Assembly (NCBI GenBank): GCA_038087875.1
Contig: CM075988.1
Span: 16,804,001-16,868,000 of the forward strand
Direction: 5' to 3'
Source: Malacoraja senta
Lineage: Eukaryota
Length of the DNA stretch: 64,000 nt
Below are positions 1 through 64,000 of this stretch, piece by piece (within the stretch, counting starts at the first letter, position 1; every line of letters starts with the position of its first letter). The notes beneath the pieces were generated by a model. The model worked only from the letters and a program-made list of their open reading frames with translations. It did no database searches and was not told where the DNA came from. The translations under genes and the position numbers were made by a program.

Positions 1-595
1 GCAAACATTTGAAAAAAAAATCAATTCTAACTCAAAGGCAATGGTGCAAGTGTTTGAGAAATATGGCAAGCATTCAGACAGCTCCTGGAAGGCAAAAAGG
101 TGATCAATCTTGTTGTAGTCCATGTTCTAATCAAGTGAGACCAGCCTCTGAGTCTAGCCCCATGCATTCAGCAATACTTCTCAGTCCATTACCTTGTCTT
201 TCTCCCTGTGTTTTCCCCAAGTCCTGACAGCCACCCAACCAAAATAAACTACCCACCAGCTAAGTCAATTGGCAATCTGCCATCTCCTTCTGCACCAGTT
301 CAATTTGTTCTAACTCGTGATAGATCCTTCAAGGTCACTTAACCTCAAAAACCATCAACAGTATTTGCTAAATAATTCCTATCATTTTGCAGTTTTGTCA
401 TCAGCTTTTATGAAATATCCAGACTTGGTACAACATCTGATTTATAAATGACTAAACAGTTGGACGTGGATAGGTGACTTATCTGATTGGAACCTTTCTT
501 CAAAGTCTGAAGAAAGGTCCTGACCCGAAATGTAGCCAATTCATATCTTCCAGATATGCAGCCTGACCCATTGAGTTATTCCAGCACTTTGTGTC

Positions 596-911
596 AATAG
601 ACAATAGACAATAGACAATAGACAATAGACAATAGACAATAGGTGCAGGAGTAGGCCATTTGGCCCTTCGTGCCAGCACCGCCATTCAATGTGATCATGG
701 CTGATCATCCCCAATCAGTACCCCGTTCCTGCCTTCTCCCCATATCCCCTGACTCCGCTATTTTTAAGAGCCCTATCCAGCTCTCTCTTCAAAGCATCCA
801 GAGAACCTGCCTCCACCGCCCTCTGAGGCAGAGAATTCTACAGACTCACCACTCTCTGTGAGAAAAAGTGTTTCCTTGTCTCCGTTCTAAATGGCTTACT
901 CCTTATTCTTA
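596..911 (-). mobile_element. CR1 3' fragment with (TAGACAA)n tail, nested in a Penelope end
   Basis: About six 7-bp tail units; body nearly identical to 14298-14655. Confidence 0.88.
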
Positions 912-2329
912 ATGTCATTTTTTATTGTTCTTTTTTTGTAAACCTGCATCTGAAATGTCTTGTGTCTGGCTTTATTATGTGTAATACTGAGAGAATGCTG
1001 CACGATCAGAGATGCATCTTTAAGGCGAGGTATTACACTGAGGCCAAGCCTGCCTTCTGAGATGAGCTTTCAAAGAACAGCAATGACCTGGCTAAGATAG
1101 ACACAAAAAGCTGGAGTAACTCAGTGGGTCAGGCAGCATAGAAACATAGAAAATAGGCCCTTCGAGCCAGCACTGCCACTCAATATCATCATGGCTGATC
1201 ATCCAAAATCAGTACCCCGTTCCTGCTTTTTCCCCATATCCCTTGATTTTGTTAGGCCTAAGAGCTAAATGTCACTCTCTCTTGAAAACATCCAGTGAAT
1301 TGGCCCCCACTGCCTTTTGTGTCAGGGAATTCCACAGATTCACAACTCTCTGGGTTAAAAGGCTTTTCCTCATCTCAGTCCTAAATGGCCTACCCTTATT
1401 CTTAAACTGCATCTCAGGATAAAAGGAATAGGTGACGTTTCAAGTCGAGACCCATCTTCAGAATCAGTCACAAAAACAGACTATTTGATCATTTTCACAA
1501 TACTTTTATTGAGAGTTGTCCGTACGTTGACTGCCACATTACCCAACTTATTTCTATCACTTTGAAGGTTCAATGGTGAAAATACAAATCAAGGTCAGGT
1601 CTACGGAGACTGCAGGTGCTGGAATCTTGAGGACAAAACAAAGTTCTAGAACTCAGCAGGCCAGGTAACATCTGCAGAGGGAAATGAACAGATGATGTTT
1701 TGGCTCAGGACCCTTCTTCAGTATGCCCAATGTTTCGTGCCAGACCCTTCTTCAGACTATAGATGGTGGAAGTACGGCTTACATTCAACAGAGTCACATT
1801 GTCCATGCTGACAGAGTTGCATTCTGGAATAGTCCTATTTGCCTTTATTTGGCCCATATCTCTCCAAACCATTCCTAGCCATATATCTGTCTATGTGTCT
1901 TTTGAAAGTCATAATTGTATCCATTTCTACAGGTTCTCTGGTAGTTTGTTCCAGGTATGGACTTCCCTCTGAATGAAAAAGTTGCCCCAGAGGTCCCTCT
2001 TAAATCTCTCTCCTCTCACCTTCAACTTATGCCCTCTAGTTCAGAATCCTCTGCTTGGAAAAAGACTGTGGGCATCCACTTTATCTTCATAATTCTGTAC
2101 ATCCCTCGCCTCCAGCGTTCCAAAAAACAAAGACATAGTCTATCAAGCCTCTCCCAATAACAAGCCTGCAAGTCTACAGATGTCCTGGTGAATCTCTTCT
2201 TCACCCTTTCCAACAGTACTTAGCACAATTCATATTCTGTTCCACACTGAAAACGTCATCTGTTCCTTTTCTCCAGAGATGCTGCCTGACTCGCTGAGTT
2301 ACTCCAGCATTTTGTGTCCATGTTCAAAA

Positions 2330-3780
2330 GCGAACTGCTGACAGCCAGGGAAGAGGTTGAGGGGTGGGGAGACGGGTGGTGCAGATGTGCCCTGGAGCCC
2401 TCTTCCTCTGATAGGTGGGGCGAGATTGGGGCTGGAGTAATGCAGCAAGTGCCACATCTGTGGCTCAGCGGTGTTGGAGGCCAGCAAAAAGAATAGGAAA
2501 CCTACAGTGATGGGGGATTCAATTGGATGGGGACAGCGTTGACTTTCTGCAGCGACAAGCATGAGTGCAGGAGAGTATATTGTGTCCCGGGTGTCAGGTC
2601 TAACATTGTCCAGGAGAAGCCCCAGGCCACTTTGAAGGGAGAGGATGAATGGGTACTGGTCACGGCACACATTAGTACCAATGACATGTTACAGTTTATT
2701 ATCATGTGTACCGAGGTACAGTGAAAAGTGTTTGTTGCGTGCTATCCAGTAAGCGGAAAGCCTATACGTGATCACAATCGAGTCATTTACAGTGTACAGA
2801 TACATGATGAGGAAAATAACATTTAACGAATGGGCAACAAAGCAGAGTGACGTCTTACAAGCTGAATATAGGAAGAAAGGAGATGAATTGGAAAAGCAGG
2901 ACCTTAAAGATAATAATCTCAGGATCACTCCCAGTGCTGCAGGTTAGCAAGAATCGATATGGAAGGATTGATAAGATGAATGTGTGGTTAGATGGTGGGG
3001 TAGAATGGTGGGACCTAGATCCCTAAAGCATTGGAACCGGTTCTGGTTCTGGATCCTGCACCCAGACAGGAGTGGGATTTCTATCCCCACAGGATGTTGC
3101 TAGTGCTGTTGGCAAGGGTTTAAACCAACATGGCAAAGGGATGAATAAGCACCTGAGCGAGTGGCAAAAGGAGAGGGAAACAAAGATGGAAATGAAAGGC
3201 AGAAGAATAGAAAGAGAAAGGAAGGCCAGGCAGCAAACAGAAACACAATAGACCTGACAGCAGGGGTTAATGAAAGGAAAGATGTTAAAACAAATAATTA
3301 AGACCTCTATCTGAATGCATGTTGTATCTGAAACAAAATCAATGAACTAACAGCAGAAATAGTGATGAACAGATATGATCTGGATCTGATCTGATAGCTA
3401 TCACAATAGCAAAGAGATCAAAGCTGGGAACATGGTGTGCAGGGATATTTGTAAGGCAGGAAAGAGAAGGTGGCGAGACATCTCTGCTAATCAGAAATGA
3501 AATATAAGTACAGTTGGGAGATATTTAGGTAAAGGTTAAAAATACGAAGCAACGGCAGTAGTGGTGAGAGTATAATATGGGTCTCCAGGCATAAGTCCTA
3601 CTATAGGAAACGTTAAAATTAAGAAATAATGGAAGGTCTTTAAACAAAAAGTATTGCATTAATCATGGTTGACTGTAATTCTAATGCACACAGGGTTAAT
3701 TCAATTTGAAATGGAACACAAAACAGAAATTCTAGGGTGCATTTGGGATAGTTTTCAAAAGCAAAATATTGTAGGGACAT
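2330..3780 (+). pseudogene. Old CR1 LINE 5' half: ORF1 SGNH-esterase-like and APE endonuclease remnants
   Basis: VMGDS..., YCVPGVR, LKGEDE..., HISTND resemble CR1 ORF1 esterase blocks; LYLNA near 3305 resembles the endonuclease start; many stops and frameshifts. Confidence 0.7.
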
Positions 3781-3826
3781 GAGACTGAAAATGGTACAAA
3801 ATAGAGAAAAACAACCAAACTGCTGG

Positions 3827-4200
3827 AGGAGCAGAATGGGCTGAGCAGCATCTGCGGAATGAAAGGAATTAGCCAAACGTTCTTTCCTTCCACAGATGCT
3901 GCTTGGCCCGCTGAGTTCCTCCAGCAGATTTTTTGTGCTCTGACATATTGTGGAGGTTGTCATGGAACAAGCCATTTTGAATGTGATGATAGACACAAAG
4001 TGCTGGAGTAACTCGGCGGCTCAGGAAGAATCTCTGGAGAAACAGGGTTCCCTGGACAAAAGGGGAACCCTTCAGAAAGTCCCTGACCTGAAACATCACC
4101 CATCCTTTTTCTCCAGAGATGCTGCCTGACCCGCTCAGTTACTCCAGCGGTTTATGTCTATCTTTGGTATAAACCGGCACCTGCAGTTCCTTCCTACACA
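3827..4200. repeat. Two consecutive inverted pairs of Penelope 3'-end repeats
   Basis: CTGCTGGAGG...CCTCCAGCAG (about 3830-3930) and AGACACAAAGTGCTGGAG...CTCCAGCGGTTTATGTCT (about 3990-4160). Confidence 0.75.
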
Positions 4201-4552
4201 TTTTTAATCTGATAATATGTAACGAGTCAAGTTTAATAAATATTCTCAAAAGAGCAGTTCCCCAGAAATGAATGATCATAGCATGAAGGGCATAACTGGA
4301 GCAATATTGTCCTTATGGACACTCTTTCAAAACTCTGGATATAGACCATCAGGTCCTGGGGACCTAGCAGCTTTCAGTCCCATTCACTTCTTTAATATTA
4401 CTAGGTTCTTTTATGTTATCATTTGCACTAGACCATTGGTTCTGTCCGGGATGTATTTTTTGTGTTCATGACATCAGATACAAAATATTTGTTTAATTCC
4501 TTGCCATTTCCTTATTCGCCCCTATTCAATTTTCCTATCACACTCAAACTAA

Positions 4553-4932
4553 AGGGCCTGTCATACGAGCATGCGACTGCATGCGGCAAGCGCGACCAAA
4601 CCGGAAGTGGGGGCCGCGCGGAGGTCGAGTGAGTGACGTGGAGTTTGAGCGAAGTCCGCGGGAAGTTCGCGCGTGACGTACGGCGTCAAGACGCAGTGTA
4701 CGGCGTCGAGGCGGTGCGTACGGCGCTGAGGCGGCTGCGGGCCGGCAGGCCGTGCGGAAATTTTGAACAGTGTCAGTTTTTCGGAGCACCGCGCGATGTC
4801 GGGACCAGCTCCGCACAACTCCATACGGCTCCGGCGATCGAAGTGGGACTGGCCCCGCGTGGCCGTACGGCTCAAGCGACCACTTTAGGTCGCGCTTGCC
4901 GCATGCAGTCGCATGCTTGTGGGACAGGCCCT
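4553..4932. mobile_element. PIF/Harbinger-type MITE
   Basis: ~45-bp TIR AGGGCCTGTC...GCGCGACC / GGTCGCGC...GACAGGCCCT; flanks TAA and AAA; CpG-rich, non-coding. Confidence 0.85.
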
Positions 4933-6970
4933 AAAAGCACATTTTCCATTGTGGGCTTTTCCCTTTTATCTTCCTATAAAAGTTTTCACATTATGTTTTT
5001 GAACTCATTCTGATATGACAGTGGATTGTTTAATGCTTCTTTGTATGTATGCGAAGGTAGACGCCAAATGCTGGAGTAACTCAGCGAGACAGGCAGCATC
5101 TCTGGAGAGAAGGAATGGGTGACAATTTGGGTCGAGACCCTTCTTCAGACTATTGTATGTATGCATCTGGGTTAATTGCAAATGGAAAAAAAAAGATTTT
5201 CAAAGGAAACTTAACTTTTTTGACCCTGCTGTCAATTTATGCCTGTGTACTCACACCTACTTACTGTTGGGATCAGCAAACAATGGGTAGAATGGCCTTC
5301 TTTTGTGTTATACATTTTCTATGATTTTCTTTGATCTTCGTACATGTCCATTGTAGCTCCTAGCACATTGCTCACTGTGCACCACCATTGAAGTGGATAC
5401 AATTACTACTACTTCACATTACAAGGGTAGGGAAGGTTTGGAGAGATATGGGTCAAATGCAGGCAGGTAGAACCAGCCCAGAATGCAAACTTGGTCAGCA
5501 TGGATAAGGTGGGCTGAAGGGCCTGTTTCTGTGTTGTATAGCTCTAAGACTCGGTGACTACGCCATCAATGGCTGTGCCAACATCCTACACTCTGGAATT
5601 CTCTCCCTATACCTCATTATTTTTCTCTCTCACTCCTTTGTTTTTTTGCATTCTGAAATTTCAGCAGCTCCATGCCAGCCTTTATCTAAAAATGTTCCTT
5701 TTGAATATTTTACAGCATTTAAATTGCATTGCATCTTACTTTTAGAAACCATGCATCTTCCACTGATTTCACATTTAAACTTACTTTGAGACAGGCAGAG
5801 TTAATGATCGGAGAACAATCCTGGTTTGACATCAGAAGCACAAGTGATGTGGCCAAAATCCCCAGTGGCCTTGTGTACCTGGATGGTGGTCTGTTGGGGT
5901 CAGTTGTGTAATGGGCAGACCATTTACCAAATGTGCCTACCAACGGGATCACCATTTTATTCTGAAACCAAGTTTTTCTACTGACCTATTTATTTCCTCA
6001 ACCGGACTAAATTTATTCAGAAAGTCAAGCTTAGTACGAAAAAACATGAAGAGGGCTCTGGAGGCAAGCAAAACAAAGCTACATTAACGGCAGCAAATGG
6101 TTAAGATCAATCAGACTGCTGACACACTTATTGGTGTAAGTTGTAAGCATCATGATAGATTGTACGGTGGCAATTCAATAGTCCGACCGCATTTATTGAA
6201 GACAAAATCTTCTAGATTACATGTCAAGTAGATGGAGTGTACAACTCCAGGTTTATTAAATATTAAAGGCTCGCAAATCTCAGCACCATTGCCTTAGAAA
6301 ATAAATGAGAGTTGATCATTAAAGGGCGCATGGTAGGATATGTATCTACATCCAGCATGTCCACGGTAGCAAGTCCAATATGCATGGAGCTAACTGTCTG
6401 AAGAAGGGTCCTGACCCAAAACATCACCTATTCATTCTCTCTAGGGGCGTTGCCTGACCCGCTGAGTTCCTCAGGGACTTTGTGTTTTGCTCAAGATTTC
6501 AGCATCTGCGGTTCCTTATATCTCCAGACACCCATACAGATACATCCATTAATATCTTAAAATAGGTGGGTGTGGGCACAACCAGCCAGCCACATTGAAC
6601 TAGCTTCAGTAGCATAACGATCATGGACACTCTCTTCATCTCCAATCCCTCATTCAATTCAGAGGTATATCATGGGTTTTATTGTAGGTCGGAACCAATG
6701 TACCATCTCAAACCATGTTGCTTTGTCATTGATGCCATTTTCTGGTGGCAGGGTGAGGCGGAGTTAATTTAGGGGAGAATATTTACAGATAATGAAGGGA
6801 GAGGAGCATTTACTCAGCGTTCCCTTTGCCCTGGGCCTCCCTGAAGAACTGGGTTGCATCAGGCTCTCCCTGCTTCAATATCTATTAAACTCACAGCCTT
6901 TTACAATCGTCAGTGCTCCTTCACCAGTCCAGCCAAAGCCATTCACCACATTCCACGGCCCAGAGTTAGA

Positions 6971-7545
6971 AACAACAGTCCTCAGGGTGGGAAAGAAGTC
7001 CAACTCTGACCGGTAAACAATGCTCGAACTTGTTAACGTTTTTTTTTAAACGAAAAAGAAGTCAGAGCATTGTATTCTTTATAGCCCTGTCCCACAGTAC
7101 GAGTTCATTCCAAGAGCTCTCCCGAGTTTAAACAAAAATCAAACTCATGGTAAGCACGGAGAATGAACGTAGCGGGTACGTCGGAGCTCGAGGACGTCTC
7201 TTAGCGGCTCGTAACGCTAACGGCAGGTACTCGGGAAGACTCGCTAACAGATTTTTCAACATGTTGAAAAATGTCCACGAGAGCCCCGAGTACTGACGAG
7301 TGGCCATTACCGTAAATCTCCGAGTTTGAATCAGGGCAAACTCGGGAGAACTCTTGGAATGAACTCGTACCGTGGGACAGGGTTATAAAGAATACAATGC
7401 TCTGACTTCTTTTTCGTTAAAAAAAAAACTTTAACAAGTCCGAGCATTGTTTTCTTTCAGGTCAAAGTTGACTCCTTTCCCACCCTGAGATAGACAATAG
7501 ACAATAGGTGCAGGAGTAGGCCATTTGGCCCTTCAATCTGTTGTT
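6971..7545. repeat. Long inverted repeat enclosing the 7084-7383 MITE
   Basis: 6981-7083 is the reverse complement of 7384-7489 with few mismatches; AACAACAG/CTGTTGTT resumes the symmetry beyond a short CR1-tail insertion. Confidence 0.88.
7084..7383. mobile_element. MITE with CCCTGTCCCAC termini (Harbinger-like)
   Basis: ~46-bp TIR at 7084-7129 and 7338-7383; CpG-rich interior. Confidence 0.8.
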
Positions 7546-10500
7546 CTTGGACTTGTAAAGAAGAGAAAGGTAACAGGGTAATAGAAGATTTAAAACAGAG
7601 GTAGCATGTTACAAAGGTTCTCTACTCATTGCGTGATGTCTCAACCCCATACATTGCAATGATATGGGGAGAAGGCAGGAACGGGGTACTGATTGGGGAT
7701 GATCAGCCATGATCACATTGAAGGGCCGAGTGGCCTACTCCTGCACCTATTGTCTATTGCCTATTGAATGTTATCACCTAATTGTCTGAAAATAATGGCC
7801 AGAATCACCTGCTGAGCCCAAGGTTAGGGGAGACGCTGAGTGTGGCCATGTGGGGGAGCTGACTTCTCATTGATTCTGATTCCCCGCTGCAGTGCGTGGG
7901 ATGGTGCAGCTGCTCCACCCACCTCGGCACAGAGGTCAGGCGATCAGAGGTTTCAGTTTACACCCAGCACACTTCACAGCATCAACAGAAGGACAGATGG
8001 CAGCGATCCCTGACTCAACCCTTTGGATTGGCTTCACTGATAAGACAGTGACCAAGGCGTGGCTAACCAAAGGCGATAAGATTCCATCCATTTCTCTCCA
8101 ACAATGATCGGTACACAATGTGCATTCTGCTGCTGGTCCCTTTAGAAATCTTGCCAGTTAGACCTTCATCATGGCATAGAACACATTAACATATAATAAG
8201 AATTACCATGGCTGTCTTTTACCATCAGGGTCCTGACCCAAAACTTCACCTATTCACGTTCTCCAAAGATGCTGCCTGACCTGCTGAGTTACGCCAGCTC
8301 TCTGTGTCTTTTGACCATTTTATGGAGGGGATATAAAAGAGGGAATACACTGGCTTAAGGTTTCTGTAAATTAGTACCACAAATATTGGCTCGATTAATG
8401 AATGCCCTGTTTCTACGTCATATAGACCATCGAACTGGCCTTTTGGCCCAAAATGTTTGTGCTGAACATGACCAACTTGTTGCACATCATCCATTCTTTC
8501 CATTCCCTGCATATCCACGTGAGAATCGAAAAGTCTCTTAAATGCCACTATTGTATCTGCCTCTACCCCACCACTGGCAGTGCGTTCCATTCACCCACCA
8601 TTCTGCATAATAAATCTGCCGCGCACATCTCCTTTAAACTTTGCCCCTCTCACCATAAAGCACTGCCCTCTGGTCTTTGATATTTCCATCCAGGAAAAAA
8701 AGTTCTGACTGTTTACCATATTGCTTCTCATAAGGTTAATATTCCTTCTTGACCCACAGAACATATATATGTGTACCTATTGTACCAATACCGTAACATA
8801 GCATATCATAAGATTCTTACTATGCCTAGAAATTAAATGGGACATTGCAGGGGAAAATGCCATGTCGAGAAGCAGCACTTTTTCCTTAATTCAGAGTTTA
8901 AACTGTTCAACACCATTAGCACCTTCGATGAAGGTGTGATGAATTGTCCAAGTAGTCATTAGTTTGTAATCTCGCTAAATTAGGTTGTAATAGCAGAGTT
9001 GTTAAATTTTTAGTATTTTTAAAAGTAATTTATGTAGTTTGTAAATCGGGCTATAAAATTTAAATTCAAAGCATTTTGAAGAATGTACAAGGTACACAAA
9101 AATGCTGGAGAAACTCAGCGGGTGCAGCAGCATCTATGGAGCGAAGGAAATAGGTAACGTTTCGGGCCGAAACCCTTCTTCAGGCCCGAATGTACAGTTT
9201 TGCCTCTGCTTCCTGTACATCCATAAACATGGCAGTCTTTAAGTTACACCAGAATCTCAAGCCCAGAAAGAAGGCAAACAGATTGAGTCACTGAAGAAAA
9301 AAATGAACGTTAAAGCGAGGTGCTACAGTGCTTCTCCTTGAAGTTTCCATTACTTGTTCTCTGATCTCACAGAGGAAGATTTACAATTTTTAGGGATAAA
9401 AAAGCAACATGAGCTATGTTGAACCTGCAACACCTCACCATCTTAAGTCATAAAGTCATAGTGACTCACAGCGTGGAAACAGGCCCTAAGGCCCAACTTT
9501 CCCATACTGGCCAAAATGTTGCATAGGCACGAGTCCCACCTGCCTGCGTTTGGGCCATATCCCTCTAAACCTGTCCATGTAAATGTTGCAATAGTACCTG
9601 CCTCAACTACCTCCAACAGCAACTCGTTCCATATACAGTACCCACCACCCTTTGTGTGAAAAACATACCCCTCAGGTTCCTATTAAATCTTCCCCCCTCA
9701 CTTTAAACCCATTCCCCTACTCTGAACAAGAGATTCTGTGTGTCTACCCAATCTATTCCTCTCATAATTTTGTACTCTTCTGTAAGATCACCCCTCATCC
9801 TCCTGCACTCCAAGGAATAGAGTCCTAGCCTGCTCAACCTCTCCCTATAGCTCAGGCCCTCGAGTCCTGGCAACATTCTTGTTTAGTCACACAAATGCTC
9901 CTGATTGGTAAATACAAGTCCATTCCTTCATTGAGTTTGAGTCAAAATCCTGGAGCTTCGACAGGAGTGGCTTCAACATGAAGCAGGTTGAGAAAAGATC
10001 ATATTTCCAGAGGATAATAAATGCTGGGCAATCCAATGGAATTCTTCCCATGAAAAAATTATATAAATGTATTTACATCAGCAACACATTACCCAAACAA
10101 CAGAGTTGAAAGTTAAGATGTTTAATTATCATTTGTACTGGCAACAGACCAGTGAAATTCTTATTTGCTGCAGCTTCATAGTCAATGATGCATAACGCAC
10201 AAATAAATAAAAAAATAACACATAAATTAATAATCGGTATTGCAGGTTACTGGACCAATAATATGCAAAAACTGGTCCGTAGTTTAACCAAAATAGAGAG
10301 GACAGTAGATCATAGTTGCTGAGGGAGAGGAGTCAAGACCCAGAACATCACCTGCCCAGGTTCTCTAGAAATGTTGCCTGACCTGCTGAGTTACTCCAGC
10401 ACATTTTGTCATAGAAACATACAAAATAGGTGCAGGAATAGGCCATTCTGCCCTTTGAGCCAGCACCGCCATTCAATATCATCACGGCTGATCATCCACA

Positions 10501-11759
10501 ATCAGTACCCCGTTCCTGCCATCTCCCTATATCCCTTGATTCCGCTAGCCCTAAGAGCTCTATCTAACTCTCTTTTGAATGCAACCATGAATCGGCCTCC
10601 ACTGCCTTCTGAGGCAGAGAATTCCACAAATTCTCTGAGTGAAAACGTTTTTCCTCATCTTTTATGTCCTTTTATGTAAACCAGCATCTGTCATTCATGG
10701 CTTCTACATAGTTGCTGAGGAAGTGGTTAGTGCAATGCAGTGTCCAAGAGCCTGATGGCTGCTGGAAAGAAGCCTTCCTTGAACCTGAAGATCACGGTTT
10801 CCAGGCTGCTGAACCTTCTTCTCAGTGGTAGCAGCCAGATGAGAGTGTGGTCACAATGTTGTGGGTCTTGGATGAGTCTTTTGAGACAGCACCTCCTGTA
10901 GATCCTTTTAATGGCGAGGAAGTCAGTAGCCCTTGTGAACCAGGCAATATCTATCACTTTCTGCAGCCTGTTTTGTTCCTGGACATTTGAGTTATTGAAT
11001 TAGACTTTCTAATTCTACCTCTACAAGTATGGCTATAATATTTGGAGCCTGCAGTGACTCAATGGGTAAATCTTTCACTTCTGAGTGAGAAGGCCCTGAG
11101 TTCAAATCCCACTCGGAGAACACACAGATCTCAGTTGACATCAAATCAAAGCCTTGCCTGACGTCCCTTGTGGGAGTGCAAGTCCTATGATACTCACTTA
11201 ATAAAGAGCAGAGGATTTATCTGTGATTTGGAGCTGATTTCATCCCTCAGCCAAATCATATTTTGAAGGCAGAGAGATAGATTCTTGATTAGTATGGGTG
11301 TCAGAGGTTATGGGGAGAAGGCAAGAGAATGGGGTTAGGAATGAAAGATAGATTAGCCAGGATTGAATGGCAGAGTAGACTTGATAGGCCGAATGGCCTA
11401 ATTCTGCTTCCATCACTTATAAACTATCATCGCACAGACACTGTGGGCAGAAAGGCATGTTCCTGCGCTGTACTGTTCTTTGTTCTATGTTTTACCCTAT
11501 AAATATGGTATTTAGACAGCACCTCGTTACTGTTTGTGGGAACTGTTTGTCTGTAAGTTGACTACCATGTTCCTTGCACTGCATTAATGGTTTCATATCA
11601 ATTTTTGGAAAGTGTTTTGGAATATGCTGAAAGTACCACGAACAGCTCTCCATGAACGAAGGTCTTTCTTTACTTCGCCACTTCCTTCCCTCTTTTACTC
11701 TATTTCTTTCTCTCCTCCTTTTCTTTCCTCAGTCCCTTTAAGAATGTCCCGACAGAGGG

Positions 11760-12310
11760 CCGGGAAGCGGATCGCCAGTTCTTGGTTGCTAGGTACACAT
11801 GGTGGAGGAGCGAACGAAAAATGGATTTGCATTTACATTCCCAAATTTCCTAATGGGGCAGCGTTGCCATGGCAAAGGGATATCGTTACCATGGTGAGGT
11901 TTCATGCAAAACACTTCACCAAATTTGTGCAGTCAAATCATGCGTTTGGTGATAAACTAGAGATATCATTACAACGATCTGATCCACAAAATGCAGCAAC
12001 AATTGATAGATTTTCTGACTGCCTTTGAAAATCCTCCTTCACCCCACTACCAGGGGGTGACCTGGGCATTTAATACAAGTCCCTTTAAAACAAATATTTC
12101 TGCAGTTGGGCCAGGTATTCATTTGCACGGACAATACTGGGCTTTAGGCTGACGACAAAGCAGGAGGGTTAATTATTGATGCAATCTGTGGGCTTTGTGT
12201 TCCAGGTGCAGCTTTTCCATTCGGTTGCATTAATTAGCCATAAGCTATGATCCTCCGTGGAAGGGTCAGATGCCTAATATTACCGGCATCTGATCAGCGC
12301 AGATCACCGC
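11760..12310. promoter_or_regulatory. Candidate enhancer/promoter with RFX X-box cluster, octamer, SOX-like and homeodomain motifs
   Basis: GTTGCTAGGTACAC at 11785, ATTTGCAT at 11825, GTTGCCATGGCAAA at 11863, GTTACCATGGTGAG at 11885; ACAAT, ACAAAG, CTTTGT and TAATTA in 12130-12240; no repeat recognised. Confidence 0.5.
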
Positions 12311-13744
12311 CTGGTCGACTCTCTCCCCCCACCCCTCCCACCTGCTTCCTTTCTGGGTCCTTTTAGAAATCCTGCACCATCTGCCCAGGTACAAGCACTC
12401 AAAACAATAGTCTTGAATAGGCCAGATGTGAAAGGGAAGGGCTTATTTATTAAAAGGCACGGGACTGTCACCAAATATAGTGGATGACAATCATTTATGC
12501 TCCATAGTAAAAACTCAATTATCGGAAACAAGAGAGGTCAGATATCTGTATATATTTTTTATTATTAAACAGGACAGTTCATTTAAACATCCAAAAGTAA
12601 ATGAAATCCTCTTTTTATTTTTTTAAACAGAGCACCCAGAGGACATGTGATGTATTCCGGAGGTCAGATGACAGTTTAAAAAAAACTCTCTCACTTTTTA
12701 ATCTGAGTTTGGAAACTTGGTAATTATAACTTGTGCTGCTCTGCCTTTGTAACTCAATGCGTTGACATTGCAACGCTGCCAGCTCCATATAACGTTGTAT
12801 GTGGTGACGAGACTATTCCAAGACAGATAATTCCACTGTCAATCACGTCAGGCGATATCCTTGCTGTAAGTGACAGGTATTGAATTGCAGCCGATAACTG
12901 TCCACCATGCTGTGCATTTCCAGCAAACATACCTTGCTCCCTCTGCTCTTTAACAAGGTGTGTTAGTATATTGCTGATTTTAGCTGTACAAATGTTGCTT
13001 GTGGTTAACCCAGATTCAAATCCAATTCAATGGACGTCACAGAATTTTCAGTTGAGTTTCTGATGTATTATATGGAGTCTATGGCTTGGAAATTGAATGT
13101 CACCTATTGTTGGTGCGTTAAAACTCGGCTATGTTTAACAATGACACCAAATCAGGTTCCTTTGCAAAAAAGATGGCCCAAAAGGGTACTTGGGATAACA
13201 TAGGCCCCAGAACCATGCAGTAAGGTAGGATCAACCCTGGTCAATGCAGATTGTGATCATTAGCTGCATCGGTCCAAGAAGGACATCAGCCAAAGGCACA
13301 CACTCCAAGGAGGCAAGCAGCAGTCCTGATAGAGGTGAGGATCCTGGTCTCAACCCGAAACATCAACAATTCCTTGCCCCCCCTCCCACCCCCCACAGAT
13401 GCAGCTCAACTCCTTGAGTTCCTGCAGCAAATTATTTGCAGCAATAATTCACCTGTGGCTACCACAAAGAAGAAAGAACTCTCTGATCCACGTGAAGGGA
13501 GAAGGAGCTGGCCCATGAGATATACCCCAGCCAAGTTAGTCCTGCATAAAGCCTGCCTCCCCAAACCAGACCAACTATACGCAGTGGGTATATACACAGA
13601 ATGTTGGAGTAACTCAGTAGATCAGGCAGTATCTCTGGAGGAAAGGAATAGGTTTCGTGTCCAGACCCTTCATCAGACATGATGATGACTACATGCTGTG
13701 GGTTCAGCTTACAACTATGTTCTGCCAAAACATTTAGGTTCGAG

Positions 13745-14030
13745 TTAGGTTGTGATCTTGGCTAAGCTCAGTGTTTTTTCAGGGTAGGTTGACAACCAGT
13801 TGGTGGTGGCTGTATGAGACAGATACTTGGACGGTAGCAGATGAGGACCTGGTCCTCGGCCATGGCGATGATTTTTGGGACTTGATTTCAAGGTGTCGGT
13901 AACAGGGTTTAATAACGGGATAGCGACAGACAACGTTGCCCAGAACTGGGAGCACTTTCCTACGCTTTGAATTCCAGTTGACCTCAGTGCCACGGCCAGG
14001 CAGTGACACCTGCACATGGGGCGGTCTGAT
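13745..14030 (+). mobile_element. Possible ancient RTE-like fragment
   Basis: AKLSVF...WLYETDTWTV resembles RTE KLxVY...LLYGxETWT; weak. Confidence 0.35.
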
Positions 14031-14169
14031 TGAGTTGCGCCGGTCAGATTTGCGTGTCTGGCCTCACCAAACCAGGGCCAGATATCCCACAAATATCTCC
14101 AAGTCAGGTTAGGTGGTGCATTGGAGAACAAAGGACATTTAATCCTTGACATGGACTCATTAGGCCCTA

Positions 14170-14970
14170 GGGTCTGTCCTGGACCACCTCCATTGTCAGA
14201 GTGAGGCCAAACAGAAATTGGAGGAACAGCACCTCATATTTCGCTTGGGCATCTTACAACCCAGCGGTATAATTTTTGATTTCTCTAATTTCAAGTAACA
14301 ATAGACAATAGGTGCAGGAGTAGGCCATTTGGCCCTTCGTGCCAGCACTGCCATTCAATGTGATCATGGCTGATCATCCCCAATCAGTACCCCGTTCGGG
14401 CCTTCTCCCCATATCCCCTGACTCCGCTATTTTTAAGAGCCTTATCTAGCTCTCTCTTGAAAGCATCCAGAGAACCTGCCTCCACCGCCATCTGAGGCAG
14501 AGAATTCTACAGACTCACCACTCTCTGTGAGAAAAAGTGTTTCCTCGTCACCTTTCTAAATGGCTTACTCCTAATTCTTAAACTGTGGCCCCTGGTTCTG
14601 GACTCCCCCATCATCGGGAACATGTTTCCTGCCTCTAACGTGTCCAAATCCTTAACAACCTTAACAATAACGCATCCATTCCCACCCCCATCCTAGTCGT
14701 TCTACCGGTTACATTGTTTGCATTCTTGTATCCTTCTCTTTAGCACGTAATCCCCAGCCAACAATGGGCCATTATGGACTCCACCCTCCTGTTATCTGTT
14801 ATCTGTTGCCGGCCCTAGTTTGTTCTGGCCTTTCCTCGCCTCCAGCTTCCCCACCACCCCCCTCCATCTTTCCCTCTGAAGAAGGGTTCCAACCCGAAAA
14901 GTCATCTATCCCTTTTCCCCAGAGATGCTGCCTGACCCGCTGAGTTACCCCTGCATTTTGTGTCCATCTT
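14170..14970 (+). mobile_element. Penelope-like 3' fragment interrupted by a CR1 fragment
   Basis: KLEEQHLIFRLGILQPSG (GIY-YIG end), then pyrimidine-rich UTR and CTGAAGAAGGG...CCCGAAA at 14876. Confidence 0.85.
14298..14655 (-). mobile_element. CR1 3' fragment
   Basis: Same subfamily as 596-911 and homologous to 40716-41208. Confidence 0.88.
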
Positions 14971-15794
14971 CAGCTTGTTTCTGAGCTGTATCTTCCCGTG
15001 ACTCCATAATCTCCATCTTGGATTGTGTTGGGATCGACTACAATTCCAATTGGTAATTGTAGGGTGGAGTTTAATTTTGTACACAAGCCACAAGCGTCGG
15101 AAGGACGGAGAGACATGGCGGGGCCACCACAGATAAAGTAAGTAGGACAGGGCTCCAGTTGACTCCCCACCGTCTGAAATTCACCAGTCAATGGAAGGAC
15201 GCACAAGTACATTTCTGGGAGAGCTGCACATTACTGAAAACAGTTGTAGCAAGGCTTTATTAATTGGATCAGGGATTCATTTTATTGATGTCTTATAATC
15301 AGAGCAGGTGGACCAGCAAAGCAGCTTGTGAGGGATTATTATGCTTCATCTGGGCTCTGTTGGCTGATTATGGAGCACAGTGCTGCTGATAATGATTGGA
15401 TAGTGGAGAGTGTCGGCAGTTTTGCAGTGGGCACTGTTATTTTGCAAGGTCCTTGCAGAAAGCATCTCTCTTGTAGGGAGTTCTTTATATCCTGTGTGGA
15501 TAATGTCGGCCCAGCAGTGACAAGCATATCCTTGAGCTGGGACATCTCCTGACAGCTGCCGTTCTCCTCCAATTCCTTTCTCTGCAACTCTCCAGGCCGT
15601 GCCTCATGGACCACAAAGTTCCACATCTCTTTGTCTCTCTTTCCCCAACTCTGGCTCCTGTCTTCCATTGACAACGTTCATGTTTTGTTAGTTTTAGAGA
15701 TACAGCGCGGAAACAGGCCCTTTGATCTGCAAACTGCATTGCCTGCAAACTCAGACAGGATGGGAAGACTTCATGATCCAGTGCTGACAACATC

Positions 15795-16095
15795 GGGCGG
15801 TACGGTGGTGCAGTGGTAGAGTTGCTGCCTTACAGCACCAGAGACCCAGGTTCAATCCTGACTATGGGTGCTGTCTGTTGGGAGTTTGGACATTCTCCCT
15901 GTGACTGCTTGAGTTTCTTCCCACACTCCAAAGATGTACAGGTTTGCAGGTTAATTGGTTTGGTGTGATTGTAAATTGTCCCTAGGATAGTGTAAATGTG
16001 TAGGATAGTGTAAATGTGCAGGGATCGCTGTTCGCCGTGGACTCTGTGAGCCGTAGGGCTTGTTTCCGTGCTGTATCTCTAAACTAAACTAAACT
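15795..16095 (+). mobile_element. HE1-like tRNA-derived V-SINE
   Basis: A box TGGTGCAGTGG, B box GGTTCAATCC, conserved body, CR1-like tail GGGCTTGTTTCCGTGCTGTATCTC plus (TAAAC)n. Confidence 0.88.
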
Positions 16096-16167
16096 GATGA
16101 CCTGTAGATAGACACAAAATGCTGGAGCAACTCAGCGGGACAGGCAGCATCTCTGGAGAGAAGGAAT

Positions 16168-16202
16168 GGGTGACGTTTCGGGTCAAGACCCTTCTTCAGA
16201 CT
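16168..16202 (-). ncRNA. Minimal type I hammerhead ribozyme motif (representative copy)
   Basis: Minus strand CUGAAGA-A-GGGUC-UU-GACCC-GAAA-CGUC: both core boxes, stem II and a GUC triplet; such motifs are known in Penelope-like elements. Confidence 0.7.
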
Positions 16203-16571
16203 GGAGTGTACGTTTGACCTGTACGTTTGAGTAATGGAAACTACTTTCCTTGATAAAAAGGGCATGGTTATTAATGGGAGCCATATTGAACACATGCGTG
16301 CAGTCAATGGCTTCCGACAATGTCGTCAAATCCCAGTCACCAACACAACACTGCCCCCTCACAAACATCAAGGTACATTGAACCGTTCCTTCCAGAGTGC
16401 AGTGCCTGAGTGACCAGCCCAATGTTGTAATGATGTGAACAAACTGTGTGACATGAACAGGTCTGCTGTGGCTACTTGGAATGATCTTCGAGCGAGGAGT
16501 TTCAGGATCAAAGTGATTTTGACCTTGAAGGAGGCTCCACTCCAGATATGACAGCATGGTCAAATGTAAAC

Positions 16572-16810
16572 ACAAGGAACTGCAGATGCTGGTTTACATA
16601 AAAGGACACAATGTACTGGAGTAACTCAGCAGGTCAGGAAGCATATCTGGATGATGTGGATAGGTAATGTTTCAGGCTGGGTCCCTTCTTCAGAATCATT
16701 GAGAAAGGGGAGGGAGTCCGAAGAAAGGTCCCGACCCGAAACGTAACCTACCCATGTCTTCTGGAGATGCTGCCTGACCCATTGAGTTACTTCAGCACTT
16801 TATGTTTTAT
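16572..16810. repeat. Inverted pair of Penelope 3'-end repeats
   Basis: Minus-orientation copy to ~16694 followed by a plus-orientation copy from ~16716. Confidence 0.8.
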
Positions 16811-17426
16811 GTTAAAGAGCATGGTTAAAGATTTGCTGGCAGTATTTCACATATCTCAGTGATGACAACATTCAAAAAACTGATTCTCTGAATAACATGT
16901 TTATGGGGGTGGTTCAGGTGGAATGGAGCGAGGACTTCCTGGGAACAGGTTCTTCATTGATGCTTTTGTCTCCTGCACCAGTAGTGTCAACTCTGAGGCA
17001 TCAATTGAATGAGCACCTCTGTAGCTAATTACTGGAGAAAATGTCCACTGTAACTTCCTGCACCTTCAGAAGGTGTTTGCCGTTTGCAGAGAGTTCTGAA
17101 GCTGCCCAACAGGTCTCAGCAGAATGGTATTTCAGACAACGACGAGATAAGCAACAAACAGGCATGATGAACGCTGAGCTGTACTAAGACACTTCCACAA
17201 TGATGCCTTTGGATTCTAATTTTATGTCAGGGACAGGGGCCAAAAGTCGACGTAGTAGATAATAACTTGCCATGAATCGAGAGCAAAAGTCCTCAGCCCA
17301 CTTTTACAATGGGTACATTTTCACCCAGACATGGTCTCCAGCATGATCATTCCAGGTAACATTTTTACACAATTAATGCCTAACAAAATTGGTGCTAATC
17401 AATCTTCCTCGGCAGCTACATCTAGT

Positions 17427-17768
17427 GAAAGGCCTGGATAGAGTGAATGTGGAGACGATGTTTCCACTAGTGGGCGATCCTAGAACCAGGTGCCATAGCC
17501 TCAGAAGAAAAGCCTCTAGAAGGGAGATGAGGAGGAATTTGTTTAGTCAGAGGATGGTGAATCTGTGGAATTCATTGACATAAACGGCTGTCAATGGATA
17601 TTTTTACGGCGGAGATTGGCAGATTGTTGATTAGTAAGGGCATCAGCGGTTATGGGGAGAAGGCAGGAGAATGGGGTTGAGAGGGAAAGATAGATCAGCC
17701 AAGATCGAATGGTAGAGTAGACTTGATGGGCCGAATGGGCTAATCCTGCTGCTAGATCTTATGAACTT
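17427..17768 (+). mobile_element. CR1 3' fragment (similar pieces at about 1138-1410, 8425-8730, 9450-9880, 10410-10660, 11265-11490, 24340-24850, 27500-27835, 29883-30390, 37878-38195, 49320-49660, 50730-51065, 57970-58162, 60780-60955)
   Basis: KGLDRVNVETMFPLVG...RNLFSQRMVNLWNSL and the shared 3' UTR. Confidence 0.85.
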
Positions 17769-18288
17769 ATCTACCTCCATGTCCATGAATATCTGGAGGT
17801 TTTTTTTGAGATAACTCCTGTTACACGCTGACCCCAATGTACATTATACATTGTATGACATTAAACAAATACAATTTCATCAAACTCAAGAGATTTTGTC
17901 AGCCAAGAGATCAGGTCTGACTTGGTCACGTAACGTTAGCCAATTCTGCCTGAATGAACATAACTTGTGCTGCTCATTGATAGAACTTGTATTATATCTG
18001 CAAGGGCCTGAAGTCACTGATAAACATAGTTGAGGTACTGGTTCAAATCCAAGGAAAAGTATTTTGCACAGTGAGACAGACCAAAGGAGCCATCAGTAAA
18101 AAATAATGTCCTACAATGGAAGACCTGATTCCATTGCAGTTCAACTGACAGCTTTACATCCACTGAATAAAGATGAACAAAGGAGAAATGTAGACTAATT
18201 TAAATGATATTTGTATTCCCAGCAGTGTTCCAATGATGTAAGTCACATGCCCAATGCAGGATACCAGGACTCACCTGATTCATCATTT

Positions 18289-18520
18289 GTGGCTCAGTGG
18301 GAACCCTCTTGCCTTCAGATTGGAAACTCGCAGGTTCAAGTCCCACTCCAGAGTCTTGAACATTAAAATCTGAGCTGATACTCTGGGCCATTTGGAGATG
18401 CCATTAAGATATTACACTGAGACCCTATCTGCCCTCTCCTTTGGACACAAAAGATCTAACCACACTATTTCAAAGCAGAGCAGCCAGTTCTGATGCTGTG
18501 GGCACTATATATCCCTGTGT
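18289..18520 (+). mobile_element. Old Deu-domain SINE (SacSINE1-like); other copies at about 985-1095, 11050-11255, 52880-53140 and 61055-61330
   Basis: GGCTCAGTGG A box, GGTTCAAGTCCC B box, then a Deu-like core (...TCTGCCCTCTC...AAAAGATC...CACTATTTCAAAGCAGAGCAG). Confidence 0.72.
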
Positions 18521-19647
18521 CAAGATTGATCATGTGGACAACTTGGCCAATATCACGTTCCTGTGTCTGTGCCCCACTCCAGAAATATAATTGGACTTCA
18601 TAATCACAATTTTCTACTGTACAACTGAATTATTTAGTTTAGTTTAGAGATCCGCGCCAACCAGCGATCCCCGCACACTGACACTATCCTACACACACTT
18701 GGGACAATTTACAATTTTACTAAGCCAATTAGCCTACAAACCTGTACGCTTTTGGAGTGTGGGAGGAAACCAGAGCACCCAGGGGAAAACCTCGCAGGTC
18801 ACAGGGAAGTGGGAAAAATGGGAGCTCCTAGAGAAAATCCATGTGGTCACATGGAGAACATGCAAACTCTGTACAGAGAGCACTCGTAGTCAGGATCGAA
18901 TCCGGGTCTCCGGGGTTCTAAGGCGGCAACGCCACTGATGCGCAACCGTGCTGGCCTGAATTCTGTGCAAATACCAAATGGGATGATTGCCTTGTTTCTG
19001 ACATCCCAACAATGGTATGTTTTTTTTGGTATGACTGTATGGCAAACCAAATTGCTCATATGTTGCAAAACATATGTGGCTAATAAATTACGATTATGAT
19101 TATGATGATTGCAAAAAAGAAACTGGAAATGAGGAGGGGCAGGACAGAGCATGGGTGGTAATAGGTGAACACAGGCCAGGGTGGTTTAGACAGGCAGATG
19201 TTTGGACAAAAGCAAGAGATGAAAAGACAGGTGTATGGATGTATGGAAACCCAAATTCTTCTATGTACGGCACTTTGGTTTCAACGCGAGTTGATTTAAA
19301 TGTGCTATATAAATAAAAATTGATTGATTGATTGATTGATTGATTGAGGCGTGAGCCCAAAATGGTTGAAAAAATAGATGAGTCATGTTTCTTAAACTAC
19401 TGCAGCCACACTGCAGGTGATTGTGTCAAGCTGTTCCAGTCCAGCAGCCATGATGGAATGCATTCGGTGAGGATGCATGCTGGGGTAATTTGGAGAAACC
19501 TACATACCTACTGAGGTGGTGCAGAAGCACATAAGACAGAAGCAAAATACTGACAATAATAAAATCAAAAATCATTCTATGTAATGACTGCATTTCCTGT
19601 AAGTTGCATCAAAGGAAGATGAAGACATTTCAGTCCTTTTTTTAACC

Positions 19648-19942
19648 TTAGTTTAGAGATACAACATGGAAACAGGCTCTTCAGCCTACCAAGTCCATGC
19701 AGACCAACAATCACCTGTATATTAGTTCTAACCTACACTCTAGGGACAAGTTACAGAAGCCAAGTGAACTACAAACTTGAACGTCTTTGTAATGCGAGAG
19801 GAAACCGGAGCATCAGGAGGAAACCCACGCGGTCACAGGGAGTACGTACAAACTCCGTACAGATTGCACCCATAGTTAGGATCAAACCCGGGTCTCGGGC
19901 ACTATAAGGCAGTAACCCTACCGCTGCACCACTGTGCTGCCC
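19648..19942 (-). mobile_element. HE1-like SINE (other minus-strand copies at about 18635-18950, 33320-33540, 35405-35536, 37590-37875, 54025-54468, 55125-55590, 56194-56522, 61763-62042)
   Basis: Reverse complement of the plus-strand copies. Confidence 0.88.
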
Positions 19943-20318
19943 AACAGTTCTCCTACCTAATAGAAATTTCCAAATGGAAGAAGTCCAAAATGCAAGATAA
20001 ACCGGCTAACTGCAATGGCAACAAATATCATTTGAATGCTGTAGAATGAAGTGTTGCTTGAATAAAGAATGTACTCACCAGGTTTATGACAGATAATTGA
20101 GGTTGAATTTTAATGAAAATATTTTATTTTGTTTCCCACGATGATCAATTGGAACAACTAACTCAATTCAACACTGAGGTCAGTTGCAGAGGATGTTTTG
20201 TTTGTGGGAATGCGACGGGAAGATGTTTATCGCCTCGACGGGAAAAATGTGAGTAGAATGTGTGACAATGGGAAGGCTGTGGCCTAGCGTTTGGAAGAAA
20301 ATAGGAAAATAGAAATTG

Positions 20319-20360
20319 ACACACACATACATACACACACACACATACACACACACACAC
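20319..20360 (+). repeat. (CA)n microsatellite
   Basis: Interrupted CA run. Confidence 0.9.
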
Positions 20361-23300
20361 AGCCACAAACAAGACAACGAGTTTTAGTAATAGTATAAAT
20401 ATGCAGAACTTTATGTACATATTAATATAAATCCTTATTTTCTTATTTTCCAAACTGCTCTATATCCACTTGTCAGAACCTAGGACAGGAGTAGGTCTAT
20501 CAGCCCACTGGGCCTGACTTGCTAGCTCACAGTTAATCCTTAACTTCAACTTAATAGAGAGTCATAGTCATACAGCATGAAAACTGGCCCTTCGGCCAAC
20601 ATGCCCCATCTATGTTGCCCATAACCCTCTAAACCTATCCTCTCCATGTACCTGTCTAAATGTCTCTTAAACATTGCGATAGTGCCTGCCCCAACTACCT
20701 CCTCATTGCATCAGCTCATTCTATACACCCTTTGTGTACGTTGTCCCTCAGGTTCCTATCAAATCCACCCCCCCCCCCGATCTTAAACCTATGTTAAACA
20801 GACACAAAATGCTGGAGTAAAAGCGGGTCAGACAACTGAAGAACATGGATAGATTATGTTTTGGGTTGGGACCCTTCTGCAGACTGATTTTGGATGGAGG
20901 TAGGGTGCAGAGGGGTAGGAAGCTGGAAGAGAGAAGAGGAGGGACAAAGCCAGGCAAGTGCTGGGTTGATACAGGTGAGGGAGGGTGTTTTGCCAGGTAG
21001 ATGGTTGGATAAAGGCAAGAGATGAAAAGACAAAAGGTGTTTCTTCTCATCTCTAGCCTTTGTCCAACCATCTGTACATTAACAATTCCAGGCCTTGTCC
21101 TGACCCTCTCAATGTATTTCTTTACATTAATTTTTTTCATGTGCGTTTTCATTTTGAGTTAGTTTAATTTAGGACACTGAGCCCTGGTTGACTCTTCCTT
21201 TCCTTTGATCTAGTGGTACTGAGAATGCCAAGCAGAACTCCCCATCTTTGGAGAACGTCAATGCCAGTTGAATCTAGCCACGTTCTTTCGTCCATTTAAC
21301 ATCAGCTGGCTGGACTCACAACCCAAAAGGTACAAAGCACTTGTGTGCAAAAATATGATAAGATGCGACCCTTCTCCAGCTTCAACACCGTGAGGCATAA
21401 CGGACCAATCTGCTCCTGCACACTCAGACTGATGTGGACTCTATCCCCTGCATTGGTCAGAGGGTAAACACAAAATGCTGGAGTAACTCAGCGGGTCAGG
21501 CAGCATATCTGGAGAAAAAGAATAGGTGACGTTTCAGGTCGAGACCCTTCCCCAGGCAAGTGATCGTCATCAAACATTTGAGTATAAGAACCTATTGTAA
21601 CAGCATCAGCAAAATTAAGAAAAGAAAACCTAATTCTCAAGTGAATCTCATATATAGATTAAACAGAAAATGAAAGAAAAATACACAGTAATGTGCTTCA
21701 AGACTGTAGCACATCAAGGAATTCAGATGACAAAGGCTGTTCATAGAGTTTGAACATCACTCTTTTGATTGATGACTGCACCTGCACTCTCTGATGTAAA
21801 ACAGCCTTGTAACACAGTCTTAAGTATCTATTATCCCAGGATTTATGGTATTCGTGACAGGATTTTGGCACTGGAACTACACACAGTACAAGAAGGTGAA
21901 TAATCTTGGGAGGAGGAATAAGAGTCAAAGAGCCTTCTGTCATATTTGTCCAGCAATTTATGAAGACAAGTATAAAGGGTTCTCAATGGCCTGACTTTTG
22001 ATTACTCCCATGAACAGACTTCGACATGGTAATTCCAGCATCTCAGCTGAAAAATCAAACCAGACTCAATTCTGAGGCAGATGGACCTTGGAGGTGACCA
22101 GCTCAGAGTCCATGCCCAGACCAATTCTGGCTGTCAACTAAGGCAACTTCAATTTGACCACACACCTCGGCATGGGTCAGGTTTCCCCTCTCCTATCAGG
22201 CAAGAGGTAGAGAAGTGTGAAAATGCACTCCTCCAAAGTCAGGGACAGTTTCTTCCCAGCTGTTATCAGGCAACTGAAACATCCTACTAACAAGTAGAGA
22301 GCAGTCGTAAGCTACTATCTACCGCATTGGAGACCCGCGGACTATCTTTAATCAGACTTTACTGAACTACATCCTGCACAAAATGTTATTCACGTTATTT
22401 ATCATGTATCTATACACTGTAGATGGCTCGATTGTAATCATGTATTGTCTTTCTGCTGACTGGTTAGCACGCAACAAAAATAATTTCACTGTACCTCGGT
22501 ATATGTGACAATAAACTAAACTAAACTAAAGGAGACATAAATCAGCAACCTGTACTGCAGGTAAGTGTATGCTCACACACATCAAATTACACCAAAATAT
22601 CTCTTGACTGCAAGCTCCACAGAGGCAATATAGATTACTGGAGACTTGCATATTAAGAAATTATGAGGTAGCCAAACCTGCGTGAGTCAGCAATCATCTA
22701 AAGAAGAGAGGAAGAGAGCAACGTGCACAGCAGGAACTTAGCAATAACCTGGCTGAGGGAAAACAAGTCCATTAATATTGTTTGCTCCAGATGATGTGGC
22801 AAACATTATAAAATTGCAATTAAATCACTGGATGAGAATTAAAATGCTGTAAACCAGACTCAGACTAATCAAATGAATGTATAAGCTCAAGAGAAAATCC
22901 TCACTGGTTCTGTCAGTCCTTCCATTCATTGCGACTCTGTGCCCCCCCCCCCCCCCCCCCCCCGTGCATGGACTGAGCAAAAGAGAAGGGAGCAACTTGT
23001 CCACTCACTGTATTCAAGTCCAGCTTTGCCAGGAGTCAACTCTGGCTTCGGGCAAGGAAAAGAAGATTGATTTAGTTTAGAATTGTAAATTAACGTTCAG
23101 ATCAAAGCACTTACATCAAATTGACCAGTTGTGAATCTAGAACAAAGTTTCAACAACTGGGTTCACGTAGTGTATCACTTGTACGTTTACAGTTGTGTAG
23201 AAGAGACCATTGACAGAAAGCTGGTCAAATGGGTAACAATGGATTGGGGATAGACACAAAATGCTGGAGTGACTCAGAGAGTCAGGTAGCATCTCTGGAG

Positions 23301-23369
23301 AAAAATAATAGGTGATGTTTCGGGTCGGAATCCTTCTACTGGGTCTATACTCCAGATAGAGCATTGACC

Positions 23370-23888
23370 AAGATGGGCTTTATCATGCTGACCGGTTGCA
23401 TCGTGGCTTGGTTCGGCAACCTGAGCGTCCAGGAGCGGAAAAGGCTGCAAAAAGTTGTAAACACTGCCCAGTCCATCATCGGCTTTGACCTCCCTACCAT
23501 CGAGGGGATCTATCGCAGGCGCTGCCTCAAAAAGGCTGCCAGCATCATCTAGGACCCACACCATCCTGGCCACACACTCATCTCTCCGCTGCCATCAGAT
23601 AGAAGGTACAGGAGCGTGAAAACTGCAACATCCAGGTTCAGGAACAGCTTCTTCCCCACAGCCATCAGACTATTAAAGACCACTTCAAACAAACTCTGAA
23701 CTATAACAGCCTATTGCACTTTATCTGCTTATTTATGTGCGTATATATATATATATATATATATTCTATGGTATACGGACACACTGATCTGTATTTATGC
23801 CTAAAATATTCTGTTTTGCTGCAGCAAGCAAAAATTTAATTGTCCTATCTGGGACACATGACAATAAACTTTCTTGACTTGACTTGAC
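23370..23888 (+). mobile_element. Rex1/Babar-like LINE 3' fragment
   Basis: LTGCIVAWFGN...RKRLQKVVNTAQSIIG...DPHHPGH...RNSFFPTAIRLL; AATAAA plus (CTTGA)n tail. Related pieces at about 10730-11030, 22150-22530, 33725-35030 and 39378-39620. Confidence 0.85.
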
Positions 23889-25057
23889 TAGTTTGAGGAA
23901 GATGAGAAGTAAATGTGGAGGAATCCAGTGAAAAGTCTATTGGTACACTTGTAAACTGTGAATAACAAACTGTCTTTGGTCCTGGTGGTATGTCAGCTAA
24001 ATGTCACAACATTAACAAAACAGTAAGGGTCAATGTTTCGGCCCCCTGACCCCCCTGACCCGTCACCAGTTGGAACGAGCGAGTAGTCAGGTAGCTACAA
24101 TCTCCAACATGGAATCCCCAGCTACGAAAGTTTCATCTCAACAAAACTTAGCTGAAAGTAAAACAAGAGAAAATACAAAGAGGCATTGCATGTGTATTAA
24201 TTTGGGGTTGGGTGAAGGTGATGAGGTTCCAATGTTTTGAAACATAGACAGAATTGAAGAAGACTATTTAGCCCTTCATGGTTGCTTCACTACTCAATCT
24301 GATCATAGCAGATCATCCACTTGGAGTTTATATACTCATGGGCAGGTACATGGACAGGAAAGATTTAGAGGGATGTGGGCCAAACCTAGTCAAATGGGCC
24401 TAACTTAGATGGGGCATCTTGGTGAGCGTGGACAAGTTGGGCAGAAGGGCCTGTTTCTGTGGTATATGACTATGACTTCACATGAATTCAGATAAATGCA
24501 AGAAGTTGCGTTTTGATAAGACAATAAACAGCAGATTGACACAGCAAATGGTAGGTCCTGGGGAGTAATGTGGAACAGGGAGACCTGAAGGTGTAGGTAC
24601 ATAATTCCATGAAAGTGCTGACACAGATAGGCATGTTGGTGAAGAAGGCATTTCCCACTCTTGCCTTCATCAATCAGGTTATTGAGTACAGGAGTTGGGG
24701 CATCATGTTACGCTGTACAAGATGTGGTTACGGCCACTTTGAAGTACAATGTCCTATTCTTCTATGTACAAGTACTATGTACAATATGGTTAGTATGGAT
24801 GATTTGGGTTGAAGACTGCATTTCTGTGCTGTATATCTCTAAGATTCTTTGACTCTGCGATTCTATGACTCAAATACCATGTTCCTATTCGTTCCCATAT
24901 CACCTGATTACCTCCGTCTCGAATATATTTATTGTCCTGCTGAAGAAATGTCTTCTCATCTTAGTTATAAATTACATTCCCCACCTCCTTAGGCTGTGAC
25001 CCTTGTTCTAGATGCCTTTGCCATCATCTTGTCTGCCTCATCTTATTGGAACTTTCT

Positions 25058-25791
25058 TTTTTTTTGTAATAATATTTTTTATTGGAGGTAAATACATATC
25101 ATATTAAAATCGTTACCAGTCTTTCATTTCTAAATTAATAATATTGTCAAACATTATTCACATTGTCTCCAATTATTATATATATTTTTTTAAAGTAAGT
25201 AGAGATAAAAAGATAGATGAAAGAAAGAGAGAAAAGAAAAGAAAAGAAAAAAATAAATTAAAAAAAGAAAGATAATAAAGAAGAATGGAATAACTTACTA
25301 AAAAATAACTTCATTCGAGATATATTCGTACATTTCAGAGTATAACATTTCATCTATTCCTTGGCTCGAGTGCTAGTCAGGTTCCCGTGCTGAACCATTC
25401 TGACCCTTTAGATAATCAGTAAAGGGAGACCATGTTCCAACAAATAATTCTTGTTTGTCCAACAGGACAAGTCTAATTCTTTCCAAGTGTAAGGTCTCTG
25501 TCATTTCTATAATCCACATTTTGATTGTGGGGGTTATAGGACCTTTCCAAAATTTTAGAATTAATTTTTTCCCAGTTATTATACTATAATCAATAAAGTT
25601 TCTTTGAGTTGTTGTAAATGTTTGATTTGGTTCTAATATTGCTAGTATTATTAATTTTGGATCCGGGTCCAATTGAGTGCTGGTAACTATAGATATTATT
25701 CTAAAAATATTTGCCCAGAATTTTTTAATTTTTATACAATTCGCAAACGTATGAGTTAAGTTAGCATCTAAATGTTGACATTTATCACATA
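25058..25791 (-). mobile_element. 5'-truncated L1-clade LINE (ORF2 C-terminus, 3' UTR, poly-A)
   Basis: CDKCQHLDANLTHTFANC...FW CCHC motif leading into ORF 25373-25672; AATAAA plus A-tail; 15-bp TSD TTATTGGAACTTTCT at 25043-25057 and 25792-25806. Confidence 0.92.
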
Positions 25792-27022
25792 TTATTGGAA
25801 CTTTCTATCGGACTCCCTCCAAAAAGCTATTCCTTGTCCTTTTAGGTTATGGATGATGTCAAATGAAAATGTCCTTTCACCATGTTGTTGTAGAAAAACA
25901 TAAGAACCTCCCGCTTCACCAAAGGTGCTATATAAATGTAGTTATCATTAAAATATTTAGACAACCAGTCAACAATAGAAACCTAAGGAGGCTGGGTGGC
26001 TGAAATATTTATATTTGTTATTGTCACGTGTAATGAGATACAATGAAATATTCATTTTGCATGCTAATCAATCAAAATCAGATAATACTGTATATAAATA
26101 CAGTTCAGCCAAACCGATCTGCAAAAGGTGGAGCAAAGCAGAAGATACAGAGTGCAGAATATAGTTCTCAGTATTGTAGAGCACCAGTTCCATAGACAAA
26201 GTCTAATGTAAGCATTGGAGCAGATTTGGCACATAGGGCCCAATTATGACAAATGTCCAAAGTTAAAAACAGTGCCATCAGCCATGCGGCCAAATACACA
26301 GGTAGCCTGCAGCTACGTGGGGAAATATTGTAAGTTCATTAACCAAAGCTCCCAACCTGCAATTTGAACACATCCTGCAGTGCGATTCTTAAACATGGAT
26401 TCAAAATCACAAGCAGACACTTTTAACACTTCAGGCATTTACTCTGTTGAAGGGCAAGGAGAGGGTATGAGAAGTCTTTACGATGAGAGTGTTCCCACAC
26501 TTCAGCTGCCCTGGTCTCAAGTCACGGAGGTGATCAATGTCTATGTTGCTCCCCCCCCCCTGCTGAGAGTTGTTAATCTCCCCCATTGGAGGCGAGCCCC
26601 TGTTGACAAGAGTCACTGGGACCAGCTCTGGGAGATGGAGCCTGGGAAAGGTCACCCACCTGGTCCCTTTGGTTGGATAATAATGCAATGTTTAATTAGA
26701 GATACCAGCTTCACAGGAAACCACTTGGCAAACCTTTCCTGGGCATTTGCCAAATTAAAACTACTGAATTAGGGCTTGAAGGTATGATGCACCTTGCGAG
26801 TGACACCATTTGCAATTTAACTGATACTGTTTCCTCTTCCTCCCTCAACAACAACCAAGATGCTGCTCCTGAACTGAGAGACGATCCGTTCCACAAACAT
26901 GGCTTGGGTGAAGTACAATACGAGAGATATGTGGATCATGAACAAAGAAAAGAGGTTGATTGGCACATTTCTGTGCTCCAAAATTCCATGGATTTCTAGC
27001 TGCCTTTTAATTATGAACCATT

Positions 27023-27036
27023 GTTACCCTAGCAAC
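27023..27036. promoter_or_regulatory. Consensus RFX X-box
   Basis: GTTACCCTAGCAAC in non-repetitive sequence. Confidence 0.45.
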
Positions 27037-28712
27037 AGCACTTAGTTTTATTTGGGACTGATCCAGATGGTTACTGGTGTGAATCAACACAGTGCAATCT
27101 TCAAAGACTGGATAGATCCCACCACGAAGCCCAATGTGTTTGCAGGTTTGGAATTCCTGAGAGGTGGGAATTAAACTTTCAACAGAGAAGTCTGCTTGAT
27201 CCAGATGCCACGTGATAGCTCGCATGAAAGGACAGTCTGCTTCAAACAGGTGGATTGCTCAAACTGTTGTCTCAACGAGCTGAGGAACTATGGACAGGAG
27301 ATATTTGCAGTAATGTGATTCCTCCTAGAGCTGCAGATAAACATGGCTCACAAAGAGTCAGAATATCACAACGTACAGGAAACCATTTGGTTTATCATGC
27401 CTCTGTTGGCCCTTCCACTTGCTGCCTCTCCTCTGTTCTTTCTCCACTACAGTGTTACAGATCCAATTGCCTCCTGAAGCTGACTCTAAGATATGATAGG
27501 TTTTAGAGGCTTTGGGATAGGTACATGGATGTGCAGGGAATAGAGGGATATGGATCAAGACGGCTGTCATTGGGTATTTTTAAGGTGGAGATTGATGAAT
27601 TCTTGATTAGTAAGGGTGTCAAATATTATGGGGAGAAGGCAGGAGATTGTGGATGTAAGGGAAAGATAAATCAACCATGATTGAATGGTGGAGTAGACTC
27701 GATGGGCTGAATGACCTAATTCTATCGTATGACTTAAGAACTTATGAACTGATGAGATGTGCTTAGTTTAGCTTGGCATCATGTTTGACAGTCATTGGCG
27801 GCCAAAGGGCCTGTCTATGTTGTAATGTTCTATGTTTTTTTCAGTGTGTGTATTCCAGGTCATAATATGCCAATCCTGATATTGAGCCGTTACACAGAGC
27901 CCGACACAATGTTCACACTGGGTAACGAAGAATTACTTCAGCATCAGGCCCACTATTAAGGACACAAGCATAAATTGGTTTTGACAGCTCTTAAATCTAG
28001 ACCATCACCTTGGGTTAAATTTCTACACAGGTGTTTTTTGGCAGACGAAATCCTGCTAATAACCAGTTTATGTTGGGTTTTACAGGTGACTATGACATTT
28101 AAGAGAAAGCAAGACAGAAGGACCTGCATTGAACAGGGTGTCATGGGTTACGGGGCAAAGGCAGCAGAATGGGGTTGAGATGAAAAGATAGATCAACCAT
28201 GATTGAATGGCAGAGTAGTCCATATGGGCTTTATAGCCTAATTCTGCTCCTAGGGCTCATGAACTTACAAAATGGCTGACCCAAATGGCTGCACAACCAA
28301 TGGAGTGGACTGAAGATGAGACTACCATTTTGACACACCAAAATGCTACAAATATCAGCTTGTTGTGCTTATGATTCTGGGCTGATAATCTATAATACAA
28401 GAACAATTTTCCAGGTATGCAAGTTCAAACCCCAGCAAGGCAGCCAGGAAATTTATTTACTGTAAATTAAATACATTTTGAATGTAAATCAATGAATACC
28501 ATAAAACTACCATGACTTTTTTTATATGACAATCTAATTTATTCATGTCGTTTTCAGAAGAAATCTGCTGCCCTTGCCAAAGAGGCCCTAGTTAATCCAA
28601 TACCACATAAAACCACATAAAACCAATTGCATCTTAACAGTCCTCAACATTGGCATTTGGGGATGAACAATAAATACTTGCCCTGCCAGTAATGGGCACA
28701 TCATAAAAGAAT

Positions 28713-28806
28713 ACAAAATGCTGGAGTAACTCAGCAGGACAGGCAGCATCTCATTCCTGCTCTCCAGAGATGCTGCCTGTCCTGCTGAGTTGCTCCAGCA
28801 TTTTGT
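28713..28806. repeat. Fold-back pair of Penelope 3'-end fragments
   Basis: 40-bp arms at 28713-28752 and 28767-28806 with one mismatch and a 14-nt loop. Confidence 0.9.
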
Positions 28807-29223
28807 GTCCATCTTGAGTGTAAACCAGCAGTTGCATACATCATAAATGGTTATCTTTATCCAGGGGCTGTGTGTATCCCTGACATGGCTAGTATTTATT
28901 GCCCATTCCTAATTGCCCAGTTTTAAGTGGAACTGACTAACTTGCTGGGCCATTTCAGCAGACAGTTAGATATCAATCTTGTAGGCGATGCACACAGGCC
29001 TGTCATGTTAAGGAAGCAAATATCCTTTCCTAAAGGACATCGGTGAACCAAATGGATTTGTCCAACAATTGGCTCATTGCATGGTTTCTTTACTGAGTAG
29101 ACATTTTGTTTAGTTTAATTTTAACTCAGTTACGTGAATTTAAATTTCCCAGCTGCCTTGTGGATTCGAAGTCACGTCTCCAGCTCAATAGTCTAGACCA
29201 GCGAATAGTACAGCAACTCAACC

Positions 29224-29530
29224 CGGTGGTGCAGCGGTAGGGTTGCAGCCTGACAGCACCTGAGACCTGGTTCAATCCTGACTACGGGTGCTGTCTGTAC
29301 GGAGTTTGTACGTTCTCCCTGTGACCGCGTGGGTTTTCTCTGGGATCTCCGGTTTCCTCTCACACTCCGAAGATGTGCAGGTTTGCAGGTTAATTGGCTT
29401 GGTATTATTGTAAATTGTCCCTGGTGTGTATGGGATAGTGTTAGTGTGCGGGGATCGCTGATCGCAGTAGACTCAGTGGGCCGTAGGGCCAGTTTCCGTG
29501 CTGTATCTATAAACTAAACCAAACTAAACT
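29224..29530 (+). mobile_element. HE1-like SINE
   Basis: Near full-length copy colinear with 15795-16095. Confidence 0.88.
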
Positions 29531-29562
29531 AGGCTAGACTAAACTCAACCAAACCAAACCAC

Positions 29563-29870
29563 CATGCTGGAAGGATAAGTGAACCAATGTCAACATCCTC
29601 TCCCAGGCCAATATCCCTAGCGCTGCAATCCTAGTAATTCAGCTGGCACCCAATGCCAGGCAACACCATTCACACACCCCACGCTGGGCTCCCCAAACTC
29701 ACGCTTCATTCTGGGTCCCATCTTGGGCGGGATAGCTGGGAGGACAGAGGAAAAGATTGAAGCCTGCGCTGAAAGCCTCCTGAGAGAAGTACAACATCCA
29801 CACTGGCCCCTAAGAATCCCTGGACAAAGACCATTCAAAGTGGGCGAAGACCATTTGGAATGAAGTTGAG
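29563..29870 (+). mobile_element. Degenerate RTE-clade LINE fragment
   Basis: Frameshifted TNVNILSQANIPS...LPK...GGQRKRLKPALKAS...DKDHSKWAKTI resembles the RTE ORF C-terminus. Confidence 0.7.
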
Positions 29871-31546
29871 AAGATCTAGTCACCCCATTACAGGAAGGAT
29901 GTGGAGTATCTGGGGAAGATGGACAAGAGGTTTGCCAGGATGCTGCCTGGATTCGAGGGTATTAGCTGCGAGGAGAGGTTGGACAGACTTGGATTATTTT
30001 CTCCAGAGCACCGAAAGTTGAGTGAAGACCAGACAGGAGTTATATAAAATGATCAGGGCCACAAATAGGGTAGATAGTCCAAACTATTTCCTCAGGGTGC
30101 AAATGTCAAACACTAGAAAGCACAACTTTAAGATAAGAGGAGTAATGTTTAATGGAGATGTATGGGGCAAGTTTTTTTTACACAGAGGATGGTCGGTGTC
30201 GAGAACACACGCTGTGCTGGAGACAGATAAGATCATGTCGTTCAAGAGGCTTTTAAATGGGCATGGATATGCAGAGAATGGAGGGATGTGGATAAGGTGC
30301 AGGCAGATGAGATTAGTTTATCTTGGTATCATGCCTGGCACAGACATTATGGGCTGAAGGGACCATTCCTGTTGTGTAGTGTTCTATGTTCTGAGTTGGA
30401 TGAGAAGCTAGAGCGCAGGTCACAGGATCCCTGCATCAACATCAGAAGGAGCACACCATGGCCCAACGGTAGAGTTGCTGCCTTACTGCGCCAGAGACCC
30501 GGGTTCGTTTCTGACGATGGATGCTGTCTGTACAGAGTTTGTAAGTTCTGCCTGTGACTGCGTGGGTTTGCTCCAGGTGCTCTGGTATCCTCCCACACTC
30601 CAAAGAAGTACAGGCTTGTAAGTTAATTGGTTGTGTTTCATGTGTAGGATAATCAATGTTAGCGTCTGGGATGATTGCTGGTCGGCGCGGACACATTGGC
30701 CGAAGGGCTTGTTTCCGTGCTGTATCTCTAAAGACCATGCCACACACCTCATCCAAACTCTCCATCCAGATCAAACTGCATCACGCAAGGGCACTGCAGT
30801 GTGGTACTCCCTCAGAACATTACTGCGGTGTCTGTGTAGCAGATGAGGTTGAATCATTGCACAAACACACCGCATTTTGATTCAATTCTGAGCGAAACTC
30901 AAATTAGCGCAAGGTCAGCAGAAACGAAAGCAGCTCCTGGGATAACGATATTACTGTAAGTATCAAATGACAAGGACCATCCTACACACTGCCTTCAAAG
31001 GATGAACACATCCGTCTCACACGAACCTTATCTCTGCTACAAAGGCCCACATAATGTGGCAAACGTTCACACAGGCATTCAGTCATTAATCCCCTTCTCC
31101 ACACTGATGCAAGCGTTGCGGTGCAAGCATCACCAGGCAGTTTAGAGTGGATTATGCAGACTCAATCCCTTCAGCCTTTGAGGGAGGAAAATGGTTCTTC
31201 AAATCTCATTTTCTGCCACGAGCATTTAGCAAATAATCACAGCACAAATCCCTCTCCTTAAGCTCAAGACAAGAAAAGACAACAAGCCAAAAAAAAGTGG
31301 TTCGATTGGAGGTGTTAAAAGAATTAAGCAGAACAGATAGCTGTGCACTGATCCCGAAACATCACAGGCAATCAACAAGGCAGCCTAAGAGGCCACGTCA
31401 CCATCTCGGAAGATGCGACAAACTTGTGGGACGCAGGATATTTGTTCACAAATCTTTTGTACAATCTGGGATGGGGGTTGTTTTCCATCGGCATTGTTTT
31501 TTTGGATACCATAAGTAGAATAGCATAGTACCAAATACCATATGTG

Positions 31547-31848
31547 GGCAGCATGATGGCGCAGCATGTAGAGTGGCTGTCCTACAACATCAGAGACCCA
31601 GGTTGGAACCTGACTACGGGTGCTGTCTGTACGGAGTTTGTACGTTCCCCCTGACCTGTGTGGGTTTTCTCCAGGAGCTGTGTTTCCTCCCACACACCAA
31701 AGACGTACAGGTTTGTAGGTTAATTGGTTTGGTAAAATTGTAAATCGTTCCTAGTGTGTGTCGGATAGTGTTAGTGCACGGGGATCGCTGGTCGGCGCGG
31801 ACTCGGTGGGCCAAAGGGCCCGTTTCCGCGCTGTATCTCCAAACCAAA
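31547..31848 (+). mobile_element. HE1-like SINE (other plus-strand copies at about 30450-30730, 32085-32400, 39005-39190, 51245-51480, 57485-57965, 62598-62900)
   Basis: Same head, body and tail. Confidence 0.88.
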
Positions 31849-34800
31849 GTGCCAAACTTCTCTGTCTATGCTGCTACAGATTATTCTTCAATCATATCTC
31901 TTTGCCCTAGCATTACTACAACACGGGGAATCATGACACAAGCCTCCTCGTGGCGATCCCGGAAACGACAACACGATGCACTTTGTGACGCTTGGGGCGA
32001 CCAATTCTGCCAACATGGTGGACGACGACGGAAGCCAACAGCGAGCTATGCGTCGTCTGACACACGAGCGAACGAACTACAACTCGGGCTTGAGTCAATC
32101 CTGACCTCGTCTGCTGTGTGCATGGAGTTGGCACATTCTCTTTGTGACTCCATGGGTTTACTCTGGGTCAACGTTTTCCACCCACACCCCAACAACCTGT
32201 GGGTTGGTGGGTTAATTGGCCACTCCAAAGTGTCCTAGTATAGGTGAGTGGTAACTTCAGCAGTGGGCAAAGTTGATGGAAACGTGAGGAGAATAAAATG
32301 GTGTTAGAGTAGGATTATTAAAAATGAGTGCTTGGTGGTCAGCATGGACTCGATAGGCTGAATGGCCTGTGTGCATCCTGTACCTCTTGATGACTCAATG
32401 AGCTGCAGGGTGGAAAGAACATTGCAGGCAATGTTATCAACTTCCACTTGCTGGTGATGATCTGATCTGATCAGTCAGCCTCAGCAGTGTCTGACATTTT
32501 CATCCTGATTGTTATCATATTGAATGATTTGATCTTTGCAAACCTCGGGGGCCTGTGGGTAAATCACAACAATCTGTTGTGGGGTTAATTAAAACAGATT
32601 GGATGAGCCACTTTCTCCAAAGCTGTGCAGGCAGCTCCTTTACACATCAGATCCCAATCGCACGGAAGGTAAACTTATAAATGTGAACCTTGATCTAGGA
32701 ATCTCATTCTTGTCGGGATGGCAACTGTATAGCTGCTCCTGGTGATACAGGATGCTACTGGCTACAGCCAATAAATTAAACCTGGATTCCTGAGATGGAG
32801 CTCCCATCAGTTGACAACATCTTTGGTCTTACTGCTCCCTATCATTCAAAGTGTTTGGAATGAAAACCAAAGGTGTTTGAACATTCAACAAGGCATCAGA
32901 AAACTTTACGATTTATTTCCCCCCTAACTACCATGCCAATGAGAATCTCAACGGTGTAGGCCACCTGTTGTTGTCATTCAGTGGAGACTGATGGAGGTGA
33001 AATCTTATTCATTTTTTCCATTCTTTATCTAATGAAGCTGAGGGGAGACTATGTAAAACTATGAGAAGCACAGATGGGGTAAACAGTCAGAACCTTTCTT
33101 CCAAATGTCAAAGACCAGAGGGCATAGCTTTAAGATAAGAGGAGGAAAGGAGATGCAAGGGCCGGTATTTTATACAGAGAGTGGTGGGTGCTGGGGGTGG
33201 TGTAGAGGCAGGAACGAGAGGGGCATTTAAGGGGCTTGTAGATAGGCACATGGATACCTTCTGAACCTTCTGAATTTTGTAGTCGGCAGGGCAGTACTCT
33301 GCATATCACCAACTTGGACAATTTTACATTTTTATCAAGCCAATTAAACAAACCAATTAACCTACAAACCTGTACGTCTTTGGAGTGTGGGAGGAAACCG
33401 AAGCTCTCGGAGAAAACCACCGCAGGTCACGGGGAGAACGTACAAACTCCATACAGACAGCACCTGTAGTCGGGATCGAACCCAGGTCTCTGGCGCTGCA
33501 TTTTGTTGTAAGGCAGCAACTCTACCGCTGTGCCACCGTGACTGCAGGGAATGCAGGGAATGGAGAGCTATGGATCACATGCAGGCAGAGGAAATTAGTT
33601 TAACTTGGCATCATGTTCGGAATGAACATTATGGGTCAAAGGGTTCGTTCCTGAGCTGTAATGCTCCTGACCTGTAAGGGTTCGTTCCTGAGCTGTTCTA
33701 TACAATGATCCAATAATTTGGATTCAAATTAGTTTATTGCCATGTACACCAGGATGCAATGAAACTCGGTGTTTGCATGAAGCTGATAGATGCAACAATA
33801 AAGTCAATGACAGATGCAAAGCAGCAGAACCGTGCAGGGTTGCGGTGCAATCTGAGGCAGTGCTGAAGTGCAATAATGGAACAAGCAAATGGGTAGAGTG
33901 ATGTGAGTAAGAGGAGGTGGCAGCACCCCAGCAAAGGAGGTGGGAAAGAAGTGAGCGGCTCAGGGGTCTGACAGCAGTGGGGGAGAAGGTGTTCTTAAGT
34001 CTGGGTCTTAAGTTCTCAAGGCTTTCAAGCTCCTGGATCTTCTCCCAAACAATAGAAGAAGGAAAATGGGATGGGCAGGTGGCAGGGAGTCTTGCCGACA
34101 ACTCCAGCCTTCCTGATGCAACTGACCGTGAAGTTGGAGTGGATGGAAAGAAGTGACGAGCCTGTGATGGACTGGAACGTGCTCACCAATCGCTGCAGGT
34201 TCATGTGGTCAAGGCGTTTAGGTTAGTTTACTTTTGTCACATGATGGTCCAAGTTAGTTTACTATCCAGCCAGCAGAAAGACAACACATGATTACAATCG
34301 AGGTGATCAAAGCAGCTGCCATAGCAGATGCATCTCGTCAGAATACTTTCTATGGCGTATCTGTGGAAGCTCGAGAGAATCCTCGTGGATTAGCTAAATC
34401 CTCTCAGATACAGTACCTCAGAAAGTATATACACTGATGTGCTTTCTTGATCACTGCATCGGTGTGAAGAGACCAAGTTAGGTAGCTGCTGATAAGGTTA
34501 TCTAGTTTCTTGAAGCTGTTGACCATGTCTACAGCAGCTCCATTGATGAGGACAGGGTATCAGTCAGATTTTAAAGTATCAGTTTAATTTATTGTCATAT
34601 GTACTGAGGTACAGTGAAATGCTTTTGTTGCATGCTAACCAGTCAGTAGAAAGACAAATACATGATTACAATTGAGTCATTTACAGTGTATAGACATATG
34701 ATAAGAGAATATACCATAGTGCATGGTAAAGCCAATAAAGTTCGATCAAAGATAGTCCGAGGGTCACCAATGTGGTAGATAATAGTTCAGGACTGCTCTC

Positions 34801-35536
34801 TAGTTGTGGTAGGATGATTCAGTTGCCTGATAACAGCTGGGAAGAAACTGGCTCTGAATCTGCAGCTGTGCGTTTTCACAATTTTGCCCGATGAGAGAGG
34901 GGAGAAGAGGGAGTGGCCAGGTGCGACTTGTCCTTGATTATGCTGCAGGCCTTGCCGAGGCAGCATGAGGTATAAATGGAGTCAATGGGAGGGAGGTTGG
35001 TTTGTGTGATGGTCTGGGATGCATTCACCAACCCCACACTCCCACTCCCTCAGTCAACAGGCAAACAGATGAATGCAGGATAATTCAATGCAGGACTTGG
35101 GGGAGTTCTGCAATTCCAAGCCATTACACAGATCTTACAGCTCATAAGCAAACCAGCAGATCCATATGCAGTTCCGTTCCACGTGAAATTCCTCGTTAAT
35201 TCATCGAGCTCTAACAAATTATCTTGCAATTCCCTTTGCCTTCTTGGAAAAGGTTAACTTCTACTTAACCTTAATTTGCCTTGGAAATTGGCTCAGTCGT
35301 AAAAGTTCCAATTTGACCGGGTCTAATCTAAACTTGGTTTATGCCTGAGCAATTAGAGAGAGATTCAGCACTGAATCCATGCCGACAATCAATCATCTAG
35401 CTTTTAGATATTTTAGAGATACAGCGTGGCAAGAGGCCCTTTGGCTCACCGACCAGCGATCCCCGCACATTAACACTATCCTACACACACTAGGGACAAT
35501 TTACATTTATACCAAGCCAACTAACCTACAAACCTG

Positions 35537-36811
35537 AGGTTACTCCACAAAATGCTGGAGTAACTCAGCGGGACAGGCAGCATCTCTGGGGAGAAGGAAT
35601 GGGTGACGTTTCAGGTCGAGACCGTTCTTCATACTGATGCCAGGGGAGGGGGCGGGACAGAGATAAAATGTAGTTGGAGACTGCAACACTGGTGGGAAAA
35701 CTGGGAAGGGGGAGGGGATGGAGAGAGAGGGAAAGCAATAGCTACTTGAAGTTAGAGAAGCCAATGTTCATACTGCTGGGATGTAAGTTACCCACGCAAA
35801 ATATGAGGTTCTGTTCCTCCAATTTGCACTGGGCCTCATTCTGATAGTGGAGGAGGCCCAGGGCAGAAAGGTCAGATCGGGAATGGGAGGGGGGAGTTAA
35901 AGTGCTGAGCAACGGGGAGATCAGATAGGTTTAGGCGGACTGAACGGAGGTGTTCAGCGAAACGCTATCCGGGCCTGCGCTTGGTCTCGCCGATATACAG
36001 GAGTCGACACCTGGAACAGCGGATACAGGAGATGAGATTGGAGGAGGTAAAAGTGAACCTCTGCCTCACCTGACAAGACTGTCAGCGTCCTTGGACGGAG
36101 TCAAGGGGGGAGGTAAAGGGACAGGTGTTGCATCTCCTGCGGTTGCAGGGAAAAGTACCTGGGGAGGGGATGGTTTGGGTGGGAAGGGACGAGTTGACCA
36201 GGGAGTTGAGGAGGGAACGGTCTCTGCAGAAAGCAGAAAGAGGTGGAGATGGGAAGATGTGGCCAGAAATAGGATCCCGTTGGAGGTGGCGAAAATGTCG
36301 GAGGATTATGTGCTGTATGCGACGGCTGATGGAGTGGAAGGTGAGGACATGGGGGACTCTTTCCTTGTTATGAATGGGGGGAGGGGGAGCAAGAGCGGAG
36401 CGGTATATCGAGCAGACTCTAGTGAGATCCTAATTTACAATGGAAGAGGGGAACCCCTGTTTCCTAAAGAATGAGGACATCTCCGATGACATGGTAGGGA
36501 AAACCTCATCCTGGGCGCAGATGTGGCTTAGACGGAAGAATTGGGAGTAGGGGATAAAGTCTTTACAGGAAGCAGGGTGGGAAGAAGTGTAGTCTAGTTA
36601 GCTATGGGAGTCAGTGGGTTTGTAATAGATGTCAGTCGATAGTCTGTCTCCTGTGATGGAGACGGTGAGATCTTGAAATGGTAGGAAGATGTCGGAGATG
36701 GTCCAAGTGAATTTGAGTGCAGGATGGAAATTAGTCGTGAAGATGAAGTCAGTGGAGTCTACTTTGAAGAAGTTCTCCTCCTCTTTCCGACGAGAGTTCA
36801 CATTCCGACAC
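35537..36811 (-). mobile_element. 5'-truncated Penelope-like element (RT C-terminus, GIY-YIG endonuclease, 3' end), degenerate
   Basis: NFHPALKFTWTIS...TDIYYKPTDSH (RT end); CIRCSRCRLLYIGETKR (GIY-YIG); 14-bp direct repeat AACCTACAAACCTG at 35523-35536 and 36812-36825. Confidence 0.9.
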
Positions 36812-37043
36812 AACCTACAAACCTGTACGGCTTTCTATAAGCCTTTTTTATAAACCTGCCCCAAAGGCATTTGCAGAAAACCAGAGAATGTCTTCCTGTC
36901 CTGATCAAGAACAGCGAACATATGTCAATGTGGCCTAGATAGAGTGCTGAGACAGCCATGTAGATGGGCCCTGCTGGAGGACAACTCCCACTCCTAACTC
37001 CTATGTTCGTATGCACCCAATGCCTTCAAAAAAAGAATTCAGG

Positions 37044-37371
37044 TTTTAGGTCCTGGCGAGGGGTGAGTAAAGATATGAAGTAGGTGCATCTATTTCATAC
37101 GGTCCTATCTTATTTTCTTTTTTCTCTTTTTTTTTCTTTTCTTCTTTAACTACTTCATGTGGTTTAGGTTCACATGTGTGTTCCTGGACCACTTTTTCAT
37201 TCACTCACTGACTGTCTTTGCTAGCTCTTTCTATCTTTTTTTTCTATTAAAGTTGAAAAACAGAAATGGTACAAGAACTGTATAAATTTACGTTATTGCA
37301 GATTACTATAATGTAAAATACTTCTAATAAATACATTTTAAAAATAATTAAAAAAATTTTTTTTTTAATTT
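37044..37371 (+). mobile_element. Short poly-A retroposed insertion, probably an L1 3' UTR
   Basis: 15-bp TSD AAAAAAGAATTCAGG at 37029-37043 and 37372-37386; AATAAA at 37326 and A-rich tail; T-rich UTR organised like the 25058 element. Confidence 0.75.
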
Positions 37372-40191
37372 AAAAAAGAATTCAGGGAAGGATAATAAAT
37401 ACTAACCCTCATTTGGCATAATAATATAAAGAAAACGATGCATTTAGTTTGTTTCCTCCTGTCCAGTGTCTATAGACATTACCCAGCCAAGAGCACTATA
37501 TAAATGCTAATTGTGCTTCATCAGTGTACTCTCTGCGATTGCCAAATTCAGTCAGGCCAGATCCAAAGCATCCATTTTTTTGCTTGATTGAAAGATACAG
37601 TGTGGAAACAGGCTCTTTGGCCCACTGAGTCCATACCGACCATGGATCACCTGTTCATACTAGTTCACTTGTTATCTCACTTTCACATCCACTTGCTACA
37701 CGCTAGGGGCAATTTGCAGAGGCCAATTAACCAACAAACCTGCACGTCTTTGGGATGTGGGAGGAAGCCAGAGCATGGGGGAGAACTTGCAACGTCCACA
37801 TAGACAGCACCCAAGGTCAGGATCGAACCCGGGGTCTCTGATGCTGTCAGGCAGCAAACGTGTCACTGTGCCACCTAGCTCATAGGTCATAGGTGATAGA
37901 GCAGAATTAAGCCATTCGACCAACATCCACTCCGCTGATCATGGTTGATCGATCTTTCCCTCCTAACCCCATTCTCCTGCCTTCTCCCCATAACCCCTGA
38001 CACCCATACTAATCAAGTATCTGGCTATCTCCACCTTAAAAATATCCATCGACTTGGCCTCCACAGCCTTCCACAGATTCCACAGATTCACCAGCCTCTG
38101 ACCAAAGAAATTCCTCCTCATCTCCTTCCTAAAGGAAGGGCCTTTAATTCTGTGGCTATGACCTCTAGTCCAAGACTCTCCCACTAGTGGAAACAATGGA
38201 GTGAATAGTTATGTGCCCTGAGTTCATTATAGATGTTTCACTCTATTTTTCCAAAATATATGATGACTTTCCGTGTGCTCTGCTAGCAGTGATATTGGGG
38301 TGAATCATTTCCAATGGTGTTTCAGAGGGCATCCAGTCTAAGCATCAATCATTCTTTACTCCAGTGTAATGTGATTCAAGACAGTGTAATGGTTTCTTTA
38401 TTATTGTCCCTTGGGATATGGCTAATTGTTCATCCTGCCGCCGCCACTGTGATATTGTCCTACAACTCGAACAGTCAGTGGATTTCAGGATTAAAGTTTA
38501 ACCAATGATGATAGCTCAGGGTGTACCGGGGGCCACCGAGAATGAAGGAGTGACCCGGCCGGTGGGCGCCTACAGCCACACGCAGCGGCAGGCCTGGATC
38601 ACGGTGTGAGCGGAAGATAAGACTGTTCGATTAACATTTTGTAACTTTATTGGTGCCAGAAACGTGGCGACTCTCGTCTCCTGCCTTGGGGAGGTCTGCT
38701 GTATGATTTTACCGGGTTCCATGCAAAACAAAGATTTTCACTGTACCTATAAGGTACATGTGACAATAAGGTATCATTGCATCATTGAATCACCCCATGG
38801 TGTGTGACATGGGATGTTTGCATGTGATAGCAGTGTTCTTAATGGTGGTTGAGACCACAGAATAGGAATGCCCTGACAAAATAACCTTATTGCGTCAGTG
38901 GTAGGCGATAACCCATGGGTAACCCAGCAGAGGCATCGTCAAGGAGGGAACCTTTCCATTCTACTTGTCCCTCAGTCCCAGCATCAACAGATTGCTCCCA
39001 ACCGCAGCAGCCACAGTGGCGCAGAGATAAGAGTTGCTGCCTTACAGCGCCAGAGACTCGGGTTCGATCCTGCTTGTCTGTATGGAGTTTGTGCCTTCTC
39101 CCCTAGACCTGCGTGTGTTTTCTCCGGGATCTCCAGTTTCCTCCCACACTCCGAAGACATACAGGTTGGTAGGTTAATTGGCTTGGTATAATTGCTAAGC
39201 CTAGCAATCTTCCCTCTTTCCACACTCTCTCCCTCTTCCCCCTTTCCTCTTCTCGCAATTGGAGCAGGGTTACCAATTGGCTGAATGTTTAAGTAGGGTT
39301 TGGTTCCATATGCTTCTGAGGATCTGTGTTGAGAACTCTGAAGGAATTGCAGATGCTGGTTTACGGAAGATAGACAATGAAATTGGATGGCGTCGAAGTA
39401 GAGATGGTCAAAAACTTTAAATTCCTAGGAGTCAATATCACCAACAAACTTCTCCTGGACCACCCATATTGAAGCAACGACCAAGAAGGCACACCAATGC
39501 CTCTATTTCCTTAGAAGTCTTACAATTCTCACAAACTTCTACAGATGCACCATAGAAAGCATTTTATCAGGATGCATTACAACTTGGTTTGGGAACAGCT
39601 CCATCCAGGACCGCAAGAAATTGGACCATTGCTGGCTCCACCTTTCCTTGCCCATCGATGCCGGCTCCCGATTTGTTCTTTACCTTTTCATGCCTCTAGT
39701 TTCCCTCTCTCCTGACTCCCAGTCTGAAGAAGGGTCTTTCCCCAAAACGTCACCTATTCCTTTTCTCCAGAGATGCTGCCTGACCCGCCGAGCTACTCCA
39801 GCATTTTGTGTCTATCTGGAGAACTCTCATGTCCGTTTCACATTGGAAACCGTACAGATTAGATTATCAGTCAGGATCCAAAGGATACAGCTGAATTTCC
39901 AAACGTAAAATATTTATTTTCTATAGTTATATAACTATGCTTTACCGCAACTGACTAAGTGCATTACAGCTGAACTGTGTAATCATAGTGTCAAGATCAT
40001 AAAATTATTTTAATACCATAATGTTTTACCCCAAACACTAAACAAACGCAAGTAGGGATGTTATAACAATAAAACAATGAGTCATTTATCTCAGTAGAGT
40101 TACAGCCAGGGCCAATATTTGATTATCTCTTCACATACAGTATCAGCTCAGAACAAACACCACTGTAGGTTCCTGTGGCGTATGTTTGATA

Positions 40192-40262
40192 GTTGCTAAG
40201 GAAAGTGTTACCTTAAGGATGGTGCATTGTTCCTAACTAAAGTGATCACGTTGCATAGTAAC
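40192..40262. promoter_or_regulatory. RFX X-box-like cluster
   Basis: GTTGCTAAGGAAAG at 40192, GTTACC half-site at 40207, GTTGCATAGTAAC at 40250. Confidence 0.42.
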
Positions 40263-40715
40263 TCTGTTTGTGCTGCGTTGCAGTTTAGTCGCAGATGGAT
40301 GGCAATAATAAATCCTTACGTTTACTACATGATCCATGCGTGAGTGAGTGAATGAGTGAAAGTAATATTTAGTACTCGACCAGCTCAGAAAGTGATGATT
40401 AGCGGTAGACTCCAGCTCCTAATGCTAATACACTAACGCACACTGGGTAGAAATAAGTTGTCACTTACTTTCAGGAGCGCAAAGGATAATGAAGCCCATG
40501 GGATGAATTTATCTGTAAGCAGAGAATAAACAAGCCCTTTTCTATTCATTTTGGGCATTTGGGCATCATTGCCAAGGCCAGAATTCATTGCCTATCCCTA
40601 ATTTTCCCCTGGGAAAGTGGTGGTGAGGTGTTTACTTGAACCACTGCAGTCCTTTTGGTGAAAGTGTTCCACGCTGTTTTAAGGTAAGAAATCCCAATAT
40701 TGAGATCCGGTGACA

Positions 40716-41208
40716 TAGATACATAGAATAGATAGATACATAGAAAATAGGTGCAGGAGTAGGCCATTCGGCCCTTCGAGCCTGCACCGCCATTCAATAT
40801 GATCATGGCTGATCATCCAACTCAGTATCCCGTACCTGCCTTCTCTCCATACCCCCTGATCCCTTTAGCCACAAGGGCCACATCTAACTCCCTCTTAAAT
40901 ATAGCCAATGAACTGGCCTCAACTACCCTCTGTGGCAGAGAGTTCCAGAGATTCACCACTCTCTGTGTGAAAAAGTTTTTCCTCATCTCGGTCTTAAAGG
41001 ATTTCCCCCTTATCCTTAAGCTGTGACCCCTTGTCCTGGACTTCCCCAACATCGGGAACAATCTTCCTGCATCTAGCCTGTCCAACCCCACAAGAATTTT
41101 GTACGTTTCTATAAGATCCCCTCTCAATCTCCTAAATTCTAGCGAGTATAAGCCAAGTCTATCCAGTCTTTCTTCATATGAAAGTCCTGACATCCCAGGA
41201 ATCAGTCT
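40716..41208 (-). mobile_element. CR1-clade (HER1-like) LINE 3' fragment, young
   Basis: Open ORF2 end LSYEERLDRLGLYSLEFRRLRGDLIETYKI...NFFTQRVVNLWNSLP; 8-nt tail repeats; GGTGACA on both sides (40709-40715, 41209-41215). Confidence 0.93.
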
Positions 41209-41645
41209 GGTGACAAAGAAGGAATGGTGATATAGTTCCAGGTCAGGATGGTGTACAACTTATAATGGTAGAGTCTAGGAGTTGGACGGAGGACCGGGAA
41301 GCAGACCGGCTGTAGAGGGAGTGCACTGCCTGGACGGGAGAGTGGGCCGCTGGAGGCCTTACAGCAGCCTGGGGCTCGGCTGGACCGGGCGCCGCTTGAA
41401 GAGGCCGAGCGCGTGGATCGGACGCTGCCCACAACCGTGGAGCAGCGGTGGAGGCCTGCAATGGCTATGCTTAGTCAGGCCAACCCCACAATGCCACCAG
41501 GACAATGGGCCTTCATGGTCAGGTCAAGAACCCTGCACACACAACAACTGGGACTTGAAAATGGCGGCAAATCTGGTGAATCTGTATACTGTCTCAGTGT
41601 ACAACTACTATACGCTTGCACTGTGGCTGAGACGCTTATCTAGTA

Positions 41646-42422
41646 CTAGACCAAGTGGGACCAGTTGGGTCCCTGTCACACGGGAGGGCTGGTCCCCGAA
41701 TGCAATATTCCACCACTCACCCATAGCCCCCAACTGCACAGGCATGGCTGACTGGTTCCCGTTGTGACGCCAGAGATCCCCGTTGTGACTCAAGTCATGA
41801 CAACCCTCCCCAAGTGCACCTCGCCATCCCTCTTCCTACCCCTATCCTCCTCCATTCCCCCTCATCCCCAGCACTTCCTCCCCCTCCTCTTCATCCTCCG
41901 TCTTCTTTCCCCTCTCCTCCTCCCCTCCCCCACTACCCTCACATCTCCCTCTCTCATTTCCCCTACCCTCAGTCACTCACTCCCTCCCTCCATAACCCCT
42001 CTCCCCTCCCTACCACCCTTGAAGTTATTATGAGGTGGAAGCTGCTGTGCTTTTGAAAATCGAGTTTTTTTTTAATGTAAATGAGATCCCATTGTGATTT
42101 AATTGTGGGGTGGAACACTGCTGATGGGCATTTTATGCAAATGTGGTCCCAATGTTACATCATATGCTGCTAACTGCCAGTGCAGTTGGAAGAGATTTTT
42201 ATCAAAGTGGGGTTTTGTAAAGTTTAAAATGTGAATAACTTGTAAATTATACCATCAATCAGAACAAAACTTGATACAACACACCACAGGACCATGCTGA
42301 GTAAGATGGGCCAAAAATTGTAGCACTATCGTGTAATGTTTTGGCGTCATTTCAGGGCATCACAGACATGCACACAGACAGACATAGAAACAAACAAGAT
42401 GAGAGTCTTAGTAATATATAGA
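41646..42422 (-). mobile_element. Non-autonomous Helitron
   Basis: Minus strand begins TCTATATATTAC followed by a TGTY-like microsatellite and ends GGGACC-CAACT-GGTCCC hairpin ...CTAG; inserted between A and T with no TSD. Confidence 0.85.
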
Positions 42423-42593
42423 TGATGTATCTGAGAGCTTATGTAATGCAATACATGCATTGAACTGTATACAAAAATGAATTTACCTGTACCTTGGTAC
42501 ATGTGACAAATAAAGTGCATTTGAACCATTAAACCATTGAAGTGGTGGTGTTCTTGCTTCCTTGTCTTCTAGATGTAGAGGTGGTGAGACTAA

Positions 42594-43107
42594 AGGGCCT
42601 GTCCCACTTACGCGACCTTGGCTTGCAAATTACGTGACCGCGGTGGCCGCTTGAGGCGTACGGGCCTCGCGGGGCCAGTCCCACTTGGAAGCGCGGAGGC
42701 GTATGGAGTTGTGCGGGGCTGGTCCCGACATCGGCGGGGCTCCAAAATTCCTGCAGTGTCTGAACATTTCGTGCGGCAACGGCCTGTCGGCACGCAGGCG
42801 CATTGCGGTCGTACGCAGCATCTTGACGTCATATGCAGCGTCTTCACGGCGTACGCAGCGTCTTGATGGCGTACACCTAGCGCGTGGCGTTGCGCGATGA
42901 CGTCATCACCTGGTGTCGTGTTGCGTGATGACGTCACCGCCCGACGCCGTGTGACGCACAAATTTAGTCGGCCCGCCTCCTGCCCAGCTGATTGGTCAGC
43001 ATGACGCAAATGACGTCACGCTCGTACTTAGCACGAACTTTGCGTGAACTCCGCTTCCGTTTGGTCGCGCCAAACGCATGCAATCGCATGCAAGTGGGAC
43101 AGGCCCT
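42594..43107. mobile_element. PIF/Harbinger-type MITE, relative of 4553-4932 in opposite orientation
   Basis: TIR AGGGCCTGTCCCACTT / AAGTGGGACAGGCCCT with a perfect TAA TSD; internal blocks are reverse complements of the 4553 copy. Confidence 0.9.
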
Positions 43108-44046
43108 TAAGATGCACTATTGGAGTAGCATGGGCAAGTCACTGTGAAGCATTTTGTAGAGTCAGGCCCAACGCCCATGCTGACCAAGATGCCCCATCTG
43201 CGTTAGTCCCACCTACTCACATTTGACCCATATCCCTCTAAAACTTTTCTACCCATGTACCTGTCCAAATGTTTTATAAATGTTTTAATTGCACTTGTCT
43301 CTATTTCCTCCTCTGGCAGCTGGTTCCATGAACTGTTGGAGGGAATGGATGTATAGGGAGATTGATGGAGTGCCAGTCAAGCAAGTGGCTTTGTCCTAGA
43401 TGGTGTTGGGCTATTTAAGAATGATTGCACTGCATTCATTCATGTAACTGGAGAGTATTCCATCTCACTGCTGTCTTGTGCCTTGTAGATGGTGGAAAGG
43501 CCTTGAAGTGTCAGCAAGTGAGTCATTCACTGCAGGTTACTGAACTGCCCTTACGCCCACAGTAGCTATTTGCTTGTCCGGGTGAGTTTCTGATCAATAG
43601 TGACACTCAGGCTATTGATGGTGGGGTATCAGCATGCCAGTGACTGCCAGGGGCAGATGGTTAGATTTGCTCTTGTTGGGAAAGGACATCACCTGCTATT
43701 TTGCAACATTAATATTATTTACCATTTCTCAATCCATGTCCGAATGTTGTCTGGGGTCTGAAGAAGGGTTCAGCCCCGTAACGAAATCTATCCATGTTCT
43801 CCAGAGATGCTGCCTGATCCGCTGAGTTACTCCAGCACTTTGTGTCCTTTTGTCTAGGTTCTTGCTCTGTGCAGGTATAATCTGCTGCATTTGTTGAGGA
43901 AGGCAAATGGAATTGAATCATCATTTCCTATCTTGTGGTTAAAGGAAGCCCATAGTCAAAGCAATGGTGGATGATTGGGTCCAGGACCTGCCTCAAAGGA
44001 CAAATCCTGAGGATTTGTCAGAGGGGGTAATGTTTAAAGGAGATAT

Positions 44047-44689
44047 TGATAAAGCTGAATTATGTTAAAAATATAAGAAAAGCTTACAGCTTATATTTAG
44101 TCTCAAATCAGGCTTTTCTCCAGTAGAATAATACAGAAAGGCAAGTTAAGTTGCCTCAGGTTTTGGGGTATTGCGATAATAAATACCATAACATTATCTC
44201 CCAAGTGAGGAAGTGACAGAGAGGAAACAGCGAAAGAGCTAGGGTGATCTCTTTGAAGATAAGATGCCATAAAACAAATGGCCTATGGTTATGAAGGACC
44301 AAGTGACAGAGAGGAAACAGCGAAAGAGCTAGGGTGATCTCTTTGAAGATAAAATGACCTAAAATAAATGGCCAATGTTTTTAGTATATCATAACCTGTA
44401 AACAAAAGGCCTTTGATGTGATGCCTTTTCCTGTACCTCTGACCATGACTAATGTCTGTGGAATGTGCTAATGTGACAAAGAAACACTATATAATGCGAT
44501 GTAATTCTGTTGTTCAGAGAAGGGGACCGAGGACAGTCGAGTGTCTACATTGGTCACTTAGCTGGAATTCTCGCTCCCTTCCATCGGCCGATGTTAAGTA
44601 AAGTTTGAACTGGTCTACCAAACAGTTTGTGTGGTGTCTGTTTATTGAGAAGCGAACCTGGTTTAGTAGTTATAAAAGTAACTTTTTCA
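44047..44689 (+). repeat. 5' LTR
   Basis: Starts TGATAAAG, ends CTTTTTCA (imperfect terminal inverted repeat); ~80-bp unit duplicated at 44211 and 44301; TATATAA at 44488-44494; AGTAAA at 44597-44602. Confidence 0.96.
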
Positions 44690-44690
44690 T

Positions 44691-44707
44691 TGGCGTAGTT
44701 ATGCAGG
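44691..44707 (+). promoter_or_regulatory. Primer binding site, tRNA-Ser-like
   Basis: TGGCGTAGTTATGCAGG one base after the LTR; resembles TGGCGTAGTCGGCAGG, the complement of a vertebrate tRNA-Ser 3' end, with an internal mismatch/insertion. Confidence 0.75.
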
Positions 44708-44893
44708 CCTCGCTGGGACCACATCAACGGCTGACTGTGCAAGAGGTTGCAGAGGTTGCCGGGATTGGAAGGGAGATAACTGAGCTCTATCGGCCCCCTT
44801 GTAAGACCGACTCCCTAGAAACTCCCGGGAACGTCTGTGATCCTTCATCAGAGGTTGATCCAGGTTCCCTGCCGAGGTTCTTAGAAACAGACC

Positions 44894-44902
44894 AAGGTAA
44901 GA
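44894..44902 (+). promoter_or_regulatory. Putative major splice donor in the ERV leader
   Basis: AAG|GTAAGA about 200 nt downstream of the PBS and upstream of gag, the usual retroviral position. Confidence 0.55.
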
Positions 44903-45496
44903 CCAGTTGGGCTTTATAGGTTTTTTTTTTTAAGAAGGGATTGTGTATGTATTTTTAAGACAGAATTGTGCATGTATTTTTAAGATGGGCTTGTGTATAT
45001 TGTTAAGAAGGACGTGAGTGGTTTCTCTTTCTCTCTCTCTGTCTATCTCTCTTTGTTTTTTTCTTTTCTCTCTACTAAGGGCTTATCGGCCTCGTTGAGA
45101 CATCCGTGTTTTGTCGGGTTGAGATACGGGAGTTGAGGTGTGCGTCTGGCTTATTGAAACATCCGGGGAGTTGTCGGATTAAGAAATAAGTGGCGTTGTA
45201 TATTAAAGATTAAGAAGTCTGCCAGGTTGAGAAACGGGGGGTCTCGGTTAGCGGGTCTGCTTCGTTGAGACACATGGGGCTTATTTTAGGTCTGCCAGGT
45301 TGAGAAACGGGGGTCTCGGTTAGTGAGTCGGCTTCGTTGAGACACTTGGGTCGTATATCAAAGAGGTAAAGAAAAATAAAAAATCAGCCAAATTGAGAAA
45401 CTGGTGTCTCGAGTAGCGAGTCGGCCTGGTTGATATATTTGGAGCGATTCGGAATTAAGAAGTCTGCTTTCTCTTTCTCTTTCTCTCTATCTATCT

Positions 45497-46480
45497 ATGG
45501 GGAATGCTCTGGATAACAGTGAGGGGGGAACCCCCGTCCAACATATGTGTTATTTGAATCCTAAGTATAATAAGACATTTAGAATGTTAAGTTACAAGTT
45601 GACCAAACGGTTGGGGGATGAAGCCGCGCCAGTAGGGGGCACATGGAATGTCGAGACAATTAAAAAAGCAGAAATGTTGATATGGGAAAGGAAGGCAGGA
45701 AAGAAATGGAAGAAGGGAATTAAGATGTGGAAAGCAGAAGCAGAGAAGAAGCAGGAGGAGAGTAGAGATCGAAGTTGGATGGATACTGCGTGTAAACAAG
45801 GGATAGAGTTACGAAATAAGGATGGCACTATGAATGGATGGAAAGTATTGCAACTAGAATGCCAGTGGGCGGAGGAACAAGAGAAAATAATTAAGAGACA
45901 GGCAGGAGGTGAGAAACAGGTGATGGTTAGTAAAAATAACCTCAGTACTGGTAAATCCTCTGGAGGAGACTTCATGTCTGGCACGACGACCCTGTTTGGT
46001 AGTGAAGATGAGGAGTTAGATAATCCTGGGAGATGTCCACCTCCCTACGTCCTACCAGTAGCGATGGCATACTTACCTGTGGCAGCTCCGTCAGTAATAT
46101 CCCTATACCTTGAAGTTCTGACCTTACAAAGCTCCCCAGGATTGGGAGCACGGGAATGCCTTTCTGTGCGTTATTTGCTTAAGGCATTGATGATACCAGA
46201 ACAGCTGACCATTATTAAATGTGCTGCACACACTGGTGCTGGGGACCCTATAACCAAAGGCAATGCATTTGCTGATAGTGTAGCCAAACAAACAGCCTAT
46301 GCATCCAAATGCTTAGTGACATCTGGTAAACAGATACTAGCAAATAGAACGGTCCTGCCAAACATGAGGGAAGTATGTACATTACAGAGGGACGCCTCTG
46401 ATAACCCAAAACAACTATGGAAACAAGAGGGCTGTGCCATTGATTCGGCTCACCCCGCTTGGACAAGTTGGTGTATCTGA
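45497..46480 (+). CDS. gag: 327-aa chimeric ORF: Gag N-terminus (matrix-like region plus PPPY late domain) fused in frame to the RNase H C-terminus
   Basis: MGN start (Gly2, possible myristoylation), basic N-terminal region, PPPY, then LLKALMIPEQLTIIKCAAH...GNAFADSVAK, typical of the retroviral RNase H C-terminus. Confidence 0.85.
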   Translation: MGNALDNSEGGTPVQHMCYLNPKYNKTFRMLSYKLTKRLGDEAAPVGGTWNVETIKKAEMLIWERKAGKKWKKGIKMWKAEAEKKQEESRDRSWMDTACKQGIELRNKDGTMNGWKVLQLECQWAEEQEKIIKRQAGGEKQVMVSKNNLSTGKSSGGDFMSGTTTLFGSEDEELDNPGRCPPPYVLPVAMAYLPVAAPSVISLYLEVLTLQSSPGLGARECLSVRYLLKALMIPEQLTIIKCAAHTGAGDPITKGNAFADSVAKQTAYASKCLVTSGKQILANRTVLPNMREVCTLQRDASDNPKQLWKQEGCAIDSAHPAWTSWCI

Positions 46481-47048
46481 TGCATTTTTACCTGTTTTAC
46501 TAACATATATTCACTCCCTTACCCATGCTGGTAAGGAGGGAATGATAAGGATGACAAAGGAAACGTGGTGGCACCTAAAAATCCGGCAAGAGGCACTGAA
46601 GCAGGCCTCTGAATGTAAAATTTGCCAACTAAATAATCCAGGCAAACCAATTAGGATACCCTCAGGGGTGACACCAATGCCATCACGACCGTTTGAATGC
46701 ATACAGATTGATTTTATTGAAATGCCAAGGGCCCAGTGTTATAAATATTGCTTAGTTATTTTAGATTTATTTAGCAGGTGGATTGAAGCTCCACCAACCA
46801 CTAATGATACTGCTGAGACTACAGTAACATTGGTGTTAAGGGAAGTTATTCCCAGGTTTGGCCTACCTACTGTCATAAGCTTGGACAATGGTCCCCATTT
46901 TATTGCCACTATTAATAAGGAAATATGTACACATTTTTATATCCGACAGCAATTTCACTGTGTACATCACCCACAGGCATCTGGGATGGTGGAAAGAGCC
47001 TATGGGGCATTGCAAAACAAAATTACCCCGGGGGAATCCTTTTTCTGA
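46434..47048 (+). pseudogene. pol: Retroviral integrase HHCC and catalytic core, frameshifted relative to RNase H and truncated
   Basis: HSLTH...CKIC zinc motif; QIDF, LDNGPHF and SGMVER give the D,D,E triad; homology ends near ALQNKI. Confidence 0.92.
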
Positions 47049-47922
47049 CAAGCAACTATGTTATAGAAAAATTGGGGATGAAGACAAATTCGGTGGAGAA
47101 ATGAGGATAGGATAGGGAGACTGAAAAGTCACGGGGAGTCTGAATAATCATGATCTGGATCAAAGTATAATTAGGGTTAGGTAACCAGGATTCTGGTAAA
47201 CAGAAGTCTTGTCAGAAAAAGGGAAAGTAAATTACAAAGAGACGTCTTTGAAGATGAAATATTATATACTGCTGGTAAAACAATTTTTTTGTGTGTATGT
47301 ACTGCTTGTAAAACAATGTTTTTTCTATGTGGAATGTGTGAAATTTGAAGCAATGAGCAAAAGTGTGAGTCCCTTTAAGAACAGTTTGTCCTTTAAAATG
47401 CAAATGAACAGGCAGGTTATGGTGTGTTCCTTTAAGACACTGCCATGAATGGGGGGTGGAGTTATACTCAAATGATAAAATGTGTTGGAGCAAATGATAA
47501 AATGTGTTGGTTGTTATAAATCTTTTGAGCCGAGTTCAAAAAGAGACTCATCCCAATTAAAGTGTTAAATGAGATTGGAAATGTCAAAATTACAGAGAAA
47601 AAGAAAATGTATTATTGATTACTGATTCTGAGTGAGTTCTTTTGGGATTGTTTTGATGTGATAACAGAGGTTGTCCTTTAAAATGCAAATGAAGCAAGAT
47701 TATGGTCTGCAGACGAACAAAGGTGTTGAAGCATGTGCTGTGTAAGGGAAATGAATGTACATGTAAAATTGTCTTATGGCTTACAAAAGGGGGTTTGAGG
47801 GATCTCATAATGAGGGATAAAAGGTGAGAAGATAAGTAGATTGGGGAAGAGAACATATTTGGAGAATTTAATATTTAGGTGGGGAGAGATATAATCGGAT
47901 TAAAGAATAAGTTCACAGAGAA

Positions 47923-48053
47923 GTGTTTAAGAAGGAACTGCAGATGCTGGAAAATCAAAGGTAGACAAAAGTGCTGGAGAAACTCATGGGATGAGGCAGC
48001 ATCTATGGAGCGAAGGAAATAGGCATCATTTCAGGCCGAAGCCCTTCTTCAGA
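47923..48053 (-). repeat. Penelope 3'-end repeat embedded in the ERV
   Basis: Same family as 52165-52295 and 63492-63622, with several substitutions including CpG decay. Confidence 0.88.
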
Positions 48054-48336
48054 GTAGATTGGGGTTATTCAACTGCAGCTAGAGAAACAGGATTTACAAC
48101 TTTTTTATTGATTCAGGAAAGGCTGCTGTGCCCACACCCTGGAGAGTGGGGGGAAGCCACCTACAGGCCCTGGGCAATTAACTAATTATGTATGGACAGC
48201 AATTAATCCAGGTCTTGCCAGATCTGCATTCCCAGGTTAGAGGAGCTGTGAGCACAGGGACGAGTCCATAAAGGCTACAAAATGACCATGTGCTGGGACA
48301 AGAAGAAATTGAGATTGTGTTGAAAGGAAAAACCAA

Positions 48337-48414
48337 GTGCTATCAACAACATAAACTGCTGTGAAGATTGAAGATCATCGTCGTTGGATACATTTGATTG
48401 ACTGTGAACGGTTT
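48337..48414 (+). pseudogene. pol: Degraded integrase C-terminal segment
   Basis: Translates VLSTT*TAVKIEDHRRWIHLIDCERF, like the VLLTTPTAVKV...WIHxSHC motif of gamma/epsilon integrases. Confidence 0.75.
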
Positions 48415-48664
48415 GTGGAGCTATTGACCCTCTTTTATTCTGGGGTGGCCCACATGGACTGGACTTTCTTCAGAATGGCAAACTTGCGGACTAACCCACA
48501 TTTAAAGGATGGTACATACATCCTTTTAAACAAGATTGGAGTCAAACATGACAAATGCAGCAAAGATACCCAGACTACAGACAGTGAGATAATTTGCCTG
48601 ATGAGATGCTTATGGTCTTTCGTATGTACTCGGCAAGGACTGTAGTGATTATCAAGATTTTGAT

Positions 48665-48676
48665 AAAAGGATGGAA
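48665..48676 (+). promoter_or_regulatory. Polypurine tract
   Basis: AAAAGGATGGAA directly before the 3' LTR. Confidence 0.75.
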
Positions 48677-49319
48677 TGATAAAGCTGAATTATGTTAAAA
48701 ATATAAGAAAAGCTTACAGCTTATATTTAGTCTCAAATCAGGCTTTTCTCCAGTAGAATAATACAGAAAGGCAAGTTAAGTTGCCTCAGGTTTTGGGGTA
48801 TTGCGATAATAAATACCATAACATTATCTCCCAAGTGAGGAAGTGACAGAGAGGAAACAGCGAAAGAGCTAGGGTGATCTCTTTGAAGATAAGATGCCAT
48901 AAAACAAATGGCCTATGGTTATGAAGGACCAAGTGACAGAGAGGAAACAGCGAAAGAGCTAGGGTGATCTCTTTGAAGATAAAATGACCTAAAATAAATG
49001 GCCAATGTTTTTAGTATATCATAACCTGTAAACAAAAGGCCTTTGATGTGATGCCTTTTCCTGTACCTCTGACCATGACTAATGTCTGTGGAATGTGCTA
49101 ATGTGACAAAGAAACACTATATAATGCGATGTAATTCTGTTGTTCAGAGAAGGGGACCGAGGACAGTCGAGTGTCTACATTGGTCACTTAGCTGGAATTC
49201 TCGCTCCCTTCCATCGGCCGATGTTAAGTAAAGTTTGAACTGGTCTACCAAACAGTTTGTGTGGTGTCTGTTTATTGAGAAGCGAACCTGGTTTAGTAGT
49301 TATAAAAGTAACTTTTTCA
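48677..49319 (+). repeat. 3' LTR
   Basis: Block-by-block reading shows no difference from 44047-44689. Confidence 0.96.
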
Positions 49320-52300
49320 ATATGCAGGGCAAGGTTATTTTTAATACAGAGGGTAGAGGGTGCCTGGAGCAAACTTACGGGGGCAGTGGTGGAAAAAGAT
49401 ACAAGACTGGTATTTTAAGAGAGTTTTAGATGGACATATAAATATGCAAGGAATGGAGGGATATGGCTGACATGAAGGCAGAGGAGATTAGTTTAACATG
49501 GCAAGATGTTAGTGGCATTTAAACGACTTTTGGATCGGCATATGATTATACAGGAAATGGAGGGATATGGGTTATGTGCAGATAGGTCAGTGATGGTCTT
49601 GGTATCATGTTCGGCACAGACATGTAGGCTGAAGGATCTGTTCCTGTGCTGTACTTTCCATGTTCCACAACTAACCCACAGGAATTGAATCTTGGTATTA
49701 GATGATCAAAACTGAAAACAAAGACAGTCAATTCTCCTCCCACCCAAAAGGCAAAAAAAAAGGGTTATTCGTGCGTTTTCTCCAAAATGGTAACAAACTG
49801 TGGGCAATTTGGAATATTTTCCTCGTTCATTTCAATGACAACTCTAAAGACTATGGGAAAGATGAGCTTTAAACAATGCAATAACTTAGCTTTAAAATAT
49901 ATCCCAAACATTCATTATTGTATAGTAATTGCACGTCATGTAATTACAGCCTTATCAAAAATTAATGAACAGGTTATGGTCCTGAAATTACAGGAGGTTT
50001 TTATTAATTCAGTACTACAGCCAAGCAACTGTCTGATCATCAAGTGGTAATTAATAATTTAGGACAAAGGTAGAACAGTTTTACCAAAAGCTAAACACTT
50101 CCCTCCGTCGCTCAATCACCAAATGCACAGGTTTCTCATGGCGTGGGCCAGACGGACCAGGTGACTCCCACATTAGATATCCTGGGTTGGACCTAAGCCA
50201 GAATTCCCACTCAAGATCGCCTTTCTAGAATCTAAAAATGGAACGAGACTACGGGCAAAAGCTGACTTGGAGGAATTGTTCAGCAATAACATTTTACTCA
50301 TGTGTCTGGACAAGAACTGATGGGCAATGTAAGAGGTCTATCATCCTTACCTCCACTCCACACAGTGAATCCAACTCCACACAGACAGCACCCGTGGCCA
50401 GGATTGAACCCTGGTCTCTAGTGCTGTGAGGGAGCAGTTCTACTGTGTTGCCCTACAAAATATCATATAGTCAAAGAGAGATACAACACAGAAACAGGTC
50501 CTTTAACTCCTACTGCCTGTCAAACTCACATTTTCTTTCTAATGGCAATCCTGCCATAACACATTTCACTTTCCCCACATTTGCATCAATTCCGCCTCCG
50601 ATTCTATCCCCTGTCTAAGCACCAGAAGGGCCCAAATGGCAGAAAACCCCACAGGTGCAGTACCCGAAGTCAGGATCGATCCCGGGTCTCTGGAGCCTTG
50701 AGGCAGTGGCTCTACCAGCTGCACCACCAGGTCATAAGGTCATAAGGCCCTAAGGTATAGGAGTAGAATTAGGCCATTCGGCCCATCAAGTCTATTCCAC
50801 CATTCAATCACGGCTGATCTATCTCTTCCTCTTAACCCCATTATCCTGCCTGATCCCCATAACCTCTGATACCTGTACGAATTAAGAATCTATCTATCTC
50901 TGCCGTAAAAATATTCACTGACAGCCTCCACAGCCTACTGTGGTACAGAATTCCACAAATTCACCACCCTCTGACTAAATACATTTCTCCTCATCTCCTT
51001 CCCAAAGGTACATCCCCCAATTCCAAGGCTATGACCTCTAGTTCTAGACTCCCACTAATGGCAACATTAGAGGTCGCCCAAAGCCTGCAAAAGCCCAGCA
51101 AGCCACTCATTTCAAGAGGATTTGGAATGGGCAATAAATGTTGGTCGTCATTTGCCAGATGTCGAGAGTGTTTAATTGGAATTAACGGAACAATGAAATT
51201 CTTACTTGCAGCAGCATACCAGATCTGTAAACACAGTACTTATGGGGCAGCACAATGGCGCAGCAATGGAGTTGCTGCCTTACAGTGTCAGACCTGTGAC
51301 CATGTGGGTTTTCTCTGGGTGCTCTGGTTTCCTCCTACATTCCAAAGACATGCAGGTTTGTAAGTTAATTGTCTTTGGTAAAAGAATTGTAAATTGTCCC
51401 AAGAGTTTAAGATAGTGCTAGTGTACGGGGATCTCTGGTCGGCACGGACTCAGTGGGCCGAAGGGCCTTTCTCTAAAGTCTAAAGTGAAGTCTAAACGTA
51501 ACACAATAAACAAAAGAAAATTCAAAATTCTTTATATCAACAAAAGGATCAGGAATAGGAAAGCTCAATGCCCAGAAACGACCAGAAACTATATTTAACA
51601 CAGAGAAACAGGCACGGCTTAGAGGGATATGGGCAAATGCAAGCAGGTGGGACTAGCGTCGAAGGGACAACCTGATCGGCATGGGCAAGTTGGGCCATAG
51701 GGCCTGTTTCTATGCTGTGTGACTCTATAAATATGACAACATAAATGCAACCTACTCCATGGACCATTTCCAGCAATCTAATCTTTTCCTAAACCCAAAT
51801 TTGTTAAAAGAAAATCAGGAAACGTACGACTATAAACATAATATTCAATCAAGCACTTATGTTCTGTTTTCTGTTACGACAGACAATAAAGTTTTCTGAA
51901 TCTGAATCTGAATCTGAATGATATACACACTGTCCACTGAACACCCCAATATGTAATTATTTATTTCCCATTGGGAAATTATTATATAAAAATTTAAAAA
52001 ACGTTTTTTTTAAAATAAAGATGCAAAGATTTTGACTCCATAAAATTGTGTGACAATAAAAATGTTTTAATTAAGACTTGAATTTCAGGGTTCAAAGAAC
52101 CTAAACCCTGAAACTCTGCTCTCACAGATGATGGCACTATTGAGCCAGTTGTCTCAGTACAGTATGTTTAAGAAGGAACTGCAGATGCTGGAAAATCGAA
52201 GGTTGACAAAAATGCTGGAGAAACTCAGCGGGTGAGGCAGCATCTATGGAGCGAAGGAAATAGGCGACGTTTCGGGCCGAAACCCTTCTTCAGACAGTAA

Positions 52301-55300
52301 TTGTCTTCTATGTTTCAGTGCAGTCTTTGCTCACGCAGATGACTGATTGGAAGACAAGGTGAGAGGTCATCTCACTCTGTTTGTAGTCACTGTCCGCCTC
52401 CTGGACCGTGGCTGTGCTGCAAACTCAACCTACTGACCTCATCTGCTCAAGTATTCAATCTGTACTCCAGATAAGGCTCGTGCATGAGTCAGTTTTGCAC
52501 TATCGTGTTTTATGGCTCTGCACAAAGCCAATTATCCCCGTTGCAGCAGATGGCATTCACTATACAATCAGGGGGAAAAAACTGTTAACTTCCCCCTTGA
52601 ATATTAAACAAAAAGTCTTCAAAAGTTCCCGATCTGTAAGCAATAGGTCACAGCCTAAGTTCAGTGCAAGTGAAGATGGACACAAAATGCTGAAGTACAG
52701 TAACTCAGCGGGACAGGCAGCATCTCTGGAGAGAAGGAATGGGTGACGTTTCGGATCAAGACCCTTCTTCAGTGCAAGTGCCTGTGTTTGCTGCTTTTTG
52801 ATATGCAGCCGGAGGTTTGCGACATTAGCTCCTTTCCAATGACTTTATCAAAATGAATGCAAGGACCTCAGGACGGCACCGAGAAAGTGTTGCAGTGTGA
52901 GGGGTGCTGTCTTCCTACATTGACATCAAACCAAACACCCTCATGAACTCTCAGAAAGTTACTAGGACACTACGCTTCAGCTCAAGGTACAAACATTACT
53001 GTTTGTGGAGCTTTCTGTGCACATATTCACTGTTAACCTCCTTATAGTATAACCGTGTCCATGATTCAATACTTCTCTGGTTGTAAAGCTCATTTGGAAT
53101 GTCCCAAAGCTCTGAAAGGCACTATTTAAATGCAAATTTCCCCTTTGATATATGTATTCTAGATGAACAATTCAATGTACCAAGTCAAAGTGTTTTAATC
53201 ATTAAATTATTTTAATACCACAATGACTTTGTTGCCATCAGTAAATGTGCTTAATTGGATTTTGAGTTATGGCTATAAAATAATGAGTCCAGTCGAATTA
53301 TAAGTAGGGCCACCACTTAGTAATGTCTTAACATGCATTATTACTCTGTCACAAACACTGTTCCTGGAACTATTACTAATGAGATGCTCACATATTCATG
53401 TCCAGCTAGGTCTCCGTGGAACCATATTTCTTCATTTTAAATGTTATGCACATTCTGGTTAGAGCACGTGGATATTTCCACTGCTGGGAACAAGACGATA
53501 GGATGAAAGCTTTCTGCGTAATGGCGCGAATGCTAAGTACTCTACGTTCTTGACATGGTACCGTGGGAGTGCTCACAGCTCAGAGCAAGGGGCTATTGCT
53601 TCCAGGTGTTTAAAATACAGTCTTTGCTTCTAACAAGCCCCACAGCCCAGAAACAGTTGCTTTGTGTTGTTTTCTTTTCCACTGTTCTACAATGTAAAAT
53701 AATTTTTACACAACTGAAATACTGTGATAACTATGTGTTTAAGAAGGAACTGCAGATGTGATAACTAGTTAGAAAACATACAAGGAAAAATTAAGAGAGG
53801 TAGGCCACTTAGTCTCTCACCGGGATCAAGGTTGTCCTGAATGCAACTTTTTCAACTGAACCCATTTTCCCGTTGACTGTATCTGCTGCAAACTTTCACT
53901 TCCATGTTTATCAAATATCTATCTACATCTGCCTTAAACCTTTTCAGAATTTCTTCCTCATAGGATAGTTGAAGCTGGGTTCCAAAGACTTGCAAACCTA
54001 GAAAGTATTGTTTTATTTTTCAGTGTAGTTTAGAGATACAGCGTGGAAACAGGCTCTTTGGCTCACCGAGACCGTGCCGACCAACAGTCACCCCGTACAT
54101 TAACACTATACTACATTTCAGAGACAAGTAAACTACCAACCTGTACCTAGAAACATAGAAAATTGGTGCAGGAGGAGGCCATTCGGCCCTTCGAGCCAGC
54201 ACCGCCATTCATCGTGATCATGGCTGATCGTCCCCAATCAATAACCCGTGCCTGCCTTCTCTCCCATATCCCTTGATTCCACTAGCCCCCAAGAGCTCTA
54301 TCTAACTCCTGTTTGGAATGTGGGAGGAAACCGGAGCACCCAAAGAAAACCCACGCGGTCACGAGGAAAACTCAAGGAACATTCAGACAGCACCCATAGT
54401 CAGGATCAAACCCAGGCCTCTGACACTGTAAGGCGGCAACTCTACCACTGCACCACTGTGCCGCCCTAGTCTTAAATGGGTCACCCCCTTATTTTTAAAC
54501 AGTGACCCTCAGTTCTCCACAAGGCAACACCCTGTATGCACCCTTTCAGGATCCTACATCTTTTAATCGAGTCAGTGGATGCAAGCCAAATTTTTTTCCG
54601 GGAAGTTATCCTGCTATTCCAGACACGTCAAAGAAACCTTTTTATGAACAGATTCCAATACATTAAATCTCCGTTAAATTTGGAGCCATCGATGTATGCT
54701 GCTCTCCAGATACTGTCTCACTGTTGCCCTATATAACCGGAGCATAACCTCTCCATTTTTGCATTCAATTTGCTAAGTAACAAACAATAACATTCTGTTA
54801 ACTTTCCTAATTACTAGGTGTACCTGCACATTAGCCTTTTGTGAATCATGCACAAATTATCATGCATCTCAAAGCTCCACAATTTCTCATCATTTAGAAC
54901 ATTGACCTTTTTGTTTTTCCTTCTAAACTGGACAATTTCACATTTTTCCACATTGTTCCACGTTTACTATTTCTTTGCCCACTTATTTAATGGGTGTCCT
55001 TAAATCCTCTTCACAACTCACTTTTCTTCCTATCTCTGTACCACCAGCAAATTCATCAACCATTACTTCAGTGCCATCAAAACTATTTAGATAAATAGTA
55101 AAAAGTTTTGATTAAATTGATTGAAAGATGCAGCCTTTTGGCCCACCGGGGCCACGCGGACTAACAACCATACGTTCACACTAATTCTATGTTATCCCAC
55201 TTTCTCATCAACTCCCTACTCAGTACAGGGAATTTTCAGAGGCCAATTAACCTACAAGCAAGCACATCTGTGTGATGTGGGAGGAAAGCAGAGCACCCAG

Positions 55301-55882
55301 AGGATACTCTCACAGTCATACCCCCACCGACTACATGCCAACCAGCGATCACCCCATACACCAGCAGAATCCTGCACATTATGGACAATTTTACAATTTT
55401 TAATGAAGGCAATTAACCTACAAACCTGAATGTCTTTGAAGTGTGGGAGGAAACCAAGCACCCAGGGAAAACCCATGCTGGTCACGGGGAGAACATACAA
55501 ACTCCGTACAGACAGCACCCGTAGTCTGGATCAAACCCGGATCTCTGGTGCATTGAGGCAGCAACTCTAACGTTGTGCCTCCATGCCATCGTTAGAACAG
55601 TGAGGTTACAGCACCCAAATCAGCATAGCTTGCTCTCTCAGCACTGACCTGGGACCTGCAATGTTAGTTAAATACTGATCTGAAACTTTATTTAAATGCT
55701 TCCTTCAACATTAAAGCTACCCCACCACAAGCACAGTTCCCTCTGGCTCCTGCCGATTGCATCCTATCCCCTGGTCCCTTCTCACCAGCCAATTTCATGG
55801 TCCCCAATCACATGCCTATTTCTACTCTTACTCTCTGATCCTGGTTTTCACCCATCCCCACAGCAATGCATGTGCATCCGAA

Positions 55883-56160
55883 AGGGCCTGTCCTACTTGG
55901 CGATTTTTTCGGCGACTGACGGCGTCATATCGGTGTCGCCAAAAGATTTTGAACATTTCAAAATCCAGCGGCGACAAAAAAAAATGTTGCGACACTTGAA
56001 AAAACACTGCACGTCAAACGTCATCACGCCGCCTCACCGCCGTGTCACGACGCATTACGCCGCATCACGCTACATCACGCCGTGAATTTTTCGGTGACCT
56101 GATACGTCAGTCAATGATGCCGGCAGTCGCCGAAAAAAATCGCCAGGTGGGACAGGCCAT
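55883..56160. mobile_element. PIF/Harbinger-type MITE, different subfamily
   Basis: AGGGCCTGTCCTACTTGGCGATTTTTTCGGCGACTG / CAGTCGCCGAAAAAAATCGCCAGGTGGGACAGGCCAT; flanks GAA and TAA. Confidence 0.85.
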
Positions 56161-59149
56161 TAACACCAGCGCCCCTAACCACCTCCAAGTTATGGTTTAG
56201 TTTAGAGATACAATGTGGAAACAGGCCCTTCAGCCCACTGAGTCGGTGCCGACCAGCGATCCCCGCATACTAAGATACCCAGATACCCAAGATACTAACA
56301 CCATCCTACACATACTAGGGACAAATTACATTTATACCAAGTCAATTAACCTACAAACCTGATTGTCTTTGGCGTGTGGGTGGAAACCAAAGATCTCGGA
56401 GAAAACCCACACAGGTAACAGGGAAAAAGTACAAACTTCATACTGACAAGCATCCGTAGTCAGGATTGAACCCGGGTCGCTGACGCTGTAAGGCACTAGT
56501 TCTGCTGTTATCACGGTGCCACCCCAATCATGCTATGCTGTTATCTTATGATAACAGTAAGTCCTTATCCTTTTCAATCATCGTTCCCAGGAACTACAAC
56601 CCCCCCCCCCTCCCCCCATCCATCAGCCAACCTCAAGAACTTGGACTCTAAAAGTGACCATAGCCTGCACGGTTTTGAATGTGATGATGTGACTACAAAC
56701 CATATATATTATGCTATACTACATTTAATGTCATGAAATCATACAGCCCAACACATCCGTGTCAACCAAGAAGCCCAATCCAGGCTAGTTCCATTTGCCC
56801 AGGAATGACCCATATCCCACTAAATCTCCTGCCCATTTCTTTTAAATGGTGTTTTTGTACCTGTCTCAATTATGTCATCTGGCGGATCGTTCCATATATG
56901 GTGGGGGTATGGAAAAAGCTGCTAGAGGTCGTAGTTGAGGCAGGGACTATCCCAACGTTTCAGAAAGAGTTAGACAGGTACATGATTTTGTACACCTTCA
57001 TAAGGTCACCTCTCGGCATCCTAGGCTCCAGAGAATGAATTCCTAGCCTGCCAAACCTCTGCCTATAACACAAGCCCCTGAGTCCCGTTAACATCCTTGT
57101 AAATCATCTCTGCACTCTTAAAAAAATAATGTATATATTTCCTCTTTCAGACTCTCCTACATAGTTCTGGGATTTTCAGTGTGGCATGAAAAAGCAGCCT
57201 TGTTCAAGTCATACTCAACTGTACATCTGTACAATAAGTCTCAAATTTAAGGACCAAAGTTGTCAGAATTCATCGTTGTAACCAAGAACGTGGACCTCAG
57301 TTGCAAATGGGTTTTGCTGTTGTTGAAAAATTGATTCATTTTCTAGCTAACTCTGTGCTGTGGTTGTGAGCAAAAAATCCCAAGTACCTGTATATGAATA
57401 AAGGGATGAGAAGGCGTGTGTCTGGCATAAAACCATGCATGTACAAGATGCAATGAATGGGAATGCAAATTCTACATCGTTCTTGGGTGGCACAGTGGCG
57501 CAGCTAGTAGAATCACTGCCTCACGGTGCCAGAGACCCAGGTTCAATCCTGACCTCAGGGGCAATCTATGTGGGGTTTGCATGTTCTCCCCGCGACAACT
57601 TGGACAGGTACATGGATAGGAAAGGTTTAGAGGGACATGGGCCAAACACAGCCAGGTGGGACTAATGTAGATGGGGCAATACGATTGGCACGGGCAAGTT
57701 GGGCCGAAGGGCCTGTTTCTGTGCTGTAAGACTATGACCTTGGATTCCCCTTGGGTGCTCTGGTTCTCTCCCACAGCTGAAAGGTGTACGGATGAGTGCG
57801 TTAATTGAACACTGTAAACTGCCCTTAGTGTGTAGGTGAGTGGAGGAATTTGGGGAACTAGCAGGGGGGCAGAATAAAAATAATTGGATGAATGTGGATT
57901 TAGTGTAAGTGAGTTCTTATGGTCAGTGTGGCCAGAGGGCCTGTTTCTATGTTGTATCTCTCTCTGACTCCATAGAAACATAGAAAACAGGTGCAGGAGT
58001 AGGCCATTTGGCCCTTCGAACCAGCACCACTATTCAATATGATCATGGCTGATCATCCAAAATCAGTGCCCCGTTCCTGCTCTCTCCCCATATCCCTTGA
58101 TTCCGTTAGCCCGAAGAGCTCTATCTAACTCTCTCTTGAAAACATCCAGTGAATTGGCCTCTAAACAAAGAAGAGTTTACAACAGTATAGAAATGGATTC
58201 ACACAGAGGTAAACATTTCGGGTTCCCAACCAAATCTACATCGATTCAGTAGATTGGGTTACTGAGTAATGGAAAGAAAATGGGATTTGAGCAAATAATG
58301 CAATTGGCACTCACACGTAGGGGAAGCAATGAGATTGACTGAATGGTCAACATACACAGTCATTTTTTTCCACTTGAATATGTGTTCCTTCCCTTTCTAC
58401 CTGATGAACCTTTGAGAGGAGGGGGGGGGGGGGAACTACTGCAGTTTTTGACAGATATAAAAGATGCCAAGCTCAATGAGTTGTCTCAGCTGACAGCGTG
58501 CTTCACTGAATGCTGTTGTCAGAAACAGAATTCAGAGGCAGACAAAAGAAAGTGGAGGTTTGTCACAAAGAATAGTGAAGTACAGGGGGATGGATGTGTG
58601 CAGAGGGCTAGGACTGGAAGAAAGAATCAACTGGGCAGCTAACTGATGAGCTGCAGCAGGATTAATACGTCTCCATCATTAGGAGAGGCAGGTAAAAGCT
58701 CCTGACAGAGCTGATTAAGCAAGCGCGAAGAGAGGTTTGTGTACAGACTGCGCTCTGCCGAGGCTGTCCCGGGGCAGCCTGAAGGCACTGGCTGTAACCT
58801 TGCATTTGCATAACTGAAGTGAGTGGCTACATGAAGCGAAGGGGTGCAGACTGCTGAATCCTCCACCACTGCCCTAACCTGATGAACCCATCAGAACCAC
58901 TCAACCATCAGTGCCTGACGGGAGACGGGAGATGGGAGACGGGAAATGGCGTATTGGAGAACGCGTCTCAACCCACAGGCTGATCTATCCCCCCCCCCCA
59001 CCCACCCCCCTCACACGCACACACTCACTAACCCATCCCCTCCGGCCCTACACCCCTATTCCTTACAATTAACAACTGCCTGCCTGCCATGCACGGTTGA
59101 TTGGCCCTGAAGTCGTGGTTCACTTGTCTCTGCGCAATTTATAGACAGA

Positions 59150-59860
59150 GTCATAAGTTCATAAGTTCCAGGAGCAGAATGAGGCCATTCGGCCCATCAA
59201 GACTACTCTGCCATTCAATCATGGCTGATCGATCTTTCCCGCTCAACCCCAGTCTCCTGCCTTCGCCCCATAACCCCTGACACTCATACTAATCAAGAAG
59301 CTGTCAATCTCCATTTTAAACATATCCATTGACCTCGCTGCCACAGACTTCTGGGGTAATGAATTCCGCAGATTCACCACCTTCTGACTAAAGACATTTC
59401 TTCTTATCTCCTTTATAAAGGTACGTCCTTTTATTCTGAAGCTATGGTCTCTGGCCTTAGACTCCCACTCTCCACATCCTCTCCACATTCACTCCAGCCA
59501 GGCCTTTCACTATTCGGTAAGTTTCAGCTCATCCTTCTAAACTCCAGTGAGTACTGGCCCAGTGCCGTTAAACGTTCGTCATATGTTAACCCAATCGTGC
59601 CTGGGATCATTCTCGTAAACTTCCTCTGAACACTCTCCAACGTCAGAACATCCTTCCTCAGATATGGGGCCCAAAACTGCTCACAATACTCCAAATGCGG
59701 TCTGACCAGTGCCTTATAAAGCCTCAGGATTACATCCTGTTTTTGTATTCTAGCCCTCTAGAAATAATGCTAGCATTGCATTTGTCTTCCTTACTACCGA
59801 TTCGGCTTGAAACTTAACTTTTTGAGAATCCTGTTCCAGCACTCCCAAGTCCTTTGTACC
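59150..59860 (-). mobile_element. CR1 3' fragment
   Basis: ORF 59243-59488 matches the CR1 ORF2 end; ATAAGTTC tail repeats. Confidence 0.85.
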
Positions 59861-60121
59861 TCCAAAGTCATACAGCACAGTAATACCCTTCGGCCCACCT
59901 TGCCCATGTCCACATGCCTATATTCATACAATTTACCGGCACTTGTTCCATAGTCCTCATCCTTTGCCAATTTAAGTGCTTTGCAAAATTAAATTTCGGG
60001 AATAAAGTACACATCAACACCCGTTCCCATCATCAGGTTTGTGATGGTCTGGATCCTATCATTTTAACCGATCAGTGATTATCACTGTGGGGATTTTACT
60101 GCAAGAACAGCCAGACAAGGC

Positions 60122-60630
60122 GTTCTTGGTTCTTGGTTTCTTGGTCCTCCAAAATATTCCAAATGGAATTTAAACTGGAGGTGGTGGAGGGAGGACTTAA
60201 GCCAGAAAGGGTTTTTGGGAAGAAAGAGCTACCTTAAATTTAGTTGCATCTGGTTGGGTAACTATAGTAGGGTGGAGATTATTCCATGCTTTAATTGTGC
60301 GGGGGAAGAATGAATTGCTGTACACATCTGTCTTGGTAGCTGGAATCACAAATTGGATCGAATGCCCTCGTCTGCTCCTAATTGGTTTGGGTTTGGTGTA
60401 GGTCTTGTAATCTATGTCGAGCTGACCATTTAACATTTTGTAAAAACAGGTCAAACGGTGAGCTTCACGTCTGTCTTGGAGAGGGTTCCGCCCCAGAGAA
60501 TTCAGAAGTTTGGTAACACTCGCTTCTCTCTCTCATAGGTGTTAGTAACAAATCGAGCTGCCTGTCTTTGGACACGTTCGATGGAAGAAATGTTTTTGAT
60601 TGTGTATGGGTCCCATGCTGCAACTGCGTA
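60122..60630 (-). mobile_element. CR1-group LINE 3' fragment of a lineage distinct from HER1
   Basis: YAVAAWDPYTIKNISSIERVQRQAARFV...RLTCFYK...SFFPRTIKAWNNL; (CCAAGAA)n tail. Confidence 0.82.
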
Positions 60631-63491
60631 GTTATTCTGAATTCAAATGTAGTTATACACCAGGGCCAACTCCTGAAGTTGGGTCTTAGAGATGGGGGAG
60701 CAGTTGAACAAAATTAAAGAGTCTGAAGACCAAGTCTCAACATTGGATCTGAAGAAGGGTCCCGACCCGAAACATCACGTGATGTATTCAAGAGTGAGTT
60801 AGATAGATGTATTCAAGAGAGAGTTAGATATAGCTCTTAGGGTTAACTGAATCAAGGGATATGAGGAGAAAGCAGGAACAGGGTACTGAATGTGGATGAT
60901 CAGCCATAATCATATTGAATGATGGTGCTGGCTCCTGCACCTGTTTTCTATGTTGCTAAGTCACCCATCCTTTCTCTCCAGAGATGCTGCCTGACCTGTT
61001 GAGATATGCCAGCACTTTGTGTCTATCTTGACCAAAATTAGGCAAGTGGCAATTTGAGTCATGATTTGCTTTAAGTCCAGCTCAGCTCAATAGCATCCTC
61101 TTTGCCCAAGTCAATAATCCTAGGGATGAGGAGGATACTCTACAGGACATCAATAGTCTATCAATCAGGCACTGCAGTCCTGCATTGTTGAAGTCACCAT
61201 CTCTCAGATGCAACGTTAAACCAAAACAGCATTGATCCAGGTAGCGGGATTCTACTCCGCTGAATATTGTTATCATGGAAGAGGAAAAGCAAGGATCGAT
61301 CTCCCCATGTCCTGGCTAACATCCCCAAAAAACAAAAGAAATAGCTGGTGATTCACCATATTGGCGTTTGTAGATTGGCCAAATTGGCTGCCCACAAAAT
61401 GTTTTTAAAAACGCACACTTCATGGGTTATTTATCGGTGGTAAAACATCAGAAGGATGCTGGATGCTCTATTTCTTTCAAGTTGCAGGAGACTCAGGTTT
61501 GTCTAGTTTACTTGTAACAATAGAAAAGTGCAATGTTCTGATTCAGAGTGGGGCAGGGTTGGAATCAAGGGTTTGGGGAGAAGACACAAGAGAGTGCAGA
61601 TGCTGGAATCTTGAGTAACTAAAAAAGTGCTACAGGAACTTGGCGGGTCAGGCAGCATCTGTGGAGGGAATGGACAGAAGATGTTTCAGGTCGGAATCCT
61701 TTTTCAGACTAAAGATTCGGGAGGGTTCAGTGATCTGAAGCAGGACAGGCTGGTAAGAGACAGTTTAGTTTAGTTACAATGGGAAACAGGGCCTTTGGCC
61801 CACCGAGTCCACGCCGCCCAGCGATCGACGTACACCAGCAATATCCTACACACTAGAGACAATTTATAATCTTTACCAATTAACCGACAAAGCTGTATGT
61901 CATTTCAGTGTGGGAGGAGACCAGAGCACCCGGAGAAAACAGGGAGAACGTACAAACTCCATACAGACAGCACCAGTAGTCGGGATCGAACCCGGGTCTC
62001 TGGCGCTGTAAGGCAGCAAATCTACTGCTGCGCCACTGTGCCATCCTTTTAACAGGGGCTGTGCAGCCAAATTTCTGAGCCTACAGGTTGCAACTGAATA
62101 AGGAATTCTGGTCGGAATTCATCAAACATGTGGGCTAAAGTTGAGACAAATGCGTCTATTCTGGATGAAGTTCACGGACTTGCTTTGAAGTAATCCTCAT
62201 CATGACAACTAACTATCACGCACTACTATGGATGTACCATGATCCAAGGTGGACACCTCATGAACAATAACCACGTTACAGACCGTTCCCAGCCAAACTA
62301 TGCCAGTAACTTACTGTTCCCCAAAACAGGGAATTTTCCTTTTACTGATTTAGCCACAGCGGACAATTTGATGAGACTGCAACATGCAGTTTTCTTCTTG
62401 CGTATGGCGTGCACAGCCTTAAGTTGTAGGACAACTTGTTCTGTTTGATCTTATTTGATTGTGCACGCCGGGTTGATTGCATTCGTCGAAACAGGGCGGA
62501 CCACGTGAAGGTTGCAGTCTCCCACCCCCAACATGCAGCAAGACAACCCCTTGGAATTTATTGTTAACTGTAGGATTATTAAATGTATTTTGTTTATTGG
62601 CGGCACAGTGGCACAGCTGGTATAACTGCCGCCTCCGCGCCAGAGATCCGTTTAGATCCTGAACTCAGGTACTGTCTGTGTGGAGTTTGCATGTTTTTCT
62701 CGTGACTGCGTGGATTTCCTTCCGTTTCCTCCCTCATCTGAAAGATGTGCAGGCTTGTCAGTTAATTAGCCTCAATAAATTCCCCCTAGCGTGCAGGGAG
62801 TTGATGAGAAAGTGAGATAACATAGAACGGCTGTGAACGGGTGATCGATGGTCGGCGTGGACTAGGTGGGCCGAAGGGCCTTCCTCGGTGCTGTATCTTT
62901 ACAAAATACATAGCTGCTGTGTTTCATTCACCTGGCTTTCCTTGGCTTTGGCCAGCAAACATCACTTACTGTAAGCACATTGTACAGTAAGACACAGAGG
63001 CAAAATCTCCTTCAGATAAGCAAGGTTCTTCCGAGGTGTGATCCAGCACCGGAATAATGCGATTTGTTCCCAGTCACCCTGTGGGAATGGGCTGACTGCT
63101 GGAAATTACCCCATAGGTAATTCTAGTGATAGGTTTACTGTGACCAAAGCTGACAGCCAAGCGCAGCACAGCGGTGGACTTCGAGTCTCTTGACCTTTTC
63201 AAAATGGGTCGCGTTGGGAAAGTATAAATAAACTGATCAACTGCAGCAACTCTTCATGTGTGGAGTTTCCAAACGCTTTAACAGCCAGTGTTGATGATGT
63301 CAGCAGCAATTAGTTATAGAGTTTGACATCACTGTCGTAAAAGGGTCAATTCTGTAAAAAAAAACTTGTGCAATCGACGAACCTCAAACAACCACACAGC
63401 AATAACTACTTGCATTTGCAGGGCACCTTTAATAGAGCAACATGTCCTGAGGCACCTCACAGGATTACCACCAAACACAAATTAAATCCAG

Positions 63492-64000
63492 TGTTAAAGA
63501 AGGAACTGCAGATGCTGGAAAATCGAAGGTACACAAAAATGCTGGAGAAACTCAGCGGGTGCAGCAGCATCTATGGAGCGAAGGAAATAGGTAACGTTTC
63601 GGGCCGAAACCCTTCTTCAGACTGATAGGGGGTGGGGAGAAGAAAGGAAAAAAGGAAGGAGGAGCCCGAGGGTTGGGGGAGGGGAGGAGACAACCAGATG
63701 GCTGATGAAGGGGAGGGGACAGCCAGGGCTAGCAGAATTGGGAGAATTCAACGTTCAGGCCACCAGGGTGTAGACTGCCCAAGCGGAATATGAGGTGCAT
63801 TTCCTCCAATTTACGGTGTTGCTCGCTGTGGCCATGGAGGAGACCCAGGACAGAGAGGTCAGATACGGAATGGGAGGGGGAGTTGAAGTGCTGAGCCACC
63901 GGGAGTTCAGGTTGGTTATTGCGGACCGACCGGAGGTGTTCGGCGAAACGATCGCCAAGCCTCCGCTTGGTCTCACCGATGTAGATCAGCTGGCATCTAG
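63492..64000 (-). mobile_element. Penelope-like element 3' part, running off the window edge
   Basis: Open frame RCQLIYIGETKRRLGDRFAEHLRSV...LEEMHLIFRLGSLHPGGLN (GIY-YIG), then the 3' UTR with hammerhead motif. Confidence 0.9.
63590..63623 (-). ncRNA. Minimal hammerhead ribozyme motif, second subfamily
   Basis: Minus strand CUGAAGA-A-GGGU-UUCG-GCCC-GAAA-CGUUAC; the same stem II occurs at 9153-9183 and 52263-52295. Confidence 0.7.

What the first reader, a model, noticed from the sequence alone, without database searches (positions are those of the whole stretch)
505..63623. More than 20 dispersed minimal hammerhead-ribozyme motifs on short Penelope-end repeats
Seen: CTGAAGAAGGG...CCCGAAAC (or its complement), intact or decayed, at about 507, 1440, 1700, 1740, 5125, 6398, 9160, 13655, 14876, 16175, 16670, 16719, 20860, 21530, 23318, 35608, 39724, 43758, 48030, 52270, 52748, 60749, 61684 and 63597. 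Stem II differs between subfamilies yet keeps pairing (GGGUC-UC-GACCC versus GGGU-UUCG-GCCC). GAAA is followed by a short palindrome (ACGU or AACGUU), and many copies stop within a few bases of the CUGA box. Established: Penelope-like elements carry minimal type I hammerheads that can cleave as dimers. Inference: these ~120-bp units may spread as a non-autonomous, ribozyme-bearing mini-element, or reverse transcription stalls at the ribozyme. At about one per 3 kb they could affect any pre-mRNA crossing the region. Stem I pairing is weak.
Basis: partly seen in the sequence, partly recalled or inferred. Interest (0 to 1): 0.72.

Follow-up and report, generated by a model that had tools for sequence, protein, structure and literature searches.

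The report
Hammerhead-headed Penelope stubs in skate DNA
This skate-like DNA is peppered with short (about 95 or 130 base) pieces of Penelope-like jumping genes that carry a mostly decayed minimal hammerhead ribozyme motif, a known kind of repeat; the one unusual point is that most copies keeping the motif begin within a few bases of one fixed spot just before it, which likely marks the start of the element's RNA rather than a ribozyme cut.

Summary
All 24 listed motifs are real; a profile search finds 38 hits (0 in the reversed window), about 30 insertions. They are pseudo-LTR pieces of Penelope-like elements: two sit directly behind ORF remnants whose best homolog is a skate protein (86%), and they show target duplications, five head-to-head pairs and two 3' ends about 35 nt apart. 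The ribozyme case is weak: core intact in 9 of 20, helix I only 2 bp, no covariation above shuffles. The 5' edge is real and sharp: in 17 short copies native letters persist to A(-3) before CUGA and fall to background at -4; contigs of four runs show loose ends at -2 to -6. It is not the cut site (+28). Short copies interleave with long ones in a tree, one being identical to an ORF-linked copy, so they are by-products, not a separate family. Likeliest mechanism (about 50%): reverse transcription starts internally at +95 or +130 and runs off an RNA 5' end at an initiator-like TCAGTC. Known kind; one testable new detail.

The parts
63733..64000 (-). C-terminal end of a Penelope-like ORF (88 aa open to the stop; cut by the window edge), subfamily A
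   Evidence: translation; best hit 86% to a Leucoraja erinacea protein, relatives carry PF00078, PF01541, PF26215
63624..63732 (-). native 3' UTR: pyrimidine-rich tract (93% C/T at -35..-5) ending TATC
63490..63623 (-). ORF-linked hammerhead + long tail; A(-3)=63623, C3=63620, predicted cut after 63593, short end about 63526, long end about 63491
35739..36800 (-). decayed Penelope-like ORF remnant (end of RT to endonuclease; stops and frameshifts), subfamily B
   Evidence: 71.5% to the 63620 copy over 460 nt
35544..35738 (-). native UTR + hammerhead (C3 mutated to A) + short tail, ORF-linked
9090..9185 (-). short copy, subfamily A, identical to 63620 over 95 nt; 9-bp TSD; 4 letters between TSD and C3; core intact
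52163..52295 (-). short copy with long tail, subfamily A; core intact
47922..48054 (-). short copy with long tail, subfamily A, inside an LTR element; U16.1 lost
5053..5151 (-). short copy, subfamily B; exact 12-bp TSD; starts at A(-3) after one extra letter; core broken
16107..16203 (-). short copy, subfamily B; 9-bp exact TSD with filler; core intact
52673..52772 (-). short copy, subfamily B; exact 13-bp TSD overlapping element letters +1..+5; core intact
43756..43849 (+). short copy; 13-bp TSD with 2 mismatches overlapping +1..+2; core broken
13592..13678 (-). short copy (5-nt deletion after GAAA); 16-bp TSD-like repeat with 3 mismatches
464..596 (.). head-to-head pair; arms meet at about -3
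1090..1463 (-). one copy split by a later repeat insertion (1409-1463 and 1090-1139)
   Evidence: (D1)
1608..1758 (-). two hammerhead boxes 34 nt apart: -3..+28 followed by +1..+116
2250..2333 (+). short copy, match starts at +21 (possibly stem II deleted)
3784..4195 (.). cluster of four arms, two head-to-head pairs
6395..6518 (+). short copy with long tail, older subfamily
8227..8311 (+). decayed short copy, 8-bp flanking repeat
10326..10411 (+). decayed short copy
13346..13442 (+). decayed old copy
14829..14972 (+). copy with pyrimidine-rich UTR upstream (shared with 20882); core intact, palindrome lost
16572..16810 (.). head-to-head pair; minus arm keeps about 20 nt of UTR, plus arm starts at -3
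20795..20939 (-). copy with UTR upstream; core broken
21463..21555 (-). short copy, starts at about +1; core broken
23249..23338 (-). short copy, CUGA box lost
28703..28836 (.). head-to-head pair without hammerhead (+47 and +32); long hairpin
39340..39373 (-). tail-only fragment (+88..+121)
39684..39817 (+). copy with pyrimidine-rich UTR upstream; G12 lost
60748..61031 (+). one copy split by a later insertion (60748-60778 and 60958-61031)
   Evidence: (I9)
61587..61710 (-). short copy with long tail, older subfamily, starts at A(-3)

Best explanation
These repeats are pseudo-LTR pieces of several Penelope-like retroelement subfamilies, each opening with a minimal hammerhead motif, and the short ones are likely run-off products: the element's reverse transcriptase would start at its internal site (+95 or +130), copy uncleaved RNA through the whole ribozyme, and fall off an RNA 5' end predicted to lie at A(-3). 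Shown: Penelope origin, two 3' ends, TSDs, inverted pairs, the 5' limit at -3, cut site copied intact, short copies nested among long ones. Inferred: that -3 is a transcription start (the A of TCAGTC fits the initiator consensus TCA+1KTY, recalled), that the start site in the transcript's 5' leader is used as well as the one at its 3' end, and that cDNA ending there joins the target by 0-5 nt of microhomology, meets a second cDNA (head-to-head pair) or jumps into the ORF. Long copies would come from starts at the 3' copy of the site. The hammerhead is likely a passenger in the stubs and not an active RNA cutter of host transcripts.
For: ORF remnants directly upstream of two copies. In 17 short copies the native letter is kept at -1 in 13, -2 in 12, -3 in 9, -4 in 4 (background 3.7) and at background beyond, whereas 5 of 6 long copies keep -4 and -5. 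18 of 29 5' ends between -10 and +60 lie in -10..+1, p=2e-8 against uniform. Exact TSDs of 12, 9, 13 and 9 bp fix the edge for 5148, 9183, 52772, 16199. Contigs of 4 runs: listed 5'-side loose ends at 63623 (25 contigs, mixed flanks), 63622 (7), 63626 (100), 63625-6 (3); 3'-side at 63492 and 63525-7; joints from 63621/63623 into the ORF (3) and to the opposite strand at 63623. In the anole element RT starts at two internal sites 111-118 nt into the ORF and a tail length further, uses unprocessed RNA, and 5' truncation of the RNA shortens the product (PMC11167929, parts 1-2 read). Penelope's start site lies in the pseudo-LTR (PMC2377424 passages and Discussion).
Against: No RNA 5'-end data: all runs were contigs, none on record as RNA, and table 6 listed no start or end peak. 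No extra G (cap copy) before A(-3) in 4 of the 5 copies with exactly three native letters. In D. virilis the start lies 46+75 nt upstream of helix I, not 3 nt. TCAKTY occurs once per 700 nt in this window. The edge also abuts a pyrimidine tract, a CAG and a small palindrome, each a rival cause. The 100 loose ends at 63626 probably include another subfamily that shares -6..-1. No full-length element is in the window.
Confidence: 0.5

Rival explanations
1. Sequence or protein barrier on a long template: RT starts at the 3' end of the transcript and drops off at the border of the pyrimidine tract (weak hybrid, bound splicing factors) or at the interrupted palindrome TCAG-T-CTGA centred on -1, which would also let two cDNA ends anneal.
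For: Native upstream is 70-93% pyrimidine; head-to-head pairs at 507 and 16718 meet at about -3; palindromes at pLTR 5' ends are described in rotifer Penelopes (PMC3846280 passages); joints from -1/-3 into the ORF need no RNA end.
Against: A stall in the tract should leave parts of it, yet short copies are at background from -4 on; annealing through the palindrome needs cDNA to reach -5.
Confidence: 0.22
2. Non-autonomous, SINE-like mini-element: short copies are transcribed and re-mobilised on their own by the Penelope protein.
For: High density and a fixed unit; the unit holds both RT start sites; 52293 and 48052 share letters not in 63620; non-autonomous PLE derivatives exist (PMC8557442 passages; bioRxiv 10.64898/2026.07.22.740005 parts 1 and 3).
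Against: Short and long labels need 5 changes on the tree (shuffles 5.4); both starred clades hold one ORF-linked copy; 9183 is identical to 63620. Only 20 rows and 90 columns, so a short-only subfamily is not excluded.
Confidence: 0.13
3. Splice-junction origin: the tract plus CAG is a 3' splice site, as in D. virilis where the intron ends at helix I, and stubs come from spliced or 3'-site-cleaved RNA.
For: Textbook acceptor shape before T(-1) in both ORF-linked copies; D. virilis precedent (PMC4209133 part 2).
Against: G(-2) and A(-3), which a splice would remove, are kept above background, and no shared exon-1 letters follow; none of the 15 joints listed (42 more not shown) reads GT..AG on the element strand ending at -2; PLEs are known to keep their introns.
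Confidence: 0.08
4. Ribozyme-caused ends: RT stalls on the folded hammerhead, or templates are self-cleaved RNAs or circles (retrozyme-like).
For: The edge is at the 5' border of the motif; one arm (1729-1758) ends at +28; head-to-tail joints of about 165-nt period in contigs of another species (X18).
Against: RT meets the fold from its 3' side yet copies all of it; 2 of 29 ends are near +28; helix I is 2 bp and the active-like dimer is -6 to -7 against -24 to -29 kcal/mol; the anole ribozyme is not needed for insertion.
Confidence: 0.07

Closest known systems
Minimal hammerheads (min-HHR) in pseudo-LTRs of metazoan Penelope-like elements (Cervera and de la Pena 2014, PMC4209133)
   Same: Type I core, extra base between A9 and G10.1, G10.1-C11.1 pair, palindromic 15.2-16.2, several families per genome, mostly single motifs from truncated elements, some in opposite-strand pairs.
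   Different: Helix II is 4 bp (7-8 in Schistosoma) and helix I 2 bp (4-5 typical; 2 bp in D. virilis). A fixed 5' limit at -3 is not mentioned in the parts read (1-2 of 4), nor are cartilaginous fish.
Poseidon of Anolis carolinensis, PAc (Frangieh et al. 2024, PMC11167929)
   Same: Two internal RT start sites a tail length apart, about 100-150 nt after the hammerhead; uncleaved RNA as template.
   Different: In PAc the ORF starts at stem II; here no ORF start was located. The parts read do not describe solo stubs with a fixed 5' end.
Canonical EN+ Penelope-like insertions (Arkhipova 2013 PMC3846280; Craig 2021 PMC8557442)
   Same: 5' truncation, head-to-head inverted copies, optional 30-40 bp tail, 8-13 bp TSDs, solo pLTRs.
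   Different: Upstream copies are described as variably truncated; here truncation piles up at one point.
Non-LTR retrozymes (PMC7229834; bioRxiv 10.64898/2026.07.22.740005)
   Same: Short, non-coding, type I hammerhead, PLE-related; reported in one chondrichthyan.
   Different: Retrozymes are tandem units with canonical hammerheads that give circular RNA; these are dispersed stubs with a minimal motif whose ends are not the cut site.
Minus-strand strong-stop DNA of LTR elements (recalled, no call)
   Same: Works like it if the best explanation holds: internal priming near the RNA 5' end, run-off, then transfer.
   Different: Here the primer would be nicked target DNA, and the product is integrated as such.

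Membership tests
Canonical EN+ Penelope-like element | ORF with RT and C-terminal GIY-YIG endonuclease | tested here: met
   By homology only: 48 of 96 candidates hit; relatives carry PF00078, PF26215, PF01541. Direct Pfam scan of four ORF pieces found nothing.
Canonical EN+ Penelope-like element | Hammerhead motif in the 3' repeat behind the ORF | tested here: met
   C3 lies about 110 nt after the stop in both ORF-linked copies
Canonical EN+ Penelope-like element | Optional 30-40 bp tail | tested here: met
   3' ends at +93..+96 and +129..+131
Canonical EN+ Penelope-like element | Inverted 5' copies and short TSDs | tested here: met
   5 head-to-head pairs; exact repeats of 9-13 bp at 5 of 38 hits against 4 of 220 mismatched flank pairs, one of the 5 (14876) probably chance
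Canonical EN+ Penelope-like element | Partial tandem in front of a full-length ORF | not testable with these tools
   No full-length copy in the window; no genome held
Canonical EN+ Penelope-like element | Clade (Penelope/Poseidon or Neptune) by RT phylogeny | not tested
   Poseidon is a recalled resemblance only
Minimal type I hammerhead (PLE min-HHR) | Core CUGAnGA...GAAA...UH | tested here: met
   Intact in 9 of 20 aligned copies
Minimal type I hammerhead (PLE min-HHR) | Extra base after A9; G10.1-C11.1; helix II | tested here: met
   A in 19 of 20; G-C 12 and G.U 5 of 20; helix II 90% paired
Minimal type I hammerhead (PLE min-HHR) | Palindromic helix III half | tested here: met
   ACGU in 10 of 20
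Minimal type I hammerhead (PLE min-HHR) | Helix I of 4-5 bp (2 bp in the D. virilis variant) | tested here: inconclusive
   2 bp in native context; 0-2 in 35 of 36 monomer or cross pairings of the six best copies, 4 in one
Minimal type I hammerhead (PLE min-HHR) | Compensatory changes among families | tested here: not met
   1 two-sided cell of 180; score 0.156 against 0.178 shuffled; 20 decayed copies give little power
Minimal type I hammerhead (PLE min-HHR) | Self-cleavage as a dimer or with protein | not testable with these tools
   Needs bench work; folding disfavours the unaided dimer
Non-LTR retrozyme | Tandem units each with a hammerhead | tested here: not met
   No such array among 24 TRF rows; one decayed pair 34 nt apart
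Non-LTR retrozyme | Canonical hammerhead with 6-bp helix I | tested here: not met
Non-LTR retrozyme | Circular RNA | not testable with these tools
   No RNA holder listed, no raw reads
Independent non-autonomous (SINE-like) family | Short copies form their own clade(s) | tested here: not met
   5 label changes against 5.4 shuffled; one short copy identical to an ORF-linked copy
Independent non-autonomous (SINE-like) family | Own promoter activity | not testable with these tools
   Needs RNA data

The most novel reading that the evidence does not exclude
The stubs are not broken 3' ends but complete copies of the transcript's 5' leader: Penelope-like elements make a strong-stop-like first product, from an internal RT start to a capped end three bases before the hammerhead, and in skates this intermediate is integrated so often that it outnumbers the elements. 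Failure or success of the following strand transfer would then explain solo stubs, head-to-head pairs and the partial tandems by which pseudo-LTRs are regenerated, and the genome would hold a map of the start site for every subfamily.
Probability: 0.35. Interest if true: 0.6.

Novelty: new member of a known kind. Interest (0 to 1): 0.28.

Why it matters
As a repeat family it is ordinary: thousands of single minimal hammerheads from truncated Penelope-like elements are on record in vertebrates. The fixed 5' limit is the useful part. How Penelope-like elements rebuild their pseudo-LTR is described as open (PMC2377424 Discussion), and internal RT initiation was shown only in vitro for one element. 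If the limit is the RNA start, existing skate assemblies plus one CAGE data set would test a strong-stop-like step. The idea that these motifs cut host pre-mRNA every 3 kb is not supported.

Tried and rejected
No whole genome is held, so no genome-wide histogram. Two exact-motif scans of metagenome contigs found 0 loci. No RNA holder listed and no raw reads; contigs cannot show starts, strand or level, and summed depth (13-26 million over 63516-63610, 1-2.7 million over the UTR, 3-7 million over the ORF end in run X1) is no copy number and is biased by UTR divergence, so it was not used as proof. Host gene: 290 of 315 mostly unique frames of 50 aa or more scanned against Pfam; the only hit (ALKBH8_N, 39429-39905) lies in what reads as a LINE remnant (recalled); short exons could be missed. 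Strand bias: 7 of 23 on +, p=0.09; all 6 best-preserved copies are on -, a post hoc count with no gene to relate it to. End-to-end pairing (5' box with the tail end): z -2.26 and -1.50 in subfamily A, -1.41 to +0.35 in five short copies, absent from both consensus folds; kept as a lead only. Rfam miRNA-like hits below gathering scores at 28714 and 3820 are the head-to-head pairs. A cut-site class of starts was considered and dropped: 60958 is half of a split copy. Literature: 7 searches found no description of a fixed 5' limit at the hammerhead or of this skate family; Lunse et al. 2017 is not held and was not read, Repbase and Dfam could not be searched, supplements of PMC4209133 and of the preprint were not seen, and the three text supplements of PMC11167929 did not hold the terms; these may already describe it.

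Full report
Numbering. +1 is the C of CUGA (C3); -1, -2 lie upstream; the predicted cut follows +28.

Observation. A CUGAnGA scan and a profile built from 13 copies recover all 24 listed positions. The profile gives 38 hits at E<=0.05 and none in the reversed window. Two pairs of hits are halves of copies split by later insertions (1409-1463 with 1090-1139; 60748-60778 with 60958-61031), five pairs are head to head and one is tandem, which leaves 36 arms in about 30 insertions. The strict motif is exact in 5 copies, 0 by chance. Rfam shows no hammerhead family at E<=1.

Identity. Copies 63620 and 35632 lie about 110 nt behind the stop of ORF remnants, which are 71.5% alike over 460 nt. The 88-aa piece finds 48 proteins among 96 candidates, best 86% to a Leucoraja erinacea protein and 73% to Rhinoraja; relatives carry PF00078, PF26215 and PF01541. 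Direct Pfam scans of four pieces were blank. So the host is most likely a skate and the element a Penelope-like retroelement with a C-terminal GIY-YIG domain; the clade was not tested. Other marks agree: exact flanking repeats of 12, 9, 9, 9 and 13 bp at 5 of 38 hits against 4 of 220 mismatched flank pairs at 9 or more (the one at 14876 lies 35 nt off and is probably chance), head-to-head pairs, and two 3' ends at +93..+96 and +129..+131 (loose ends at 63525-7 and 63492), the 30-40 bp tail of Craig et al. (PMC8557442, passages).

The ribozyme. In 20 of the 23 copies that reach the box (three left out: two end early, one has a deletion), the core is intact in 9, the ACGU palindrome in 10, and core, stem II and palindrome together in 6. 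Losses fall mostly on CpG positions, as in neutral decay. Stem II is 4 bp and 90% paired, but the subfamily change is U-A to U.G, and no covariation measure exceeds shuffles. Helix I has 2 pairs in native context and 0-2 in 35 of 36 pairings of the six best copies. The hammerhead-like dimer scores -6 to -7 kcal/mol against -24 to -29 for the best dimer fold. This fits the published picture: min-HHRs cut poorly in vitro (PMC4209133, parts 1-2 of 4 read), and the anole one cuts only with protein and is not needed for insertion (PMC11167929, parts 1-2 of 4 read). The motif is a real min-HHR by descent; cutting is untested and unlikely in the stubs. No host exon was found in 290 of 315 frames and strand bias is not significant (7 of 23).

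The 5' edge. The native upstream sequence is a 70-93% pyrimidine tract; 6 of 23 copies keep it and 17 do not (background 7.6%). In those 17 the native letter is kept at -1 in 13, -2 in 12, -3 in 9, -4 in 4 and at background beyond. Of 29 arm ends between -10 and +60 (list entered by hand; 6 longer arms and 1 tail-only arm left out), 18 lie in -10..+1 (p=2e-8) and 2 within 5 nt of the cut. TSDs fix four of these edges, with 0-5 nt of microhomology or a short filler. Outside the window, contigs of four runs laid on 63440-64000 at 88% likeness list 5'-side loose ends at 63623 (-3; 25 contigs, mixed flanks), 63622 (7), 63626 (100, partly another subfamily) and 63625-6 (3); 24 of 932 loose-end rows were shown. 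Three of 15 listed joints run from 63621 or 63623 into the ORF, and one turns to the other strand at 63623. The edge is real, lies at or just inside A(-3), and is not the cut site.

Separate family or by-product. On a tree of 20 copies, short and long labels need 5 changes (shuffles 5.4); both well-supported clades hold an ORF-linked copy, and 9183 equals 63620. Stubs were made again and again by each autonomous subfamily. Secondary spread of some stubs is not excluded.

Mechanism. The anole enzyme starts at two internal sites and, in vitro, makes products as long as the RNA's 5' part. Penelope's start site lies in the pseudo-LTR (PMC2377424, passages and Discussion), so a transcript holds the RT start site twice. 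A start at the 5' copy would run off after about 100 or 130 nt. The A at -3 is the +1 of an initiator-like TCAGTC (consensus recalled; one such hexamer per 700 nt here). I give this 0.5. Against it: no RNA data, no cap-G signature, and a start further upstream in D. virilis. A barrier at the tract or palindrome (0.22), SINE-like spread (0.13), splicing (0.08) and ribozyme-caused ends (0.07) are the rivals. Splicing loses because G(-2) and A(-3) are kept; a stall on the fold loses because the whole core is copied.

Comparison and verdict. Single min-HHRs from truncated elements, by the thousand, are the core result of PMC4209133; the 2026 preprint (parts 1 and 3 of 5 plus passages) links retrozymes to PLEs and includes one chondrichthyan; PMC7229834, PMC3846280, PMC6765202 and PMC8969392 were seen as passages. 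Seven searches showed no account of a fixed 5' limit; Lunse et al. 2017 and repeat databases could not be seen. Three earlier AI reports on other genomes reach the same general reading; they are leads, not support. New member of a known kind, with one testable detail; interest 0.28.

Noticed in passing
window 44211-49007: LTR retroelement or endogenous-retrovirus-like remnant: matching 90-bp tandem units at 44211 and 48841, gag-like frame 45434-46480 with a weak RNase H hit, integrase frame 46368-47048 (rve 4e-17). Copy 48052 sits inside it.
   Followed up: partly
run X18 laid on window 63440-64000: Head-to-tail joints from 63624-63626 to 63493-63536 with 6-34 letters between, three of them pyrimidine-rich on the element strand: units of about 165 nt (UTR piece + hammerhead + tail) in tandem or as circles in another species; retrozyme-like lead.
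   Followed up: no
window 1608-1758 (-): Two hammerhead boxes 34 nt apart; the first arm ends at +28, the predicted cut position. Both decayed.
   Followed up: partly
window 3784-4195 and 28703-28836: Fold-back pairs form long hairpins that draw weak miRNA-like Rfam hits; possible sources of small RNA if transcribed.
   Followed up: no
window 63490-63625 (-): The tail looks like two imperfect 27-nt repeats, each able to pair with +45..+52 and with the 5' purine box; in subfamily A the two ends pair (z -2.26); in subfamily B the CUGA box pairs with +35..+49 instead, which would switch the ribozyme off.
   Followed up: partly
window 14173-14297 (+): Isolated piece of the Penelope-like endonuclease coding region without a hammerhead.
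   Followed up: no
window 7015-7452: Inverted repeat with 115-nt arms, 95% complementary, 208 nt apart; MITE-like.
   Followed up: no
window 20992-21077: Hairpin with several sub-threshold miRNA hits, not part of the hammerhead family.
   Followed up: no
window-wide, e.g. 15806-15959, 29226-29460, 50742-51056, 629-912: Abundant tRNA-SINE-like and LINE 3'-end repeat families; family names not tested.
   Followed up: no

What the first reader, a model, noticed from the sequence alone, without database searches (positions are those of the whole stretch)
44047..49319. Very young insertion of a long-decayed retrovirus: probable helper-dependent ERV lineage
Seen: identical 643-bp LTRs, perfect ATAT TSD, PBS, PPT and splice donor, but no CA, NC, PR, RT or env, a frameshift before integrase, and a stop-containing integrase C-terminus. 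Established: LTRs are identical at integration and diverge afterwards. Inference: the coding decay predates this insertion, so the element was packaged and copied in trans. That implies a currently or recently active epsilon-like helper retrovirus in this fish lineage, a VL30-like satellite arrangement.
Basis: partly seen in the sequence, partly recalled or inferred. Interest (0 to 1): 0.85.

Follow-up and report, generated by a model that had tools for sequence, protein, structure and literature searches.

The report
Gutted skate retrovirus still being copied
A retrovirus relic with identical end repeats but no capsid, protease, polymerase or envelope sits at a site that appears empty in three related genomes and shares its main deletion with older copies in other species, so it was likely copied in fairly recently with proteins borrowed from an intact relative that was not found; this is a known lifestyle, seen here in what is probably a skate.

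Summary
Observation confirmed. The LTRs are identical (643/643) and ATAT is a true 4-bp target duplication. Gag is cut after matrix/PPPY and fused in frame to the end of RNase H. CA, NC, PR, RT and env are absent, a frame break precedes integrase, and the integrase tail is decayed.

Both halves of 'old decay, young insertion' gained outside support. In 3 of 3 whole-genome runs laid, flank contigs stop exactly at the duplication and run on unlike the LTR (apparent empty site); one run has 0/645 flank differences. The gag-RNase H junction recurs in copies 9-11% diverged in three other organisms.

The helper is not shown. Same-family pieces holding the missing parts exist (open CA-NC Gag; RNase H in two skate gene models), but no same-family RT. 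'Very young' rests on the empty site, since slow shark-like rates let identical LTRs be up to ~10 My old. The closest analogue is mouse IAP I-delta-1 rather than VL30. Verdict: a new member of a known kind, in a host group where one large survey reported no currently invading ERV.

The parts
44043..44046 (.). left copy of 4-bp target-site duplication (ATAT), inside a host LINE-like repeat remnant
44047..44689 (+). 5' LTR, 643 bp, TG..CA; 90-bp tandem duplication at 44211-44377; TATA-like motif 44488; AGTAAA poly(A)-like motif 44597
   Evidence: motif roles inferred
44691..44707 (+). primer-binding-site-like stretch, one base after the LTR (tRNA-Ser-like, recalled; imperfect)
   Evidence: sequence; tRNA match not tested
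44690..45496 (+). long leader with splice-donor-like motif at 44895 and internal repeats; CpG-rich (o/e 0.84 vs 0.25-0.29 in pol remnants); likely holds the packaging signal
   Evidence: fold of 44518-44900 z = -1.99 only
45497..46132 (+). gag 5' part (matrix to just past PPPY), open for 212 codons
   Evidence: 53% identical over 214 aa to full Gag P0002, 83% over 53 aa to P0003
46133..46165 (+). junction of the large gag-pol deletion (CA, NC, PR, RT, most of RNase H absent); in frame
   Evidence: bridged in X3, X4, X15
46166..46460 (+). RNase H C-terminal part and tether, fused in frame to gag; frame break near its end
   Evidence: 74 of 90 aa identical to skate gene model P0113
46476..47027 (+). 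integrase zinc-binding and core domains, open, in a different frame from the gag fusion
   Evidence: Pfam Integrase_H2C2 and rve; tree
47030..48060 (.). ~1-kb AT-rich non-coding insert splitting integrase; origin unknown
   Evidence: left junction bridged in X4 and X15
47924..48053 (.). 130-bp host dispersed repeat carried inside the element, aged
   Evidence: 91.5% to 52165-52294; 11 of 135 private differences vs 5 and 5 in two flank copies
48061..48426 (+). decayed post-core and C-terminal integrase remnant with stops and frame changes
   Evidence: tblastn hits at 48334-48426 from pols that carry MLVIN_C; 48061-48333 assigned by eye only
48427..48664 (+). short unassigned 3' segment; no env similarity detected
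48665..48676 (+). polypurine tract abutting the 3' LTR
48677..49319 (+). 3' LTR, identical to the 5' LTR
49320..49323 (.). right copy of the target-site duplication

Best explanation
This is an internally deleted class I endogenous retrovirus with identical LTRs and no capsid, protease, reverse transcriptase or envelope, likely a recent new copy of an old non-autonomous lineage in a probable skate host, which would have been packaged, reverse-transcribed and integrated by proteins supplied in trans. Shown: the anatomy, the 4-bp duplication, the same gag-RNase H junction in diverged copies from other organisms, and flank contigs that do not enter the LTR. Inferred steps: (1) an ancestral provirus lost CA-to-RNase H and env and gained the ~1-kb insert, probably before the sampled species split; (2) such copies kept LTRs, PBS, leader and PPT and multiplied; (3) one copy that had itself aged in the genome was transcribed from its LTR; (4) Gag, RT and integrase from a coding-competent ERV, most likely an undeleted member of the same family, copied and inserted it here, which reset the two LTRs to identity.
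For: LTRs 643/643, integrase-type duplication confirmed against an uninterrupted host repeat. Apparent empty site in 3 of 3 whole-genome runs laid: contigs follow the left flank to exactly 44046 and continue 253, 141 and 257 letters unlike the LTR (X1 record 2, X3 record 18, X4 record 26). X1 has 0 differences in 645 flank letters, X3 4.9%, X4 6.1%. If read as right flank, all three loose parts would end within about 10 nt of the end of the same duplicated motif, where contigs tend to break (suggestive only). The gag-RNase H junction is bridged by at least 44 nt each side in 3 of 4 runs (X3, X4, X15; 9-11% diverged), and an independent protein P0004 has the same in-frame junction at 80% identity. 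The core/insert junction is bridged in X4 and X15, and the frame break is spanned without gaps by an X15 contig 10.7% diverged. The host repeat inside has 11 of 135 private changes, 4 to 5 of them CpG-type, against 0/643 between LTRs. Multi-copy: single interior contigs have depth 600.9 (X1) and 1583.7 (X3) against 30-44 for flank contigs. Same-family pieces carrying missing parts exist: P0003, an open 422-aa CA-NC Gag, and P0005/P0113 with RT-connection plus whole RNase H from Leucoraja and Amblyraja.
Against: No intact helper was found. The best RT-bearing relative of the family's RNase H region is 49% identical (P0120), the best long pols are about 48% identical in integrase, and the integrase search for proteins of 334-2000 aa gave 1 hit, a Gypsy-type protein (the tool calls this weak evidence). 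The letters of the loose contig ends were not displayed, so the empty site is inferred from geometry, and only 32 of about 388,500 pieces were shown. None of the 8 X1 pieces shown bridges the gag-RNase H junction. No second full-length copy with different flanks was seen, because no genome is held. The frame break is not shared by the high-depth X3 contig, so the family is heterogeneous. Whether the 130-bp host repeat is shared with other copies could not be read. Summed contig depth is not a copy number.
Confidence: 0.78

Rival explanations
1. Same mechanism, but the insertion is some million years old and fixed; organism A is a close sister species, and the helper may be long dead.
For: 0/643 bounds LTR divergence only below 0.47%: up to ~1 My at 2.2e-9 and ~10 My at 2.2e-10 per site per year (the slower rate is assumed in PMC4422223, and PMC10587355 measures 7e-10 per generation in a shark). 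0/645 flank differences likewise allow 0.46%. No same-family RT was found.
Against: Zero differences on two separate flank contigs is simplest if A is the same species; X1 shows the uninterrupted flank at depth 29.9 against 35.4 nearby. High-depth contigs point to homogeneous, young subfamilies.
Confidence: 0.12
2. A young coding-competent provirus inserted here and later had its interior replaced at the DNA level by ectopic conversion from an old deleted copy, so no trans-packaging of the defective RNA was needed.
For: It would also give identical LTRs, a duplication, an empty site elsewhere and an old interior. Many donor copies appear to exist.
Against: It needs a conversion tract of about 4 kb within a short time; the deleted form is present at high depth in several organisms, which retrotransposition explains more simply.
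Confidence: 0.05
3. An old provirus decayed in place, and its LTRs were made identical by gene conversion or by assembly collapse.
For: Assembly collapse of LTRs could not be tested: no raw long reads were laid (one search holds contigs only).
Against: An old fixed insertion should be present in relatives, yet flank contigs of A, B and C run through the site without entering the LTR; the junctions are shared with non-orthologous, diverged copies.
Confidence: 0.04
4. The element entered intact and suffered all its lesions at this locus after insertion.
For: None beyond parsimony for a single locus.
Against: The same gag-RNase H junction occurs in X3, X4, X15 and P0004; the interior shows several percent ageing against 0/643 in the LTRs.
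Confidence: 0.01

Closest known systems
Mouse IAP I-delta-1 (PMC6466679, passages read)
   Same: [quoted passage not shown]
   Different: IAP is class II; this is class I. Here the deletion removes all of CA to most of RNase H, this copy's fusion is cut by a frame break before integrase, and integrase is split by a 1-kb insert. The cis role shown for the I-delta-1 fusion is untested here, and the helper is not identified.
Cattle ERVK[2-1-LTR] D-type, MusD/ETn, recKoRV (PMC10924933, passages read)
   Same: Defective morph keeping LTRs and the 5' gag and 3' ends, with foreign or old DNA in the middle, mobilised by competent members of the same clade.
   Different: Those pairs have both partners sequenced and de novo or polymorphic insertions measured; here the deleted morph spans several species and only fragments of a possible helper were seen.
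Mouse VL30 (PMC6466679, passages read)
   Same: Class I, non-autonomous, insertionally polymorphic, copied by co-packaging.
   Different: VL30 is a separate group co-packaged by MLV; this element is 82-83% identical in protein to undeleted pieces of its own family, so it reads as a deletion derivative rather than a satellite of another virus. Cross-family help is not excluded.
Class I / clade Mu (epsilon-like) ERVs of cartilaginous fish (PMC6001957, passages; PMC4422223, part 1 of 2)
   Same: The family's RNase H is closest to MLV/XMRV among solved structures (E 1e-35, against 1e-8 for HIV); single zinc knuckle Gag; MLV-type integrase tail; integrase groups with Heterodontus and Leucoraja pols at 98/91 support.
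   Different: The elephant shark ERVs described were dated at over 50 My (LTR divergence 2.4-3.3%); this copy has none. No named epsilonretrovirus was in my tree, so clade Mu is by inference from host range.

Membership tests
LTR retroelement integrated by a retroviral integrase | Paired LTRs with TG..CA ends and a short target duplication | tested here: met
LTR retroelement integrated by a retroviral integrase | PBS complementary to a host tRNA 3' end, and PPT | tested here: inconclusive
   PPT present; PBS position right, tRNA-Ser match only recalled and imperfect; no tRNA in the window to compare
Class I ERV | Pol closest to gamma/epsilon retroviruses; MLV-type integrase tail; one zinc knuckle | tested here: met
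   (RNase H tested through same-family P0005); one knuckle in P0002 and P0003. The integrase core alone is closest to foamy virus among solved chains, which does not favour class I.
Epsilon-like (clade Mu) ERV | RT groups with WDSV-like viruses | not testable with these tools
   RT absent; no reference epsilonretrovirus available; integrase tree shows only a cartilaginous-fish group
Non-autonomous ERV (I-delta-1 / D-type kind) | Lacks the genes for its own replication but keeps cis signals | tested here: met
Non-autonomous ERV (I-delta-1 / D-type kind) | Same lesion in several independent copies | tested here: met
   junction bridged in 3 of 4 runs laid and in P0004; separate loci with own flanks not seen
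Non-autonomous ERV (I-delta-1 / D-type kind) | Recent or polymorphic insertion of the defective form | tested here: met
   apparent empty site in 3 of 3 whole-genome runs; loose letters not displayed; conspecific status of A inferred
Non-autonomous ERV (I-delta-1 / D-type kind) | A coding-competent partner in the same genome | tested here: inconclusive
   fragments only: P0003, P0005, P0113; no same-family RT; no genome
VL30-like satellite | Separate lineage co-packaged by another retrovirus | tested here: inconclusive
   own-family undeleted pieces exist, which favours a deletion derivative; packaging partner unknown
ERVi of Wang and Han 2023 | Identical LTRs, intact gag-pro-pol-env, polymorphic | tested here: not met
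   genes not intact; criteria

The most novel reading that the evidence does not exclude
One deleted ERV lineage arose before several skate species split, has lived off helper proteins for many millions of years, and is still inserting in the germ line today. That would be indirect evidence of currently working retroviral RT and integrase in cartilaginous fish. Its in-frame gag-pol fusion would be an independent class I parallel of mouse IAP I-delta-1, possibly aiding its own copying in cis in those family members that lack the frame break.
Probability: 0.3. Interest if true: 0.62.

Novelty: new member of a known kind. Interest (0 to 1): 0.42.

Why it matters
Helper-dependent ERVs are well known in mouse, cattle and koala, so the mechanism is not new. 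The value is the host and the time span. A survey of 2004 vertebrate genomes, including 13 cartilaginous fishes, lists no cartilaginous-fish order among the 37 orders with currently invading ERVs (PMC10435555, section 6 and supplement searches). That survey required RT and intact genes, so elements like this one were invisible to it. A polymorphic defective copy would show that retroviral copying machinery worked recently in a very slowly evolving lineage, would mark the family to look at, and would give presence/absence markers for skate population genetics. It is also a caution that LTR identity dates poorly in these fish.

Tried and rejected
No whole genome is held, so copies could not be counted and no undeleted element could be searched for directly. 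The metagenome scan with P0003 returned 35 loci, all matching only the C-terminal part around the zinc knuckle; none was used. The viral-contig scan with integrase gave 0 relatives from 3 pattern matches. Rfam: 0 matches in 43500-50000. Atlas for the 96-aa 3' ORF: no usable hit, so no env remnant can be claimed; Pfam on that region read with X at the stop gave 0 families. No RNA holder listed; X15 was flagged 'probably DNA', so nothing is said on expression or on splicing of the 1-kb insert. The joint and loose-end tables were swamped by the host repeat and gave nothing on other insertion sites or on contigs running from gag into capsid. One X1 contig (depth 600.9) ends exactly at the gag junction, a weak hint of branching that I do not count. 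Codon position of the variant sites listed (29 of the 40 rows shown, out of 493): 7 of 12 third-position in matrix (p = 0.07), 3 of 17 in RNase H/integrase; this shows no selection in pol and is inconclusive for matrix. Leader fold z = -1.99, 3 of 100 shuffles as good: not evidence of a special structure. Pfam gave no family for the two ORFs near 36 kb that I took for Penelope-like, so that label for the 130-bp repeat is recalled only. Earlier scan findings: 3 look-ups, nothing. Literature: 9 searches listed no paper on this family or on non-autonomous ERVs in skates; the library lacks most subscription journals and Repbase/Dfam, where the family may already be catalogued.
Full report
1. Observation. 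The element spans 44047-49319. Its LTRs are identical over 643 of 643 bases, the exact match stops at both ends, the termini are TG and CA, and ATAT lies on both sides. The target is a host LINE-like repeat (CR1 label recalled). An uninterrupted copy near 30139-30188 aligns with the left flank end and the right flank start with the right spacing only when ATAT is counted once, so the duplication is real. A PBS-like stretch begins at 44691, a donor-like motif is at 44895, and a 12-base purine tract abuts the 3' LTR. No other copy of the LTR is in the window.

2. Anatomy. After an 807-base leader, an ORF from 45497 runs 327 codons. Residues 1-212 are gag: 53% identical over 214 aa to a full 566-aa Gag, P0002, and 83% over 53 aa to P0003, which continues as an open capsid-nucleocapsid region. 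After a short junction (46133-46165) the same frame encodes the end of RNase H and the tether, 74 of 90 aa identical to an Amblyraja radiata gene model, P0113, that still has the RT connection and whole RNase H. A short deletion near 46450 breaks the frame; P0113 reads through this region in one frame. Integrase zinc-binding and core domains follow in another frame. Then come about 1 kb of AT-rich non-coding DNA, the decayed integrase tail at 48334-48426, and about 240 unassigned bases with no env similarity.

3. Host and class. The closest named relatives are gene models of Amblyraja radiata, Leucoraja erinacea and Rhinoraja longicauda, so the host is probably a skate (inference). The family's RNase H is closest to MLV and XMRV among solved structures, its Gags have one zinc knuckle, and the tail matches pols with MLVIN_C: class I. 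In a tree of 36 integrase rows (hits covering under 140 residues left out), the window's integrase groups with Heterodontus and four Leucoraja pols at 98/91. No named epsilonretrovirus was in the tree; PMC6001957 (passages) places fish class I ERVs in clade Mu, so 'epsilon-like' is inferred. Against a neat assignment, the integrase core alone hits foamy virus integrase best in the PDB.

4. Is the insertion young? LTR identity alone is weak here. The 95% upper bound is 0.47% divergence, about 1 My at 2.2e-9 and 10 My at 2.2e-10 per site per year (rates from PMC4422223, part 1 of 2 read; PMC10587355, passages, gives 7e-10 per generation in a shark). Better evidence comes from public runs. Of 21 listed runs, 20 hold part of the interior, from 8 organisms and 11 studies; I laid 4. 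In all three whole-genome runs a contig follows the left flank to exactly 44046 and goes on unlike the LTR: X1 for 253 letters, X3 for 141, X4 for 257. The first LTR base differs from the base expected in the empty allele, so a stop at 44046 is what an empty site gives. X1 shows 0 differences in 645 flank letters, X3 4.9% and X4 6.1%. The loose letters were not displayed; their lengths would all end near the same duplicated motif in the right flank, which is suggestive. X1 may be the same species, the source sample or a close sister. In the first two cases the locus is polymorphic; in the last it postdates a split with under 0.5% divergence.

5. Is the decay old? The gag-RNase H junction is bridged by contigs in X3, X4 and X15 that differ from the window by 9-11%, with at least 44 letters on each side, and P0004, from another contig, has the same in-frame junction at 80% identity. 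None of the 8 X1 pieces shown bridges it. The junction between integrase core and insert is bridged in X4 and X15. The frame break is spanned without gaps by an X15 contig but not by the high-depth X3 contig, which is longer there, so sub-lineages exist. The embedded host repeat has 11 of 135 private changes, against 5 and 5 in two flank copies, some of which are alignment-end columns. The nearest material in organism A holds 0.54 of the interior's words, about 2% difference, though contigs drop rare variants. Junction-sharing copies in B and C are about twice as diverged as the flanks of the same organisms, which suggests the deletion predates those splits (inference).

6. Copy number and helper. 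Single interior contigs reach depth 600.9 in X1 and 1583.7 in X3 against 30-44 for flank contigs, which points to multi-copy, homogeneous subfamilies; summed depth is not a copy count. An intact helper was not found. Searches gave same-family fragments only (P0003; P0005 and P0113). The best RT-bearing hit to the family's RNase H region was 49% identical among 71 hits, the integrase search for long proteins gave 1 Gypsy-type hit, and the contig scans gave nothing usable. A different family in Leucoraja has open 1203-1225-aa PR-RT-RH-IN models with near-identical integrases at four entries, so recent pol activity in skates is plausible, but at 48% identity it is not the obvious partner. No env was seen anywhere, so a helper may be an intracellular retrotransposing ERV rather than an infectious virus.

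7. Mechanism. Most likely (0.78): an old deleted lineage kept its cis signals; an already aged copy was transcribed, packaged, reverse-transcribed and integrated by proteins of a competent ERV, giving identical LTRs and a fresh duplication. The anatomy and shared junctions are shown; the empty site is shown by contig geometry; transcription, packaging and the partner are inferred. Rivals: same mechanism but some My old with a dead helper (0.12); DNA-level replacement of a young provirus's interior (0.05); old provirus with converted or collapsed LTRs (0.04); decay in place (0.01).

8. Comparison. It works like mouse IAP I-delta-1, whose deletion also leaves a gag-pol fusion and which depends on other IAPs (PMC6466679, passages), and like cattle D-type ERVK, ETn and recKoRV (PMC10924933, passages). 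It is a member of none of these. VL30 fits less well because undeleted pieces of the element's own family exist. Non-autonomous ERVs and identical LTRs are also reported in zebrafish (PMC8672886, passages: 248 of 890 with identical LTRs). PMC10435555 (passages, section 6, term searches over all 14 supplements held; one large PDF could not be read) screened 13 cartilaginous fishes and lists none of their orders among ERVi hosts; its filter needed RT and intact genes. Nine searches listed no description of this family; repeat libraries could not be checked.

9. Verdict. A real, well-supported case of a young copy of an old defective ERV lineage; known kind, new host group, helper unproven. Interest 0.42.

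Noticed in passing
window 42590-43111 and about 4549-4935: A ~520-bp element with 20-nt terminal inverted repeats, flanked by TAA on both sides, and a 77-82% similar copy near 4.5-4.9 kb; looks like a PIF/Harbinger-type miniature transposon (label recalled).
   Followed up: partly
P0006 (Rhinoraja longicauda gene model XP_078286998.1): Joins gag matrix of a related family (55-59% identity to the window's) directly to the post-core and C-terminal integrase; may be a second, independent deletion derivative keeping the same two ends, or a gene-model artefact.
   Followed up: no
P0111, P0116, P0118, P0119 (Leucoraja erinacea gene models): A separate class I family with open PR-RT-RH-IN models and near-identical integrase cores at four entries, so apparently young; the models end without the MLV-type integrase tail.
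   Followed up: partly
window 44690-45497: The leader keeps CpG (o/e 0.84) while pol remnants are depleted (0.25-0.29); could reflect a maintained cis region or lower methylation.
   Followed up: no
window 47834-47845 and 48053-48064: A 12-base direct repeat brackets the host repeat plus about 80 upstream bases inside the insert; may be a target duplication or chance similarity to the repeat's own continuation.
   Followed up: no
window 47383-47426 and 47668-47709: Two 84% similar 44-base motifs inside the 1-kb insert; the insert's origin (second ERV leader, intron, captured DNA) is unexplained.
   Followed up: no
whole window: About 30 copies of one short (50-130 bp) host repeat; two ORFs near 35944-36474 lie next to one copy and looked Penelope-like to me, but Pfam gave no hit.
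   Followed up: partly
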